The notes under the pieces were generated by a model. That model was not told the origin of the DNA, made no database searches, and saw nothing but the letters and a program-made list of their open reading frames with translations. From Candidatus Bathyarchaeota archaeon (GTDB lineage Archaea > Thermoproteota > Bathyarchaeia > Bathyarchaeales > Bathycorpusculaceae), in the NCBI GenBank assembly GCA_963739305.1, contig CAVTZU010000020.1, positions 64,001 to 128,000 of the forward strand: a stretch of DNA of 64,000 nt, written 5' to 3'. The position numbers and the translations under genes were made by a program. Shown in pieces: positions 1-64,000 of this stretch. Each line of letters starts with the position of its first letter. Position 1 is the first letter of the stretch.

Positions 1-338
1 TCGAATCCTCGCCAAAGAAGATACGATAGTACCGTTTGCATAGGCGTCATCCATGGTATGGGTCTCGCTTCCTGGGGTACTATGGCGATTTTTTCTCTGA
101 GCCTACCAGGCTCCTTCACGACATCTATACCGTTTATAGAGGCGCTCCCGGACGTTGGTTCAAGCTCGGTTGCAAGGATACGTACAAGCGTAGTCTTTCC
201 AGAACCGTTTCGGCCTATCAGCACGAATACGCCACGGGTGGGAATAGAGAAGCTTGAGGAGTCAAGCGCCTTAGTCTTGCTTTTGCCATAGACCTTGGTT
301 AGATGATCACATACGATTGACTGAGAACTCTCTTCCAT
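1..338 (-). CDS. ABC transporter ATP-binding protein (5' part; runs off window edge)
   Basis: Manual translation from ATG at 338: MEESSQSIVCDHLTKVYG...LIGRNGSGKTTLVRIL...IAIVPQE (Walker A, Q-loop). Not in ORF track because truncated. Confidence 0.9.
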   Translation of the reverse strand, partial: MEESSQSIVCDHLTKVYGKSKTKALDSSSFSIPTRGVFVLIGRNGSGKTTLVRILATELEPTSGSASINGIDVVKEPGRLREKIAIVPQEARPIPWMTPMQTVLSYLLWRGF

Positions 339-361
339 TCTTTCGCGCGCGCCAGTCTGCG

Positions 362-580
362 TTAGTTTTGTCTCTTGAGATAGGCGACGGTGAACATTCT
401 GCCGTCTGCCAGGCGGATATCTTGGATGGCGACCAGTTCCCACCCTTCATCGCCCAGGTCGTTCAATTCATGTTGGACACTGTCCATCACTGGCTTGCTG
501 CCGACTTGGAAATGGTCTGAATGAATCTGCGTCTTTATCGGGATCACCTTATACTCCCACTTAACCAATTCAAATGCCAC
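362..580 (-). CDS. DUF4177-like small protein
   Basis: KWEYKVI...LNDLGDEGWELVAI...AYLKR pattern. Confidence 0.8.
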   Translation of the reverse strand: MAFELVKWEYKVIPIKTQIHSDHFQVGSKPVMDSVQHELNDLGDEGWELVAIQDIRLADGRMFTVAYLKRQN

Positions 581-711
581 CCTTAAACACAGACGATATT
601 CTAGTTAGAGAGTAAAAACATTTGCTCGCAAAACACGATTAGCGCGCGCTCCTCTAACGCTTCTTTCCTATATACGCGGGGTGAAAATCGTGAAAACAAG
701 ACAAGGTTTTC

Positions 712-1440
712 TCAGCTAGAGCCCTTGTTCCCAAACCCATTATGATGCTTTAGCGTTTCCATGTCACGGCGCACTCTCAGCTGTTTAGCCGGCCTGGAGA
801 CGGGGTACCCTAGACGGATGGCAAAAGCAATCTTCATATATTCAGGAACTCCAAGGATCCGCTTCACCTCTTTTTCCACGGCATCCCCGCTGAACACACT
901 CAATATCTGAACGCTTATCCCAAGCGACTGGGCCACAAGCCACATGTTCTCCATAACACAGCCCAAGCTAATGAAGCCCAAAACATCCCCCTCGGAAGCA
1001 GGCGCTCTTTTCCTAGAATCATAAATCACTATCAGCAGCAGCGGACTGCCTCTGATGCGTTGGTTCAGGGGCGAAGGCGTGCTCTCACGAACAGCCTTGT
1101 CCAGCCTAGCATGATCCCTCCAATCCGGCGGAAAATTGGTGCCGAGGATTCCGACCTTCTTCTGAAGCAACTCCTCTTCCGAGAATGACAGCTGCTGGTA
1201 GTTCTCACGGATGAACGCTTCCGACACACGCGACTTGATTTTTCCAATCTTCTGCAGAACCTCCTTGTCATCAACGACAAGAATTTCGAAGTTCTGCATG
1301 TTGTGAGCCGTCGGCGCCCAACGCGCCGCCTCCAGGATCTGCTTCAGGTTCTCCTTGGACACCGGACGATTCGGATCAAAAGGAACCCTCATTGACCGTC
1401 TCTGCTCAATGATTTTCAAGACATCAGCCATAACCATCAT
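712..1440 (-). CDS. Nitroreductase family protein
   Basis: RRSMR, ILEAARWAPTAHNMQ, ENMWLVAQSLG, IRLGYP motifs. Confidence 0.9.
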   Translation of the reverse strand: MMVMADVLKIIEQRRSMRVPFDPNRPVSKENLKQILEAARWAPTAHNMQNFEILVVDDKEVLQKIGKIKSRVSEAFIRENYQQLSFSEEELLQKKVGILGTNFPPDWRDHARLDKAVRESTPSPLNQRIRGSPLLLIVIYDSRKRAPASEGDVLGFISLGCVMENMWLVAQSLGISVQILSVFSGDAVEKEVKRILGVPEYMKIAFAIRLGYPVSRPAKQLRVRRDMETLKHHNGFGNKGSS

Positions 1441-1675
1441 CTCCCGACTTAACCACTCGCGCCTGTGATTTTCCTCTAGATGAATTTTCGCATATAAGCC
1501 TACTCACACGGTTTCATAATCTAAGCTGGCGGCCCCACATCAATCGGTTCGCGAAGAAAGCGCCGCAAAATCCTTCTGACGACCGTGCTATAAAAAATTG
1601 TGATTTCAAACAGTTTTGCCGCGCGCTAAAGGCTTTAAGTATGTTCAGCACCAAAAATGGAAGGCAGTGGTTTGT

Positions 1676-2203
1676 TTGAAGGACACGGAACTAAAGCTGA
1701 TTTCTGAGCTGCTGAAAAACAGTCACAGAAGTGACAGAGAACTCTCACGAGCTTTAGGCCTGTCTCAACCGACGGTCTCGAGACTCAGAGAAAAACTTGA
1801 GAAAGAGGGCTACGTCAACGAGTTTACGGTGATACCGAACTTCAAGAAGCTAGGTTATCATATGTTTGTCTTAACTTTCTTCACGTGGAAACCAGGTCTT
1901 GGCAAGGATGAAAAAGAAGAAGCTAGGAGATGGGCGCTTGAACAGTCGTCTTTGGTTGCGCCTAACGTCGTTGTTATTGAAAGGGGCATAGGCTTTGGCT
2001 ACAACTCGTTCATGGCTTCATTCCACAAAGACTATAACTCGTACACGGAATTGATGAATCAAGTGAAGAATAACCCGTACTTGGACAGGGCTAGGCTTGA
2101 CAGTTTCATCGTCGACCTTGACGATGAAGTTCACTATCGATATCTGACGTTTTCGACTCTTGCCAAACACTTGTTGACCTTACAGGAACCGGAGAAAAAG
2201 TAA
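1676..2203 (+). CDS. Lrp/AsnC family transcriptional regulator
   Basis: wHTH SDRELSRALGLSQPTVSRLREKLEKEGY; likely TTG start at 1676. Confidence 0.9.
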   Translation: MKDTELKLISELLKNSHRSDRELSRALGLSQPTVSRLREKLEKEGYVNEFTVIPNFKKLGYHMFVLTFFTWKPGLGKDEKEEARRWALEQSSLVAPNVVVIERGIGFGYNSFMASFHKDYNSYTELMNQVKNNPYLDRARLDSFIVDLDDEVHYRYLTFSTLAKHLLTLQEPEKK

Positions 2204-2522
2204 TAGATGCTGGAAACAAGGTATTTCTGCGCGCGCTAACAGACACACAATGAACACGCAACCACTTCCCCCTCCCATATATATTGGACGTGAGAAGCGA
2301 GGGATCGATAGCTTTCTACCATGCTTTTGTGAATCGTGTTGACTTAGCGTGTGCACCTCATTAGAACGATCTTCGAATTGCAGCGTCCGCTGGTTATCGA
2401 ACAGTTGCCGCGTGTTTGTGGCGGCAGAATGACTGTTGATAAAGGCGAACGATGCGGGTCATCGTTGCGTGAATAATTTTCTGAAGAAAGTGTGTTTGGG
2501 CGAAAAAAGGCCTGTGTTTGTT

Positions 2523-2816
2523 TTATGGTTCTTCTGGTTTCTTGGTTTCTTTCTCGACTTCGGCTGTTATGTCTTCTATTGGTTTAGGCGGTGGGGTTGT
2601 GGCCATGGTCCAGCCGATCCAGCCTCCTATGCCGAGTATGGCGACGAAGCCTATGAAAACGGGCACGGCGATGATCCAGAATTGTACGTTTGATTGTGTG
2701 ATTTGTGTTCCGAAGACGTTTAGCCACTGTGGGTAGAATAGAGTGACGATGTAGAATAAGCCTACGATGGCGCAGACTAGAAAGATTGTTGCTCCGATGG
2801 TTTGGTCTTTGCTCAA
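2523..2816 (-). CDS. Conserved archaeal two-TM small membrane protein (WIGWTMATTPPP family)
   Basis: TTG start after GGAGGTGA RBS; two hydrophobic helices; WIGWTMATTPPPKPIE motif. Confidence 0.75.
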   Translation of the reverse strand: MSKDQTIGATIFLVCAIVGLFYIVTLFYPQWLNVFGTQITQSNVQFWIIAVPVFIGFVAILGIGGWIGWTMATTPPPKPIEDITAEVEKETKKPEEP

Positions 2817-2992
2817 GTATGGTTCACCTCCTAAGCTCACGTGATTCATGGAATCCGGTTCATGTTGAAGTTGCTGTCTCGCAGATGGTTAGGCACTGCT
2901 ATCAGATAAAAGTCTTCTTGCGACCAGCAGAATGTCTCTTGATTTTTCATTTACGACTGAGATGATTCTCGTGTGACGCGCGTAGCGCGCGC

Positions 2993-3205
2993 GGGTGGGT
3001 TATTCTGGCTTTCGTGTGTCTTGTAGCTTTTTCTTGGGGGCTGTATATTCTCCTGTACTCAGGATTGGACGAATCAATCAGGTTTGCACTACTGGCTATC
3101 GGAGGAGTCGGAGTGATTTTTCTTATGGGTATGACGGTGCTACTGGTCATTTGGTATCACAACCCGCCCCCACCAAAACGAGGCAGGATTAGCGCGCGCA
3201 AATAA
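2993..3205 (+). pseudogene. Two-TM membrane gene fragment bracketed by GCGCGCGC sites
   Basis: Hydrophobic reading WVILAFVCLVAFSWGLYILLY...VIWYHNPPPPK with no clear start/RBS; motif at 2985 and 3192. Confidence 0.4.
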
Positions 3206-3220
3206 CGATATATCAAATAG

Positions 3221-3288
3221 TAGAATATTCCTAGCGATAGAATATTCTTAGAAATGGAATACTCTTAGTCATAGAATATTCTTCGGTA
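3221..3288. repeat. Four 17-bp tandem units with palindromic GAATATTC core
   Basis: TAGAATATTCCTAG at 3221, TAGAATATTCTTAG at 3238, TGGAATACTCTTAG at 3255, TAGAATATTCTTCG at 3272. Confidence 0.9.
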
Positions 3289-3346
3289 GGAAGAATCTAT
3301 AAAAAAGTTCTATAGCATTCTTCTAACGATCGTTCTATTTGATTGG

Positions 3347-3577
3347 GTGAACAGTACGGTTAACTGTCCGCGATGTGGAAAGACCCTGACGAAAGAGAGT
3401 GGCAAGAGTCAGTACTGTTGTGAAAACGAACATTGTCCAGTCTTGTTTGTGCGCTCGCCGGCAAACCCATTCAAGAGAAGAGTGGTTTTCGAGTCCTCCG
3501 TGAGTGGGGCAATAATCAGAAAAATCGAGAAAGCAACTGCTCACGAAATTTCACTTATTCGCTCAACACGCGCGTGA
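3347..3577 (+). CDS. Small Zn-ribbon protein
   Basis: CPRCG...CCENEHCP; upstream AAAAAGTTCTATA promoter-like element. Confidence 0.65.
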   Translation: MNSTVNCPRCGKTLTKESGKSQYCCENEHCPVLFVRSPANPFKRRVVFESSVSGAIIRKIEKATAHEISLIRSTRA

Positions 3578-3796
3578 TTAGCCCGCCCTATGTGGCGCGC
3601 TCTTCGTCACTGTGCAGATGCTTTACCAATGGATATTTACCTGAAAGATCGGCTGCAATTCTATCGATACCGTCAGTGCTTCCATCTTCTACGATCAATA
3701 CTATGTGCGAGTTGGTGATCTCTTAAAAAAAGCCTGGGCCGTGAGTGAGTAGTCGCACGCTAAGACTCAGTTGGAAACAAAAAAGGGCCTCTATTG

Positions 3797-4063
3797 CTAA
3801 GGAAAGATACGCCAGAGAGCCATCTGCACCCGTGAAAATGCTCTAAAGAACACGGAGCGCTTTTTGTAGAGCACAAACGCAAGGGGTATGACCAACAATA
3901 GGAAGAGAATTCCATACTGTGATAGGAAAACTGAAACCTGATTGATTGGCCCTATTTGCCCTCCTACCGGGTTCGGTGTCGGAGACGGGCTCGGCGACGG
4001 AGATGGTACGCCACTTTCGCTTGGTCCAGCCTTGACGTTCAAACCGTCTACCTTTCTGTTCAA
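3797..4063 (-). CDS. Small membrane-anchored protein with Pro/Ser linker and C-terminal TM plus basic tail
   Basis: PSPSPSPSPTPNPVGG followed by hydrophobic helix and YKKRS. Confidence 0.5.
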   Translation of the reverse strand: MNRKVDGLNVKAGPSESGVPSPSPSPSPTPNPVGGQIGPINQVSVFLSQYGILFLLLVIPLAFVLYKKRSVFFRAFSRVQMALWRIFP

Positions 4064-4188
4064 GATTTTCCCCGCAAACTACTGCATATTGATCACTATA
4101 AAAAACTTTGCATGATGCGCTATTGCATAAGGTGAGCTTAGACAGCCTTTTTATCGTGAACAATCGACTAGAACTTAGAGTGCTCGGA

Positions 4189-5523
4189 ATGTCGAAGTAT
4201 TCACTCAGTTCTAGCGTTGTTCTCAGATCTGAACCTCAATACTATGACACCTACGCAGCGTTCGACTGCAAGAAAGTTGAAACCGAATTCCTGACCAAAG
4301 ACGAGTACATTATCCTTGAGAACGTCCACAACAAGCCAAAAACTGTGCCTGAGATCTCAGAAGAACTCGAGATAGATAGCAAAACCTGCGAACGATTTCT
4401 GAAGCGTATGACCGAGCAGGGGTATGTCAAGGAAGGCGGCGGTTCTCCTGAGCCAATCCTATTAGAAAGGGAAAAGATCAACCCTGAGCTTTTCAAACAA
4501 TTCGGTCTCCCTTTCCTGTCAGCGCCAACGACCGTCGACGTCTTCATCACGGACCGTTGCAACTTGAAATGCGTTCACTGCTTCGCAAACGGGGATACAA
4601 GAAACAGTACTGAGCTTTCTGTTAACGATATGGAATCGATCTTCAACCAGCTGGAAAGAATGGGGGTTTTCGAAGTCAGAATTACAGGCGGCGAACCCCT
4701 TCTCCATAGTGAAATAGAGAAAGTTATTCTGACCCTGAAACAGAGGAGGTTTCGAAAGGTAATTCTGACGAATGGCACACTGCTTGACGAGACAATAGTC
4801 AAGATGCTCAATGAGTCAGGGATGATTCCAACGATTTCGCTTGACGATTCGAACGCTCAGGGATTCGACCTCTTCAGAGGAGTCAAAGGAGCCTTCAACA
4901 GGACAATCGCTGCCTTAGAGCTTCTGCAAAGAAGCGGAATTGAGTACGGGATAAACTGCTGCTTGCACAGAGGCAACTTGGACAGGTATGAGGAAATCAT
5001 AACCCTCGCTGAGAAACATGGAGCTCGGCGCATAGCATTCTTGCATCTTGAACCTGTGGGGAGGATGAAAAACAACTTGCAGTTCCTTCCATCCTACAAA
5101 GAATACGAGTCGATGGTGCCCGTTCTATCATTGGCAAGATCACATCACAGAAGGATAGATGTTGCCTTAGACGTTTTCCTGCATTGTTATCCTCTGAAAG
5201 AATCAGTCCTCGAAGCCAAAAAGGGGTTCATTTCTTGTCAGGCTGGCAAATCAAAGATGTCGATAGGCAGTGACGGTTTCATATACCCTTGCAACACCGT
5301 CATATCAGACCCGCATTGGCGCATGGGCAACATCGGGAACGAAAAGATCTCGGATATATGGTTCTCAAAAAGATGGGCCTTCTTCAGAGGCGAGGTAATG
5401 ATAAAGAGTCTGCAGAAATGCAGCGAGTGTAGCAAGAGAGCAAAATGTCAGGATTTCTACTGCAGGCTCCTTCCATACGCTACAAGCGGAAACCTTTTCG
5501 GGCCCCATCCCAAATGCGCATGA
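4189..5523 (+). CDS. Radical SAM/SPASM domain protein with N-terminal winged-helix (RRE/PqqD-like) region
   Basis: CNLKCVHC, ITGGEPLL, LTNGTLL, SPASM CQAG...GFIYPC...CSEC...C...CR. Confidence 0.92.
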   Translation: MSKYSLSSSVVLRSEPQYYDTYAAFDCKKVETEFLTKDEYIILENVHNKPKTVPEISEELEIDSKTCERFLKRMTEQGYVKEGGGSPEPILLEREKINPELFKQFGLPFLSAPTTVDVFITDRCNLKCVHCFANGDTRNSTELSVNDMESIFNQLERMGVFEVRITGGEPLLHSEIEKVILTLKQRRFRKVILTNGTLLDETIVKMLNESGMIPTISLDDSNAQGFDLFRGVKGAFNRTIAALELLQRSGIEYGINCCLHRGNLDRYEEIITLAEKHGARRIAFLHLEPVGRMKNNLQFLPSYKEYESMVPVLSLARSHHRRIDVALDVFLHCYPLKESVLEAKKGFISCQAGKSKMSIGSDGFIYPCNTVISDPHWRMGNIGNEKISDIWFSKRWAFFRGEVMIKSLQKCSECSKRAKCQDFYCRLLPYATSGNLFGPHPKCA

Positions 5524-5608
5524 TTCTTTTCCGGGTCAATCCGCAATTAGGTTCCATGCTAGGCCGGATGATGGAAATTGTACAAATTCCAGATTGACTT
5601 TGATTTGA

Positions 5609-6475
5609 TCAGGGCAAATTGCATACCAGTTCACTCTGGTAGAAGGGGTCTCGGCCAACTTCTCTATTCACTTCCTCAACTGCCACTTTGGGGCTCAATC
5701 CTTCTGAGCACAAGGCTTTCACAAGTCTTAGCGTTGCTTCATCTGAATGCGACAGGTCAACGTATCCATCCCATGAAACGTAAGCTTTGACCCCTCTTTC
5801 AAAGAATCTCTTAATCATGTACGGTGTCGCCGTCCCGTTGCATCCAGTCAGAATTATCGTCGTGCCATTCAAGCCATCAGGCTTGTTGTTTCCCAGAAAC
5901 ACCGCGTTCAAGGCAAAATAGGGAGGCTCACTTTCGTTAAACGTGTATGCTTTTTTCACAGCTCCTGCGAGCTGCTCGTTGACGTACTTGGATTCTGTGT
6001 ACTTTTCCCCGCTGAAAAGGTACAGAAACCCGTCCGTATGTATTGTGCTGTGAAGCCTAAGGATGAGAATTTTGTATCCACCGACGTTTCTCAACAGGTC
6101 AACGGTAACGTTTGCTCCTCTGAAGACATCAACCGTGTACCCCGCGTTTGAGAGGCATTGCACCATGCTTCCAGTCAGCGTAGAGTTGGGTTCCGTGTCA
6201 TACAAGCCGTCCAGTATAGCGGCCCTAGGCACAGTGACATCTGCATGCGGTTGAAACTGCTGCAGTTGAGGCTGCTGAGGTGCATAGGACCAATTCACCC
6301 AGAGAATGCCAGCAGAGAGAAGAAGGAGGCCAAAGCCAACAAGAATTACCACAGTTCTCAAACGTCGATAGTGCGGTCCTTTCTCGGCGATTGCTTTGTT
6401 CCTTTCTTGGGTCAGCTGCGTGAATTGCCTGTTTTTCTTCTTTGCTTGTCTCTTGCTTGCTCTGCTTCGTGTCAA
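5609..6475 (-). CDS. Membrane-anchored hypothetical protein (alpha/beta domain)
   Basis: N-terminal basic stretch plus TM; ILRLHS and ILTGC segments reminiscent of caspase/CHAT-like His/Cys. Confidence 0.7.
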   Translation of the reverse strand: MTRSRASKRQAKKKNRQFTQLTQERNKAIAEKGPHYRRLRTVVILVGFGLLLLSAGILWVNWSYAPQQPQLQQFQPHADVTVPRAAILDGLYDTEPNSTLTGSMVQCLSNAGYTVDVFRGANVTVDLLRNVGGYKILILRLHSTIHTDGFLYLFSGEKYTESKYVNEQLAGAVKKAYTFNESEPPYFALNAVFLGNNKPDGLNGTTIILTGCNGTATPYMIKRFFERGVKAYVSWDGYVDLSHSDEATLRLVKALCSEGLSPKVAVEEVNREVGRDPFYQSELVCNLP

Positions 6476-6608
6476 TTAGACCACGCAAGTCAGGCTACTG
6501 TCGTTTACTGGTCTTAAATAAGTTGTCTCGAGCCCGCGCGAAGCTTTCTGCAATGTTCGATAGCACACGCAGGAAAGCATAATAATGTGATCGTCAGAGC
6601 AGAGAATC

Positions 6609-6905
6609 ATGACATCTCAAGAAGCTACGGTAAGAGTTTACGTGCTAGTGGAAATTCAGCCTGGAAAAGAGAAAGAGTTTGCCGAAAATGTCATTTCGAA
6701 AGGATTCATTCAAGACTCAAAAGTGGAGAGGATGGATTTTGTTCATGGATCTTTTGACCTCGTCGTCGTGCTTAACGGAGCGATGAAAGACGTAGATGCG
6801 AGAGTGATGGCGATGAGGAAATCTCCGTTTGTGCGAAGGACGGAAACGCTGATTTCTTTCGAAATGTTCAATTGGGAAGACCTGACGGGTAGACTGAACG
6901 AGTGA
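6609..6905 (+). CDS. Lrp/AsnC ligand-binding (RAM) domain protein
   Basis: VYVLVEIQPGKE...VHGSFDLVV...VRRTETLI. Confidence 0.8.
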   Translation: MTSQEATVRVYVLVEIQPGKEKEFAENVISKGFIQDSKVERMDFVHGSFDLVVVLNGAMKDVDARVMAMRKSPFVRRTETLISFEMFNWEDLTGRLNE

Positions 6906-6929
6906 ACCTGAAAGAGTCAAGTCACGCGA

Positions 6930-7150
6930 GCTAGGAATGGAGTTCGTTTTCGCGCGAGCTCTTTGAATGCAGATAGTTGCAGCAAACAATGCCGCCACCG
7001 TCAACAGAGGCAGAATCACATACGACGAATATTCAGGCACAAATTCGTTTCCGAAAGCGTAGATCTTATGATCCATAGAGTCTGCGTAAACACAACCGCC
7101 AGCAACAGCAGGAGAAGATAACACGTGGCTTCCTGTTGTGTAATTCCACA
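6930..7150 (-). pseudogene. 3' fragment of PQQ-type beta-propeller surface protein with PEF-CTERM-like anchor
   Basis: WNYTTGSHVLSSPAVAGGCVYADSMDHKIYAFG then VPEYSSYVILPLL; begins abruptly at GCGCGCGC. Confidence 0.75.
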
Positions 7151-7158
7151 CGCGCGCG

Positions 7159-7263
7159 CTAAATGGTTCCTTCTGCCCTAACTGGTTGAATGTTAAATGC
7201 CAAAGTCAACATGCTTGTTAACAATAGAATGAACATAACTGCAGAAAATATTCGCTTCAGCAA
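7159..7263 (-). pseudogene. Orphan signal-peptide fragment of the beta-helix gene family
   Basis: MLKRIFSAVMFILLLTSMLTLAFNIQPVRAEGTI*; paralogous to starts at 18895 and 23740; stop TAG created at the GCGCGCGC junction. Confidence 0.85.
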
Positions 7264-7424
7264 TCCCCGTTCCCCAACATACATGGGTGCAATCGCTGGA
7301 TATGAATTGTGAAAAAATCTTCTATGACACTTCGATTGGTCTAGAGGTCACGAGTGAAACGCTAGCGCGCGCACTGCGAAGGCAACCGCAAGTGTTTTAT
7401 TGTCACTATCATAGAACTCAGTGC

Positions 7425-7745
7425 ATGGGCATCTTTGACAAGCTTAAGAAAGGCTGGGAAATAAAGAAGACTTGGGGAACAAAACCACCTACTCAACCAG
7501 AGTACGAGCCAACGCCTCCGGAAGCACATGGCCGCTACGGTAGGCTTGCTGCATGGATCAAAACAAATTATGGAAGCAGGTTCAGAGAAGGTGCGACAAG
7601 CGTTGAGGTTGAAGCACAGCTTACAAATATTCTCGGAGAGCTGGAGGCAAAAGGGGCATTCAAGAAACACCCTAAGATCGCGAATGGCTTCAGAGCATAC
7701 ATAAGCGAAAGGAAGTATGGTGACCTCGTCAAAGTAAGTGAATGA
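7425..7745 (+). CDS. Hypothetical protein coupled to the AEP gene
   Basis: MGIFDKLKKGW...; stop overlaps the next ATG. Confidence 0.7.
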   Translation: MGIFDKLKKGWEIKKTWGTKPPTQPEYEPTPPEAHGRYGRLAAWIKTNYGSRFREGATSVEVEAQLTNILGELEAKGAFKKHPKIANGFRAYISERKYGDLVKVSE

Positions 7746-9085
7746 AAGAAGCATATGCAGTAGAGATTTCGATGGATTCAGGTTTCTCGCCCCTACTGCG
7801 ATCTCAAATTAAATCCTACTACAGATCCAACCCAGTAGATCTAAAGACAACGTCACCAGTCAAATTCCGCCACTTTCGATTCCGACTTGAAGACACGTCC
7901 TTTTACAAGGTTAAATGTAAAATACGCGATTCACGGGACCTGCGTGAACATCTTGTAAAGAAGGCACCACTAGATGTGTACTACTCTACTGCTTGCTGGC
8001 TCAACCCGCACATACTTGGTAGCAGGGTTGAAAAAGACGTTTTGAAAAATCTAATGATTTCCTGCGATCTTGCCTTTGATATAGACCGCGGTGGCAAATT
8101 GAAACTCGAAGGTGCGAGACAACAAGCCATTGGAATAAATGAATTCCTCAAATCAAAAGGAATCAGTGTGCGCTATTCTGCGTTTTCCGGAAGCAAAGGT
8201 TTTCATGTGGTATGCGACGACCCCTGGAACGACGAGATAACAGAAGAGAATCCTTGGAAACGCGAGTCAGAGGCGATTAGAAGGAGAAAGAGGATAGTGC
8301 AAGAAGCGAAGGAGAGAGGCATAGTCTTCGATGAAAAGGTGACGGTCGACACGCGCCGCATAATCAGGTTGCCAGAAACAATAAATTCAAAGACTGGTTC
8401 CGTGTGCACCGTCTTGAGCAAGAAGGAGCTTGAATCCGACATCTACGAAATAGTTAAATTGGCAAGACGACATGCTATTATTACTCCCAGGATCCCGTTG
8501 CGCAGACGCGTGCGGGAGATGACACATGATTTCATCATGGGCAAAATCCCTGGGTCGGTGGGCCGACTGGGAGTGAGGCCCACACCCGAAGAGAAGCCTT
8601 GTTATTCTACGTTCATCACCAACAACATACCTGGAACAAGGCTCAAGATTCCAATGCTGGAGTTTGGCGGCTGGAGGAAAATGGAGGAGATAACTGGTGT
8701 CATCAAGAAGGTTCAACGCCAGTATGGTCTTGGAGACGTTTTCATCTTTGGCGATGGCAATAGGTTTTCGGCCTTCAGTCTGAAGGCGGTTTCAAGGAGA
8801 AGAGCTGAAAAGATTCTGTTCGCGGCTGGTTCCATGAATTTGAATGCATGCAAGAAATACGGATGTACGTTTATGCGTGTGGGAAAAACCGTTGGAATGA
8901 ACGGGAAGGTCACGCGCAGAGAGCCTGAACTAATAAGAGTGTTGCAGTCTGATCTGCGGGGTCAAGCGAGTAGAACGCATTTCGAGTTCCTGTCATCACT
9001 AGGCGTGAAAACAAGCGGAGAGAATATGGAGTTCTGCGGAGCGCGAAAGGAAAGACTCGAGCTTGTGCATGCCATAATTGAATAG
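7742..9085 (+). CDS. Archaeo-eukaryotic primase (PriS-like catalytic domain) with ~190-aa C-terminal extension
   Basis: PLDVYYS, DLAFDID (DxD), FSGSKGFHV, DEKVTVDTRRIIRLP motifs. Confidence 0.85.
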   Translation: MKEAYAVEISMDSGFSPLLRSQIKSYYRSNPVDLKTTSPVKFRHFRFRLEDTSFYKVKCKIRDSRDLREHLVKKAPLDVYYSTACWLNPHILGSRVEKDVLKNLMISCDLAFDIDRGGKLKLEGARQQAIGINEFLKSKGISVRYSAFSGSKGFHVVCDDPWNDEITEENPWKRESEAIRRRKRIVQEAKERGIVFDEKVTVDTRRIIRLPETINSKTGSVCTVLSKKELESDIYEIVKLARRHAIITPRIPLRRRVREMTHDFIMGKIPGSVGRLGVRPTPEEKPCYSTFITNNIPGTRLKIPMLEFGGWRKMEEITGVIKKVQRQYGLGDVFIFGDGNRFSAFSLKAVSRRRAEKILFAAGSMNLNACKKYGCTFMRVGKTVGMNGKVTRREPELIRVLQSDLRGQASRTHFEFLSSLGVKTSGENMEFCGARKERLELVHAIIE

Positions 9086-9127
9086 CGTTCACAGGCATCG
9101 GTGCCCTGCGAATTCTTTGTACTCTTG

Positions 9128-9556
9128 TTACGGCAGACCAAAATAATCTCTGACGTCTCTTGTTCGGAAGTAAATGAAAGAGACAACGCTGAAAAGCAAA
9201 GTTGCCAAAGGGATGATAAGCATAAACCAGTTGGAACTCGCGGACCATTCAGCGTTCACCAACATAGCTGAGAGAATCACTAAACTGAAGATTCCTAGAA
9301 CTGTCCAATAGACAAGTGATAGATACCAACCTGGCCGTAAGCCGAGCAACATAATAATAGCGAAGAGGAGACCGAAGAAACCAATGATTGCGGGTGATCC
9401 CGCAACAATCAAGCCGATGAAAGGCAAGCCTGTCAAACCACCCATTGACGGCGCCATAGACACTACAAAGAGTAACATGCCTAGCGCAATTGAAACTGCA
9501 GCCCCCATCAATTGAAGGATTGCTATTCCAACAAGACCCAATGGTCTCTTTGCCAT
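9128..9556 (-). CDS. Four-TM membrane protein
   Basis: RPLGLVGIAIL start; hydrophobic helices; VRDYF end. Confidence 0.75.
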   Translation of the reverse strand: MAKRPLGLVGIAILQLMGAAVSIALGMLLFVVSMAPSMGGLTGLPFIGLIVAGSPAIIGFFGLLFAIIMLLGLRPGWYLSLVYWTVLGIFSLVILSAMLVNAEWSASSNWFMLIIPLATLLFSVVSFIYFRTRDVRDYFGLP

Positions 9557-9595
9557 GCTTCATCACCAAACATTAACCTGTGCTTGTCAGGGGTA

Positions 9596-10810
9596 CTATT
9601 TTCCAAAGTTGTTGGCAAGGATGATTATGTCAAAGATGTCCACTTCGTTATCATGGTTGAGGTCTGCTTGACCGTTCCATCTAGGATGCCCGGGATAGAA
9701 CCCGAAAGCTGATGCCGCTTGAACCGCGTCAAGAATGTCTACGATGCCATCAGTGTTCAAGTCTCCGATGAGAGGAACATAGGGTTGCATTAGTGGATAA
9801 CGATCTTGATTGTTCTCGTCAATAACGTAAGGTGTATCTCCTATGCCGTCACTTCCAGTCTCATTCTGATAAGGACCTTTAGAGACGTCTGTTCCATTAT
9901 AATCACTCCAAGAGTTTCCGCCAGAAGGATAACCATCATCCCAAACGTTCACTGAGTTGCTAATTACTTGCTGAGCGTTGTTGATGAAATTGTTGTGGAA
10001 AATGCTGTTATAGCTTGAAGAATAGTAAAGATAGATACCATGCCCGTTGTTTGTTATGTTGTTGTCAGAAATGCTGTTATAGCTTGAAGAATAGTCAAGA
10101 TAAAGGTAGATGCCGTACCCGTTGTTTGCTGTTATGTCGTTTCCACAAATGGTGTTATAGCTTGAAGAATAGTAAAGCCAGATGCCATCCCCGTTGTTTG
10201 TTATGTTGTTTCCAGAAATGCCGTTGTTTGAAGAATCGTAGAGATAGATTCCGTAATATTTGTTTGCCGTTATGTTGTTTATAGAAATGGTGTTATGATT
10301 ACTGGAGGCATGGAGATAGATGCCAATATTACCGTTGATTGTTATGTTGTTCCCAGAGATGATGTTATAAGAGGAGCCATAAAGATAGGTGCCAACCCTG
10401 TTGTTTGCCGTTATGTTGTTTCCAACAATGGTGTTGTCTGAAGAGTTCCCCAGAAAGACGCCGTAATCGTAGTTCCTGATGTTTGTGTTTTTGATCGTTA
10501 CGTTGCTTCTTCCAGTTATGTCTGTTCCTCTGGACTCATAAGCATATGTTCCTAGGAGCGCGTAGCCTGCGCCATCCACCATAATGTTGTCTCTCTCAAT
10601 CACGATTCCACCATAATCGCTTGTGATGTTGCCAGTTAGTGTGTAGACATCCCCGTTTCGCTGAATCGGAGCTGTCGATGGGTCTATGCCTCCGTCAGCC
10701 CGTATGTAAATGGTTCCACTTGCTCGAACTGGTTGAATGTTGAACGCCAAACTGAACATGCTCACCAATAGAAGAGTCAGCATAGTTCCGAGAACTACTC
10801 TCTTTGACAT
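9596..10810 (-). CDS. Secreted NosD-like right-handed beta-helix protein with C-terminal dockerin
   Basis: Signal peptide, GIYL..SS.N.I.GNNI repeats, WDDGYPSGGN, GDLNTDGIVDILD...DLNHDNEVDIFD. Confidence 0.9.
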   Translation of the reverse strand: MSKRVVLGTMLTLLLVSMFSLAFNIQPVRASGTIYIRADGGIDPSTAPIQRNGDVYTLTGNITSDYGGIVIERDNIMVDGAGYALLGTYAYESRGTDITGRSNVTIKNTNIRNYDYGVFLGNSSDNTIVGNNITANNRVGTYLYGSSYNIISGNNITINGNIGIYLHASSNHNTISINNITANKYYGIYLYDSSNNGISGNNITNNGDGIWLYYSSSYNTICGNDITANNGYGIYLYLDYSSSYNSISDNNITNNGHGIYLYYSSSYNSIFHNNFINNAQQVISNSVNVWDDGYPSGGNSWSDYNGTDVSKGPYQNETGSDGIGDTPYVIDENNQDRYPLMQPYVPLIGDLNTDGIVDILDAVQAASAFGFYPGHPRWNGQADLNHDNEVDIFDIIILANNFGK

Positions 10811-10825
10811 TGTCTCCTCCAAATG

Positions 10826-13800
10826 CTAATGTTTTCCAAAGTTGTTGGCAAGATGATTATGTCAAAGATGTCCACTTCGTTGTCATGGTTGAGGTCTGCG
10901 TGACTGTTCCATCTCGGATGCCCAGGATAAGACCCGAATGCAGATGCCGCTTGAACCGCGTCAAGAATGTCTACGACGCCGTCAAGGTTTAGGTCTCCAG
11001 CAATAGGAAGATACTGTCTCTGTGGCAAAAGAGGATAATTGTCACGATTGTATGCGTCGATAACATACGGTGTATCGCCTATTCCGTCACTGCCAGTTTC
11101 GTTTTGACATAGCCCATTGTAGAAATCAGTGCCAGTGTAGTCACTCCAGTAATTGCCGCCAGAAGGATAACCATTGTCCCATTTGTTGCTAGAAGAGTTT
11201 GCGAGAAAGACTTGATCTGAGTTATTTATGAAATTGTTGTGATTAAAAGTATTGTCGTGCACGTCAAGATCTTCTATTTTGACACCCAGCGAATTGTTCT
11301 CTATTTCATTATCGATGATCGTATTGAAAGCGCAATATAATGGGGGGATTGCACCGGAATACAATTCAATTCCATTGCTACAGTTTCTTATGGTGTTGCT
11401 CCTCAGGGTATTGTTTTGTGATTCTGATAGGACTAATCCACAATAGCGCGCGCCCGATATGGCGTTATTGTATACGATGTTAGCTAACGATCTAAACAGA
11501 TAAAGACCAGTACTAGTGTTGACCACGGTGTTACTGTAAAGTGCATTCCCATTCGACTGGCCTGCATGGATACCAAATTCAGTGCACGCGTCCAGAAAAT
11601 TGTCGTGTATGATGTTGTCACTGGATTCCCAAAGGCTGAGGCCATATTCATCATGAATAAAAGCGTTATTACATATGATGCTGTAATTCGAAAACGACAA
11701 CTGAATGCCAGCGTCAAAAGAATTGGATCCACTATTCTGTGCAGTAAAACCCGTCACTGTTACATTGTCTTCTACTATCTTCACAACTGCTCCATAATTA
11801 CTTCCATCTATAATCGTCGCGTCCCTGCATTCTCCAATAAGCGATATGCTCTTGTTCACAACTACGTGTTCCGTGTAGGCTCCGTTTCTGACAAAGATTG
11901 TATGTCCATTCACAGTCTCTGGAGCATCGATTGCAGATTGGACAGTCAGATAGACCAGACTTGTGTTGAGATTTTGAATTGAGCCATAAAGATGAATCAA
12001 CGGATAGTTATCTATATTGCTGGCGTCAATAACACGTGCTGAATCTCCTATTCCATCGCTCCCAGTCTCGTTCTGATAAGGACCATTGTAGGCGTCTATG
12101 CCTGTGCAGTCGCTCCAGTAGTTGCCGCCAGAAGGATAACCACCTTCCCAAACGTTTTCAAGAGAATCGCTAGTGGAGACCTGAGGGCTATTATTAACAA
12201 AACTATTATGAAAAATCATGTTGTTTGACGACTTGAACAATCGAAGCCCATCATTATCGGTGTAGGCTACTGTATTGTCTGTCAAGACGTTATTGTTGGA
12301 TAACCAAGTCAGCAGAATGCCGTAGAAGAGGTTGTCGGTTACGTTGTTGCCTGAGATAATATTGCTAGATGAGCCATAAAGAATGATGCCGTCACCGTTG
12401 TCTGCCACGTTGTTACCTCCTATGGTGTTGTTAAGTGAGTCTTTGATATAGATGCCATCCCATCCTGCGACTCTCACATTGTTGTCTAGAATAATATTGT
12501 TAGACGAACTAAGGAGACTAATGCCGTTCAAGTTGTCTACTACCTTATTGCCAAAGATAGTATTGTTGGACGAGCCGGAAAGCATGATGCCAGAAAGCCA
12601 ATAATATGCTCTACCGCAATTCTTTACCGTGAATCCACCAAACTTTACACCGTCCAATACTGTAACAGTATTTCCATTCAACCTGCCATCGATAATTGTG
12701 GTATCTCTGTTTTCTCCAAAAAGCGACACGGGTTTATTGACAACAATGTTTTCGTAATAGGTTCCTGCCTCAGCGAAGAGTGTGTGCCCTTCTAACGTTT
12801 CGTTTGCGTCTATGGCTCCTTGAATTGTCGCGTAGCCCAATCCAGTGTTAATATTGTGTACTGGCAGAGGGCTCCAAGGATGTATAAGCGGATAACGGTC
12901 TTTGTTGTCAGCATCAATAACGTATGGTGCATCTCCTATTCCGTCGCCATTCGCGTCCACACCAGAATAGTCACTCCAATAGTTACCGCCACTTTGATAA
13001 CCATCATCCCACACATCGCTAACAGACGCTGCGACATATGCTTGTGGCCTCCTCACGTTTCCGAAAAAGTTATTGTGGAAAATGGTATTATTAGAAGAAA
13101 CCATGTTTAGGCCATACTTATGATTGCTTGTTACATTATTCTTGATTATCAAGTTCTCGTAAGAAGACTCTAGCAGGACGCCATCATCCGTATTATCTGT
13201 TATTGTGTTGTTAGCAATAAGGTTATGATTAGAAGAGTGCAACTCGATACCGCTGTAACCATTCTCGGCAATATGATTGCCAATAACAGTGTTATTGCTG
13301 GCAGAAGATACAAACCAAATACCGCCCCAACCATTGCTAGTTATGGTATTGTTGCTTATAATGACATTTTCTGAGTAATCCCAACCATAGAATTCGACAC
13401 CATTCCGAACATTATTCTCTACGGTGTTGTTTACTATGTTGTTTTTCGAGCTCGAAAATCTTCCACTCACGCCATAACTATTGTGGCTTATGTTGTTGCT
13501 CACTATGTCGTTGTTCTTAGAGTAACCTAAGTCAATGCCGTAATTATTGTTCGTTATAGCGTTGCTTGCAACGATGTTGCTGTTAGAGTCTTTCCATAGC
13601 AAAATTCCAAACATTTGATTGTTGGTTACGATATTACCATAAATCGTGTTGCCAACTGAGTAGTTCAAGAACATACCGTATTCAAAATTCGTAATCTGTG
13701 TTCCCTTGATGGTAACATTACTTCTGCCGTTTAAGAAGAGACCATAACCAGTCCTTGTGCCTTGAAGTGTGTATCCGTTTCCGTCAATTATCACGTTGCT

Positions 13801-14022
13801 TCTCTCAACCACAACCCCATCGGCATCGCTGGTGATGTTACCAGTGAAGGTATAAGTTACATAATCAACGGTTGAAATTGGGGCATCAGGGGGGTCTATG
13901 CTTCCGTCAGCCCTTATGTAAATGGTTCCTTCTGCCCTAGCTGGTTGAATGTTGAGCGCCAAGCTGAACATGCTCACCAATAGGAGAGTCAGCATAGTTC
14001 CGAGAATTACTCTGTTTGACAT
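10826..14022 (-). CDS. Secreted triple beta-helix protein with dockerin (1-bp deletion near 10850)
   Basis: Three GGNYWSD modules; dockerin; paralog comparison places the true stop at 10826. Confidence 0.88.
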
Positions 14023-14038
14023 TTGTCTCCTCCAAATG

Positions 14039-16639
14039 CTAATGTTTTCCAAAGTTGTTGGCTAAGATGATTATGTCAAAGATGTCCACTTCGTTGTCAT
14101 GGTTGAGGTCTGCTTGACCGTTCCAGTTAGGATGCCCAGGGTAGGAACCGAATGCTGATGCCGCTTGAACCGCGTCAAGAATATCAACGACGCCATCCTG
14201 GTTCAAGTCTCCTAACGCCGTTTTAGATTGTTGGCCAATGTACGCGTAATGAGCATTATTGAAATTATAATCTAATGTAACATCGCTGAGTGTGCTGTTC
14301 AACAGGAAAGTGTCAACTAGAATACTTTCGAAGGCTATGTCAGATTCGACTTGCTCACCAACCCCAACTCCCCGTGCTATCTGAAGAGTCAACTGAGCCA
14401 AAATTCCGTTGCCTGAAAACCCATTGATGCCCGGCCCTACACTTCCGCCGTAAACAACCAGTCCGGGAACTGACGTGTCTGGACCTGCAAATATGGGGTT
14501 TTTGCCTGCAAAAACATTGTCCGACGGCACGGATATAGCGGCGAAGCTCAACAGCGATGGATCCCACTGTACCCCAACCTGCCAACAGCCCAGGTCGACA
14601 GCGCCGGTAACTGTTATATTGACGACAAACGTGTCTCCGACACTTTTCTGAGCTGATGAAAAGCTGAAATTACCTGAACCGTCAGCAACGTTGACAAGTG
14701 CCACAGTTCGTGACACTTCAGGCGCACTCATTAATGGATAGTTATCTTTGTTGTCTCCATCAATAATGTATGGCGTGTCACCTATGCCGTCGCTTCCAGT
14801 CTCGTTCTGATAGGGACCCCTGTACAAATCAGTGCCACTGTAGTCGCTCCAGTAGTTGCCACCACTTGGATAACCATCATCCCAAACATTGTTCGACCCC
14901 CAATAGACTTGATCCGTGTTGTTTACGAAATTGTTGTGGTATATCCTGTTATCGTTACACTTCCACAATATATACATACCATACTCGTTGCTTATCACGT
15001 CATTTCCAGAGATAACATTGTAATCACACTCCTCACCCGCGCTATAACCGATCAAGTAGAAACCAAAGCTATTGTTTGTTATCTGATTGTTCGAAATAGT
15101 GTTGTAAAAACTATCCAGGATGTAAATGCCCAGTTTATTGTTTTTTATGACATTTCCCGAAATGTTGTTTAAATTGGACCACGATATTCTTATTCCGGAA
15201 TCGTAGTATGGCTCATTTTCGGCGGCTATCTTTCCACTATTCTGTATTGTAAATCCACTGAGAGTGACATTTTCTACAGAATCCCAAAAACCCCCTATGT
15301 CAACTACTGTTCCCGTTTCTTGACCGTCAATTATCGTTGCGTCTTTGTTTTCTCCGATAAGCGACATTGGCTTGTTAACATGAACATTTTCGCGGTATAT
15401 TCCAGCTTCAACGAAAACTGTATCTCCCCAGTTGGCAGCGTTTATAGCCTCTTGAATTGTTGCGTATCCCAATCCCGTGTTGATGTTATGAACTGGCAGA
15501 GGACTCCAAGGATGCATAAGCGGATAACGATCCTTATTGTCAGCGTCAATAACGTAGGGAGTGTCACCGATACCATCGCCATCAGCATCTATGCCAGCGT
15601 AACTGCTCCAGTAGTTCCCGCCCGATGGATAACCATCATCCCAAAGGTTTGAATGCTCACCTGAAACATAAACTTGGTTTGTATTATTAATGAAGTTGTT
15701 GTGGATAATCGTGTTATTCTCACCTGAACCATAGAGAAAGATTCCCTGCATGTTGTCTTTAATGGTATTGCCTGAAATGATATTATTGTAATGAAATTGA
15801 ACGTAGATTCCAGACGACCAAGAAGATCCAGAGTTGTTTACGACAGTGTTACCGAATATGCTGTTGTTATCGGCCATTAGAGTAATTCCATATTGTCCGT
15901 TTGAGGAAACTATGTTGCCAGAAAGCGTATTGTTGTGTGCACCATTCAAGACTATTCCATCGACCCTACTTGAAGATACAACATTGCCTGAAAGAATGTT
16001 GCCGGGTCCAATCCCCCAAAGCTCGATTCCGTACATACTTGAGGAAACGACGTTACCGGACAGGTTATTATTAGAGGAATCATACAGGTAGATTCCGCTC
16101 CCACCACCTGTGATTGTGTTGCTGGTAATGTTGTTGTTGTTTGAATTTTGAATGTAAATTCCATAACTGTTGTTTGTTGCATTATTATGGGAAAGGATGT
16201 TTTGGTTAGATTCCCAAAGCACCGCGATCCCATAACCGTTGTCTGTGGCAATGACGTTTTCTACCTTACAGTCTATGGAACTATGTAAATTGATCCCGTA
16301 GTAGAATTTCTTGACATTTGTGTTCTTGATGGTTACGTTGCCTCTCCCGGAAAGTGATATTCCTTCAGAGTACGAAGCTCCCATTCCTTGAACCGTGTAG
16401 CCTGCGCCGTCCACAAAAATGTTATCCCTCTCAATCACAATCGAATCGTTAATGTTATCCGTAAAAGTGTAAGTGATGTTGTCAACGGTCGAAATTGGTG
16501 TTATCGGTGGGTCTACGCTTCCGTCAGCCCGTATGTAAATGGTTCCGCTTGCTCGAACTGGTTGAATGCTAAGCGCCAAGCTGAACATATTCACCAGTAG
16601 AAGAGTCATCATGATTCCGAGGACTACTCTCTTTGACAT
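14039..16639 (-). CDS. Secreted beta-helix protein with cohesin-like domain and dockerin
   Basis: Two beta-helix modules, VGDTFVVNITVTGAVDLGCWQVGVQWDPSLL (cohesin-like), terminal dockerin. Confidence 0.88.
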   Translation of the reverse strand: MSKRVVLGIMMTLLLVNMFSLALSIQPVRASGTIYIRADGSVDPPITPISTVDNITYTFTDNINDSIVIERDNIFVDGAGYTVQGMGASYSEGISLSGRGNVTIKNTNVKKFYYGINLHSSIDCKVENVIATDNGYGIAVLWESNQNILSHNNATNNSYGIYIQNSNNNNITSNTITGGGSGIYLYDSSNNNLSGNVVSSSMYGIELWGIGPGNILSGNVVSSSRVDGIVLNGAHNNTLSGNIVSSNGQYGITLMADNNSIFGNTVVNNSGSSWSSGIYVQFHYNNIISGNTIKDNMQGIFLYGSGENNTIIHNNFINNTNQVYVSGEHSNLWDDGYPSGGNYWSSYAGIDADGDGIGDTPYVIDADNKDRYPLMHPWSPLPVHNINTGLGYATIQEAINAANWGDTVFVEAGIYRENVHVNKPMSLIGENKDATIIDGQETGTVVDIGGFWDSVENVTLSGFTIQNSGKIAAENEPYYDSGIRISWSNLNNISGNVIKNNKLGIYILDSFYNTISNNQITNNSFGFYLIGYSAGEECDYNVISGNDVISNEYGMYILWKCNDNRIYHNNFVNNTDQVYWGSNNVWDDGYPSGGNYWSDYSGTDLYRGPYQNETGSDGIGDTPYIIDGDNKDNYPLMSAPEVSRTVALVNVADGSGNFSFSSAQKSVGDTFVVNITVTGAVDLGCWQVGVQWDPSLLSFAAISVPSDNVFAGKNPIFAGPDTSVPGLVVYGGSVGPGINGFSGNGILAQLTLQIARGVGVGEQVESDIAFESILVDTFLLNSTLSDVTLDYNFNNAHYAYIGQQSKTALGDLNQDGVVDILDAVQAASAFGSYPGHPNWNGQADLNHDNEVDIFDIIILANNFGKH

Positions 16640-16654
16640 TGTCTCCTCCAAATG

Positions 16655-18895
16655 CTAGTGTTTTCCGAAGTTATTGGCTAGGATGATAATGTCAAAGATG
16701 TCTACTTCGTTGTCATGGTTGAGGTCTGCTTGACCGTTCCATCGGGGATGCCCGGGGTATGAGCCGAAAGCCAAAGCTGCCAATATCGCGTCTGATATGT
16801 CAACGGTCTTGTCGAGATTCAGGTCTCCGGCAATAGGAACATACTGTGACTGTGGCAAAAGAGGATAATTGTCCCGATTATCTGCGTCAATAACATATGG
16901 CGTATCTCCTATTCCGTCGCTTCCAGTCTCGTTCTGATATAGCCCTTTGTAGATGTCAGTGCCGTCGTAATCGCTCCAATAGTTGCCGCCAGAAGGATAA
17001 CCATCATCCCAAATATTCAAAAGACTGCCGTAGACTTGGGCATTCTCTTTGAAAAAGTTGTTGTGATAAATGACCGCTCCACCAGTTTCAGTTAGTCCGA
17101 TATTGTATGTGTTGTTCTGAAGCAGATTTGAGCAAATCGCATTGCCGCTTCCACACTCCCACAGCACGATGCCAAACTCTTTGTTGTTAACTACGTTGTT
17201 ATCGTGAAGAGTGTTATTAGCCCCCCATTTTATGTGTATGCCTCTGTTGTTGTTTCCCACATAATTATCCATCACAGTATCGTTATTGGAATCGCCCAAG
17301 AAAACTCCGTCGTATTGATTATCACTTATGATATTAGTGCTTATACTAATACCATTAGAGTAGGTCGCATGAATGCCATCTACTCCATTTTGTATAGTAA
17401 AACCAATGATGGCAACACCGTTCGCACTTACCGAAACAACGTTTCCAGTTTCGTTACCGTCAATGATTGTGGTCTCTCTATCTTCTCCTATGAGCATCAA
17501 AGATTTGTTTACTACCACATTTTCGTAATATGCTCCATCGTCTACAAATATTGTATGTCCTTCCAAAGTTTCTGGGGCGTTTATGGCTTCTTGAATTGTT
17601 GCATAGTCCAACCCTGTGTTGATGTTGTGAACTGGAAGGGGATTCCAAGGACTTATTAGCGGATAGTGATCCACATTGTTCGAGAAAACGCTGTATGGCG
17701 TGTCTCCTTTGCCGTCGCTTCCAGTCATGTTCTGATAAGGACCACTGAACAAGTCAACGTCATCATAGTCGCTCCAGAAATTGCCGCCAGAAGGATAACC
17801 ATCATCCCAGACACTAGCATAATAGGAATCATAGACGTATGCTTGTCGGGTGTTGTCGATGAAGTTGTTATGGTACACTTTATTGGATGAAGAATACGAA
17901 ACGCCGACACCGCAACCGTTGTCTGAAATGTTGTTTCCACTAACAATGTTGGACGATGAATAAGAGAAGTAGATGCCAGCCCAGACGTTTGCCGTTATGT
18001 TGTTTCCAATGATGCTGTTGTTGTCTGAAGAAAATTCGAGCACGATACCATACATGCCGTTTGCAGTTATCTCATTTCCACTTACCATGTTGGATGAGGA
18101 ATAAGAGAGGTAGATGCCGTGCCTATGGTTTGCCATTAAGTTGTTTCCACTTATTCTTGCGTCGGTTGTCTGCCACAATTCCACGCCAATAGCCGTGTTG
18201 GATAGGTTGAGATTTTCCACTGTTATGCGACTGCAGTTAATGAGTATGACCTGCCCAGCATCTTCAACAGCATAGTCTGTAACTCCTTCGAGATAAACAA
18301 GGGGTTTGCCGTTCACCAGATTACCGAAAACAACATTGTCACTTGAAAACATTACCAGTAGGCCATTGTCGAAAAACGTGTTTTCGCTAATTATGTTGTT
18401 AGAAGAGGAATCAAGACGGATGCCAAAATCGTCGTTTGTTGTTATGTCGTTTCCGCTTACATTATTATATGACGAATACTCGAGATGGATTCCCTCAAAG
18501 TTGCTTGCAATGCTATTTCCGATAATGCTGTTGTTTGAAGAAGAGTCAAGCCCGACGCCATCAGAGAATGTTGTGATTTCCGTGTTTTTGATAGTCAGGT
18601 TGCTTCTTCCTGAAAGCGTTATTCCTGTTCCGCTTCCTGTTCCTTGAACGGTGTAGCCTGCTCCGTCAACCACAATGTTATCTCTCTCAATAACAATAGA
18701 ATCATTGATGTTATCAGTAAAAGTGTACGTTACATTGTCAACGCTCGAAATTCGAGCATCTGGAGGGTCTATGCTTCCGTCTGCCCTAATGTAAATGGTT
18801 CCTTCTGCCCTAGCTGGTTGAATGTGAAACGCCAACGTCAACATGCTAGTCAACAGCAAAATGAATATAACTACAGAAAACACTCGCTTCAGCAA
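16655..18895 (-). CDS. Secreted beta-helix (NosD-like) protein with dockerin
   Basis: Signal peptide, VNGKPLVY insert, two GGN(F/Y)WSD modules, dockerin. Confidence 0.9.
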   Translation of the reverse strand: MLKRVFSVVIFILLLTSMLTLAFHIQPARAEGTIYIRADGSIDPPDARISSVDNVTYTFTDNINDSIVIERDNIVVDGAGYTVQGTGSGTGITLSGRSNLTIKNTEITTFSDGVGLDSSSNNSIIGNSIASNFEGIHLEYSSYNNVSGNDITTNDDFGIRLDSSSNNIISENTFFDNGLLVMFSSDNVVFGNLVNGKPLVYLEGVTDYAVEDAGQVILINCSRITVENLNLSNTAIGVELWQTTDARISGNNLMANHRHGIYLSYSSSNMVSGNEITANGMYGIVLEFSSDNNSIIGNNITANVWAGIYFSYSSSNIVSGNNISDNGCGVGVSYSSSNKVYHNNFIDNTRQAYVYDSYYASVWDDGYPSGGNFWSDYDDVDLFSGPYQNMTGSDGKGDTPYSVFSNNVDHYPLISPWNPLPVHNINTGLDYATIQEAINAPETLEGHTIFVDDGAYYENVVVNKSLMLIGEDRETTIIDGNETGNVVSVSANGVAIIGFTIQNGVDGIHATYSNGISISTNIISDNQYDGVFLGDSNNDTVMDNYVGNNNRGIHIKWGANNTLHDNNVVNNKEFGIVLWECGSGNAICSNLLQNNTYNIGLTETGGAVIYHNNFFKENAQVYGSLLNIWDDGYPSGGNYWSDYDGTDIYKGLYQNETGSDGIGDTPYVIDADNRDNYPLLPQSQYVPIAGDLNLDKTVDISDAILAALAFGSYPGHPRWNGQADLNHDNEVDIFDIIILANNFGKH

Positions 18896-19040
18896 TCCCC
18901 GTTCCCCAACCTACATACGTGTAATCGCTAGATATGACTTGTGAAACAAACTTCTATTGCACTTCGATTGGTCAGAGGGCACGAGTGAAACGCTAGCACG
19001 CGCTAAGTCGTTAATAGAAGCGGCAATGAAACCCAGGAAG

Positions 19041-20448
19041 TCATGCCGTTTTTCCAAAGTTGTTGGCAAGTATGATGATGTCAAAGATGTCGATCACGTT
19101 GTCTTGATCGAGGTCAGCTAGGCTATTCCAATTGGGATGCCCAGGATAAGACCCGAATGCTGATGCCGCCTGAATAGCGTCAAGAATTTCCACGATGCCG
19201 TCCCCATTCAAGTCTCCAATGAGAGGACCGATGGGAAGCATTCGTGGATACCTGTCTTGATTGTTCTCGTCTATTACGTAGGATTTGTCCCCTATACCAT
19301 CGCTTCCAGTTATGTTCTGATATGGACCACTATACGACGTCTATGTCCTTGTATTCACTCCAGTGGTTTCCACCCGAAGGATAACCGTTATCCCAAGTGT
19401 TCATAGAATATTCACTTTCAATTTGATGAGTGTTGCCTATGAAGTTGTTGTGAAAGATGCTATTGTTAGAAGTTGCGTAGACGTAGATACCACAATCGTT
19501 TCTTGTGAAATTGTTACTACATATGACGTTGTTAACACTCTCTAAAGTCATAGAGATACCCTGCAGGTTTTCAGCTATGCTGTTTCCAGTAACTGTGTTG
19601 TTAGAAGACTCACCGATATAGATGCCAGCCCCGTTACTTGCTATGCTGTTTCCAGAGACTGTGTTAGAGGAACCGTAGAGGTAGATGCCAGTATCGTTGT
19701 TTGCTGTTATGTTGTTTCCAGAGACTGTATTGTTGGAAGAAGACTCGTCGAGAAAGATGCCATCCCAACTGTTTGCTGTTATGCTGTTTCCGCTAATGCC
19801 ATTGGTGGAGGAATTGCCGAGCAAGATGCCAGCCAAATTGTTGGATATTCGGTTTTCCCTAATGCTGTTGTCGTTTGAGGAGTCATGGAGCACGATGCCA
19901 TTGATACTGTTTGCCGTTATGATATTTTCGTCAATGCTGTTGTTGTTTGAAGAATAATAGAGTCGGATACCATCAATACTGTTTGCTGTTATGCTGTTTC
20001 GTCTCATGGTGTTATTTGAGGAATATTCGAGCACGATGCCAAACCAGTTGTTCGCTATGCTGTTGCCAATGAGAGTGACTGTGCTCGTGTAGTTGAGGTA
20101 TATGCCATACCAAGAGTTTCTGATGGTCGCATTTTGGACTGTCACGTTGCTTCTCACGGATAAGTCTATTCCAGGCTCAATTCCCGTTCCTTGAACAACG
20201 TAGCCTGCTCCGTCAACCACGATGTTATCTCTCTCCACAACAATAGAATCATGAATATTGCCAGTGAAATTGTAGACATCCCCGTTTCGCTGGATGGGGG
20301 CTGTTGACGGATCTATTGAACCGTCAGCCCTAATGTATATGGTTCCAGGCTCTGCTTGGGCTAAACGCATGCTGAATGCCGCTGCAAACATGCTTGCTGA
20401 CAAGAGTGTAAGCATTATTCCAGCAATAGTTCTGTTCATCAGCTGCAC
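19041..20448 (-). CDS. Secreted beta-helix protein with dockerin (frameshift near 19330)
   Basis: ORFs 19330-20448 and 19041-19241 join through SGPYQNITGSDGIGD in a shifted frame. Confidence 0.82.
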
Positions 20449-21472
20449 CTTCTCGTCGCTTTTCTTTTTGCGGCAACAGCAAAAAATGTAAAAATAACAA
20501 ACAATGGTGGAATTAGGAATGATGGAAACTCTGGAATTGCGTATTGAACCATAATTGGATAGTGGTCTGTGTTGTTTGCGTCAATGACATAAGGAGTGTC
20601 GCCGATACCATCGTGGTCTGCATCAGTTCCATTATAGTCGCTCCAGTAGTTGCCTTCGTAACCATTGTCCCAGAAATTCGCCAGTTGGGCGTAATCGCTC
20701 ATCTGGGCGGTGTTGCTGATGAAGTTGTTATGACAAAAAGTATTGTTTGAAGAGTCGTAACCGAGACCGATGCCACAGTTATTGTTTGCGATGTCGTTTC
20801 CATTTATACTATTGTTTAAAGAGGATTCGAAGTAAATGCCATACAAGCTGTTGTCCGCTACGTTATTTTCGCTTATGATGTTGTTGAAAGACCTGTAAAA
20901 GTGGATGCCCTCAACGTTATCTGCTATGTTGTTTCCGAATATGCTGCAAATCCTGACAAAGTGGACACCGAAATACGAGAGCCTTAGACCGCAGCCATTG
21001 TTTGTCATGTTATTTCCTGAAACTGTATTGTCAGAACCACCTTCGACGTAGATACTATCCCCAGGGTTCGCCGTTATGTTATTTCCAGAAATTGTGTTCG
21101 CAGAACCAAAGATATATATGCCCTTGAGGAAGTTTCGGATGCTTGCGTTTTTGATTGTCACGTTGCTTCTTTCATCTAGACTTATGCCTATGGAGTCATA
21201 AGCCCCTGTTCCTTGAACAGTGTAGCCTGCCCCATCCAGCACAATGTTATCTCTCTCAACCACATGCCATCAGCAACGCTGGCGATGTTTCCAGTCAAAG
21301 TGTAAGTAGCATTGTCTAATGTTGATATAGGCGCATCTGGCGGGTCTATGCTTCCGTCAGCCCTGATGTAAATTGTTCGCTTTGCCTTGACTGGTTGAAT
21401 GTTAAGCGCCAAGCTGAACATGCTTACCAATAGAAGAGTCATCATGATTCCGAGGACTACTCTTTTTGACAT
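20439..21472 (-). CDS. Secreted beta-helix protein with PEF-CTERM-like anchor (frameshift near 21263)
   Basis: Signal peptide in ORF 21188-21484 continues into 20439-21263; ends IPEFPSFLIPPLFVIF...KRK. Confidence 0.82.
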
Positions 21473-21487
21473 TGTCTCCTCCAAATG

Positions 21488-23740
21488 CTAATGCTTTCCA
21501 AAGTTGTTGGCAAGCATGATGATGTCAAAGATGTCGATAATGTTGTCATGGTTGAGGTCTGCCTGTCCATTCCAATTTGGATGCCCGGGGTACGAGCCGA
21601 AAGCCAAAGCTGCCAATATCGCGTCCGATATGTCAACAATTCTGTCCAGGTTGATGTCTCCCAACACAAAACCATATGGCTTCACAAGCGGATACCAATC
21701 TATATTGATTGTATCAATAGTGTATGGAGTGTCGCCTATTCCGTCGCTGCCAGTCTCGTTCTGATAAGGACCGCTGTACAAGTCAGTGCCGTTGTAATCA
21801 CTCCAGTAGTTGCCGCCAGAAGGATACGCGTTGTTCCAGATGTTGATTCCTGGCGCATGCGCCGCGGGAAACGTATCATTGATCATGTTGTTGTGGAAAA
21901 TGAGGTTGAGGCTACCATATGTGTAGAGCGCAATCGTTGATATGCCGACAAAGCTGTCAGCAAAGGTGTTGTCGTGAATAAGATTATTACTGCTCCCCAA
22001 AATCATCGCTCCAACTTCCAACATCCGCAGTTCGGGTGAAAGGTCCACCCAAGCCTCCTCGGGGAAAAAGGGGGCCATTTCAGGAAAGCGATGCATTTCT
22101 AGGAGAGACCAAATGTCACTCCCACTCACCAAATTCCCCGAGATGATGCTACCGAATGTATCGGGGAGGTAGATTCCAAGTGGATCTCTCAAAAGCGTGT
22201 TGTTTGTTATTATGCTACTGTTGCTCGAGATCCGCATTCCCACTCCGTTGTCAACAATAATGTTTCTCTTGACCGTGGTGTCGAAAGAAGTATAATCGAC
22301 GGACGACCACTCATCATCTGCGAGTGACCAGTAGCGATAGCCTTTGGCATCAATAGCATAAACGGTGTCACTTATCGAGTTGTCTGTTATAATCGTGTTG
22401 TTTGAAGCTACCGCAAGAACGCCTTGAACGTTTTTCGACAGGTTCAAACCCTCAACCAATATGTTCGTGCAGTTTATCAGTATCACGCATCCAGCGTCTG
22501 TTGGAACTTTTTGGTCGTGCTGATTTATCCAATAGATTATTGACCTGCCATCAACAGTGTTGGACACGTCGATGTCATTCACGAGTTCAACTAGCGGATC
22601 CATGTTAGCTGAATTCGCCAAAGAGAGACTATATATTTGGGGAGGTATGCCAAAGTTCATTTGGCCACCGCTAATACTGTTGTTTCTCATTGTTGTAAAT
22701 TTTGTAACCTCGGCCAAGTAGATGCCGTTCAAATTATCTTCAAGTGTATTCCCAACTATAGTGTTGTTGTTACTGTATATCCATTCATATATGCCGTAAG
22801 CGTTCCCAGTAATGTTATTGTCGACGATCGAAGTGTTATTCGAAAAGAGAAGCAATATGCCCTGCAGGTTGTTCGATAGACTGCAGCCCTTTACCGTGAT
22901 ATTATTGCAGTCGTTCAACCATACGTACCCAGCATCAGTTGGGACATGCTCATCGCTTCGATTATCCCAGAAGTAAATGGGTTTTCCATTCACCGTGTTA
23001 GAAGAATCTATATCATTGACAACTCCATGTCTTGCAGGGGTGCCACCCACGAAGTTTGCTGTTTGTCCGTCTATAATAAGCCCAAAGTTGTAAGTGTTGC
23101 CGGTCATATTGTTGTTTCTAAGAATGTTGTTATTCGAGTAACCCTCTAGAGTCAAACCGTGTTTGCTGTTTGAAACAGTGTTGTTGACTATGATATTATC
23201 AGCAGAGCTGAGAAGATGAATGCCAAACAAGGTATTGTTTGCTAAGAAGTTATTAGATACCGTATTATTGGCAGAACTTCGCAGCAGAATACCTCCATAA
23301 AGATTGTTTATGATTTGATTGTCTTCTATTCTATTGCCAGTGAACGTCGGAAGTAATCCCCACCAATACACAACAACACCGTATTCTCCGTTTCTTACTG
23401 TAAATCCGCTTATGCTAGAATTATTATTTATAAGCCATATTGTTCCATAGGGTCCAGTTCCGTTTCCATCGACAATCGTATTATCCCTGTTTTCTCCGAC
23501 AAGAGAAACAGTCTGGTTTACCCACACGTTTTCATAGTATGTTCCGTTGTGTACGTATATTGTGTCTCCGTTGCTCGCTGCGTTTACTGCTTCTTGTATC
23601 GTGTGAAAGTCTGCTGGTCCATCATCGTCCACAGTCCATGTTCGCGGTTCTGCCTTGACAGGTTGAATGTTAAATGCCAAAGTCAACATGCTTGTTAACA
23701 GCAAAATGAACATCACCACAGAAAATACTCGCTTCAGCAA
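21488..23740 (-). CDS. Secreted beta-helix protein with dockerin
   Basis: VDDDGPADFHTIQEAVNAA, VNGKPIY inserts, GGNYWSD, dockerin. Confidence 0.9.
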   Translation of the reverse strand: MLKRVFSVVMFILLLTSMLTLAFNIQPVKAEPRTWTVDDDGPADFHTIQEAVNAASNGDTIYVHNGTYYENVWVNQTVSLVGENRDNTIVDGNGTGPYGTIWLINNNSSISGFTVRNGEYGVVVYWWGLLPTFTGNRIEDNQIINNLYGGILLRSSANNTVSNNFLANNTLFGIHLLSSADNIIVNNTVSNSKHGLTLEGYSNNNILRNNNMTGNTYNFGLIIDGQTANFVGGTPARHGVVNDIDSSNTVNGKPIYFWDNRSDEHVPTDAGYVWLNDCNNITVKGCSLSNNLQGILLLFSNNTSIVDNNITGNAYGIYEWIYSNNNTIVGNTLEDNLNGIYLAEVTKFTTMRNNSISGGQMNFGIPPQIYSLSLANSANMDPLVELVNDIDVSNTVDGRSIIYWINQHDQKVPTDAGCVILINCTNILVEGLNLSKNVQGVLAVASNNTIITDNSISDTVYAIDAKGYRYWSLADDEWSSVDYTSFDTTVKRNIIVDNGVGMRISSNSSIITNNTLLRDPLGIYLPDTFGSIISGNLVSGSDIWSLLEMHRFPEMAPFFPEEAWVDLSPELRMLEVGAMILGSSNNLIHDNTFADSFVGISTIALYTYGSLNLIFHNNMINDTFPAAHAPGINIWNNAYPSGGNYWSDYNGTDLYSGPYQNETGSDGIGDTPYTIDTINIDWYPLVKPYGFVLGDINLDRIVDISDAILAALAFGSYPGHPNWNGQADLNHDNIIDIFDIIMLANNFGKH

Positions 23741-23901
23741 TCCCCGCTCCCCAACTTACATAGGTGTAATCGCTAGATATGACTTGTGAAGAAATCTTCT
23801 ATGGCACGAGTACTTGCCACAAATAAGAGTGGTTGCGGTAGTGCGCGCGCTAAACCATGTGAAAAGATAACTGCAACGTACTTTTGGTACGCTTGAGTTT
23901 C

Positions 23902-25032
23902 TTAGATGTGTTTGTAGACTTGCTTGTCAGTGTAATTACCGCTTTCCATTTCATTCTCTATTTCTTTTAGCAGAAGGATCCGCTCATAGGTGCGTGGGTG
24001 AGTGGAGAACAGTAGATTTATTCTTCTCCAGCTTCGCTGAAGACTATTGAATATTCTACCTCCTCCTTCAAGCTGTTTTTCTTCCTCGTCCATGGCCAGC
24101 TCAAGCTCTCTTTCTTCAAGAACGCCGTCGCCGTCCAAGTCGTATTCTTCTTTGCGTTCAATTATCCCTTCAAATTCCTTTTTGGCTGCAGCAGGATCGC
24201 CGATGTAGAAAGTTCGAATTCCGAAGTCTGAGTTGGGCTTGGGGCTGAGCGATAAGCCGTAGGTTATCTTGGTTAGAGCACTTTGAAGTTGGCGTGGAGA
24301 TTGTGTGAGGTAAGCGGAGTAGGCGTCTGCGTAGTGCTCTCTTAAGCGACTCAGACTGCGCAAAGACAAGAGTGAAAGCGTGTAGAAGAGTAGGGGGAAG
24401 AGTGCGGCGATCAGAATCAGTATACGGCCTATAATCTGGCCGATGATACTTCCAATTATGTTGGAGTCTTTTGAGGAGGAGGAACCCGGCGAGAATGCTG
24501 CCTTAACGAGCATCATGAAGATTGCATAGATTAGAATGGGTATCGCGGCCAGCGTTGTCATTACGGCGCAATCGTTGTGTTTTAGGTGTCCAAGTTCATG
24601 GCCGATTACGCCTTCAATTTCCTCTTCGCTTAGTTTTTTGAGAAGGCCCTCATTGACGACAAGGGTTGCTCCTTTCTTTGTCCTTCCAAACACGAATGCG
24701 TTGGGCGCGTCATCCGTTACGATTGCCAATCTGGGGATGGGAATACCGCTCCTGTCTGAAAGTTTTTTCACGGTTTTTTCGAGCCAGGGATTTTCTTGGG
24801 GCTGCAGGTATCTGAGTTTTGTTGAACGTTTAACAATCCATGGACCAGTTAGAAACTGGATCAAGAACAAGAATAGAATAAACGCAACGACGTAGAGCGG
24901 ATGAACTAGAAATCCTATGCCCAGCAAGAAAGGAACAATGTAAAGAGGTATTGCGAGGAAAAAACAAAACACTAGGAAAAGAAGCATGGCTGCGATTGTC
25001 ATGGAAAGTTTCAGACGTGAAAGTCCAGCCAT
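23902..25032 (-). CDS. htpX: M48 family zinc metalloprotease HtpX
   Basis: PNAFVFG, HELGH, SRLREHYAD, FSTHP. Confidence 0.9.
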   Translation of the reverse strand: MAGLSRLKLSMTIAAMLLFLVFCFFLAIPLYIVPFLLGIGFLVHPLYVVAFILFLFLIQFLTGPWIVKRSTKLRYLQPQENPWLEKTVKKLSDRSGIPIPRLAIVTDDAPNAFVFGRTKKGATLVVNEGLLKKLSEEEIEGVIGHELGHLKHNDCAVMTTLAAIPILIYAIFMMLVKAAFSPGSSSSKDSNIIGSIIGQIIGRILILIAALFPLLFYTLSLLSLRSLSRLREHYADAYSAYLTQSPRQLQSALTKITYGLSLSPKPNSDFGIRTFYIGDPAAAKKEFEGIIERKEEYDLDGDGVLEERELELAMDEEEKQLEGGGRIFNSLQRSWRRINLLFSTHPRTYERILLLKEIENEMESGNYTDKQVYKHI

Positions 25033-25096
25033 TATGTCAGCTTCTCACAGCTTTTTGAGCTTGAAGAACTCGTCAAGCGCGCGACCTTGTCCAGGT

Positions 25097-28000
25097 CTAA
25101 TCTGGGCCCTTTAACCAACCGCGGATTCCAAGCTCTTTCACAGTAACCGTTAGCTGTTCAAACTGGAAATACTTGTGCTCTCCAGCCTCGTCCATGAACT
25201 CAATTTTCGGCGTGAAAACGAATTCTCCCTTCCTTTTAGGTTTCAATGTCAGCTTCATTGCCTCGTTCTCCAGAGGAGCCATTCTTCTGCCTTTTAGGCT
25301 AAGTAGTTCCCCCAGAACTAGGCATTTTTCGGGTTTTCCTATCAGATCGAATCCTTCCGGTATAATCTTCTGCACGCCTAACAAGAAAGCTGGGTTCTTC
25401 CCAAGATTGGCAATCTGAATCTCCAAGTCAAGGTTTTCACCAACCGCAACCTCATTCTTATGCACAATCAAGTTTCCTTGAATAAATGCAGGTTCAAGCC
25501 TCAGCAAGCCAACAGGCTCTTCTATGTTCAAACTCGGTGCAGAGATCGTCTTGGTACTAGATGCGTCGCTGGGGACGGCGAGCAACTCCCCTAGAGACAG
25601 GACGAATTCGCTTTTTTCCTTGACCTTCTCAACCATCTTGAGAACTTCGTCTCTTTTTCCGGTGAACCCAGCTGTCTCATAGAGCCCAGCTGATCGTACC
25701 AGACACCTCTCAGCCAGGAGATAGGCCTTGTTTTTCTTTTCGAGATCAACTTCTATTTCGGCGCCGAGCATGTAGTTGTAAGCATCGAATAGAATCTCTG
25801 TCGCATTTGTCCACAGAGATGCATTGTGGAAACCTGCCTTCAAGTAGTAGTTCGCTGCACTTTCAAGCAGCTGTTTGGCTTTCGACAAATCATCTCTGCT
25901 TTTCGTTTCTTCGAACATGGTTCCGTGTTCAAGTGCTTTGCAGAAAGCGCTGTTGCCGGAAGCTAGTAAGGCTGTTGTGTCCTTGGCGGCGTGTTCTTTT
26001 GCTTTGAGAAACATCTCAGAAGCACTATGATACAGCTCGGGTGAAGCCCTTCCATCAGCTAACTTCATCTTTTGCCATGCACGACACATCAACGCAAGTG
26101 ATTCTATTTCCTTTTGATCTGTTTCGATCGTTGTTGTCTCATACATTTCCTCCAGCGTAGTGGCTGCTGAACCGTACTTGTCTGCGCTTTCAGCGTGGTT
26201 TCCATTTCGGTCATACATTCTTGCTTCTTCTAAATTCATTCTTGCATTGCAGTAGTCCTTTCTTCGGACAGAAGCTTCCTTGAGTTCAATTGTCTTTTCC
26301 TTTTCCTCTAGGTTTTGGGTCTTTTCGGTTTCTTCCTCGAAAACTTGCGCGGCCTCTTCAAAACATTCAGCCGCTTTCTTGAAAGCCTCAATCGAATCGG
26401 TGATATTGTCACGTCTGCTCAGGTCCTCTCCTTTTTCCAAAAGAGAACATGCAAGAAAGTTCATGGATAGATAGCTCCACAGTTTCAATGGCTTCAGAAG
26501 GTCTGCAGCCTTTTCGTAGTGATTCAATGCAGCATCGTATTTTTCCTGTGTGTGGGCAACCTTGGCTTTCTCGATCTCACTCCATGCCTTCATATAGGTT
26601 GAATGATCTAAGTAGAAATTTTCAAAGTGGGGATTTCCCTGAGCAGCACTTTTGTATTCCAAGAATGCGTTTTCGAAATTTCCAACAGCCTCTTGATTCT
26701 TTCCAAGGCGATCTTGATTTTTTGCCATTGCCCAATAGGACTCGGCGGCACGACTTGGCAACTTTCCTTTCTTGAATTCTTTTGCAGCTCCTGCATAAGC
26801 CTCGATAGTTCTGTCAAGTACTTTTTCGTCTTTGGTCAAAGCATAAAGCTCTGTCAGTGTTGCTCCCAAAGAGGCTTCATAATGCCCGACTGAAACTATC
26901 AGTGTGGGTATGGGGCGAACTAAAATCCATTTCCTGCAACGTGAGATTCCATCGTTCATATCTGAAATCGCACTTTCAAGAAGATCTCTTTTCTTTTCGT
27001 TCTCATTTTCCTCTTTTGCCAACGCCGCTTTTATTAGTCCTTCATAATTCTTGCCAACTCCACGCACCCAATCGTTGGTCGGAACTAATCTTTCGGTAAT
27101 CTTATTTGATTCTTGCCTGTGAACTAAAGCTTCTTCGAGGAGCCTTACCTTTTCATCTTTCTCAGCTTCAAGATTGGAACGGAAGTGAAGTGCTTTGCTT
27201 AAAGCATGAAGAGTGGAAACCGTGGCATCGGAGGAGCCTGAACGTTTCGCGTGTTCTAATCCGTCGCGTCCGATTTCTATTGCCTTTTCTAACATTGAGC
27301 GCTTCTCTTCTGAACTTGCTTCGAATTCCCGACCCAGCGAAGAATAACTTTCAGCATAGAACAAATCTGTTTCAGCGATGTAAAAATCCTGGGAGATCAT
27401 CTGAAGGTAGCGAATAGCGTCTTCAGCATATCTAATGATCTTCACGTGCCCTTCCTTCTTTTTTTCAGGGTCGGGTTCCCTTAGCGTCATCCAATCAGTC
27501 ACAAATGCAAGAACGTAAGATGCAACTCCTCTGAGGTAATTGTCCCTTACGATCGTTCCTTGTCTCAGCATTTCCTCGGCGTATTCGGAAGACAAGCCCA
27601 CCTTCTCAGTGAAAAGAAGCGTGCACATGGCTGCCGCCCAGTTTGCAATTGCGACATAATATGGGTTTTCAACATCTTTAGATAGTTCCAAAGCTTTCTG
27701 CGAGTAGTCCATGCTTTTTTGTGCAATTTCCTTTCGTTGTTGTTCTTCGACTACGTTTGCCGCATACCAGCCGTGGAGACTATAGGAAGAATAAGCCCGG
27801 AGGAGTTCAGTCTTGTCACCAAGGTTTGAGAGAACTGCAATAGCTTTGTTTGCGAGCTTGATTCCTTCATTGGCTATGCTTTTCATTTCCGTCCAGTCGT
27901 ATGCAACGTACGATCTTTCAACAAGACACAGAAGCAGATCGTTACACATTTTTCCATAGCTCATTTTGTCGCCAACGTCTTCATATGCCTCCAGACTCTT

Positions 28001-28405
28001 TTTTCCCAACCTGAGGCATTCGTCGAGCATTCTCTTTTTCTCTGATGGAGAAGACGCCAGCGAAGTGCGTATGTAATTCGCCATGGCACTCAATTTCAAG
28101 CGTTTGCCCGCAGTTTCCGGGCTACCTTCTTCTTCGAGAAGTTGGGCTGCAGCTTCGTATGCTTCCACTGCCAGTTGACCGACCTTCATGAACTTCTCTG
28201 GATCCTCGGCCTGCAAGGCGGCTTTGTTGAGGCAATAGCCAATCTTCTCTTGAAGGTCGGCTCTCTCAACGAGGTCGGCTTCTCCAACTTTGCCTGAGAC
28301 TCGTTTGTATAGTTCTGCAGCCTCCAGCCAATTGTACTCCTTCTCTTTACGCTTTGCTTCGTCGAGAATGATAGCTAGCTGTTGACTTGCAGGCATGATT
28401 GACAA
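25097..28405 (-). CDS. Giant TPR/alpha-solenoid protein with C-terminal Ig-like beta domain
   Basis: Repeated A..YE.AA helical pairs; C-terminal VAVGENLDLEIQIANLG...GEFVFTPKIEFMDEAG. Confidence 0.8.
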   Translation of the reverse strand: MSIMPASQQLAIILDEAKRKEKEYNWLEAAELYKRVSGKVGEADLVERADLQEKIGYCLNKAALQAEDPEKFMKVGQLAVEAYEAAAQLLEEEGSPETAGKRLKLSAMANYIRTSLASSPSEKKRMLDECLRLGKKSLEAYEDVGDKMSYGKMCNDLLLCLVERSYVAYDWTEMKSIANEGIKLANKAIAVLSNLGDKTELLRAYSSYSLHGWYAANVVEEQQRKEIAQKSMDYSQKALELSKDVENPYYVAIANWAAAMCTLLFTEKVGLSSEYAEEMLRQGTIVRDNYLRGVASYVLAFVTDWMTLREPDPEKKKEGHVKIIRYAEDAIRYLQMISQDFYIAETDLFYAESYSSLGREFEASSEEKRSMLEKAIEIGRDGLEHAKRSGSSDATVSTLHALSKALHFRSNLEAEKDEKVRLLEEALVHRQESNKITERLVPTNDWVRGVGKNYEGLIKAALAKEENENEKKRDLLESAISDMNDGISRCRKWILVRPIPTLIVSVGHYEASLGATLTELYALTKDEKVLDRTIEAYAGAAKEFKKGKLPSRAAESYWAMAKNQDRLGKNQEAVGNFENAFLEYKSAAQGNPHFENFYLDHSTYMKAWSEIEKAKVAHTQEKYDAALNHYEKAADLLKPLKLWSYLSMNFLACSLLEKGEDLSRRDNITDSIEAFKKAAECFEEAAQVFEEETEKTQNLEEKEKTIELKEASVRRKDYCNARMNLEEARMYDRNGNHAESADKYGSAATTLEEMYETTTIETDQKEIESLALMCRAWQKMKLADGRASPELYHSASEMFLKAKEHAAKDTTALLASGNSAFCKALEHGTMFEETKSRDDLSKAKQLLESAANYYLKAGFHNASLWTNATEILFDAYNYMLGAEIEVDLEKKNKAYLLAERCLVRSAGLYETAGFTGKRDEVLKMVEKVKEKSEFVLSLGELLAVPSDASSTKTISAPSLNIEEPVGLLRLEPAFIQGNLIVHKNEVAVGENLDLEIQIANLGKNPAFLLGVQKIIPEGFDLIGKPEKCLVLGELLSLKGRRMAPLENEAMKLTLKPKRKGEFVFTPKIEFMDEAGEHKYFQFEQLTVTVKELGIRGWLKGPD

Positions 28406-28457
28406 GCCTCAATTAGCGTATCTTGTTTCAGAGGGGATTCTTGAAAGCACGCGTGCA

Positions 28458-28888
28458 TCAAGTGATTCCGAACATAGATTCGAGGCGGTCGCGCGTTTCT
28501 CCAATAATCAAATGATATTTTTTGCTGTATCTTTTGGTAATGTCTTCCCATCGTTCGCCTTACGTTCTGCCTTAGGGTACCATCGCCACAGCTTAAGACG
28601 GGCGCTTGTCATCGAAACAGGCGGTAAGATGATCCTGATCTCTACTGGAGCGGAATGTTCAGCTGTTGTTTTGATGCGGTAGTATTGTCTTATCTTGCGG
28701 CGGGGCGGAGGTTTTGGTCCAGTCTCACGCTTAGTTACAGTTGTGGAGCCTTTTTGCAAAACTTCTCTGAAAGTCAGACAAACATCGTCTGTGGGAAAAA
28801 CTGTGATGTTTTTCCCTTTGTTTGTTACTGCTCCGATGTTACTCATGCTTTTCCCGTAGGTATAATATTCGTCATGAGGCTTTATCAT
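28458..28888 (-). CDS. Hypothetical protein (frameshift at a short duplication near 28555)
   Basis: KLWRWYPKAER then WEDITKRYSKKYHLIIGET in a shifted frame. Confidence 0.55.
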
Positions 28889-28999
28889 TTTCGCCCGCAG
28901 GCTCTGCGAAGGTTTTGTTACAATATTTGGTTTTTGGGGGTAAAGTTTTATCTTTCTCTCTCTCCTACTCACTAACTCTCTATACCTACCTCTCTCTGT

Positions 29000-29051
29000 A
29001 AGACACAGACAGACAAACAGACACACAAACAGACAGAAACAGATAGACAAC
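29000..29051. repeat. Imperfect (ACAG)n tetranucleotide microsatellite
   Basis: agacacagacagacaaacagacacacaaacagacagaaacagatagacaac. Confidence 0.85.
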
Positions 29052-29069
29052 TGTCTTAAACCAGTTTTT

Positions 29070-29090
29070 GGTTTTGCGGAAAAGTTATAG
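29070..29090 (+). promoter_or_regulatory. BRE-TATA promoter, copy 1 of a 21-bp perfect direct repeat
   Basis: GGTTTTGCGGAAAAGTTATAG, identical at 33950-33970. Confidence 0.75.
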
Positions 29091-29161
29091 GCGAACCAGA
29101 CAATATACTTAGAGTTTGACCTAGCGTGAACGAATAACAAGATGTGGAGGTGAACAGAAAT

Positions 29162-29488
29162 ATGGGTATCGTCTTTGTTTTAACATGCGGGATCAAAGAT
29201 GGAAAGCGAGCAGAATTTCAGGCTTTGATGAAAAAATTCCGAAAAATTATGAAGGCAGACCCGAAGGTTTTTGAAGGACTGATATCGTGGCGACTTTTCG
29301 AGCAAGAATACGGTGGAGTAGCTGGCACATACGTTGAAATGTGTGAATTCAAAAGCATGGAAGACATGGAGAAGTGGGAGAAGAGAATTTTCGAGCACAA
29401 AGAGATCAAGGAGCTTATGACAGAATGGCACAAAATAAAAGACCACCACACGCCTATTACGCAGTCAATATGGAATACTGTTGTGTAG
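29162..29488 (+). CDS. Dimeric alpha+beta barrel (NIPSNAP/DUF1428-like) protein
   Basis: IKDGKRAEF...YVEMCEFKSMEDMEKW; GGAGGTGA RBS. Confidence 0.7.
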   Translation: MGIVFVLTCGIKDGKRAEFQALMKKFRKIMKADPKVFEGLISWRLFEQEYGGVAGTYVEMCEFKSMEDMEKWEKRIFEHKEIKELMTEWHKIKDHHTPITQSIWNTVV

Positions 29489-29783
29489 GCTAAGAATAGA
29501 GAAAAGGTGATAGAACAATTCTCTATCACACTTTTTAAGCATCTTTATTCACGGTGTTCTTTGGGAGATATCTATGTCAATCGGGAATACGGGAGCAAAC
29601 CCTCATAAGCGTTGATATACCATTAATAACATGAACTAACCGCTTAATAAACAATGTGTCGAAATTGTAGAACGGAAAAACGCTAGACATCATACATGGG
29701 AATCATAAACCTGGCTTTGGGCTCTGGACAAGGCCGTTCTTGTTTTGTTTATGCTGGGCATTCGTGTTCAATGAGAACAATAA

Positions 29784-31135
29784 TTAACTGCTTTCTACCC
29801 ATCTTACCATTCTGCTTAAAGGGTTCATTCCCTCATGAGGAGCACCAACTGCAAAATAACCCATTTTACCTAGATGTGTTATTCTATCAACCCCCTTCAA
29901 AGTGAGTTCATCCCTTAGTTCAGTTGCTTTAACAAAAGGTTCAATCGCAACGACTTGTGTTTCTGGACCGATATAATCTAATGCATTTCTTATAGTTTTT
30001 ACAGGGACAAGAAATATCGTTCTTCCTAAGGGGTGCGTTTTTATTTCTTCTGGTTTATTCACAATAATTATTGTCCACTCCGTTTTTTCAGAAGCTAGGA
30101 CTTTATGGGCTCTAAACTCTGAATATAGTCTCGTATGAGTTATCACAGCGTGACTGTCTAAAGAACAGTATCCTTTGGCAATCTTTCATTTTCTTCTGTA
30201 AGACTTTCAGCTAAAAATTTAGCCGTATTTTTCAATGTCACCTTCAACAAAACCTATTTGTGGGCTGAAGCATCCTTCTTGGTCAAATAAAGTCAAATCA
30301 TGAGCTGCTTTTAGACTAACTTGCTTCAGGTCATTAAATGCTTCTTTTGCTATTAATTGAATCCCCCTTCTTGGACCAAATTCCAATAATTCAATTTTAG
30401 ATGGAGCCTCTTTCCTAATGGTTTCTACTGCTTCTTTTCCACCCCATACGCAGATACAATCTACAAAAGACATTAATTCATCAAGGATTTCCTTCTCATC
30501 GCTAGGCCAATAAACAACTGAAGTTGATTTTGTTATCGGATGTTCAGGGTCAACATCTAAATAAGACTGTGCAAGATATGCTGCAGTAACAACATCACCA
30601 CTTGGCATTTTTGCTATGTTGCAGTTCTTTGTTAATGTACCTCTTACCAAACTAAGTATGCTTACTGGCGGAACATTTCCTGCAAGAATATGTAAAACAT
30701 TTCCTCTTGGTTGACAATGAATTGATATTTCTCCTTTTTGAATCCACTCATCTAAAAGTCTCTTGTCACCAAGTTCGCTATTCAATGTTGTTTCTAGATA
30801 TTTTCTAGATAGCATTTCCTGAATTTGTTTCATCCCTAACTCAATCATTTCTCTAGAATATCCAGTCATTCTGCATGTTAAATCAACTGAGTTCTTCTCT
30901 TTTTTCATAAGCTTTTGATTCCCATAGCTTCTTCACATGTTGGTAGAAAGAAATGATTTCGATCAATGCTTAATTCATGAATCCCATTTTTATTAACTGC
31001 TTTCATTTCTTGGATGTCTTTATCTGAAACTTTAGGTAAACCAATTTCAAGTTCTCCTTCTTTAGATTCGAATTTAAGTAGATGGTCATTTCCCGTTTTT
31101 TCTTTTCCACAAATCATTGTTGGAATAAGGTTCAT
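29784..31135 (-). pseudogene. luxC: LuxC-like acyl-CoA reductase, split by at least two frameshifts
   Basis: PRGNVLHILAGNVP, VWGGKEAV, FGPR, FDQEGCFSPQ, GVDRITHLG, HEGMNPLSRMVRWV across three ORFs. Confidence 0.85.
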
Positions 31136-31181
31136 AATACCACTTTGAGACAAACTTGGAGATTCGACATTTTGACCCTAT

Positions 31182-32299
31182 TCATGAACTATTTCTTGTT
31201 ATTAACTTCATAAATTCTTCTAGCCTAATTGCACAGCCTCTTGCACCTAATTCACTTGCTCTTCCTCTATGCTCAACTATTTGCCCTGTAATTCCACACT
31301 TACATTCTTCTCCCATACTGCACCCATATCCCCTGGAAGCGTAAATGCTGGATAAGAACTTACAAATGCACTCATTGCAGCAAGCAGACCAGTTTTACCT
31401 TCCTCAGCTTCTTCGTTGATATTTTCTGGATTTCTAATTGATATATGATACCAAGGTGGTACATGCTTGTTATGGTATTCACATTCTGGTATCATTCCCA
31501 TAATATCTGTTAATCCTAATCCATCTCTAATTTGATTTTCATTGATACCAAAGAATTCTGCCATGTCTTTATATAATTCCTCTTTCTGAAACCTCTCCCT
31601 TTACCCCTTTCCAACCACCTGTAATCATAAATCTTGACCCAACATCTAGCTTTATTTTTTTACCTTCTTTTTTCATATACTCTACTAAATTCCAATATGC
31701 AAAGGGCGGTCCATAAAGATGTTGAGCGTGTTTAGAACTTGTAATAAGTTCCAATATTTGTCCAGCATCAAATCTACCAGCTTTTGCAGCAAATTTTATG
31801 TTACTATCATTAAAACCCATCTTCTGGAAGGTTACATATGCCCCTCCAACTAACGCAACTTTAGTTTCTGTTGGAGGAGGAGCAAGAATAATAACACTGC
31901 CCGGCGTTATTCCCATAACTGTTTGCCATGATCTTGCATTAAAAATGGCATATCTTTCAATGGTTATTTTATCAAGTGGATACTTAACAGGGTTTTTGGA
32001 TGTTGTGCTACTAGTTGTTAAGATTGTTACAATTTCATTTTCTGGAACACTTAAAATTAATTCTTCAGAATCTCTAAAAATATCACTTGGTATGGGTTGT
32101 ATTTTAATCAAGTCTTCATATGTTTTAATATCTTCAGGTTTTACGTTGTGTAATTCACAGTATCTTTTGTATTCTGGACAATTATTAAAGTGAAAAGCAA
32201 AAGCTTGTTTAAACATTCTATATTTCCATTCATGAATATTTTAATATTCATACGTAAAGGGTCAGAGAGTTCTAGTAATCTATCACATTCCCATTGCAT
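31182..32299 (-). pseudogene. luxE: LuxE-like acyl-protein synthetase, split by several frameshifts
   Basis: FHFNNCPEYKRYC, TTSSTT, GPPF, ITGGWKG, HVPPW, GRASELGARGCA. Confidence 0.85.
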
Positions 32300-32827
32300 T
32301 CACCCACTTCCGAAAGAGTCTAGAGCCAATCTAATATATACAGAGCGTTCTATTTCTAGTTTAGCAAAATAAGTGTCTTATTCGGTTTAGCTATGACTTT
32401 TCCGCAATGTTTTTCTAGCATCCATTATGTATCTGAATAATTCAAGACCGTGGAGCGTGCGGTTTTTTTAACTAAGCGTGTTCTCAAGTAGTCGGGGGGA
32501 TTGCAGTTGATATCCACACGATATATCAATGTATAAGCTTGAGTCTTCTTAGCTCGAACCTCAAGCCAAACTTGAACCGCAAAAAAGAGCCGCATAAGCC
32601 GCCGCCAGCCAGCCAAAAAATGAGCTTGTTCTCAAGCTGATTATTTCGACAATTATCAGGGTTTTATTGGCTGTTTTTGAGCCATTTTTGGCACAATACT
32701 AACCGTGTCTCACAGTCTCACAACTAACAATAAGGTAATTCAATGCTACCGCCAAACCAACAACATATCCAGAATTTTACATAGACCCTGAAACAAAGAG
32801 AGAATCCCCTTCAGGACTGCACAAGCT

Positions 32828-33250
32828 GTGGAACAAGCTCGAATCGAGATTTCTAGGCGAAAAAAAGAACGCTCAGAAACGCAATTGCTTAATGCTTTGG
32901 AATTTCCGTTTAGAAATGAGGATTGTAAAAGCTACAGACTTTTGAGAGTTAAGAATCAGAGGAGTTTTGAAGAGAACGAATTTTGCGGTTCACATATCTA
33001 TAGATGTCAAATTTGCACGGATTGGCTTGAATGGTTCAAGCTGTATCAGGAAGAATCAGAATCAATGGAAGGTGACATTTCAGCTTTTGACAAGCCTATG
33101 AGCGGAGCTAACCCTTACGAATCTACTCAAATTGAACCTGAAGCTAATCCATACAGAAGTGAACCGCTAGACCGTGAGCTTGAAAGAAGCGAATTCTCAG
33201 ACACAAATAGGGAATACAGAAGAGTCAGACGGAAAGACGAACAGAATTGA
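32828..33250 (+). CDS. Hypothetical protein, probably of mobile-element origin
   Basis: ORF with H..RCQIC motif and acidic tail; start uncertain. Confidence 0.4.
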   Translation: MEQARIEISRRKKERSETQLLNALEFPFRNEDCKSYRLLRVKNQRSFEENEFCGSHIYRCQICTDWLEWFKLYQEESESMEGDISAFDKPMSGANPYESTQIEPEANPYRSEPLDRELERSEFSDTNREYRRVRRKDEQN

Positions 33251-33327
33251 CAACGAGAAAATGTCCATCATACAAAAAGAAAATTGAAGATTCTTCTATT
33301 TGCTAATATCTCATAGTCTGGCAATAA

Positions 33328-33858
33328 CTATGGAGTTGCACTACATTCATTTCTTAGCACAGTTGAGATGCTTTTGACTATTTCTAGTGCGTCTTTCTGG
33401 TTATTGCTCGCTGTCATATTTGGATGGACATATTCATTCCTTTTCTTCTGTATCTTTTTCATTTCTTTGATGGATTCTACTTGTGCAAGTTTGTTCTTTT
33501 CGATGAGTTGTATCAGTTTTCCAAGACACGCTCTTTTCTTATGCTTAACCTTTTTCTTATCAAGGATGTCTAAGCAGACTCTTTCACACATTATCCCAGA
33601 AGTTACAACAGTTGAGTAATAGAGTCCAGCGATATAGATTTGATTGAATTCCCAGAAGATTCGGAAATATGGAGAACTAGCATCAAATATGCCTGTTGGT
33701 AGACTGCGAAATCTGTCTATTTTAGCATCAAGGTCACTATTGAATGTTTGACTTAGGAAATCTCTTATCAGCTTCTTTGCTTCGTCTTCTCTTCCAGCTT
33801 TGGAAAGAGCCTCATAGAGTGCGGGTATGCCATTTATAAATACTATTTTCTCTGCCAA
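33328..33858 (-). CDS. HEPN/DUF4145-like protein
   Basis: Helical protein with RNEYVH (Rx4H) motif. Confidence 0.65.
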   Translation of the reverse strand: MAEKIVFINGIPALYEALSKAGREDEAKKLIRDFLSQTFNSDLDAKIDRFRSLPTGIFDASSPYFRIFWEFNQIYIAGLYYSTVVTSGIMCERVCLDILDKKKVKHKKRACLGKLIQLIEKNKLAQVESIKEMKKIQKKRNEYVHPNMTASNNQKDALEIVKSISTVLRNECSATP

Positions 33859-33949
33859 TGCACCACCTTTCGCGTGTAGATGCTACTAATGGGCTTGAAC
33901 CTCTAGTTTGTCTTCTGTCGTTGTGCAGATTAAGGATTTCTGTCCTTGA

Positions 33950-33970
33950 GGTTTTGCGGAAAAGTTATAG
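33950..33970 (+). promoter_or_regulatory. BRE-TATA promoter, copy 2 of the 21-bp direct repeat
   Basis: Identical to 29070-29090. Confidence 0.75.
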
Positions 33971-34015
33971 CTGAATCAAGCCAACTTACTGATATGGTCT
34001 GGTAGAGGTTTTTTA

Positions 34016-34825
34016 ATGCCTAAAGTGAAAGTGAACGATATTCAGATGTATTATGAAGTGAAAGGCGAGGGTTATCCTTTGGTGATGATTGTAGGCGCGC
34101 TATCAAATCTGGACTATTGGAATCCTCAACTGATTGAGGAACTTTCCAAGAATTTCAAGGTAGTCACATTTGACACCAGGGGAACTGGACGCACGGATGT
34201 ATCTGACAAGGAGTACAGTATCAGACTGTTTGCCGACGACACAGTAGGTTTGATGAATGTCTTGGGAATTTCTAAAGCCAACATTTTGGGTTGGTCGTTG
34301 GGCGGAATGATAGCACAAGAACTGACCCTCAACTACCCAGAGAAAGTCAAGAAACTGGTCCTCTACTCAACCAGTTGTGGGGGCGCGGATGCGAAATCGG
34401 TTCGACCTCAAGACCCTCGCGCTGGAACTGTGGTCAAGGGCTTACTTGCGGGCAGTATGTCCCCAGAAGAGGCAGTTAAGATGCTTATTCGAGTCAACGC
34501 CACCAGTGATTTCATAGACAACAACCCTGACTTTGTGAAGCTTATGACACAGCGAATGCTAAAATCTCCACCACCTTCACGTGAAATGGCATTGCGTCAG
34601 GGGGTTGCGATTATGAACTTCAGCAGTTATGACAGGCTTTCAGGAATCAAGGCACCCACTCTGGTATTGAGTGGCAAACGAGACGTTCCCTGCCCTCCAG
34701 AGAACGGTCCAATCTTGTCCAAAGCCATACCCAACGCCAAACTTGTGTACCTCGAAAATTCAGGTCACGCTCTTGTAGAAGACATGGACGAAGTGATTCA
34801 CTCCATCACAGAGTTTCTTCTCTAG
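34016..34825 (+). CDS. Alpha/beta fold hydrolase
   Basis: GWSLGG nucleophile elbow, FDTRGTG, GKRD, SGH. Confidence 0.92.
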   Translation: MPKVKVNDIQMYYEVKGEGYPLVMIVGALSNLDYWNPQLIEELSKNFKVVTFDTRGTGRTDVSDKEYSIRLFADDTVGLMNVLGISKANILGWSLGGMIAQELTLNYPEKVKKLVLYSTSCGGADAKSVRPQDPRAGTVVKGLLAGSMSPEEAVKMLIRVNATSDFIDNNPDFVKLMTQRMLKSPPPSREMALRQGVAIMNFSSYDRLSGIKAPTLVLSGKRDVPCPPENGPILSKAIPNAKLVYLENSGHALVEDMDEVIHSITEFLL

Positions 34826-35018
34826 CCCAGTTTTTCTGTTCTACGCTTTCGACATATTCTTTATATTGGTCTTGTCGCTCATGGTATATCGGAGATGTCA
34901 AAAATGTCGAGTCAAAAGCGACATTTCGGGAGATATCTCCACTCGTTTTCAATAGGTTAGCTCACGCTCATAGAAAACGCAAGAAAGCAACGTTGAACAG
35001 TGCGGGCAATGACATAAG

Positions 35019-36107
35019 TCACTTCTTACGAGAGGCTCTGGTTGCAAGTAGGGTAATTCCGACTCCGATCAGAGCGGATCCAGCGCCAAGTAGGAAAAGC
35101 AAGACAAGCATTTCAGTGGGCAGAATAACGATATACTTCGTTGTGGAACTCGAAGGCGGACTAAAGTCTTCCACTGCAATCATGACGTCTTTCGTCAGAG
35201 ACCCAAGGTCTCCTTGATAAGTCAGAACAGTGAGCCATGCTCCGTCTGGAAGCAGTTCGCTTAATCTCAGGTCAACCTTTGATAGTTCTCCCGTTGAAAG
35301 CTGGAATTGTATGGGTTGCGAGATCGTTTGAGACGTTTGGTAGTAGGCAAGGTTCATCGGATACATGACGTTCTCCAACTTGCTTTCAGTAAGCAGAAAA
35401 AGCGTTATCTTCCCATCACCACCAACGGGACTTGTGATCAGAAGCGGATAATACAAGGTGCTGGAGTTGAACCTGTAGACTATTGGATCCATGCTTCTTT
35501 CCTCAGCCTGAAGAGTTACAAGGTCCAACGCGTAATACCTGAACCCTCTTGATACGTAATCTCCAACTGCGGATTGGAACTTGCCCAACGTAATGTTCTG
35601 ATCCACGCCGCTTGACAGGAGGAAATCGTTTGCCCAGTTGATCAAGGCAGTCGCGTCAGCTGCCATAACAACGGTGATGTTGTGGGCACCAATTTCCTCT
35701 TGGAAAACCACGTCTACGCTACCTCCTCGGGCACCCATTGTCGTTCCAAAGTAGAGCCTGTCGACAGCTTCTGTCCATATCATATCCTGAATCTCCTGAA
35801 AAGATTGGAACGATCCAGCTCCGATCTCGGGCTTCGAAGGAAGGGGAAGAATCTCTAACACCATTGTCTGCGCGCTCGCCCTCACATCAGTAGACAGCAT
35901 CAAGATTTCCTCATTTCCGTTCCATGCCACGATAGCCTTCTGCCCCGGCTCGTAGATCGAGACGCCGGGAATAATCGGGAGTCCACCCCTATCTGCATAG
36001 ACCAAGGGCAACAAGATACTGACAAGCAAGACAAAAAGCACAGAAGCCAAGGTTATTCTCAACCTGAACCCCACACCGTATATTTTCCCAGTCGCGCGCG
36101 CGGACAA
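35019..36107 (-). CDS. DUF2330-like secreted/membrane-anchored protein
   Basis: ADRGG..., QKAIVAWNGNEEILML, ILPLPSKP, YYPLLITS; C-terminal TM. Confidence 0.75.
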   Translation of the reverse strand: MSARATGKIYGVGFRLRITLASVLFVLLVSILLPLVYADRGGLPIIPGVSIYEPGQKAIVAWNGNEEILMLSTDVRASAQTMVLEILPLPSKPEIGAGSFQSFQEIQDMIWTEAVDRLYFGTTMGARGGSVDVVFQEEIGAHNITVVMAADATALINWANDFLLSSGVDQNITLGKFQSAVGDYVSRGFRYYALDLVTLQAEERSMDPIVYRFNSSTLYYPLLITSPVGGDGKITLFLLTESKLENVMYPMNLAYYQTSQTISQPIQFQLSTGELSKVDLRLSELLPDGAWLTVLTYQGDLGSLTKDVMIAVEDFSPPSSSTTKYIVILPTEMLVLLFLLGAGSALIGVGITLLATRASRKK

Positions 36108-36183
36108 ACAAGATCGGACACTCTACGCACGATAATTATGAATTGGCTTTCGGAGCAAGGTTATCTTGCGAAAGGTGGAAAAG

Positions 36184-36336
36184 TTGACAAAAAAGAGAGT
36201 TAAGCGAGACTCAGAAGAGGAAATTGATCTTCTCGACACTATGCTTTCTAGTCTTGTCGAATTGCTAGAGGAAAAGGGCGTTATAACACAAGAAGAATAT
36301 GAGAGACGAATCAAAGAGAAAGTCAAGATTGGATAG
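36184..36336 (+). CDS. 50-aa protein with SHOCT-like tail
   Basis: Manual translation LTKKRVKRDSEEEIDLLDTMLSSLVELLEEKGVITQEEYERRIKEKVKIG; below ORF-track cutoff. Confidence 0.7.
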   Translation: MTKKRVKRDSEEEIDLLDTMLSSLVELLEEKGVITQEEYERRIKEKVKIG

Positions 36337-37069
36337 TAAGACCGATTCGATCACAAGCGTAATAAGACAAACATTAGTAGACTTGTATTCGAGAAAAACT
36401 AGGTTTGGAAGAATGCCGAAAAAAGAAATTAAGTTAGATTTCTTTCAAGCTTCCATATCGTTTCCGAAGTCTCCGAAAGTAGTAGGGACCATCGAGCCTT
36501 TGTTTAGCAAAATGCTTTCACTCATAAAAGAGAACGAAAAAACGTTTCCTGCAAAACTTATCGTCAAGCCAAAACAGAGAAGAATAGTATTGGACGCAGA
36601 TGATTTTATGCTTAATGTCCTTTTTTCTAAAGGTATCAGTGTAAGGATATTGGTCAGCAATCCAAGCAAGAATTTGCAGACTGTAAACAGCATAGGGAAC
36701 ACCCTGATAAATTTCTTTAACACTGTTCTTGGAGAACTTGGAACTGAAGCAGAAGTTGCTACAGGTAGAACCATGTCTTTAGAGAAACCGTTTAACTTTG
36801 CAAGGAAAATCGTGGGCGATGTTCAGATGTCTAAGATTAATGAAATGACCAAAGAAGTACTGAATCCATCGGCTATTATGCTCACATATAAGAAAGGTGA
36901 GAGAGAATTTTCAATCTCCAACTTCTTTTCAACTGATGAAGGACAAAATTTCCTATCTAGCAATACAGTTTATAAAGAAAGACTTCCGTTTAATCTATTG
37001 CAGATCGAATACGACCATTTGGCAGACCCAAATCGAGTCTTTAGCACATTGCTGCAATCAGAGTTGTAA
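36329..37069 (+). CDS. Hypothetical protein
   Basis: Long AT-rich ORF overlapping the upstream stop. Confidence 0.7.
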   Translation: MDSKTDSITSVIRQTLVDLYSRKTRFGRMPKKEIKLDFFQASISFPKSPKVVGTIEPLFSKMLSLIKENEKTFPAKLIVKPKQRRIVLDADDFMLNVLFSKGISVRILVSNPSKNLQTVNSIGNTLINFFNTVLGELGTEAEVATGRTMSLEKPFNFARKIVGDVQMSKINEMTKEVLNPSAIMLTYKKGEREFSISNFFSTDEGQNFLSSNTVYKERLPFNLLQIEYDHLADPNRVFSTLLQSEL

Positions 37070-37075
37070 CAACCG

Positions 37076-37573
37076 ATGAATGCAACAGAAGGCCATGAGG
37101 AACCCATAAGTTTAGAAAAGATGAAGAAGTGGGGAGTAGTTTCAGAAACCTTCACTCATAAGACATTGCCAGATGTTTCCAGATCAGAGCTTATTGTTGA
37201 TCCGCAACTCATGTTCAGAAACTGGGTTGTGAACTATTCTCGCGCTTTTGCTTTCCGCAAAGATAGAACTGCTTTGCGGAAGCTGGATTCGCTGGAGGCT
37301 ACTTGCAGAGAATTAAGAAGCAGAGTACGAAAACTGGAAGCCTTAACAGATGTTGGAACAGAATTAACTAGAGCTGATGCTGTCTACGAATTATCCAAGA
37401 ACGAACTCGAATCCAAGTACCTTGGCAAGATTGTCGCAATAGATGTGGATTCGAAGCAGATAGTAGGTATTGGTGATTCTATTTTGGAAGCCTACAAAGA
37501 AGCGAGGAAACAGAGTTCGAAGGCAACTTTTGCCTACCGTAGAGTAGGATTTCCATATGTGCATCAAATATAG
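37076..37573 (+). CDS. DUF5678-like domain protein
   Basis: LESKYLGKIVAID...IVGIGDSILEAY...YRRVG. Confidence 0.75.
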   Translation: MNATEGHEEPISLEKMKKWGVVSETFTHKTLPDVSRSELIVDPQLMFRNWVVNYSRAFAFRKDRTALRKLDSLEATCRELRSRVRKLEALTDVGTELTRADAVYELSKNELESKYLGKIVAIDVDSKQIVGIGDSILEAYKEARKQSSKATFAYRRVGFPYVHQI

Positions 37574-37596
37574 TCGCTAAACAAAGGTGCCTTCTA

Positions 37597-38031
37597 TTGG
37601 CTGAAAAACCGTTTCTTGATACAGACTACAAGAACGAAAGTGGTAAACTTTGTCCAATGGTGGAAGTTCTAATTGGGGAAAAGAAAGTGCCAATACTAGC
37701 ATATGCCGATTCAGGATGTTCAACGGGGATTTTCCTTCTGAAGGGTCAATTCAAAGACATTAATCTAGGTGTAAAGATAAGCGATGATGATGATCCAACA
37801 CCATGTATCGTGGCAGATGGTCATAAAGTCGGTGCAGATGAATATGCATCAACGGTTTATGTCAATGGAGAACGAAAGGAAATCATTATCACAGTTGTTG
37901 ATTTAGAAAGGAAACTAGGCAGTATTCCCGTCGAGGAAATGACTCCTCTTCTGGGAAGAAACTTCATGGATAACTATGACGTTTTGTTCAAAGGAAAAGA
38001 GAAGAGATTGGCCATATTCCATCCTAAATAA
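37597..38031 (+). CDS. Retropepsin-like (clan AA) aspartyl protease
   Basis: AYADSG catalytic motif and LLGRNFM. Confidence 0.8.
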   Translation: MAEKPFLDTDYKNESGKLCPMVEVLIGEKKVPILAYADSGCSTGIFLLKGQFKDINLGVKISDDDDPTPCIVADGHKVGADEYASTVYVNGERKEIIITVVDLERKLGSIPVEEMTPLLGRNFMDNYDVLFKGKEKRLAIFHPK

Positions 38032-38135
38032 TTCCATGACCTCGATTGTGTGACATAGCCCGAAAGTCATGACTAATAATACTAAGTCTTAGAACGATCG
38101 AAATCAGAAAGTAGAACGGAGCGCGCGCTGGGATT

Positions 38136-39329
38136 CTAGCCATAAGTGAAGTACGTGGTGAATGGGAGTATCCACCATAGAGACAATAGGAGCATTGTTT
38201 TCTTGCCACTGAAGATGGAACAGGCTAAATATGAGGCAACCAAGCCTATCGAGATCCTAGCGTAGTCTTGGACGTTCCAATATGATGGGGTTGGCAGAAA
38301 CATCATGAACAAAACGTTGAAGAAAAGACTGTACAGAAAACCTTCCCGCTTGTTCTTCAGAATCTGCGTAACGAAGAATGCTAGAGAGATTATTGAAGGA
38401 ATGATGATCAAGAAGGATATGTTGAGCAATTCTGGCAGTCCATGGTTTGCCTCGAAAACGCCATAGAACGGAATCCATCTAGTTGACGTTGGCCCTCCAA
38501 CAGTTAGGATGGGAATAAATCCGAAAAAGCTGTATAGAATGATTTGGAAAAGGCCGTAGGGGACAGTTGTTATGATTAGAAACTTCAGTTTCGATCCAAG
38601 TGTGAGTGCTTTTCTAAACAGGATGCTTATGATGTAACCTGCAACAAACAGAACTGCGGTTTCCTTGGCGAAAAGTGCAAGGGCAAACAAAAGAGCAGAT
38701 TCGTTTGTTCTGCGTCTGGTTTCAAAGGCATATATTCCCAGCAGAACGAACATGTAGGAAAAAGCCTCGATGCAATCTCGAGATATTACAAACAGCTGTC
38801 CTATGTAAAGGCCATAAACCAGAGAGAACCAAGGATTGAGTCCTTTCGACTTTAGCATTCTGGCAATTATCTCGGTGCCAACGACGATGGATAATATGTT
38901 GATTATGATCATTGAATAGGGGATCAGAAAGGGGCTACCGAGTGCAAAGATTTTTGCTGCCAGTGGGAACAGTATTCTATCATATCTTGCCGAAGTGTCG
39001 AGGTTACGCCAAGCGTTGAGGGGGTCGAGAGCTATATAATAGTACATTTGTCCGTCGTAGCCAACCTCATTAAATGGAATTCTCAGGTGTGCATTTACAT
39101 AAATCGTTATTGGGCTTTCAGGGGCTTTGTCAAGAAAGGTTCTTCCGATGTATAGAAACGCAGCAGGGTTATAGTTTGCAGTCGAGAGTTTTGCAAAAGT
39201 GTATGCCAGAAGAAAAAGTAGCACGACAAAAGATGGCCTTGCCAATATCATCTTGATTTTCTTGATTCTATCCAGGTTTCGCTTGTCGTCAACCAAATGG
39301 GTTAAGCGGGCTTTGCTTGGCGAGTGCAA
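38136..39329 (-). CDS. GT-C-type multi-pass membrane glycosyltransferase-like protein
   Basis: GYDGQMYYYIALDP, RYDRILFPL, LFAKET; ~10 TM. Confidence 0.75.
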   Translation of the reverse strand: MHSPSKARLTHLVDDKRNLDRIKKIKMILARPSFVVLLFLLAYTFAKLSTANYNPAAFLYIGRTFLDKAPESPITIYVNAHLRIPFNEVGYDGQMYYYIALDPLNAWRNLDTSARYDRILFPLAAKIFALGSPFLIPYSMIIINILSIVVGTEIIARMLKSKGLNPWFSLVYGLYIGQLFVISRDCIEAFSYMFVLLGIYAFETRRRTNESALLFALALFAKETAVLFVAGYIISILFRKALTLGSKLKFLIITTVPYGLFQIILYSFFGFIPILTVGGPTSTRWIPFYGVFEANHGLPELLNISFLIIIPSIISLAFFVTQILKNKREGFLYSLFFNVLFMMFLPTPSYWNVQDYARISIGLVASYLACSIFSGKKTMLLLSLWWILPFTTYFTYG

Positions 39330-39462
39330 GTTCCCCCAGTTGGAATTGTTAAATTTCGTTAAAAGTCTTGCTCAAACGCTCTCACAACATGCTTTTCAAG
39401 CAATGGAGCCATTTTGCAGCCGCATTCCTTGGCGCGCGCTCTTCGCTCCAGCATACTGAGTG

Positions 39463-40239
39463 CTAGTACATCCCTTCCAACACTATTCTTTTTAAGATCG
39501 TGACGCCATGCTTTATTTTCAGCTTCTTTTCACCCAATCGTTCCCTGTAAACTATCGGTATTTCAACAATGTCATATCCCTTTCTTTCAATGTAATGGTT
39601 CAATTCAACTTCAACGTCAAAACCTCTTGACTTCGGCTTCCAGCCCCTAAGTAGTTGGGCACGCACGGTTCTCAGGCCAGTGAGTGGATCACTCAGTTTT
39701 ACACCGTTAAAGAAATTATGTGAGAAAGCCAAGAGCCGGTTTCCAAAATAGAGCAGATTGTGCAAAGCACCTAGATCTAGGTGCTCGTTGAACCTATTTC
39801 CGCAAACCATGCCGACCTGAGGGTTTCTTTCAAGCATCCTAACCATCGTTGGCAGATATGATGCCGGATACGTGTAGTCTGCGTCAGTAAGAACCACATA
39901 ATCAGCATCAACGTTGATGTGCCTGATTGCTGATCCTATTGCATCACCTTTGCCTTCAGCCTCTTGGCATATTACCTCGGCGCCCATGTCCTTTGCTACG
40001 TCAACAGTTCTGTCGCAACTCTTACCATCCACCACGAGAATTCGAGGTGCCGCCAAAAACTGTCTCAGCTCGGCTATCGTAGGGCCAATACCCTCTTCCT
40101 CGTTTAGCGCAGCAACTATCACGAGAACCGATGGACGACCCTTTTCTCCCTCCTCCGCCAATGTTATCGCTTGTGCGTCCCTAGTTACCACTTCAACGTC
40201 CTTCCATGACAGGAGCGGACAAGGAAAAAGCTGCGTCAT
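39463..40239 (-). CDS. GT2 family glycosyltransferase (dolichol-phosphate glycosyltransferase-like)
   Basis: AALNEE, VVDGKSCDRT, GKG, DADYTYP, DPLTG, YRERLG. Confidence 0.9.
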   Translation of the reverse strand: MTQLFPCPLLSWKDVEVVTRDAQAITLAEEGEKGRPSVLVIVAALNEEEGIGPTIAELRQFLAAPRILVVDGKSCDRTVDVAKDMGAEVICQEAEGKGDAIGSAIRHINVDADYVVLTDADYTYPASYLPTMVRMLERNPQVGMVCGNRFNEHLDLGALHNLLYFGNRLLAFSHNFFNGVKLSDPLTGLRTVRAQLLRGWKPKSRGFDVEVELNHYIERKGYDIVEIPIVYRERLGEKKLKIKHGVTILKRIVLEGMY

Positions 40240-40996
40240 AAACGTCCTGTTCTCTCTTCGTTACTCCATACTAGACAAACTACTACCTTCCCCTCTCGTC
40301 CATCTCCTTCCTCTAACCGCGCACGCTACGCGCGCAACAAGATATTCAATCACCTGTTAGATAAGCCTATCTGAAACATGATTCTACGTGCAAAAGCACG
40401 TTTTTCAAACCGTCACCCATATAATTTTGGCAAACAATTCATCAACTAACATCCCTTAGCCAGCCGATGAATTGAGATGGCCGACTAGTCACTATTACGG
40501 TCAAAGATGTGAGTTTCATACGATACACTTCAAGACGCGTGCGAAGAACGGAAGCCCAATGCGGGACTAGGGTAGTGTACAAGGTATTTGAAGAACACAC
40601 TCATGCATAGTTGTCCAATGTTATCATATGGCCTCATATCAGTCGCCTTGAGCGCTGTTGTCCTAGGTGCCACAGCGTATTTTTGATACGTACCTTACTT
40701 ACTACAAGAGAGCTTCGCCGCCATAGAGTGGTGCCGGGGTTGTTTTTTTGGTACACAAAAGATGCAAGAAGAGCTTGTTAAGACGGCATATTCAAGGCCT
40801 GATATTGAACAAAAGTTACTATGACCACGAGCGTTCTGAGATCGTGTGCAGAGTCTCCCGCGTTGAAATTATAGATCTGCTGCGACAGCCTATAGACTTG
40901 CACGTTGTTCCTGATATAGAGAAGGGTGAAGTTTTGGTTGATTCGCTCGGTCATGGCTCATTTCAGAGAACGGCAGAAATCGAGGAGTGAGTTGCA

Positions 40997-41368
40997 TTGG
41001 TGAAAACTCTCAGAACGACTCGCATAATCAGTGGTTTGGCTTCTTGTCGGCAAATCTTGCGACTTGATACTCAGCGCGTTCGCGCACAACTCGTTCGCAA
41101 GCTTGGAGGTATATTCAACGACGCAAACGCTTTGGCACATGCCAAGGAATTACAACCTAAGGAAAGAGTGGGATGGGCACGCGTTGCTGCGTACGTAGCC
41201 CAGACAATTGATGGACTTTGCTCAGGGTTTGATGAAAGACAGATCGATACGGATCTTGCTGAACTTCAGAGGCTTATAAATGAAGCAAAGGCAAAAGTGC
41301 AAAATGAAAATCTCCAAACAGGAACTCTACTCGACTGGCAGGATTCAAATTCCACAGGATCCAATTGA
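40997..41368 (+). CDS. Helical protein, candidate terminase small subunit
   Basis: Position immediately upstream of and overlapping TerL. Confidence 0.5.
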   Translation: MVKTLRTTRIISGLASCRQILRLDTQRVRAQLVRKLGGIFNDANALAHAKELQPKERVGWARVAAYVAQTIDGLCSGFDERQIDTDLAELQRLINEAKAKVQNENLQTGTLLDWQDSNSTGSN

Positions 41369-42665
41369 ACTTGCGCGCGCAGCTTTCAAATTTACCCCGA
41401 CTGTCTACCAAGAACGTCTTTTAAGAGACAAGAGCAAACGAATAGTCGTAAGATGGAGCAGACAGGCAGGGAAGACAACTACTGTTGCGTTGAAGGCGCT
41501 GTGTTTTGCCCTCTCGAATCCCAAGACGCTCACTCTGATTGTTGCTCCTTCGCTTCGACAATCGATGATCATGGGAGATCGCGTCGAAGACTTTCTCGAC
41601 CAATTGCCGTTGAGGTTACGAAGAAAAATTGTCGCCAAGGAGCAGCGAACTGTAAAGCGGTTCAGGAACGGCGCTCGCATAATCATATTGCCAAATTCGC
41701 CTCAGCTTCTCAGAGGGTACACCGCTGATCTCGTCATTCCTGATGAAGCCAACTTCTTCAACGATGACGAGCTCGTCTTCTATAGCGTGCTTTACCCCAT
41801 GCTTGCCACAACTGACGGGATTCTCATTGTTCCAAGTACGCCGTGGAACAAGGACAGCGTATTCTACAGGATGTGCAAAAGCGATGAGTTCAGCAAGCAC
41901 GTTGTGACCTGCGAAGACGTTGTGAAAGTTGGCCTTGTCAAGCAAAGCTTCATCGACCAGATGCGTCAAGAACTGCCTGAAGAAAGGTTCCGTAGAGAGT
42001 TTTATGCCGAGTTCATAGAGGACGCCGACAACTGGCTTACTCAAAGCCTGATCGTCAACTGCATTGACAGCCAGCTTGAACTCTCCGATTTCCATTCTGT
42101 TCTTCAAGGCAATTTCTACATTGGAGTCGATTTTGGAAAACATCAGGACCACAGCGTAATCATCGTAGTTGACAAATCCACGAAACATCTTCGTCTGGTT
42201 CATGCGCACAGATTTCCTCTGAAAACAGACTACGCAAGCGTGATCGGCTACATTAGAAGTCTTCGAGACCGTTGGCACTCCGTTCGAAGCGTTTACGCTG
42301 ACATAACTGGTGTAGGAGATTACATCGTTGAAGACATGACCAAGAGCGGAATAGCCAACGTTATAGGAGTACCATTCACGATCAGCAACAAAGAAGAAAT
42401 GGCAACGATCACAAGGGAAAAGATGCGTGCTGGCGAAGTGAAGATTCCATATTCGCCTGCGAAAACTAGTTCTGACATAGACTTCACGGCCGAGTTGAAC
42501 GTGGAAAAGTTCGAGTTGTTAAAAACAGGTCATTTCAAGTTTGCACATCCAGAAGGCTCGCATGATGACGTCTTTTGGGCCACCTGCTTAGCCATCTACG
42601 CGGTGGTGAAGCAGCCCGTATCATTAGGCATGATTGGTTTTGGACCGGTAGGAGACAAAGCCTAA
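41280..42665 (+). CDS. terL: Terminase large subunit
   Basis: SRQAGKTT, LRG, IPDEA, STP, nuclease GVDFGKHQD and HDD. Confidence 0.95.
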   Translation: MKQRQKCKMKISKQELYSTGRIQIPQDPIELARAAFKFTPTVYQERLLRDKSKRIVVRWSRQAGKTTTVALKALCFALSNPKTLTLIVAPSLRQSMIMGDRVEDFLDQLPLRLRRKIVAKEQRTVKRFRNGARIIILPNSPQLLRGYTADLVIPDEANFFNDDELVFYSVLYPMLATTDGILIVPSTPWNKDSVFYRMCKSDEFSKHVVTCEDVVKVGLVKQSFIDQMRQELPEERFRREFYAEFIEDADNWLTQSLIVNCIDSQLELSDFHSVLQGNFYIGVDFGKHQDHSVIIVVDKSTKHLRLVHAHRFPLKTDYASVIGYIRSLRDRWHSVRSVYADITGVGDYIVEDMTKSGIANVIGVPFTISNKEEMATITREKMRAGEVKIPYSPAKTSSDIDFTAELNVEKFELLKTGHFKFAHPEGSHDDVFWATCLAIYAVVKQPVSLGMIGFGPVGDKA

Positions 42666-42666
42666 C

Positions 42667-44031
42667 TTGTTTGGAAGAAAGAAACACCAAGACAAAAAAG
42701 AACCTCTGGGGCTAGTTACTGTTGAAGGCAAAAGCAGCCCTAGTTATCTCGTGGCCAGCAGCGACCAAGCAAGTGACTCTAGCAAGCTGTCAAGCATTCG
42801 AGGGCGTTTGGAAGCCGCGCATCTGATTGAGCAGTCTTCAACGCTGAACCCGGCCTTGGCGGTGCCTCTCATAACTTCTGGCGCTGGAGGCTACACGTAC
42901 CCGATTGACTTCTACGACTACAAAGATTACCTGGATATCTATTATTACATTCCGTATGCGGCTCGAGCAGTCGATATCAAGCATTTCATGATTTGGCAGA
43001 TGGGTTACGATCTCCAATGCGAAGACAAGGGCACGCTCGCAAGTGTTCAGAAGTTTCTTGCAGAAAAGGAGCTCGACGTTGTTCTCCGTGAAGGGAGCCT
43101 GTATGGGCTTATTTACGGGAACATGTATTGGCACTTGGAACCTGACGAGTCGCTGGTGCCATTGAACCCGGCGCGTGTCGGCGTCAAACTCTCGCCAGGA
43201 ACGAATGAAGTCATTGAGTATCGTTATGAACCTGTCTTCGGGAAGGTTTTCAAGTTTAAGCCTGAGGAGGTTCTTCATTTGCGGTTGAATCCGGAGCCTT
43301 GGGGCACTTTCGGCGTAAGCTCTCTGAAACGGGTCCTGCCAACTGTTAAGGCTCTTGTATTCATGGAGGAGAAGCTGCCGCTTATCGCTCGACGCCGTGC
43401 AGATCCTCTTCTTGCGATCCAGATCGGGGACAAGGATAACCCGGTTGACGAACAGAAGTTTAAGTCGATCAAAGGCGACATTATCAACAGGAATCCAGGT
43501 GAAGATATTTTCCACGACGGCCTCTTGAAGATTCAAGAGGTTTATCAGAGCGCGAGTGTCGGCGGCCGTCAAACTGTTGAACCGATTATTGATCATTTTG
43601 TACGAAACCTTGTCGCAGGCCTCGGGGTTCCTGAGCCGGCATTAGGTTTTGGTGGTACGACGACGATGGCTACTGCTGAGTACCAGGAGCGCGTTCTCGA
43701 GGCTGAAACACGGAATTATCAGAGGATCCTGAAGAAGTTCTTTGAAGACGTGATCTTTCCTTTGGCAAAGGTTGCGAAGCCTGTTTCTTTGAATTGGAAG
43801 CCGTTGACTGAAGAGGACAAGGAGGCTTTGAGCAAGATGTTCCAGGGTGACATTGAGCATGGGATCGTTTCGCCTGAGTGGGCTCGGCAGCGGCTAGGAT
43901 ATCCGGAGGAAGCTGGGAAGGGCACGGTGATGAGTACGAGGCTTCAGGCCTGGGCTTTACCCACGATAGGTGAGCAACCGACGATTCCAACTACGAGCCC
44001 AGAAGCGAAGAAGAGGATGGAAGCGAAGTAG
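42667..44031 (+). CDS. Portal protein
   Basis: IYGNMYW, LVPLNPARV, PEEVLHLRLN...FGVS, GLGVP, WARQRLGY; follows TerL. Confidence 0.9.
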   Translation: MFGRKKHQDKKEPLGLVTVEGKSSPSYLVASSDQASDSSKLSSIRGRLEAAHLIEQSSTLNPALAVPLITSGAGGYTYPIDFYDYKDYLDIYYYIPYAARAVDIKHFMIWQMGYDLQCEDKGTLASVQKFLAEKELDVVLREGSLYGLIYGNMYWHLEPDESLVPLNPARVGVKLSPGTNEVIEYRYEPVFGKVFKFKPEEVLHLRLNPEPWGTFGVSSLKRVLPTVKALVFMEEKLPLIARRRADPLLAIQIGDKDNPVDEQKFKSIKGDIINRNPGEDIFHDGLLKIQEVYQSASVGGRQTVEPIIDHFVRNLVAGLGVPEPALGFGGTTTMATAEYQERVLEAETRNYQRILKKFFEDVIFPLAKVAKPVSLNWKPLTEEDKEALSKMFQGDIEHGIVSPEWARQRLGYPEEAGKGTVMSTRLQAWALPTIGEQPTIPTTSPEAKKRMEAK

Positions 44032-44041
44032 GCATATAAGA

Positions 44042-45304
44042 ATGGCTAGACACCCTGATTTTCAGAGGATATTCGATGCTTTCATGAAGCAATACTGTGA
44101 GGGCTCAGAATGCACCGAAGGAAAAGTAGCTTATCAGACTTGGCTCAGCAAAATCGGGCTAGACGAGACAAAGCCCTATCAGAGGCCGCAGGAGAAGTTT
44201 GCCTGGGCCAAAGACTACATTCAATTCGTCAAGGAAGACGATAAAGCTAAGTACTTCAAAATCCGAGCCCTATTCCCTCTTACGAGCATGAACGATAACC
44301 TCTACACGCAACACGAGATCCTGACTGCAACGAAGACGTTGATCGGTAAACCGACAGATCTGAACCATACTAGCGAGATCCTGCCGGAAGTCGAGACTGT
44401 TGACGCTGATTTCGAGGACAAGACGGTTGAGTGTATCGATAGGGTTCAGAAGGGCAGCAAAGCTCTGCAGCTCCTCGAGAGCGGCCAGATTATTCATGTG
44501 AGCGTTGAGGCTGATTGTCTCCGAGGTAGTGAGCCGACGCCGGAGGGGAATTTGTGCAGAGGGCTCATTTTCACCGGCAAGGCGTATCTGACGAAGGATG
44601 TGTTGCCTGGTGTGCCGTTGACGACGATTGAGCCTCTGGAGAAGATTGTTGAAGGTTTCAAGGTGACGAATTTGACACAAGAAAAAGGAAAAGAACAAGC
44701 ACCGCCTGAAAAGACGGACCCGCAGAATCCAGAAGGCTTCGGTGATGCAAGCTTCCCTGACGACTGCTTTGCGTATGTCCCGGATAGTGCGAAGGGGCCT
44801 GACGGCAGAAAGAGCGATCGTAAGCTTCCGTATAAGAACAAGGATGGCACGGTAGATCTTGATCATGTTCGGAATGCGCTGGCTCGGCTTAATCAGACGC
44901 AGGGAATTTCGGATGCTGAAAAAGAGAAAATCAGGACTATGCTCCAGAATATTCTGAAGAAAGCGAATCTGGACTATAAGCCTGAAGCTATGGCTTACGA
45001 TGAGTTCAGGGCTGAGCTCGACGCTGTGAAGCAACGTCTAGGAGATCTTGACGCTTTGAAGACTCAGATCCAGGTCTTATCGGACCAGATTGCGAAGCTT
45101 TCTGCTGAACCTGAGCCTCCCGAGCCCGAACAGAAGACGGAGAAGCTGAATGACCCGAAGCTTTGCCTGTGTGTGTTGACGAAGGAAGGTTTCTGGGCTC
45201 GTTTTCATCAGCTCCGCAGTGAAGGCCTGGACAAGAACGATGCGTTCAGGCTTGTCAGTCAAGAAGTCATCGCAGCGGTCGAGAAGAAAGCGCAAGGGCA
45301 GTAA
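44042..45304 (+). CDS. Prohead protease/scaffold fusion
   Basis: TSMNDNLY, DLNH, HVSVE protease core; FAYVP...RKLPY...HVRNALARL domain; coiled-coil tail. Confidence 0.75.
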   Translation: MARHPDFQRIFDAFMKQYCEGSECTEGKVAYQTWLSKIGLDETKPYQRPQEKFAWAKDYIQFVKEDDKAKYFKIRALFPLTSMNDNLYTQHEILTATKTLIGKPTDLNHTSEILPEVETVDADFEDKTVECIDRVQKGSKALQLLESGQIIHVSVEADCLRGSEPTPEGNLCRGLIFTGKAYLTKDVLPGVPLTTIEPLEKIVEGFKVTNLTQEKGKEQAPPEKTDPQNPEGFGDASFPDDCFAYVPDSAKGPDGRKSDRKLPYKNKDGTVDLDHVRNALARLNQTQGISDAEKEKIRTMLQNILKKANLDYKPEAMAYDEFRAELDAVKQRLGDLDALKTQIQVLSDQIAKLSAEPEPPEPEQKTEKLNDPKLCLCVLTKEGFWARFHQLRSEGLDKNDAFRLVSQEVIAAVEKKAQGQ

Positions 45305-45403
45305 CCGGTTCTTTCGGTCTGTAGTTTTCAGTTGGCGGTGAGGCGACTCAGCCGACGTTCTTGGGTGAGCCCTTGAACGAAATGTTGGGAAGTGAACTTT
45401 CAA
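45304..45403 (+). promoter_or_regulatory. Multi-hairpin leader upstream of the major capsid gene
   Basis: GTTGGC..TGAG-GCGA-CTCA-GCCGAC; CGTTC..GGG-TGAG-CCC..GAACG; additional weaker stems. Confidence 0.55.
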
Positions 45404-45417
45404 GGAGAATAGAATGA

Positions 45418-46524
45418 ATGGATGATAAACAAATTGCAGAAGCCTTCCAGGGTATGGATGGCAAAATCAAGAGCATAGACGAGAAAATCGCCCAAGGCAC
45501 CAAGACGATAGATGACCGTTTGACAAAGGCCCTCGAGCAGATCAGTGCGAAAGAGGATCTGGGTCCTTACCTGAATATGAGTGCTCGAGAGATCTACGCT
45601 GCTCAACAGAAACGAAGCATGATCGAGAAGCTGACGGCCTTCAGGTCAAGTGATCTCAGCAAGATGACGGTTAGAGAACTGTTGACAAGCACGTCCAGCA
45701 TTGCCTTGCCGACGATGGTTCAGACCCGGGCGATCCTCGAGTTGACGGGCAACTGGATGGATGCTCGTGAGATCTGCATGCTCGTGGACGTTCCGAAGGG
45801 CTCAGGAAAAACCATTAACACCCAGGTTATCACAATGCCAGCTTACGACAGTTGGACAGAGGGCTCAGCTCTCACTGCTGCAGATCCGACGCTAACGACG
45901 AGAAGCATCACGCTTGCGCCCTTCGGCAAAGTCACTCAGATCTCAGATTTGCTTGCGAACACTTCAGCAGTCAACTTTGTTGATATGCTTGGCCAAGTGC
46001 ACGGCGCATGCGTTCGCCAGGGCATATTCAGCAAGGTGTTGACCGCGATTTCTGCGGGCGCTGGCGGAACGATAAGCGCAGGTTCGGGATCAACCCTCAC
46101 GTTCACTGACGTAAGAAGTGCAATCAATACAGTAGCAAACGCAGGTGTCTCTCCACCTGATTTCATCGTGACATCGCCTACGAACGCTTGGACAGCGTTC
46201 AGCACAAGTGACGCTATGACGCAGTACTATGGTGCACTGAATGATATCATGAGAAGCGGCCAGGGCAAAGTTATCCATAATGTCTTGGGTCTTGACTGGT
46301 ACTTGGATCCCTATTGGGATACTCTGTTTCCCGCTTCACTAAAGAGACTTGCTTACGTTGGATGCAAAGGATTGAGCGCGGTTTGGGCAGCCCTTCAGAC
46401 TGAGCCCCAGGTGGAAATCTATCGTCTCCCAACGGCACTGGCAAACTATGTGATCACGCACATCGACGGCGGCGCCATCGTTGGCTCTGCAAATAGCATC
46501 TGCAAAATAACATACGCAAGCTAG
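45418..46524 (+). CDS. Major capsid protein (HK97 fold)
   Basis: N-terminal coiled coil, IALPT, WTEGS, FGKVTQISDLL, VLGLDWY; position after protease. Confidence 0.85.
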   Translation: MDDKQIAEAFQGMDGKIKSIDEKIAQGTKTIDDRLTKALEQISAKEDLGPYLNMSAREIYAAQQKRSMIEKLTAFRSSDLSKMTVRELLTSTSSIALPTMVQTRAILELTGNWMDAREICMLVDVPKGSGKTINTQVITMPAYDSWTEGSALTAADPTLTTRSITLAPFGKVTQISDLLANTSAVNFVDMLGQVHGACVRQGIFSKVLTAISAGAGGTISAGSGSTLTFTDVRSAINTVANAGVSPPDFIVTSPTNAWTAFSTSDAMTQYYGALNDIMRSGQGKVIHNVLGLDWYLDPYWDTLFPASLKRLAYVGCKGLSAVWAALQTEPQVEIYRLPTALANYVITHIDGGAIVGSANSICKITYAS

Positions 46525-46578
46525 GCAACATTTTCGGTTCTATGCGTCTTTTTCCCTTTTTTCTTAGTCTAATCGAAT

Positions 46579-46790
46579 CGTGTAGGAGAAGGCAGAAAGT
46601 GTTTGATTTACGAGGGTTAAGTCGAGCTCAACTCTTAGCTTTGGCTCATGGCTTAACTGTCGTGTTCAATCTCACAGAGAATTATGTTATTGCTCTGAAC
46701 GATAAGGGCGAAACGTTCGCGGTTTACAGTCTCCCGGAAGGGAAAGCCCGGGACGAGGTCCTGGCTGCAGAAGCTTTTCGGTGCTCCTGA
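46579..46790 (+). CDS. Small hypothetical protein
   Basis: GTG start after AGGAGAAGG. Confidence 0.5.
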
Positions 46791-46794
46791 ATGT

Positions 46795-47034
46795 GTGAAT
46801 CTCTGCGGCTACGGTCTCTTACGGCGTCACTTGACTTGCGGCGTCTGCAGGTTCAAGCTTATCAAGGAGGGCAAGTTGCCTCCTGTCGTCCCGGTGACCG
46901 TGTATTTCTTGGCGATGGGGAAGGACCGTAGGTTTGAGAAGCTTCAGGGTTGGCTTGGTAAGAAGCTGCTGGCGCTCGTGGAGTATGTTGAGTTGAAGGG
47001 AGAGCAGCAACGTCGCAGGACCTCAAAGAGCTAA
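46795..47034 (+). CDS. Small Cys-containing hypothetical protein
   Basis: CG...CGVC; co-oriented in operon. Confidence 0.45.
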   Translation: MNLCGYGLLRRHLTCGVCRFKLIKEGKLPPVVPVTVYFLAMGKDRRFEKLQGWLGKKLLALVEYVELKGEQQRRRTSKS

Positions 47035-47137
47035 GCAAGATTCTCTGTCGGGCCTGCGGGATCCGGTCCTATGAGGAATGCAGGAGCTGCAGGGCTCACA
47101 TCTTGGTTAATCGTTTACTGAATCAAAGTGACAGAAG

Positions 47138-49393
47138 ATGAGTGCAGAAAAGAGTCAGCCGATCTTCAACCTGAATTTCAGTCAGTTCTTCACTGGAAAG
47201 TACGGTTGGATCAAAGCAACTATCATGATTGTTTTGATTCTGGTGGCTGCGGGTTGGGCTGCTGAGCGAGGCGTCAATGTCTCAGTTAATCTAGCTTTAG
47301 AAGCCCGGGTTTCAGCGATCGAGAACACCTTGAACGTTCCTGTGAACAGCAGTCTATCAGCCTTCAGGAAGGGTGATAGTTACGTCGTGAGCCTTGTCGA
47401 TTCTTACGCGTGTCTGCAGAATGGTAGTAACGGAGGCCTCCGAGAATACAGTCTAAGTCATTCAGCGATTATTCAGGATGCGCTCAATAACGCCTCTATT
47501 TCTGGTGGGAGCGTCTATGTCGCTGAGGGACCCTATTCTGCTTCTGTTACTCTTAAAAACAACACTCGTTTGATTATCGATCAGGGCGCCACTGGCATCA
47601 CGGTTGCAGGTGTCGACGTCGGCGCCAACTCTATCCTCGATGATTTCAACACTGGAGTTTTCAAGTATTACAGCAGTGGCTCGATCAAAACTGTTTTTGA
47701 TTATGCTTCTGGAAACCTCTTAACAGCCTCAGCGAATTTGACGACTCTTTATGTTGGAGCAATTGATCCGCTTGGGACCAGCTACGTTTCTATCTATAAG
47801 CTTGTGGTTGAGAACGGAACGGGTTATCCAGGTTCGCCCCAGGTTGGCCAACTTTTCTATAGGACAGATCTCCACACGCTTTCTTACTGGAACAGCACAG
47901 ATTGGGTCGGATGCGGGGGCGGGGGAGGCGGGCCTGACGACGATAGTATCTATCTGCTTTCTGCTTCTGCAACTAACTTTCTCTTTCAGAATGGAACGCG
48001 AGCCTTGACTGGTGACTGGAATGCTGGAGCTTACGGGATCTATGGTTTCACATGGGTGAACAGCACTTCATTGAGTGCGACGAATTATTATTTAGGAAAC
48101 TCGCAACTCGGATTCATTCAGCACGAGAGTTTCTTGATTGATGCATTAGGCGGCTACACGCGAGCATGGTATGGAGCGAACAGCACATTTGCGTTTCAAA
48201 ATACAGACGCAACCAAAACATTTCAATGGGCAGAAGGTAACTCGACAAATGGCGGTAAGATTACCGTATCCCCTGGAAGCTACAACGTTTCCACTATTAC
48301 AGTTTCGCATAGGGCAATCTGGTTCTGCGGCCAATCCGAGGCCAACGCGCCCGTTGGCGGTTTTAATGGTGAGGGGACAGTTCTCAATCTAGCGAACGGC
48401 ACTAACAGTAATATGTTCAACGTTAGTGCTCCAAGCGCAGCTTTCTTTGAAATTTCAAACATGAAACTTAACGGAAACGCTCAAAATAACACAGCCAACG
48501 GAAATGGAATCTGGATCAACGACACATGTACTGATGGTTACATCCACGACCTTTGGATTGATGATTTCTCAAACAACGGTATCAGGATTGAGCCCTCAGG
48601 TGAAATATGGGGAATCCGAATCATTAACTGTGACATAGAACATAATCTTTGGCACGGAATAGACCTGGAAGGGACTGCGATAAGCAGAAGCATACTAATT
48701 CAGGGCAACTATATTCACAGCAACTCTCTTAATGGCATCTATGAAGGCGTTCAGTACGTTAACTCTTTGACGGTTAGCCTGAACACGATCAGGTACAACA
48801 ATAACAATGGCATCTACTTGAAATACGCCCATAACTTCCTCCTAGAAGAGAACCAGATCCATGACAACAAAGCCGGATACAGCGGCATCAAACTTGAAGG
48901 TTCCTCTGCTAATCACTGTGAAAACGGAACGATAATCGGCAACGACATAAACAACATCGCACTCGGAGGCTCTAATGGCCAGGATTACGGAATCCTCTTT
49001 CTGAATGCCTACGTTGACTACATCACCGTTGGTCCTAACAACCTCCGAGGCAACAGAGTCTCAGCAATAAGCATTTCATATACGTACAACTATCATGGAA
49101 ACATTCAAAACAACATGGGCTACAATCCGATTGGGTACATTGCTTCGCCAATAAACTCAACTAGCTATGACATCGTCAATTCAGGGGCAAACTCAACGTG
49201 GACTAACAATACTGTCTACACGAACACGCAATCGCCCAAAAACCTCTATGTAAATGGTGGGACAATATTAGCGATCTCAGTCGACAGTCAGGTCCTCTTT
49301 ACGGCAACAAGTGTGATGGTTCACCTTGAAGTCGGTGACACTTTTAACGCGACGTGGTCAGTGGCTCCAACGATAGTTGCGATCGGCGAATGA
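47138..49393 (+). CDS. Fibre/spike-like protein with beta-helix and N-terminal TM segment
   Basis: PGSPQVGQLFYRTD, NGTRALTGDWNAG fibre motifs, pectin-lyase-like repeats; WIKATIMIVLILVAAGWAA. Confidence 0.75.
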   Translation: MSAEKSQPIFNLNFSQFFTGKYGWIKATIMIVLILVAAGWAAERGVNVSVNLALEARVSAIENTLNVPVNSSLSAFRKGDSYVVSLVDSYACLQNGSNGGLREYSLSHSAIIQDALNNASISGGSVYVAEGPYSASVTLKNNTRLIIDQGATGITVAGVDVGANSILDDFNTGVFKYYSSGSIKTVFDYASGNLLTASANLTTLYVGAIDPLGTSYVSIYKLVVENGTGYPGSPQVGQLFYRTDLHTLSYWNSTDWVGCGGGGGGPDDDSIYLLSASATNFLFQNGTRALTGDWNAGAYGIYGFTWVNSTSLSATNYYLGNSQLGFIQHESFLIDALGGYTRAWYGANSTFAFQNTDATKTFQWAEGNSTNGGKITVSPGSYNVSTITVSHRAIWFCGQSEANAPVGGFNGEGTVLNLANGTNSNMFNVSAPSAAFFEISNMKLNGNAQNNTANGNGIWINDTCTDGYIHDLWIDDFSNNGIRIEPSGEIWGIRIINCDIEHNLWHGIDLEGTAISRSILIQGNYIHSNSLNGIYEGVQYVNSLTVSLNTIRYNNNNGIYLKYAHNFLLEENQIHDNKAGYSGIKLEGSSANHCENGTIIGNDINNIALGGSNGQDYGILFLNAYVDYITVGPNNLRGNRVSAISISYTYNYHGNIQNNMGYNPIGYIASPINSTSYDIVNSGANSTWTNNTVYTNTQSPKNLYVNGGTILAISVDSQVLFTATSVMVHLEVGDTFNATWSVAPTIVAIGE

Positions 49394-49413
49394 AAGGGAG
49401 AAAGTGATTCTCT

Positions 49414-50349
49414 TTGTCGACTGCAATAACTGAAACGAAGACTGGAACAGCGACGATTACTGCTGGGTCGACGTCTGTTACGGTTCTTCATGGGCTTGCT
49501 GGCGCCCCAGCTCTCGGTGACATTAGCCTTACGCCGCAGGATGATCTTGGCGGTAGAGGCTACTGGCCTTCTAACCCAACGGGCACATCGTTCACCATTA
49601 ACATTAGCTTCCTGGATCCTTCTGTCAACCATTCCTTTTCTTGGATGATTAGCTACAGCACGACGATCACAGGGGGAGGCGGCGGTTCAGGCCCATCCGG
49701 CACTTACTGCACGACTGACGATGTTAAGGCCTTCAGCATAATCTCCTATACGGACCTCGGCTATGCGTCTGACGCTGCCTTCGTGACGTTCTTGAATAGC
49801 TTGATCGCTTATGCCGGCGCCCAGATCGATGAGTTTTGTCGGCTGCCAGAGGGTTTCTTCAATGCTGGCGGCTACTCTGTTACGGCAGAGATGTACGATT
49901 ACAAGTTTCCGTACACGCAGCTCTATGTTTTTCCGCTTTATCGGCTACCGCCTGTGAGCCTGCGATATCAACCTGTCGTGTCTGTCTCGAAAGTTGAGTA
50001 CAACACTCAAGGATACGGCTTAAGCCCTAACTGGGTTGAAATCGTTCTTCCTGGCTACATCTTTGACCCAATCGCCTGCACGGTTACGATTGTCTTGAAG
50101 ATGCCTGCTATGGCGCAGTTGAGCATTCGCGTTACTTACATAGCTGGGTACGCGGCGGTTCCAGACATCGTAAGGTACATTTGCGCGCAGCTCTGCTCTA
50201 ATATCCTCCATGAGATTCTTCAGAGGAAGCTTAGCCCGCAGGTGACGCCGGGAAACGTCGTTATGAGGATTGTTACGCCTGCGGCCTTCACCCCGGATCT
50301 CCAGGATGGCTTGAAGCATTTCGTGCGCAGATTCATCGGAGTCGGCTAA
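49414..50349 (+). CDS. Head-tail adaptor (gp15/gp6-like) with N-terminal fibre-like domain
   Basis: YCTTDDVK, LIAYAGAQIDEFC, IRVTYIAGYAAVPDIV. Confidence 0.8.
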   Translation: MSTAITETKTGTATITAGSTSVTVLHGLAGAPALGDISLTPQDDLGGRGYWPSNPTGTSFTINISFLDPSVNHSFSWMISYSTTITGGGGGSGPSGTYCTTDDVKAFSIISYTDLGYASDAAFVTFLNSLIAYAGAQIDEFCRLPEGFFNAGGYSVTAEMYDYKFPYTQLYVFPLYRLPPVSLRYQPVVSVSKVEYNTQGYGLSPNWVEIVLPGYIFDPIACTVTIVLKMPAMAQLSIRVTYIAGYAAVPDIVRYICAQLCSNILHEILQRKLSPQVTPGNVVMRIVTPAAFTPDLQDGLKHFVRRFIGVG

Positions 50350-50351
50350 TA

Positions 50352-50786
50352 GTGCAGTTTCAGGTCCGGGTGCAGCAGCGCGGCCTCGACATTAAGATCT
50401 TCGCGGATAGATTACAAAATGAAACTCTCCCAGGGCTCGTTGAGGCAGCCATTGATTACGCATATGCTGACATGATGAGTCGGGCGCCCGTTCGAACTGG
50501 GCGTCTCCTGGGAAGCATCCAGAAGCAAAGTGCCGGCCTCAGCGGATCCGTCGGTCCAACAGTGCCGTATGCCGTGTATGTTGAGTATGGTACCATGCCT
50601 CATGAGATCCGCCCGGTATTCGCAAGTGTGTTGGCTTTTGAGGTTGGCGGCAAGATGGTTTTCACGCCGATTGTGCATCATCCGGGCACGAGGCCTAACC
50701 CGTTTATCGAGGCTACAGCTGAGGATGTGAAGGCGAAGATTCCTGAGTTGTGGCAAGAACTTTTCCAGGAGGCAACGCAACAATGA
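50352..50786 (+). CDS. HK97 gp10-like neck/tail-completion protein
   Basis: APVRTGRLLGSI, YAVYVEYGT, HHPGTRPNPF. Confidence 0.9.
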   Translation: MQFQVRVQQRGLDIKIFADRLQNETLPGLVEAAIDYAYADMMSRAPVRTGRLLGSIQKQSAGLSGSVGPTVPYAVYVEYGTMPHEIRPVFASVLAFEVGGKMVFTPIVHHPGTRPNPFIEATAEDVKAKIPELWQELFQEATQQ

Positions 50787-51205
50787 CTAGGTATTACGAT
50801 TCCTACAAGGCCGTTTTCGATGCGGTGAAAACTGATCTTGGAACTGTCTCTTCCCTGAAGAACGTGGTTCTAGGGGAACACTTCAGGATGACAGATCTGC
50901 CTATGGCCGTCGTGAATCCTGAGCACACTGATATCAAACAGGGTGCGTTCGGCTCGTTGCTTGAGAACAGAATCAACTTTGCTGTTATTCTTATGATTCG
51001 GGAGACTGAGCCGGCTAACTGGTTTACGGATATCCTCGCGCCTATGGGAGACGTGATGGACAAGATCCTTACTGACAGGAGCCTTGGAGGAACAGTCAAG
51101 GATACGACGCCGACGCTTTTCAGTCCGGGAGAGATCAAGACGGGTGGCAAGCTGTATTATGGCGGCGTCTTACGGTTTCAGGCCCTGCTGCATTTCACGC
51201 CGTAG
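50783..51205 (+). CDS. Tail terminator-like protein
   Basis: Position; LTDRSLGGTV motif. Confidence 0.65.
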   Translation: MTRYYDSYKAVFDAVKTDLGTVSSLKNVVLGEHFRMTDLPMAVVNPEHTDIKQGAFGSLLENRINFAVILMIRETEPANWFTDILAPMGDVMDKILTDRSLGGTVKDTTPTLFSPGEIKTGGKLYYGGVLRFQALLHFTP

Positions 51206-51219
51206 GGGTCGCGACCCCT

Positions 51220-51769
51220 ATGCGGTCTGAGTTGAAGCTTCACTTCTTCAAGAAGCTCGTTAACCTGGGCATGCGCTTCCTGGACAGGATCGTCCCGGAT
51301 TCGAATCCGGCTTATCCTCAGACGAAAATGGTAGAAGATGTGTTCAAGCGATCTCTTCCGCGTCTATGAGCTTGAAGTTTACCAGGGCATGTATGACGAC
51401 GTGCCTTGCCAAACAATTCTAGGGCTTAAGGACCGCAACTTTCAGCATTTCCTTTCTGTCACCCGGAAACTCTTGCTCTTCGTAGGCGAGAACGATAGAT
51501 ATTACCGGGCTTGGATCGGTCTTGCGTTCAAGCTCGCAAAGGAAGAATACGAACGCGCAGGCCTCCAGCTCACACAAGACGAGTTCATTAGAAGTTACCT
51601 GGAACAGTGGGAGCTGAAGTTTCCGAGAGTGCATCCAGGCTATTTCGAGTCTAACCGTTCAGAGTTTCTTGATATGATGTTGGCATCGTATTTGCCAAAC
51701 TTGTTGCGAAAGAAGATCACTATGCGTGGTCTTCCGCAAGGCAAGGAACAGAAAGAAATTGGAGGATGA
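51220..51769 (+). CDS. Hypothetical protein (frameshift near 51350)
   Basis: MRSELKLHFFKKLVN... joins ORF 51338-51769. Confidence 0.6.
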
Positions 51770-51775
51770 TGGAAA

Positions 51776-52174
51776 ACGGTCAATACAAGTCCTGTCCTGG
51801 GAAGGAACGCAAGCATCAACATAGGTGGCGTTGAAGTCGGCTATATCAAGGGCATAACCTTGGACATTGACGCCGCAATCATCAAAGACTACAAATTCAC
51901 AAGCGACACACCTGCGGTCCTGGAAAGCGGAAACAAATCGTACAAGTTCACTTTCGACAAGATGTACATCGACGGAACATACGCGAACGACGTCATCAAC
52001 GGCACAAAGGTCACGATACTTCTGGGGCCTGCGAACAGCACGCCGACTGGCCAGCCGAAGTACACGTTATCCAACGCGCTCATTTTCAAGAGTAGTTTCA
52101 AGGCTGACCAGGGCGGGATCATTATGGAGCACGGTGAAGGCGAAGCCTTAACACTGACTATCGGAGCGTATTAG
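51776..52174 (+). CDS. Major tail tube protein (in-frame start is ACG)
   Basis: VNTSPVLGRNASINIGGVEVGYIKGITLD...GNKSYKFTFDKMYID. Confidence 0.7.
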   Translation, partial: TVNTSPVLGRNASINIGGVEVGYIKGITLDIDAAIIKDYKFTSDTPAVLESGNKSYKFTFDKMYIDGTYANDVINGTKVTILLGPANSTPTGQPKYTLSNALIFKSSFKADQGGIIMEHGEGEALTLTIGAY

Positions 52175-52196
52175 ACCCTCTTTTTTTGGGGTTGGC

Positions 52197-52616
52197 ATGA
52201 TGAGTGGGAAGGAAGGCGCGGCAGCCAGAGGCAAACGCATCCTTGATAGGATAGACGCTCAAGAAAGGGAAACGGCGAAGAAATTCGATCCTGCAAAGCT
52301 CATCGAGGATTCTGCGAGGATTCTGACTGTTCAGGACCCGGTCCTTGGAGAAATCAAATATACAGTATTGACGACGCAGGACATGTTTGAAATAAGCGAA
52401 TGCACAACTGCTGTTGAACGAACCAAGCAAACAATGTTTCGCCTTCTCCATAAAGCATATCCAAAATTAAAGAGCCCAGACGACATTTTGAAATTGCCGG
52501 CGCAGACAGTCGTGAGGCTCGGCGAGATCTTGGACGGATCTGACAATTTTTTCCAGATACCGAAGCTGTCCAAACCTGGCTCAACGCAAACAAAGACGCC
52601 CAATACATCGGCTTGA
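52197..52616 (+). CDS. Tail assembly chaperone (gpG-like)
   Basis: Between tail tube and tape measure; slippery T TTT TTC at 52547-52553. Confidence 0.8.
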   Translation: MMSGKEGAAARGKRILDRIDAQERETAKKFDPAKLIEDSARILTVQDPVLGEIKYTVLTTQDMFEISECTTAVERTKQTMFRLLHKAYPKLKSPDDILKLPAQTVVRLGEILDGSDNFFQIPKLSKPGSTQTKTPNTSA

Positions 52617-52732
52617 TAGCGCATGAATATGGCTATACGTTGACGGAGATCGGGAAACTAACGCCTTTTCAATTTCAGTTTCTCATCAATTGGTTGACCT
52701 GGTTGAACAAGCAGGTGAAGAATAGACTTTGA
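52553..52732 (+). CDS. -1 frameshift extension of tail chaperone (gpT-like)
   Basis: PDTEAVQTWLNANKDAQYIGLIAHEYGYTLTEIGKLTPFQFQFLINWLTWLNKQVKNRL*; stop overlaps the tape-measure TTG. Confidence 0.8.
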   Translation, partial: PDTEAVQTWLNANKDAQYIGLIAHEYGYTLTEIGKLTPFQFQFLINWLTWLNKQVKNRL

Positions 52733-53886
52733 GCGAAATTAACATAGACGTCACCGCTACGGATGATGCTTCGGCCGTGATAGGGCAGGTAGCGTCGAAC
52801 ACTGCAGGCAGCATGGATGAAATCAAGAGTTCCAGCGAAAGCGTCACGAACGCCGTGAATCAAACAACGCAGAGTAGCCGACAAACAGCCTTAGCCTTCA
52901 ACAATGTTGCAACTAGCGGCACTGCCCTGTACATGAGTTTTGAACGTGTCCAAAACAGTCAAGTCGCATTGGACCGCGCTAACTTGATGGTTCTAAAAAG
53001 CACGGAAAGTCTTGATCAAGCCCAAAAAAACTATAATGAAACTGTCACAAAATACGGTGTCAACAGTGCACAAGCCAAAGATGCCTTAGACAAATTGAAC
53101 ATTGCACAGGAAGCACTTCGGGTCTCACAAGAACGTGCTGATATGGCACAGCGGAACTTGAATAATACGATGCTCAGTTCTGCGATGACTGTCATTCCAA
53201 GCCTAATAACAATGGTAAGCAGCCTCAGCAAAGCCTTAGGCGGATTATCAGGGATGTCTGAGACATTGAGCGGCATCGGATCCTCTGCAGGCGAAGCTGC
53301 AAGTGCTGTAGGGGTTGGGGGAGCAGCCGGCGCAGGCGCATTAGGAGCCGCTGCTGCAGTCGTGGCTATTCCTATCGCTGGACAATTCGCTGAGAGACAA
53401 GCTGCTGCTATCCAGGCAAACCCAGAACTCGAGGGGCTTATGACGATCCGCGGTGGGGGAGCTATGCCAACTGGAACGGAAGTGTCCACAAGTACAGTTG
53501 GGCAAGTTCTCCAGCAGAGTACGCAAGCAACAACTGCAGTTACAGCGGCAACCGATGCAATCACTCAAGCAGAAGCAACTCTCGCAATAATAGCGGAAAA
53601 AGGATATTTCAGTTATCCAGGAGTCACCTTTCAGCATGGCGGAATCGTAACGAGGCCGACCTTAGGGCTCGTTGGAGAAGCCGGACCAGAAGCAATCATT
53701 CCGTTGGATAAAATGAAGTCTGGCGTCACTATTCAAGGTCCACTCATCAATGTTGAAGGCAGCGTTGACAGAGCGACAGCCGATTATGTTCTCAGTCAGA
53801 TTGAGGCGAGACTGAAAAACATTATTCTGGACCCTTCATCTTCGCAGGCGCCTACTACTCACAAGAAAATTAGGTTTGGAGCCTAG
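52729..53886 (+). CDS. Short tape measure protein
   Basis: IDVTATDDAS start, Ala/Gly-rich helices, GGIVTRPTLGLVGEAGPEAIIPL. Confidence 0.85.
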   Translation: MSEINIDVTATDDASAVIGQVASNTAGSMDEIKSSSESVTNAVNQTTQSSRQTALAFNNVATSGTALYMSFERVQNSQVALDRANLMVLKSTESLDQAQKNYNETVTKYGVNSAQAKDALDKLNIAQEALRVSQERADMAQRNLNNTMLSSAMTVIPSLITMVSSLSKALGGLSGMSETLSGIGSSAGEAASAVGVGGAAGAGALGAAAAVVAIPIAGQFAERQAAAIQANPELEGLMTIRGGGAMPTGTEVSTSTVGQVLQQSTQATTAVTAATDAITQAEATLAIIAEKGYFSYPGVTFQHGGIVTRPTLGLVGEAGPEAIIPLDKMKSGVTIQGPLINVEGSVDRATADYVLSQIEARLKNIILDPSSSQAPTTHKKIRFGA

Positions 53887-53890
53887 AAGC

Positions 53891-54898
53891 ATGCCACTTC
53901 TGACAGAGCAAGAACGCTTAATCATGTCTGACATCTCGCTCATTGACGACACGACAGATTATCATACAGCCAGCTCAACCTTCGTAACATTGAATGACTA
54001 TGGCAACGTAACCTTGCCAACCGCAGGAATCCTCTTAATAGCTTTTACAAGCACAAACTCAAGTGTCAACAACGGCAACATTAGAATCAAAGTCGGCTCA
54101 AAATATGTCTTGTCACTTTTCATAGTCAGCGGCAACGGAAGTCAAGCGGGAGCAATCTATCTCGCAGCTGGAACCTATGACATTCTCGCTGAAGGATGCG
54201 TAGGGGGAAACACCGTCCACATAAGCAACATGAAAGTCGGCTATACAACCTTCAACGATCTGCAGGGCTCGGCTGAAGGCGTTTATAGTTCAAGCATTTC
54301 ATTGACGGTGGCAAACCGTAAAACACCGGTGGGAGCTCTAACTCAAGCAACATGGCTGGTTCAAGCCTTCGCCAACACGCCGTCTGGGCAGGCGAATTTT
54401 GAGAATGTTGGCGACAGCCTTACGAATGGCATCAGCATCACTATCGATGGCGTTCAGGTGAGTTGGAATAGTCGACAGCAGGATGCTTTAAGTCAGGGAG
54501 CTGCAAGCGCGATCCTCGCCCTGCCCTATTCAGTTGGATCCGCGCATACGGTTGAAATCACCAAGAGAAACGCGAACACAGTCGTTAACATCAGCATAAT
54601 CGCGTGCCCGTGGATTCTTTCATCCACCATCTACGAGCCCGTAGCCTTCGATTTCAGTCAAGGCTCAACCTACTACTGCACGTTGAACGCGTTGTTTACG
54701 GATCCCACTAAATTCATTGGAATAGGCATAGCCCGAGGCATCAGTTTCGGAGCAAGCTTCGACTATTACAACAGCAGTTCAGCCACCGGACTTTTGGCTT
54801 ACAGCATCACGATGGACGTGTACGATGTGACGTACCTGATTTGTCAGGCCAGTGGATTAGGCGGTTGCATCGAAATTGTTGCTGCAGACATCAGGTGA
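53891..54898 (+). CDS. Beta-rich tail-tip/minor structural protein
   Basis: Thr/Ser/Gly-rich, downstream of tape measure. Confidence 0.55.
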   Translation: MPLLTEQERLIMSDISLIDDTTDYHTASSTFVTLNDYGNVTLPTAGILLIAFTSTNSSVNNGNIRIKVGSKYVLSLFIVSGNGSQAGAIYLAAGTYDILAEGCVGGNTVHISNMKVGYTTFNDLQGSAEGVYSSSISLTVANRKTPVGALTQATWLVQAFANTPSGQANFENVGDSLTNGISITIDGVQVSWNSRQQDALSQGAASAILALPYSVGSAHTVEITKRNANTVVNISIIACPWILSSTIYEPVAFDFSQGSTYYCTLNALFTDPTKFIGIGIARGISFGASFDYYNSSSATGLLAYSITMDVYDVTYLICQASGLGGCIEIVAADIR

Positions 54899-54904
54899 CT
54901 TCAG

Positions 54905-55189
54905 ATGACGATCAAAATTAGCCAAGTTCAGACAAGCAGCGGCGAAATCGTGTTGACAGTGACCTATGATAATCCAAAGGGCTCGGGAAAACTCGTGTCG
55001 TATTCCCTTCATTACAGAGATCTTATTGATCGTCTTGTGCAGCTCAAGAGTCTTTTGGGACGAGCCCTAACACTCACAGATGCGCAGCAGGCTCTCGTAG
55101 AAATCATCAATGAAGTCCGCGCTAATCAGACAGGCGTTCCTCAAAACTTTGATTTCACACCTTACGTCGGGGTTGAACTTGAGACATGA
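54905..55189 (+). CDS. Hypothetical virion-associated protein
   Basis: AGGTGA RBS, operon coupling. Confidence 0.6.
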   Translation: MTIKISQVQTSSGEIVLTVTYDNPKGSGKLVSYSLHYRDLIDRLVQLKSLLGRALTLTDAQQALVEIINEVRANQTGVPQNFDFTPYVGVELET

Positions 55190-55542
55190 CTGTGACGCTT
55201 GACGGCAAAACCTTGGATTGTAAGCGTCTGTCTGAAGATTACGTGGCTATTAGCGTTCAATGGGACGCATGGGTCAATGCCGCGTACAAGAGGAAAATCA
55301 AGGTTTTTGGGGGAGCGCGAAAATGGAGGTTAGAATGCGTGGAGAATGGAGTTGTGTGGGCGAGCAGTAGCTGCAAGAGTTTTGAAGACTCTTTAGCGGC
55401 AGGATCAGCATTGACGTTTGCGGTTACGGATGAAGTGCGGGTGATTAGCACTTCAGTCTATGTTTTGGACGTGTCGATCGACGCTGCAGATCTTGGAGGA
55501 AAGAATATTCGGTATTTCACGTTAACTCTGCAGGAAGCATGA
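55186..55542 (+). CDS. Distal-tail-like protein
   Basis: VTLDGKTL...YFTLTLQEA pattern. Confidence 0.55.
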   Translation: MTVTLDGKTLDCKRLSEDYVAISVQWDAWVNAAYKRKIKVFGGARKWRLECVENGVVWASSSCKSFEDSLAAGSALTFAVTDEVRVISTSVYVLDVSIDAADLGGKNIRYFTLTLQEA

Positions 55543-55545
55543 TTT

Positions 55546-55749
55546 GTGGCTGCGGTGAAAGTGTTGGAGAAGTTTGCGAAAGAAAGGAAGTTTCGCCAGG
55601 AGTGGCTTAAGGCCTGGGAGCAGCTAGGGGCTCGGATTCTCCGGTTTCCGAAGTACATGCAAGCCATCATTCTTGAAGACGTGAACACGACCGTTGAGAA
55701 TCGTGTTGCGACTATGGAAATGATTCTTGAAAGCATGAAGAGACGGTGA
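55546..55749 (+). CDS. Small helical hypothetical protein
   Basis: Co-oriented ORF. Confidence 0.6.
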   Translation: MAAVKVLEKFAKERKFRQEWLKAWEQLGARILRFPKYMQAIILEDVNTTVENRVATMEMILESMKRR

Positions 55750-55758
55750 TCTGTTTTG

Positions 55759-56153
55759 ATGAGACATAAAGATGGTTTAGAGAAGCAGTTGGCGAGTTGC
55801 AGTCCTGGAGACTTGGTTTGCGTGGACTGGACAGATGCGAGCATTGGGAAGAGTTTGGGCAGCGGAATGGAGGTTGATGTTCCAGTGAAGAGCTGGGGCA
55901 TCTTTGTGGGTGCGATAGGGAAAAACAGCAAACATATCATGCTGGCTCAAAACAATTTTGCGTACATGCGACGGCGTCTATGATATTGATTACACTGCGA
56001 TTCCGGTTGCATGGATCAACATCCTTGACGGTGCTTGTCAAAAATCATTTGGCGCCTGAAGTTGCTAAGCATCTGTTAAATAGTTTCTTGATGGGCGGCA
56101 GACGTGCCCGATCCAAGGCGCAGCAGCGAATCTTCAATCATTCAACAGAATAA
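55759..56153 (+). CDS. Hypothetical protein (V.W.DA motif), two frameshifts
   Basis: GDLVCVDWTDAS...SWGIF continuing DGVYDIDYTAIP and ...FLMGGRR in shifted frames. Confidence 0.55.
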
Positions 56154-56163
56154 GCTGTTTTTG

Positions 56164-56419
56164 ATGAGAGATTGGATCAAGGAAGCTCTTACTCATAGAG
56201 CGGGGCCGAATAGCTCTCGTGGAAGGGTTAGAGTTGTGGTTGAACCGAGCCCGAAACTCGTTCTCTTAGTCAAATTTACGTTTGCTTGTATCGGTGTGCT
56301 TTCCTGCCTAGAAGCCGCTAAGTATTGCGTTTTTGGGCTCGTGGAATTATGAGGTTTTCGCTACGCTCTCAGGCTTGATCGGTACAGTTACCGGTGTACT
56401 GATCGGTCGTCATGCTTAG
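56164..56419 (+). CDS. Small two-TM protein, holin-like (one frameshift)
   Basis: LVLLVKFTFACIGVLSCLE + FLGSWNYEVFATLSGLIGTVTGVLIG. Confidence 0.5.
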
Positions 56420-56546
56420 GGCTGAAAGCGGAGAGAGCTCTCCGTACTGCAAGTTTGAGCCTTCTCCTGTTTCGTGAATCCCTTCTTTGCGGGACCCTTG
56501 GAGCTCTCTTCGCCAGCACACATTTGCGGTAATAGAGGTGATTTTC

Positions 56547-57026
56547 TTGGCAACTGTAAATGAGAAATTGTTAGCAGGTATCTTGGTTGCGGTAGTCATC
56601 ATTCTGGGCAGTGTAGTTGCCGTCTTAATGATGAATCGCCCGGTCTCGAGTACCGGAAAGATCAAGGCTATCAACTGTGAAGTCTGGGCTGATGTCAACT
56701 GTACGATTAAGCTTCAGCAGATCGATTGGGGCGTCTTGTCGCCAGGCGACGTCGCTGCGGTAACGCTTTGGATCCAGAATATCGGAAACATCAACGGCAC
56801 TTTAAGCTTCAACGTGACTGGCTGGCAATTCACGACGGTTACGCCGAACTCTACTGTGCCGGCCAACGCGTCAAGCTACCTGGTTTATTCATGGAATTAT
56901 TCGGGATCTGTCTTGAAACCGTTTGACGTCGTGCCCGTTCAGATGCAGCTTGCGGTTGCGCCTACTATTCAGAACATTGGCCAATTTAACTGCACGATCA
57001 ATATCTGGATCGCCGAGTTCAAGTAG
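56547..57026 (+). CDS. Membrane-anchored beta-sandwich protein
   Basis: N-terminal TM; IDWGVLSPG...IQNIGN. Confidence 0.7.
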   Translation: MATVNEKLLAGILVAVVIILGSVVAVLMMNRPVSSTGKIKAINCEVWADVNCTIKLQQIDWGVLSPGDVAAVTLWIQNIGNINGTLSFNVTGWQFTTVTPNSTVPANASSYLVYSWNYSGSVLKPFDVVPVQMQLAVAPTIQNIGQFNCTINIWIAEFK

Positions 57027-57064
57027 GCTTTCTTTTCATGGTCATTTCTGCGTTTTGACAGGAG

Positions 57065-57514
57065 GTGAATGCAACGAGTCAGTTTAAAGTCAACAGTATA
57101 CTAGCGGCGATAATCATCATCATAACGGTCGCTTTCATGTCCCTCGAGGTTCTGATCTGGACTGGTGAGCTTAAGGTCGAGGCGCTTGGAAACTTGAGTT
57201 ACGGACTTGATAAACTGCTTGAGAACCCGGCTTTCGTTGGGTTACTAGCAACATTGATAGTCGGCGCGGGCAGTGGTTTCATGCAGAACGTCTTCAAGAA
57301 GAACGACACTTTTGACCTGAAGAAATTCGCTGAAACATTCTTCTATTACGTGCCACTGCTGATTCTCATCGGGCAATTTCTCCCAGTGAATTACAGTGCA
57401 GTTCTGCTGTTCGTCATCGATGCGTTCAGCCGCGTCCTGCTAAAACTCGTTCCGACTGCGACGGTTCCAACTGCGCCGTTGCCAACCGCGGCTGCTCCAA
57501 CTGCCGCAAAGTAG
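57065..57514 (+). CDS. Multi-TM membrane protein
   Basis: GGAGGTG RBS/start; 3-4 hydrophobic helices. Confidence 0.7.
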   Translation: MNATSQFKVNSILAAIIIIITVAFMSLEVLIWTGELKVEALGNLSYGLDKLLENPAFVGLLATLIVGAGSGFMQNVFKKNDTFDLKKFAETFFYYVPLLILIGQFLPVNYSAVLLFVIDAFSRVLLKLVPTATVPTAPLPTAAAPTAAK

Positions 57515-57519
57515 CACCT

Positions 57520-57556
57520 TTCATTCCCCCTTTTCTTCGGGGTTCCCTTTTTGTTC
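57520..57556 (+). terminator. Probable terminator
   Basis: CCCC-TTTTCTT-CGGGG stem followed by T-rich tract. Confidence 0.45.
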
Positions 57557-57645
57557 ATTCAATCGTCGAAAGTGAATACTATGAGTTTAGGAAAATCGAA
57601 GCGTAAAGAATTGCAGAAGAGAGTTAACAGGAAGAAGTGTGTGCG

Positions 57646-59127
57646 ATGAACCGTAGACGTGAGTTCTTCTGGATCCGGCAGGTTAAGAGGACTTACGATC
57701 GGAGCCTTGGAAAGTTTTCTTTCAACATTTCCTACAGCACAGCAGTGAGTATCACGCCTAGGACGACTGCTGTTGCAGACGCGTTCGGGCTTGGCCTTGA
57801 TGAATCGCAGAAGTTCACGGTTCTTGATGTTGAATTGAAAATAAAGCCAGGTGACATCGTCTACGTGACGGGCGACAGCGGCAGCGGCAAATCTGTCCTT
57901 TTGCGAGCTATCAAGCAAGACCTGGACCAAGAAGCTTTAGACATCGAAGACATCGTCGTCGACCCGACGAAACCGTTGATCGAGACCGTCGGCAAAACAG
58001 TTGAGGAAGGCCTAGAATTACTGGCCAAGGTTGGCTTATCGGACGCATTCCTTTTCCTGCGAACCTTCGAGGAACTGAGCGACGGCCAAAAATACCGTTA
58101 CAAGATTGCCAAGATGATGGAGAGCAAGCCTCGGTTTTGGCTACTGGACGAGTTTGCCGCGACTCTGGACCGGGACACCGCGAAGATTGTTGCTTTCAAC
58201 CTGCAGAAATGGGCTAGACGGGAGGGCAGATGCGTGGTTGCAGCAACAACGCACAGGGATCTTTTCGCAGATTTGCAACCCGACGTTCATGTCCACAAGC
58301 GTTTTGGCAAAGAAATTGAAGTCACATACAGTCGTCAACACGCGAGTGCTGAGTGCAGTCTCTTGAAAGACATGCGAATTGAGAAGGGTTCAATGAAGGA
58401 ATGGGAAACGCTTTCCCACCTGCACTATCGTAGTCACAGAGTTCCGGCGCCAAGAAAAATCTTCTGCCTCAAGCGCGGTCGCGAAGAAGTATGCGGCGTA
58501 ATCGTGTACAGTTATCCTGCAGTGACTTGTTTCGGGCGAAGGTTGATGCTTCCAAGAATGAGCATTAAAGAGCTGAACACCAGGCTGAGTAACATTAGCA
58601 GAATTGTTGTTCATCCGAAATACCGGACGATAGGGCTGGGCTCAAAACTCGTTAGGGAAACGCTGGACCTAGCTGGCACTCCCTATGTTGAGATGAGTGC
58701 GGTGATGGCAAAGTACAATCCGTTCGCTGAGAAAGCCGGCATGCAAAAGGTTGCCGTGCAACAGCCACCGAAAGAAGCTGTGAAAATGCTTCAGGTCCTT
58801 GAAAACCTGAGGTTTAATCGTGAACTGCTAGGAAGCTCGAAGCATATTGCCGAAACCCTGAGGGGGCTGTCTCAAACTGAAGTTGCCCAATTGAAAACTG
58901 CCTTTGCCAAGTTTCGGCACACTAGGTTCAGCAAATCTTTCAGCCTCAGCCTGCCCTATGGTACGGTAGAAATGTATAGAAAACACATTCAGAAAGCAAG
59001 TTTGGAGAAGCTTGCTCTCTTGATCAGGATTTGCGGTTTCTTGATGCAGACTAAACAGTATCTTTTCTATCAAAGTGAACATGCAAATCCAAATGAAAAC
59101 CACGGCAAGAATCAGCCAGCGCCCTAG
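57646..59127 (+). CDS. ABC-type ATPase fused to GNAT acetyltransferase (COG2401-like)
   Basis: GDSGSGKS, LSDGQKYR, LLDEF, TTH; GNAT ISRIVVHPKYRTIGLG. Confidence 0.88.
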   Translation: MNRRREFFWIRQVKRTYDRSLGKFSFNISYSTAVSITPRTTAVADAFGLGLDESQKFTVLDVELKIKPGDIVYVTGDSGSGKSVLLRAIKQDLDQEALDIEDIVVDPTKPLIETVGKTVEEGLELLAKVGLSDAFLFLRTFEELSDGQKYRYKIAKMMESKPRFWLLDEFAATLDRDTAKIVAFNLQKWARREGRCVVAATTHRDLFADLQPDVHVHKRFGKEIEVTYSRQHASAECSLLKDMRIEKGSMKEWETLSHLHYRSHRVPAPRKIFCLKRGREEVCGVIVYSYPAVTCFGRRLMLPRMSIKELNTRLSNISRIVVHPKYRTIGLGSKLVRETLDLAGTPYVEMSAVMAKYNPFAEKAGMQKVAVQQPPKEAVKMLQVLENLRFNRELLGSSKHIAETLRGLSQTEVAQLKTAFAKFRHTRFSKSFSLSLPYGTVEMYRKHIQKASLEKLALLIRICGFLMQTKQYLFYQSEHANPNENHGKNQPAP

Positions 59128-59273
59128 CAAAAGCTCCATCGGCAGTACTCTGCAAGAAAAAAAGACCGGGGGGTAGGGTCTTTTAGACTGGTTTTCAATC
59201 AAAACCCATGTTGAGTAGGCCCTCAGTCAACCAACTATTACTCCCATTTTTCTGCAAGCCGCTCAACGCGCAC

Positions 59274-59654
59274 TTATTCGATTGGACTGTTTCGGTCGAA
59301 GTAGCTTATCTCCTTCTCAACCTCAACCTGAAAACCAGACTTCACCAAGAAATCCTGCACCGTATGCACGTAGCTGTCGTGCGCGCCATAAGACACGTCC
59401 ATCAGCCCCTTTCCAGCCGCACACGCGATTAACTCGATTCTCGTCTCACCGTCAGAAACCTCTTCCAGCGTGACCAACAACGCAGCATCGTTCTCCACCC
59501 TGAAAAAGTAGTGCTCACCAAGTATCACTCCTCTCAGCGATTCACCAGGCTTGCCGACCTTCCTCGCGTAAATGTCGCCGAACTCCGAGCTTAAAGCCTC
59601 AAACACTTTGTCAAAAGAGTCCCTAACCATGCACCTCAAATAGTGAGAGGTCAT
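59274..59654 (-). CDS. Hypothetical protein
   Basis: 126-aa ORF with RBS; GEHYFFRV motif. Confidence 0.65.
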   Translation of the reverse strand: MTSHYLRCMVRDSFDKVFEALSSEFGDIYARKVGKPGESLRGVILGEHYFFRVENDAALLVTLEEVSDGETRIELIACAAGKGLMDVSYGAHDSYVHTVQDFLVKSGFQVEVEKEISYFDRNSPIE

Positions 59655-59858
59655 GCCTGATTATCCCTCAAGTTAATCTGTTGCAGTTCATACGCTTAAA
59701 AGAGTTGTTCAAATTGTCCAGCGCGCGCAAAGTAGCCTGGATCCGTTTCGGCGCAGCCATTTGAATATGTCTCTCTTCATCTTGTTCTGTTTTGTGTACC
59801 ATGGTGTTCTGATGCATAGGATTTTGAACAACCGAGTAGATCTAACACCGAGAGTCTT

Positions 59859-60389
59859 ATGGACAAGTCAAGTTTGAGCGCCTTCTTCAGCGATTTACTA
59901 TACGTGTTTGGACTTGCAACTCTGTTGATGTCCGCTGTTTTGCCGTTCCTGACCGTTTCGCCCAGATCATTCATTCACCTCAACTGGCCTGGCACCATCG
60001 TTTTTCCTCAACAAGATTTCTCGACCTTCAAGATGACGTATGATCCCAGCTTTTATCCTCAATCCTACTATTTTGGCGATTACTGGTTTCGAGAGAAGTG
60101 GTTGACAACTCATTCGTTCCTGCCTGTTTCATACGCCCTTGTCGCGGCGTTTGTTTTGCAGATTATGACGTTGACCGTGGGATTCGGCGTTTTTTTGATG
60201 AAACGACTTCTCAGAGTCGTTCCTTTAATTTTATGCCTGGCCATTATTCTTCTGCTGACCTGGATTGTATTTTCCGTTTGGACTGACGGGAGGTACAGCT
60301 GGAATGTGGCTATTGGGTATTGGCTCAATTTTCCTTCGCCCCTGCTTGTCATGTCATCTGTTATCCTGAAAAGAAATACGAAGACCTAG
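59859..60389 (+). CDS. Four-TM membrane protein
   Basis: Hydrophobic helices; IGYWL. Confidence 0.65.
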   Translation: MDKSSLSAFFSDLLYVFGLATLLMSAVLPFLTVSPRSFIHLNWPGTIVFPQQDFSTFKMTYDPSFYPQSYYFGDYWFREKWLTTHSFLPVSYALVAAFVLQIMTLTVGFGVFLMKRLLRVVPLILCLAIILLLTWIVFSVWTDGRYSWNVAIGYWLNFPSPLLVMSSVILKRNTKT

Positions 60390-60426
60390 GACATTCATGT
60401 ACGAAGAATGGTTGATGGGATAGAGG

Positions 60427-63306
60427 TCATGGGTAGTGTTGGTTGAAGTGGTTCGCGAGGATTATGGCGTCGTAGATGTCGATTGCGTTGTCGCTGTTGA
60501 TGTCGGCGTTGGCATTCCAGTGCGAATTGCCCGGGTTGGTGTTGAAACCGCCTGCAAGCGTTATCGCGTCGTAAATGTCGACGATTCCGTCGCCGTTGAG
60601 GTCGCCTGGAACAGTCACTTTAACAATTCCGCCTGTGAAGTTGTTGTTCGCCATGTTGGTTTCACCTGGAACAGGCCAAGCATAAGCACTCAACGTGTAG
60701 TTGCCATACGCAAGGCCCAGGGTGTTCCACGTGAACGTGAGAATCAACGGGCACATCGCCTGCAGGTTATTGATCTGCCGCGTGCCTAGCGCCTTATCGC
60801 TTGCGTAGCAGGTAACGTTGAACGTCTCAGCATATTCGCCGTCGTCGGCAACGACGACGGTCACATTACAGCTGAAGCCTTGTCCAATCCACCTCTTCGC
60901 AGTCAAAACGCTCATGACCGCGACGGAGTGGCCAGCTGCGGTGGTCCAAGGCTTCATGAGCGGATAACGGTCAGTGCTGTTGGTGGCAATTACGTAAGGT
61001 GTGTCTCCTATGCCGTCGGCTCCCGTCACGTTCTGGTACGGGCCACTCTTTTGGTCAACTCCAGAATACGTGCTCCAGTAGTTGCCGCCAGACGGGTAAC
61101 CATCGTCCCACGCGTTGTTTCCCGTTGCCAACACCGTTATCTGTGCGGTGGCCAAAAAGTCGTTGTGGTAAATGACGTTTGCCGAATTTGCCACGTTCAA
61201 CACGATTTGATTTCCAGATACAACGTTCTCATAGACCATGTTTCCGCTAGCCCCAACGTTAAGGGTCACGGTGGCTTGTGAGTTGATCATGTTGTCGTGT
61301 ACGGTGTTGCCGACCGTGGAAGTTGCCAATTCAATTGGAGTCGGCGTGTCTTGGAACAGATTGTTGTAAATGGCGTTGTTGGTGGCTGTGCTTCCCTCAA
61401 TCATGATTCCGGTGTCACCTAAAGAAGCGAATATGTTGCAGTAGATTCCGCAGTTGCTGGCGTTGACGACGGATACTCCCTCGTTGAAAGAGGTTATCAC
61501 GATTCCTGTCACAACCGAGCCAGAGGCTCCAGACAGTAGGGTGATGCAGACTCCGGATCCTCCTCCGCTGAAGATGGGCGGGTCTTTTTCGCCTATTATC
61601 GTCAGCGTCTTGTTGACGGTCAGTGACTCGCTGTAGAAGCCCGAGGCGATTATGACGGTTGCTCCCGGTGGCGCAGCATTGATTGCTGCTTGAACGTCGT
61701 GTAGTTTTTGCTGTAATAGACAGGTCCGCCTGACGTTACAGTCAATATGGTGCTGCCGCTGCTTGGTATGTTGTTTGAGTCTCCACTGTAATAGGCGGCG
61801 ATGGTCATGGAACCCGTGAAGTTGTCGGTGTACGTGGTGGAACAGGTTCCGTTTGACAGGTTGCAAACGGACTGGTTGAAAAAGCCGGTGCTGCTGCTCG
61901 TGCTCCAAGTGACCGTGCCCGTGGGGTTAAACCCAGAGACGGTGGCGGTACAGGTAACGGGCGAGCCCCTAGAGACAGGGTTTGGTGAACAAAAGACGGA
62001 CGTCAGAGATCCCGTCACCGAACCCAAAGCTTGCATAAGTGGATAATGATCCTGATCCGTGTTGTTGCCGTTTATGCCGTAAGGCGTGTCTCCGATTCCG
62101 TCGCTGCCTGTTTCATTCTGATAGGGACCGCTGTACAAGTCCGTCCCAGCATAGCCACTCCAGAAGTTGCCGCCAGACGGGTAACCATTATCCCAAACAT
62201 TAGTTGAGCCTGAAGAAGAAGTTTGACTGGTGTTGTTTACGAAGTTGTTATGGTAGATTATATTGTTAGAAGAAAAATGAAGTTCGATGCCATAATTGTT
62301 ATTTGTTACGTTGTTTCCGCTAAAGCTGTTATTAGAAGAAGAATCGAGATAGATGCCATCATCGGTGTTTGCTGTTATGTTATTTCCGACCACGTTATTA
62401 TAGGAAGAATTTAAATCGAGCATGACGCCAGCATATCCGTTTGCTGCTATGTTGTTTCCGCTCAAGCTGTTATTAGATGAATAACCGATAGCGATGCCAT
62501 TCAAGCTGTTTGCTTTTATGTTGTTTCCGACTATGCTGTTGGTGGAAGAAGAGCTGTTACCGAAAAGTGCTATTGTAGGGAAAGCGAGATTGATGCCATC
62601 CCCGTGTTTGCTGTTATGTTATTTCCGCCACGTTATTATAAGAAGAATAGAAATCGAGCCAGACGCCAGCAAATCCGTTTGCCATTATGATGTTTCCGCT
62701 CACGTTGCTATAAGAAGAAGACTCAAGCCCGATGCCACGGATGTTGTTTAGTACTTTGTTTCCGAGTACTTTGTTATTAGAAGAAGAAGAGAGCCAGATG
62801 CCAGCAGTGTTATTTGTTATGTTGTTTCCGCTAAAGCTGTTATTAGAAGAAGAATTGAGATAGATGCCATACCCGCTGTTTTCTGTTATGTTGTTTTCGT
62901 CCAAGCCGTTATTAGAGGAAGAAAGGAGGTAGATGCCATACCAGAATGCGGTGACTTTCATGTTTTCGATTATTATGTTGCTTCCTCCTGTCCATATTCC
63001 ACAAGAGAGTGGATCGTTTATGCCCTGTAGCGTGTGGCCTGCTCCGTTTAATGCGATGTTGTTTCTTTGTATGATGATTGCGATATTGTCTGTTACGTTT
63101 CCTGTTATGTTGTCTGTTAACGTGTAGGTCACGTTGTCAACGCTGGAAATCGGTGCGGTTGGCGGGCTTATGCTTCCGTCGGCCTGTATGTAGATGGTTT
63201 GGGTCCATGTATAATCGGATTTGACTGGTTGAACGTTAAGCGCAACTATAAACAAGCCCGTTAACAGCATTCCGATTATTATTCCAGAAACAGTCTTCCT
63301 AAACAA
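60427..63306 (-). CDS. Secreted beta-helix + Ig-like + CARDB + dockerin protein, split by frameshifts
   Basis: ORFs 62614-63324, 61650-62504 and 60427-61908 form one paralog of the array family. Confidence 0.8.
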
Positions 63307-63496
63307 CCTAGCTCCTCCCTCCAAGTACTATTCTGAGTGACAAACTATTATCTCTTGTGCGATTAACGGTTCATGAACACGTCATGTTTGATTCAAACTC
63401 GAAAAATATCGGATACAAAACAAGAGAGAAAAAAAGGAGTGTGCAGGGGAAGTGGAGATGTCGCAGCGCACGCGAGAATTAGGCGTTGAGCACGCA

Positions 63497-64000
63497 CTAC
63501 TCGACATTTATTGCCGCTGTGCCGTACGTGCCTGTGATATCTCTTGTCGAAGTGTCGATGTTTATGTCACTGATTATGCTGTTGCCCATGTCCCTTCCTA
63601 AAGTCGGGTTAGGGTGCATTCCTGTGTAGTAGCTGTTGCACCAATCATAGTCCAATGCGCCGTTTATTCTAACGTGGTAGGTACCAGGTTGTGTTGGAGC
63701 CGTGAAAGAAAATGGAATAGTATGAAGGTTGTGTGAGGACGGTGAAGCAACGCCGGAATCCAGATTAGCTAATGCCACCGTTGGGTTCCAATCACCGAAT
63801 GCTGAAGCCAGCCACACTGGCACATTCGTGGTTTCAAGCTCCCAGATCGATACTACCGCTTGCACCGTTTGTCCAGGTGAAACGGTGATAGATGTTTCAT
63901 GCTCTGACGTGGCGCTGTTCATGTCAAGGTAGTCGAGTTGGAACGGGTCTCCTCCGTCGCTTCCCCACTTGTACTCGTGGAATAATAGCCAAGCGGAATA
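63497..64000 (-). CDS. C-terminal part of an extracellular Ig-like protein (5' end outside window)
   Basis: Open frame to window edge; FSFTAPTQPGTYHV. Confidence 0.65.
   Translation of the reverse strand, partial: YSAWLLFHEYKWGSDGGDPFQLDYLDMNSATSEHETSITVSPGQTVQAVVSIWELETTNVPVWLASAFGDWNPTVALANLDSGVASPSSHNLHTIPFSFTAPTQPGTYHVRINGALDYDWCNSYYTGMHPNPTLGRDMGNSIISDINIDTSTRDITGTYGTAAINVE

What the first reader, a model, noticed from the sequence alone, without database searches (positions are those of the whole stretch)
345..59728. HIP1-like highly iterated palindrome (TTA)GCGCGCGC(TAA) marking gene junctions in an archaeon
Seen: 14 perfect GCGCGCGC loci counted by eye, versus roughly 0.4 expected in 64 kb at about 45% GC (rough calculation). 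About 11 lie at gene ends or between genes. Many keep only one arm of the longer palindrome TTAGCGCGCGCTAA: the left arm TAG at 639, 2983, 3189, 7362 and 11444, the right arm TAA after 1626, 2236, 7159 and 23850, and both arms around a 1-mismatch core at 18994. None was seen inside the phage-like cluster from 41.4 to 59.7 kb or in the AT-rich island. Known: cyanobacterial HIP1 (GCGATCGC) is a similarly over-represented octamer linked to methylation and recombination, and alternating GC can form Z-DNA. Inference: this is a host-specific recombination/DNA-integration or chromosome-organising signal that delimits swappable gene cassettes. I do not know of one described for this lineage.
Basis: partly seen in the sequence, partly recalled or inferred. 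Interest (0 to 1): 0.85.

Follow-up and report, generated by a model that had tools for sequence, protein, structure and literature searches.

The report
Palindrome marking swappable archaeal gene modules
In one genus of uncultivated soil and peat archaea (Bathyarchaeia), the eight-letter palindrome GCGCGCGC sits almost only between genes and marks the exact edges of DNA blocks that have recently moved within and between species, so it looks like a new kind of joining site for gene modules.

Summary
The window holds 14 GCGCGCGC sites against about 0.5 expected. The whole 2.32-Mb genome holds 359. That is 14 times a 3rd-order and 5.3 times a 4th-order Markov expectation, and it is the most over-represented octamer in the genome.

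The signal is this exact 8-mer. The opposite phase CGCGCGCG shows no excess, and runs of 11 or more are nearly absent. There is a weak TA preference on each flank. By my own crude gene calls, 301 of 359 sites are intergenic, against 19% for random positions.

All 10 same-genus genomes carry 29 to 464 copies. Of 30 genomes from other genera, 28 carry 0 to 30.

The motif marks boundaries of mobile DNA:
- Segments shared with a sister species at 84-98% identity (core genes about 72%) end within 3 nt of a motif at 31 of 200 ends. Permuted sites give a mean of 2.2.
- Motif density is 0.06/kb inside such segments and 1.62/kb just outside them.
- Syntenic spacers almost never carry it (5 of 676). Non-syntenic spacers carry it in 11-17% of cases.
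- One empty/filled site pair and one 100%-identical duplicated module end exactly at the motif.

Ordinary indels in the core genome do not use the motif. No cognate enzyme was found.

The HIP1 analogy is superficial. The "swappable cassette boundary" reading is supported.

The parts
345..352 (.). Motif site (run CGCGCGCGC, 344-352), intergenic. It lies 6 nt from one gene end and 9 nt from the stop of the DUF4177 gene (362-580, minus strand). It is the left edge of module 353-641.
   Evidence: Homology to G008, G001 and G002 (90-91%) stops at 338-344. Module 347-647 is found alone in G005 (88%) and G003 (89%).
642..649 (.). Motif site with a left TA arm, intergenic. It separates the DUF4177 module from the nitroreductase plus Lrp-like wHTH module (650-2228).
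   Evidence: In G003 the shared sequence ends at a CGCGCG remnant at the same junction. The nitroreductase block in G002 ends at a motif, and in G001 it ends at a motif on one side with another 74 nt beyond the other side.
1617..1628 (.). Degenerate copy (2 mismatches to the 12-mer) with a right TA arm.
2229..2236 (.). Motif site with a right TA arm, 25 nt after the stop of the wHTH gene (1616-2203, plus strand), in a convergent spacer.
   Evidence: A Logan contig of run X2 (record 9, 2105-2534) bridges it.
2985..2992 (.). Motif site with a left TA arm, in a long non-coding stretch. It forms a pair with 3192, 207 bp away.
3192..3199 (.). Motif site with a left TA arm. A G004 match starts exactly at 3199.
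   Evidence: query 3199-3234 and 3271-3581.
7152..7159 (.). Motif site (run 7151-7159) with a right TA arm. A fragment of a PQQ-type beta-propeller repeat gene (minus-strand ORF 6717-7151) is cut off exactly here.
   Evidence: Contigs of run X5 diverge at 7148, and X2 record 13 (6795-7326) bridges the site.
7365..7372 (.). Motif site with a left TA arm. It is the right edge of module 7160-7364 and the left edge of the primase-polymerase module (7373-9089).
   Evidence: G004 86%, query 7371-9089; G003 85%, query 7173-7371. G004 carries a 2-mismatch copy at the same junction.
11446..11453 (.). Motif site inside the NosD/beta-helix/dockerin ORF (10795-14022, minus strand). It is one of 3 coding sites in the window.
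18994..19005 (.). One-mismatch copy of the 12-mer with both TA arms, intergenic.
23843..23850 (.). Motif site with a right TA arm, intergenic, between two minus-strand genes.
36094..36101 (.). Motif site within the first codons of the called ORF 35019-36107 (minus strand). It may really lie just upstream of the true start.
38121..38128 (.). Motif site in a convergent spacer, 7 nt from the end of gene 38136-39296 (minus strand).
39432..39439 (.). Motif site between two minus-strand genes, 23 nt after the stop of the glycosyltransferase-like gene 39463-40239.
41373..41380 (.). Motif site inside the conserved N-terminal coding part of the terminase gene (41304-42665, plus strand). It is probably not a boundary.
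   Evidence: Relatives' terminases align from residue 5-15.
59721..59728 (.). Motif site, intergenic, beyond the end of the head-tail gene cluster.

Best explanation
GCGCGCGC, with a weak TA preference on each flank, is the joining site at which blocks of accessory DNA are inserted, removed, duplicated, inverted and exchanged. The blocks run from about 0.2 to more than 4 kb and usually consist of a promoter, one or a few genes, and a site just after the stop codon. The exchange happens within and between species of one Bathyarchaeia genus.

Shown:
- The exact 8-mer is hugely and specifically over-represented.
- It is genus-specific and nearly confined to non-coding DNA of the non-syntenic (accessory) genome.
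- It sits at the precise ends of recently transferred or duplicated segments and is rare inside them.
- An insertion has one site at the empty allele and one at each end of the filled allele.

Inferred:
- Breakage and rejoining happen inside or next to the palindrome, through a protein that reads it as a symmetric dimer. Candidates are an island-borne tyrosine recombinase or a rare-cutting restriction-like nuclease with ligation.
- A block with one site (as a circle) or two sites (as a fragment) joins a chromosomal site and regenerates a perfect site at each junction. Each event therefore adds a site, and sites accumulate in islands.
- Imprecise events and point mutation leave decayed copies.

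The enzyme is not identified.
For: Enrichment and specificity:
- 359 sites, 14.1 times the order-3 and 5.3 times the order-4 expectation, and the top octamer in the genome.
- Run lengths of alternating G/C decay geometrically up to 7, then jump at exactly 8 in the G phase. Counts are 178 in G000 and 231 in G001, against 24 and 36 for the C phase. Only 5 runs in G000 and 2 in G001 reach 11 or more.

Location:
- 301 of 359 sites are intergenic, 11 overlap gene 3' ends and 47 are coding. Random positions are 19% intergenic.
- 57 site-to-stop distances fall within 20 nt downstream of a stop codon.
- Density is 1.11/kb in convergent spacers against 0.55-0.58/kb in other spacers.
- In G001, 407 of 455 runs are not fully within a CDS.

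Lineage:
- 10 of 10 same-genus genomes carry 29-464 copies.
- 28 of 30 genomes of other genera carry 0-30. The exceptions are G024 (227) and G030 (53).
- The 12-mer is found in 8 of 10 same-genus genomes and 3 of 30 others.

Boundaries:
- G000 against the complete G001 genome has a core identity mode of 70-74%, with about 128 kb at 80-98%.
- Of the ends of the 100 HSPs at 84% identity or more, 31 of 200 (G001) and 23 of 194 (G000) lie within 3 nt of a motif. Low-identity HSPs give 26 of 1826 and 20 of 1809.
- 1000 permutations of the sites gave a mean of 2.2 and a maximum of 9.
- Motif density is 0.061/kb inside these HSPs, 1.62/kb within 300 nt outside their ends, and 0.194/kb genome-wide.

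Synteny (G000 spacers carrying a motif):
- syntenic adjacent: 5 of 676
- both orthologs present but not adjacent: 22 of 197
- one ortholog: 85 of 662
- no ortholog: 110 of 667

Individual events:
- C2 carries a 4.2-kb two-gene insert with a site at each end. The 96%-identical contig C3 has a single site there. A third contig, C6, ends there.
- G001 has a 585-bp module at two loci at 100% identity. It is bounded by (C)GCGCGC(G) on both sides, with unrelated flanks.
- A 518-bp module is 98% identical between species and has sites on both sides in both.
- One module lies in opposite orientation next to the same neighbour at two G001 loci.
- The first 9 kb of the window breaks into pieces at the sites, and each piece is found separately in other species at 85-94%.

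Other points:
- Flanks are otherwise unrelated, so this is not a MITE.
- Neither genome has a high-copy IS.
- Tyrosine recombinase is the only recombinase family found of those I searched (15 hits). Two subtypes lie in motif-dense neighbourhoods in both genomes.
Against: - No enzyme was tied to the motif. Neither recombinase subtype tested is conserved across the genus in the way the motif is. Integrase counts are just as high in motif-poor genera.
- A 12-bp palindrome is much shorter than known tyrosine-recombinase sites (recalled knowledge).
- A self-cutting nuclease would need a protecting methyltransferase, and none was found.
- Only 12-16% of high-identity segment ends are at a motif.
- Among candidate indels between adjacent orthologs, 43 of 45 (G000) and 61 of 65 (G001) have no motif at either boundary. 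Many of those candidates are probably gene-calling differences rather than true indels. Even so, the motif is not the general route of gene gain.
- At window position 345, the three relatives have no motif at the homologous point. Theirs lies about 105 nt further on, so some junctions are imprecise or the site arrived with the incoming DNA.
- All gene positions rest on a crude gene caller of my own.
- All evidence is comparative. No reaction intermediate was seen.
Confidence: 0.6

Rival explanations
1. Passenger functional element. The palindrome is a transcription-unit end signal, insulator or operator carried by accessory genes or by the mobile elements they come from. One possible binding protein is the expanded Lrp-like wHTH family. 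Under this reading the motif lies at block edges only because blocks are whole transcription units, and recombination happens by other means.
For: - Sites peak 0-20 nt after stop codons and are twice as dense in convergent spacers.
- Copy number of the wHTH family of window 1616-2203 rises with motif count. Spearman is 0.80 over 41 genomes and 0.62 over the 30 outside the genus, uncorrected for kinship or genome size.
- Most segment ends and most simple indels are not at motifs.
Against: - Ends coincide with the motif to within 3 nt, about 14 times the permutation mean.
- The empty site has one copy and the filled site has two.
- A 100%-identical duplicate ends inside the motif on both sides.
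- A gene fragment is truncated exactly at a site.
- 72 sites lie in divergent spacers where no 3' end exists.
- Distances to start codons are broad, not peaked as for an operator.
- Spacers after conserved syntenic genes lack it (5 of 676).
Confidence: 0.2
2. Passive sticky or fragile sequence. An 8-bp all-G/C self-complementary run is a favoured microhomology for end joining, or a Z-DNA or cruciform fragile site. Breaks and joins pile up there without any dedicated enzyme.
For: - Some junctions are imprecise or use shorter GCGCG(C) remnants.
- A junction inside a repeat gene lies where the gene's own sequence already resembles the motif.
- No dedicated enzyme was found.
Against: - The equally self-complementary and equally stable CGCGCGCG shows no excess (24 against 178).
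- Longer runs, which should be better, are nearly absent.
- The excess is confined to one genus, although the chemistry is universal.
- There is a TA flank preference.
Confidence: 0.12
3. HIP1-like, methylation- or repair-linked palindrome. The motif is kept abundant by a cognate methyltransferase, restriction-modification system or biased repair. It serves chromosome organisation, as has been proposed for cyanobacterial HIP1.
For: - It is an octameric palindrome with over-representation in the HIP1 range at the low end (14-fold; HIP1 is 15- to 300-fold in the abstract of PMC5861425).
- One-mismatch variants are 2-3 times enriched for C-to-T changes.
- G000 and G001 each carry N4/N6-type DNA methyltransferase genes.
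Against: - No C5 methyltransferase gene in G000 at 97% completeness.
- The one clear N4/N6 methyltransferase, fused to an Mrr-type nuclease domain, has close relatives only in G001 among 10 genus members.
- The second hit is a THUMP-type RNA methyltransferase.
- HIP1 sites are conserved within and between ORFs. These sites are 84% intergenic and nearly absent from syntenic spacers.
- GCGC itself is not enriched.
Confidence: 0.05
4. Assembly or binning artefact. The sites are chimeric joins between strains or species in metagenome assemblies.
For: - G000 is a 36-contig genome with 7.8% estimated contamination.
- Several contigs branch or end at motifs.
Against: - An 8-bp repeat is too short to mislead an assembler (inference).
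- The same pattern, including repeats ending at motifs, is present in G001, a single 2,346,764-bp contig, and in all 10 genus genomes.
- Independent Logan contigs of run X2 bridge sites 2229 and 7152. That run may, however, be the source sample.
Confidence: 0.02

Closest known systems
dif (pdif) modules of Acinetobacter plasmids, moved by XerC/XerD. I saw abstracts only, in the search listing: PMC6449649, PMC13141974, PMC12907356.
   Same: Accessory gene modules bounded on both sides by copies of a short recombination site. They are shuffled between replicons and strains, and the sites are concentrated in accessory regions.
   Different: pdif sites are two-armed Xer sites of about 28 bp (recalled), read by the conserved host Xer recombinases, and mostly on plasmids. 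Here the conserved part is an 8-12 bp perfect palindrome spread over the chromosome of an archaeon. No conserved recombinase has been tied to it.
Integron gene cassettes with attC sites. That integrons have been reported in archaeal MAGs is recalled and was not checked here.
   Same: The unit is a gene plus a site just after its stop. Insertion at a site gives a site on each side. The units are exchanged between lineages.
   Different: attC sites are long imperfect inverted repeats recombined as folded single strands by an adjacent IntI at attI, forming one array (recalled). Here there is no array next to an integrase, the blocks carry their own upstream regions, and the site is an 8-mer. The best recombinase candidates score far below the integron-integrase cut-off (54 against 265 bits).
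HIP1 (GCGATCGC) of cyanobacteria (abstract of PMC5861425).
   Same: An octameric G/C-rich palindrome, many-fold over-represented and lineage-specific.
   Different: HIP1 lies within and between ORFs, is positionally conserved between genomes, is periodic, and contains a methylated core. This motif avoids ORFs and syntenic spacers, marks segment ends, and has no co-distributed methyltransferase.
Neisseria dRS3 repeats and intergenic mosaic elements, and REP/REPIN elements with RAYT transposases (both recalled from memory, no paper read here).
   Same: Short intergenic inverted-repeat elements at gene ends that flank small mosaic sequence units. They are associated with insertions and rearrangement breakpoints.
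   Different: Those repeats are 20-40 nt and have a known or proposed mobilising enzyme. No Y1/RAYT transposase and no IS110-type gene is present in G000. The motif here has no conserved sequence beyond 12 bp.
Recognition sites of type IIP restriction enzymes, including rare 8-bp cutters, and restriction-mediated recombination in vivo (recalled).
   Same: A perfect 8-bp palindrome with sharp sequence and length specificity, as read by a symmetric dimer. Cut-and-ligate at such a site would regenerate it at both junctions in either orientation.
   Different: Restriction sites are normally avoided in the host genome and need a cognate methyltransferase. Here the site is enriched and no conserved DNA methyltransferase was found.

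Membership tests
HIP1-type highly iterated palindrome | Octameric palindrome many-fold over-represented against Markov models | tested here: met
   14.1-fold (order 3) and 5.3-fold (order 4); top octamer in the genome.
HIP1-type highly iterated palindrome | Sites occur within and between ORFs and are positionally conserved between related genomes | tested here: not met
   84% of sites are intergenic. Only 5 of 676 syntenic spacers carry one. The criterion is taken from the abstract of PMC5861425.
HIP1-type highly iterated palindrome | A cognate DNA methyltransferase is co-distributed with the motif | tested here: not met
   No PF00145 match in G000. The PF01555 enzyme is not conserved in the genus. 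The second hit is an RNA methyltransferase. Other methyltransferase families were not searched.
HIP1-type highly iterated palindrome | Periodic spacing along the chromosome | not tested
   Only a 50-kb histogram of G001 was made. It shows clustering in islands.
Integron cassette / attC | An integron integrase next to attI and a cassette array | tested here: not met
   Sites are dispersed over all contigs. Tyrosine recombinases score below the integron-integrase cut-off.
Integron cassette / attC | A long imperfect inverted-repeat site with conserved outer boxes | tested here: not met
   No conservation beyond the 12-bp palindrome. The attC anatomy is recalled.
Xer/dif modules | A two-armed site of about 28 bp, used by the conserved host Xer recombinase | tested here: not met
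   Only 8-12 bp are conserved. The XerA-like candidates are patchy in the genus.
Xer/dif modules | Accessory modules bounded by sites and shuffled between replicons | tested here: met
REP/REPIN with RAYT | A Y1 (RAYT) transposase gene in the genome | tested here: not met
   PF01797 gave no match in G000 at 97% completeness.
MITE or insertion sequence | Conserved internal sequence with terminal inverted repeats, in many copies | tested here: not met
   The +/-100-nt flanks of most sites are unique. No high-copy repeat family in G001 or G000.
DNA uptake sequence (DUS/USS type) | Enriched in the core genome, since imported foreign DNA lacks it | tested here: not met
   The trend is the opposite: 0.11/kb in syntenic spacers against 0.54-0.91/kb in non-syntenic ones. 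The criterion is recalled.
Simple alternating-GC tract (Z-DNA former or microsatellite) | The excess grows with length and is independent of phase | tested here: not met
   There is a jump only at length 8 in the G phase. The C phase shows no excess, and runs of 11 or more number only 5 in G000.
Type II restriction-modification site | A palindromic site with a cognate methyltransferase and endonuclease conserved in the lineage | tested here: inconclusive
   The palindrome criterion is met. No conserved methyltransferase was found. Endonuclease families were not searched systematically.
Hairpin-telomere resolvase site | A ResT/TelK-type resolvase gene | tested here: not met
   PF16684 gave no match in G000 even at E <= 1.

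The most novel reading that the evidence does not exclude
A previously unknown, genus-wide DNA rearrangement system in Bathyarchaeia. A dedicated sequence-specific enzyme of no recognised recombinase family, or a known fold used in a new way, would cut and rejoin DNA at the minimal 8-bp palindrome GCGCGCGC. Any stretch of DNA between two sites would then become a mobile cassette that can be excised, inverted, copied and passed between species. This would amount to a chromosome-wide 'open integron' without attC, attI or IntI.
Probability: 0.3. Interest if true: 0.92.

Novelty: new variant of a known kind. Interest (0 to 1): 0.8.

Why it matters
Bathyarchaeia are abundant, mostly uncultivated archaea of soils, peat and sediments. 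How they exchange genes is unknown. Here a single 8-bp word predicts where their genomes break and rejoin, and which DNA has moved between species whose core genes are only about 72% identical.

If an enzyme reads this word, it would be the smallest site known to delimit mobile gene modules, and a new archaeal recombination tool. Even without the enzyme, the motif is a practical marker. It delimits accessory modules in MAGs, flags recent transfer, and gives a concrete, testable substrate (two sites on a plasmid) for enrichment-culture extracts or expressed candidate proteins.

It also shows that an over-represented palindrome can arise as a by-product of recombination rather than by selection on chromosome structure. 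That bears on the long-running HIP1 question.

Tried and rejected
- **Gene transfer agent or provirus packaging at the motif.** The window's head-tail cluster contains a terminase and portal, adaptor and tape-measure hits. The terminase occurs in 24 of 41 genomes of the order but in only 4 of the 10 other same-genus genomes, so it is not co-distributed with the motif. Site 41373 lies inside its conserved coding region. Rejected.
- **Methyltransferase link.** PF00145 is absent. The PF01555/Mrr fusion is not conserved in the genus. The C36 hit is a THUMP RNA methyltransferase.
- **Hairpin-telomere resolvase, RAYT/Y1, serine recombinase, IS110.** None was found in G000.
- **Integrase copy number as a correlate.** It is weak (Spearman 0.44 over all genomes, 0.40 outside the genus, uncorrected).
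- **C26-type and C15-type integrases as genus-wide enzymes.** Their distribution is patchy. I keep them only as leads because both sit in motif-dense neighbourhoods.
- **Large inverted duplication at the end of contig C10.** Its centre lies between two inverted motif copies, not at a motif. Uninformative.
- **Recurrent ~1291-bp spacing of site pairs.** Apart from one duplicated pair, these are not a repeated element.
- **The ~120-bp 'repeat' next to site 7152.** It is a PQQ-type protein repeat, not a DNA element.
- **Thermosome loci of 80 Bathyarchaeia records.** The motif appears mainly in the closest ones. This adds little.
- **Rfam and tRNA scans of the window.** Nothing found.
- **Sequencing runs.** No RNA holder was listed. 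All laid runs were Logan contigs. Summed depth is uneven block by block: about 18-25 for 3601-6400 against 110-190 for several flanking blocks in X1. Depth sums other organisms as well, so I do not use it as evidence. 1703 loose ends and 291 joints were not shown, so no count of ends at motifs could be made.
- **Supplementary files of papers** were not consulted. None bears on a claim made here.
- **Subtractive search for genus-specific genes.** Not done, because the remaining fetch budget covered only about 75% of an outgroup genome and all 40 scripts were used.

Full report
**1. The observation.** The window (contig C20:64001-128000 of a 2,317,032-bp, 36-contig genome) holds 14 perfect GCGCGCGC sites at exactly the coordinates given. 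One hundred dinucleotide-preserving shuffles gave a mean of 0.51 and a maximum of 3. By a simple codon-usage gene finder of my own (2310 genes, 80% coding), 11 of the 14 sites are intergenic and 3 lie in ORFs. No site lies in 41381-59720 or in the AT-rich 30-34 kb stretch.

**2. Genome-wide enrichment.** The genome has 359 sites. The both-strand count is 718, against 50.8 (order-3 Markov), 135.5 (order 4), 392.7 (order 5) and 656.7 (order 6). It is the most over-represented octamer under orders 3 and 4, with z of 94 and 50. The next entries are its own shifted or flanked versions. GCGC itself is not enriched.

The signal is one exact word. Alternating G/C runs fall geometrically from length 3 to 7 (G-phase: 18324, 3701, 910, 241, 78). 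They then jump to 178 at length 8 in the G phase, while the C-phase 8-mer has 24. Lengths 9 and 10 (96 and 48) all contain the G-phase 8-mer. Runs of 11 or more number 5. The sister genome G001 shows the same pattern (231 against 36).

The flanks prefer TA on each side (-2 T 43%, -1 A 46%, +1 T 50%, +2 A 45%). Twenty-nine sites have both arms. Beyond that there is no conservation. All-against-all BLAST of +/-100-nt flanks shows that most sites have unique surroundings, so this is not a MITE.

**3. Where the sites lie.** Of 359 sites, 301 are intergenic, 11 overlap a gene's 3' end and 47 are coding. Random positions are 19% intergenic. Density per kb of spacer is 1.11 in convergent spacers, 0.56-0.58 in tandem spacers and 0.55 in divergent spacers. 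Distances from stop codons peak at 0-20 nt (57 site-to-stop distances). The 40 nt before start codons are depleted, and upstream distances are broad. Sites are clustered, with far more neighbour distances of 50-1500 bp than a Poisson model gives. Some non-coding stretches hold 5 or more sites. In G001, 407 of 455 runs are not fully within a CDS.

**4. Lineage.** The thermosome gene's closest named relatives are Candidatus Bathyarchaeota/Bathyarchaeia MAGs at 82-88% protein identity.

Among 40 relatives, all 10 genomes of the same genus have 29-464 copies. Of the 30 from other genera, 28 have 0-30. G024 has 227, but with 209 of the opposite phase. G030 has 53. The 12-mer occurs in 8 of 10 same-genus genomes. 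The two without it are 89% and 65% complete. It occurs in 3 of 30 others. The backward-read control was 0 everywhere.

**5. The motif marks the ends of moved DNA.**

- *Window against five same-genus genomes.* The first 12 kb, searched against five same-genus genomes, matched only in pieces whose ends fall at the sites. Query 1-344 stops at site 345. Query 360-647 lies between sites 345 and 642. Query 3199-3234 starts at the end of site 3192. Query 7054-7159 ends at site 7152. Query 7160-7329 starts after it. Query 7371-9089 starts at site 7365. Five further genomes gave 347-637 and 7173-7371. These pieces are 85-94% identical.
- *Complete sister genome.* I fetched G001 whole: one contig of 2,346,764 bp with 464 sites. 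Core identity to G000 peaks at 70-74%, and about 128 kb lies at 80-98%. Of the 100 HSPs at 84% identity or more and at least 100 bp, 31 of 200 ends in G001 and 23 of 194 in G000 lie within 3 nt of a motif run. For the 913 lower-identity HSPs the figures are 26 of 1826 and 20 of 1809.
- *Permutation control.* Placing the same number of pseudo-sites at random, keeping the intergenic/coding split, gave a mean of 2.2 and a maximum of 9 in 1000 trials, against 31 observed.
- *Inside against outside.* Motif runs are rare inside these HSPs: 5 in 81.7 kb, or 0.061/kb. They are crowded just outside: 97 within 300 nt of ends, or 1.62/kb. The genome mean is 0.194/kb.
- *Within-genome repeats.* Repeats behave the same way. 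In G001, 35 of 438 repeat ends lie within 3 nt of a motif. In G000, 16 of 167 distinct internal ends do.

**6. Synteny.** I used 1285 reciprocal best hits between G000 and G001 (median 74.8% amino-acid identity). G000 spacers carrying a motif number:

| Spacer class | With motif | Density |
|---|---|---|
| Neighbours adjacent in G001 | 5 of 676 | 0.11/kb |
| Both neighbours have orthologs, not adjacent | 22 of 197 | 0.54/kb |
| One neighbour has an ortholog | 85 of 662 | 0.76/kb |
| Neither has an ortholog | 110 of 667 | 0.91/kb |

**7. Individual events.**

- Contigs C2 and C3 are 96-98% identical. C2 has a 4.2-kb insert encoding a cohesin/dockerin protein and a solute-binding/dockerin protein, with a site at each end. 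C3 has one site at the empty position. A third contig, C6, shares the left flank and ends there.
- In G001, a 585-bp block with a small YhbY-like ORF (the name is my own reading of the translation, from no family search) occurs twice at 100% identity. Each copy is bounded by (C)GCGCGC(G), and the flanks are unrelated.
- A 518-bp block with two tiny basic ORFs is 98% identical between the species, with sites on both sides in both.
- At two paralogous G001 loci, the same small block lies in opposite orientation next to the same neighbour.
- At site 7152, a PQQ-type repeat gene is cut off exactly at the motif.
- Junction details show decay and imprecision. G004 has a 2-mismatch copy at the junction homologous to site 7365. 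G003 has a shorter CGCGCG at the junction homologous to site 642. At site 345, three relatives share a continuing sequence without a motif, and their own site lies about 105 nt further on.
- One-mismatch variants total 1046 against 550 expected. C-to-T classes are at about 3-fold.

**8. What speaks against a simple picture.** Only 12-16% of high-identity ends are at motifs. Among 45 (G000) and 65 (G001) candidate insertions between genes that are adjacent in the other genome, 43 and 61 have no motif at either boundary. Many of those candidates have equal 'filled' and 'empty' lengths, so they are probably gene-calling differences. Even so, the larger ones mostly lack the motif. The motif is therefore a feature of accessory islands, not of all gene gain. 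These islands carry paralogs of the thermosome, HSP20, Alba, TBP, TFB and SSB-like proteins, along with primase-polymerase and integrase genes.

**9. Search for the enzyme.** In G000 (97% complete) I found:

- no C5 DNA methyltransferase;
- one N4/N6 methyltransferase fused to an Mrr-type nuclease domain, with close relatives only in G001;
- a second hit that is a THUMP RNA methyltransferase;
- no telomere resolvase, Y1/RAYT, serine recombinase or IS110;
- fifteen tyrosine-recombinase matches, although motif-poor genera have as many.

Two recombinase subtypes sit in motif-dense neighbourhoods in both genomes, but both are patchy in the genus. Both score far below the XerA and integron-integrase cut-offs.

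The terminase of the window's head-tail cluster is not co-distributed with the motif.

An Lrp-like wHTH family (window 1616-2203) is expanded in the genus, to 3-16 copies. Its copy number tracks motif count: Spearman 0.80 over 41 genomes and 0.62 outside the genus. This is uncorrected for kinship and genome size, so it is a lead only.

**10. Artefact check.** An 8-bp word cannot cause assembler chimeras (inference). The pattern holds in the single-contig G001 and in all ten genus genomes. Logan contigs of run X2 bridge sites 2229 and 7152, although that run may be the source sample.

**11. Interpretation.** The best reading (0.6) is that GCGCGCGC is the site at which accessory DNA blocks are joined. 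One site at an empty locus becomes two around an insert. Blocks bounded by sites are copied, inverted and passed between species. Sites therefore accumulate in islands and decay by mutation.

The sharp dependence on length and phase, the perfect dyad symmetry and the weak symmetric flank preference point to recognition by a symmetric protein dimer. Generic Z-DNA or microhomology does not fit as well. Whether the chemistry is conservative recombination or cut-and-ligate is not known.

The main rival (0.2) is that the motif is a 3'-end or operator element carried by accessory transcription units. It explains the position after stop codons. It does not explain the 3-nt precision, the empty/filled pair or the truncated gene.

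**12. Comparison and novelty.** In behaviour the system is closest to dif modules of Acinetobacter plasmids (abstracts seen) and to integron cassettes. In form it resembles HIP1 (abstract) and an 8-bp restriction site. It fails defining features of each (see the membership table). Four full-text searches found no description of it: 'GCGCGCGC' + archaea; highly iterated palindrome + methyltransferase + archaea; Bathyarchaea + palindrome + intergenic; palindromic octamer + over-represented + intergenic + recombination. I rate it a new variant of a known kind, namely site-bounded module shuffling. I give about a 0.3 chance that a new enzyme system lies behind it.

Noticed in passing
window 41304-59127: An 18-kb head-tail virus-like gene cluster on the plus strand. 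It contains a large terminase (Terminase_6N/6C), a portal, a head-tail adaptor, a tape-measure-like protein and a beta-helix protein. No integrase was seen in the ORFs I scanned. Related terminases occur in 24 of 41 genomes of the order, so this is a common Bathyarchaeia provirus type.
   Followed up: partly
window 9596-23713: A run of six minus-strand genes for large NosD/right-handed beta-helix proteins, several with C-terminal dockerin domains. Cohesin/dockerin proteins also occur elsewhere in the genome (C2:5976-9837). This suggests a cohesin-dockerin surface assembly in this archaeon.
   Followed up: partly
window 7742-9085: A 447-aa primase-polymerase (PriS/LigD PrimPol-like) gene in a block shared at 86% with another species. 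This is typical of small archaeal plasmids or integrated elements.
   Followed up: partly
window 1616-2203 and 10 other G000 loci: A family of ~195-aa proteins with an Lrp/AsnC-like N-terminal wHTH domain and an unassigned C-terminal half. It is expanded to 3-16 copies per genome in the genus. Its copy number tracks the motif count across 41 genomes (Spearman 0.80, uncorrected).
   Followed up: partly
G000 C13:65-78 kb, C8:34-45 kb, C11:75-80 kb; G001 868-874 kb, 1415-1419 kb, 1662-1665 kb, 1674-1681 kb: Mosaic multi-copy islands carrying extra copies of informational and chaperone genes: TBP, TFB, Alba, an SSB-like OB protein, thermosome and HSP20. They are shared between species at 85-98% nucleotide identity, while core genes are about 72% identical.
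   Followed up: partly
G000 C15:111401-111914 = G001:858684-859200: A 518-bp block, 98% identical between species, encoding two very small lysine/arginine-rich ORFs (about 29 and 42 aa), each with its own AT-rich upstream region.
   Followed up: no
G000 C10:109989-117278: A 7.3-kb inverted duplication (arms about 95% identical) at a contig end, centred at about 113643 between two inverted motif copies (one perfect, one with 1 mismatch). It could be real or an assembly fold-back.
   Followed up: partly
G000 C28:38049-39617: A 523-aa fusion of an N4/N6 DNA methyltransferase domain with an Mrr-type restriction nuclease domain. Homologs at 44-47% identity occur only in G001 among the genus genomes searched.
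   Followed up: partly
G024 (other genus, same family): 227 GCGCGCGC and 209 CGCGCGCG in a 1.6-Mb genome, often as longer overlapping runs. This may be a different, phase-independent alternating-GC phenomenon.
   Followed up: no
G000 C14:15780: A motif run lies 13 nt after what looks, by my own reading of the sequence, like the 3' end of a tRNA gene (T-arm and CCA-like end). This contig was not scanned for tRNAs. A tRNA 3' end would be a classic integration point.
   Followed up: no
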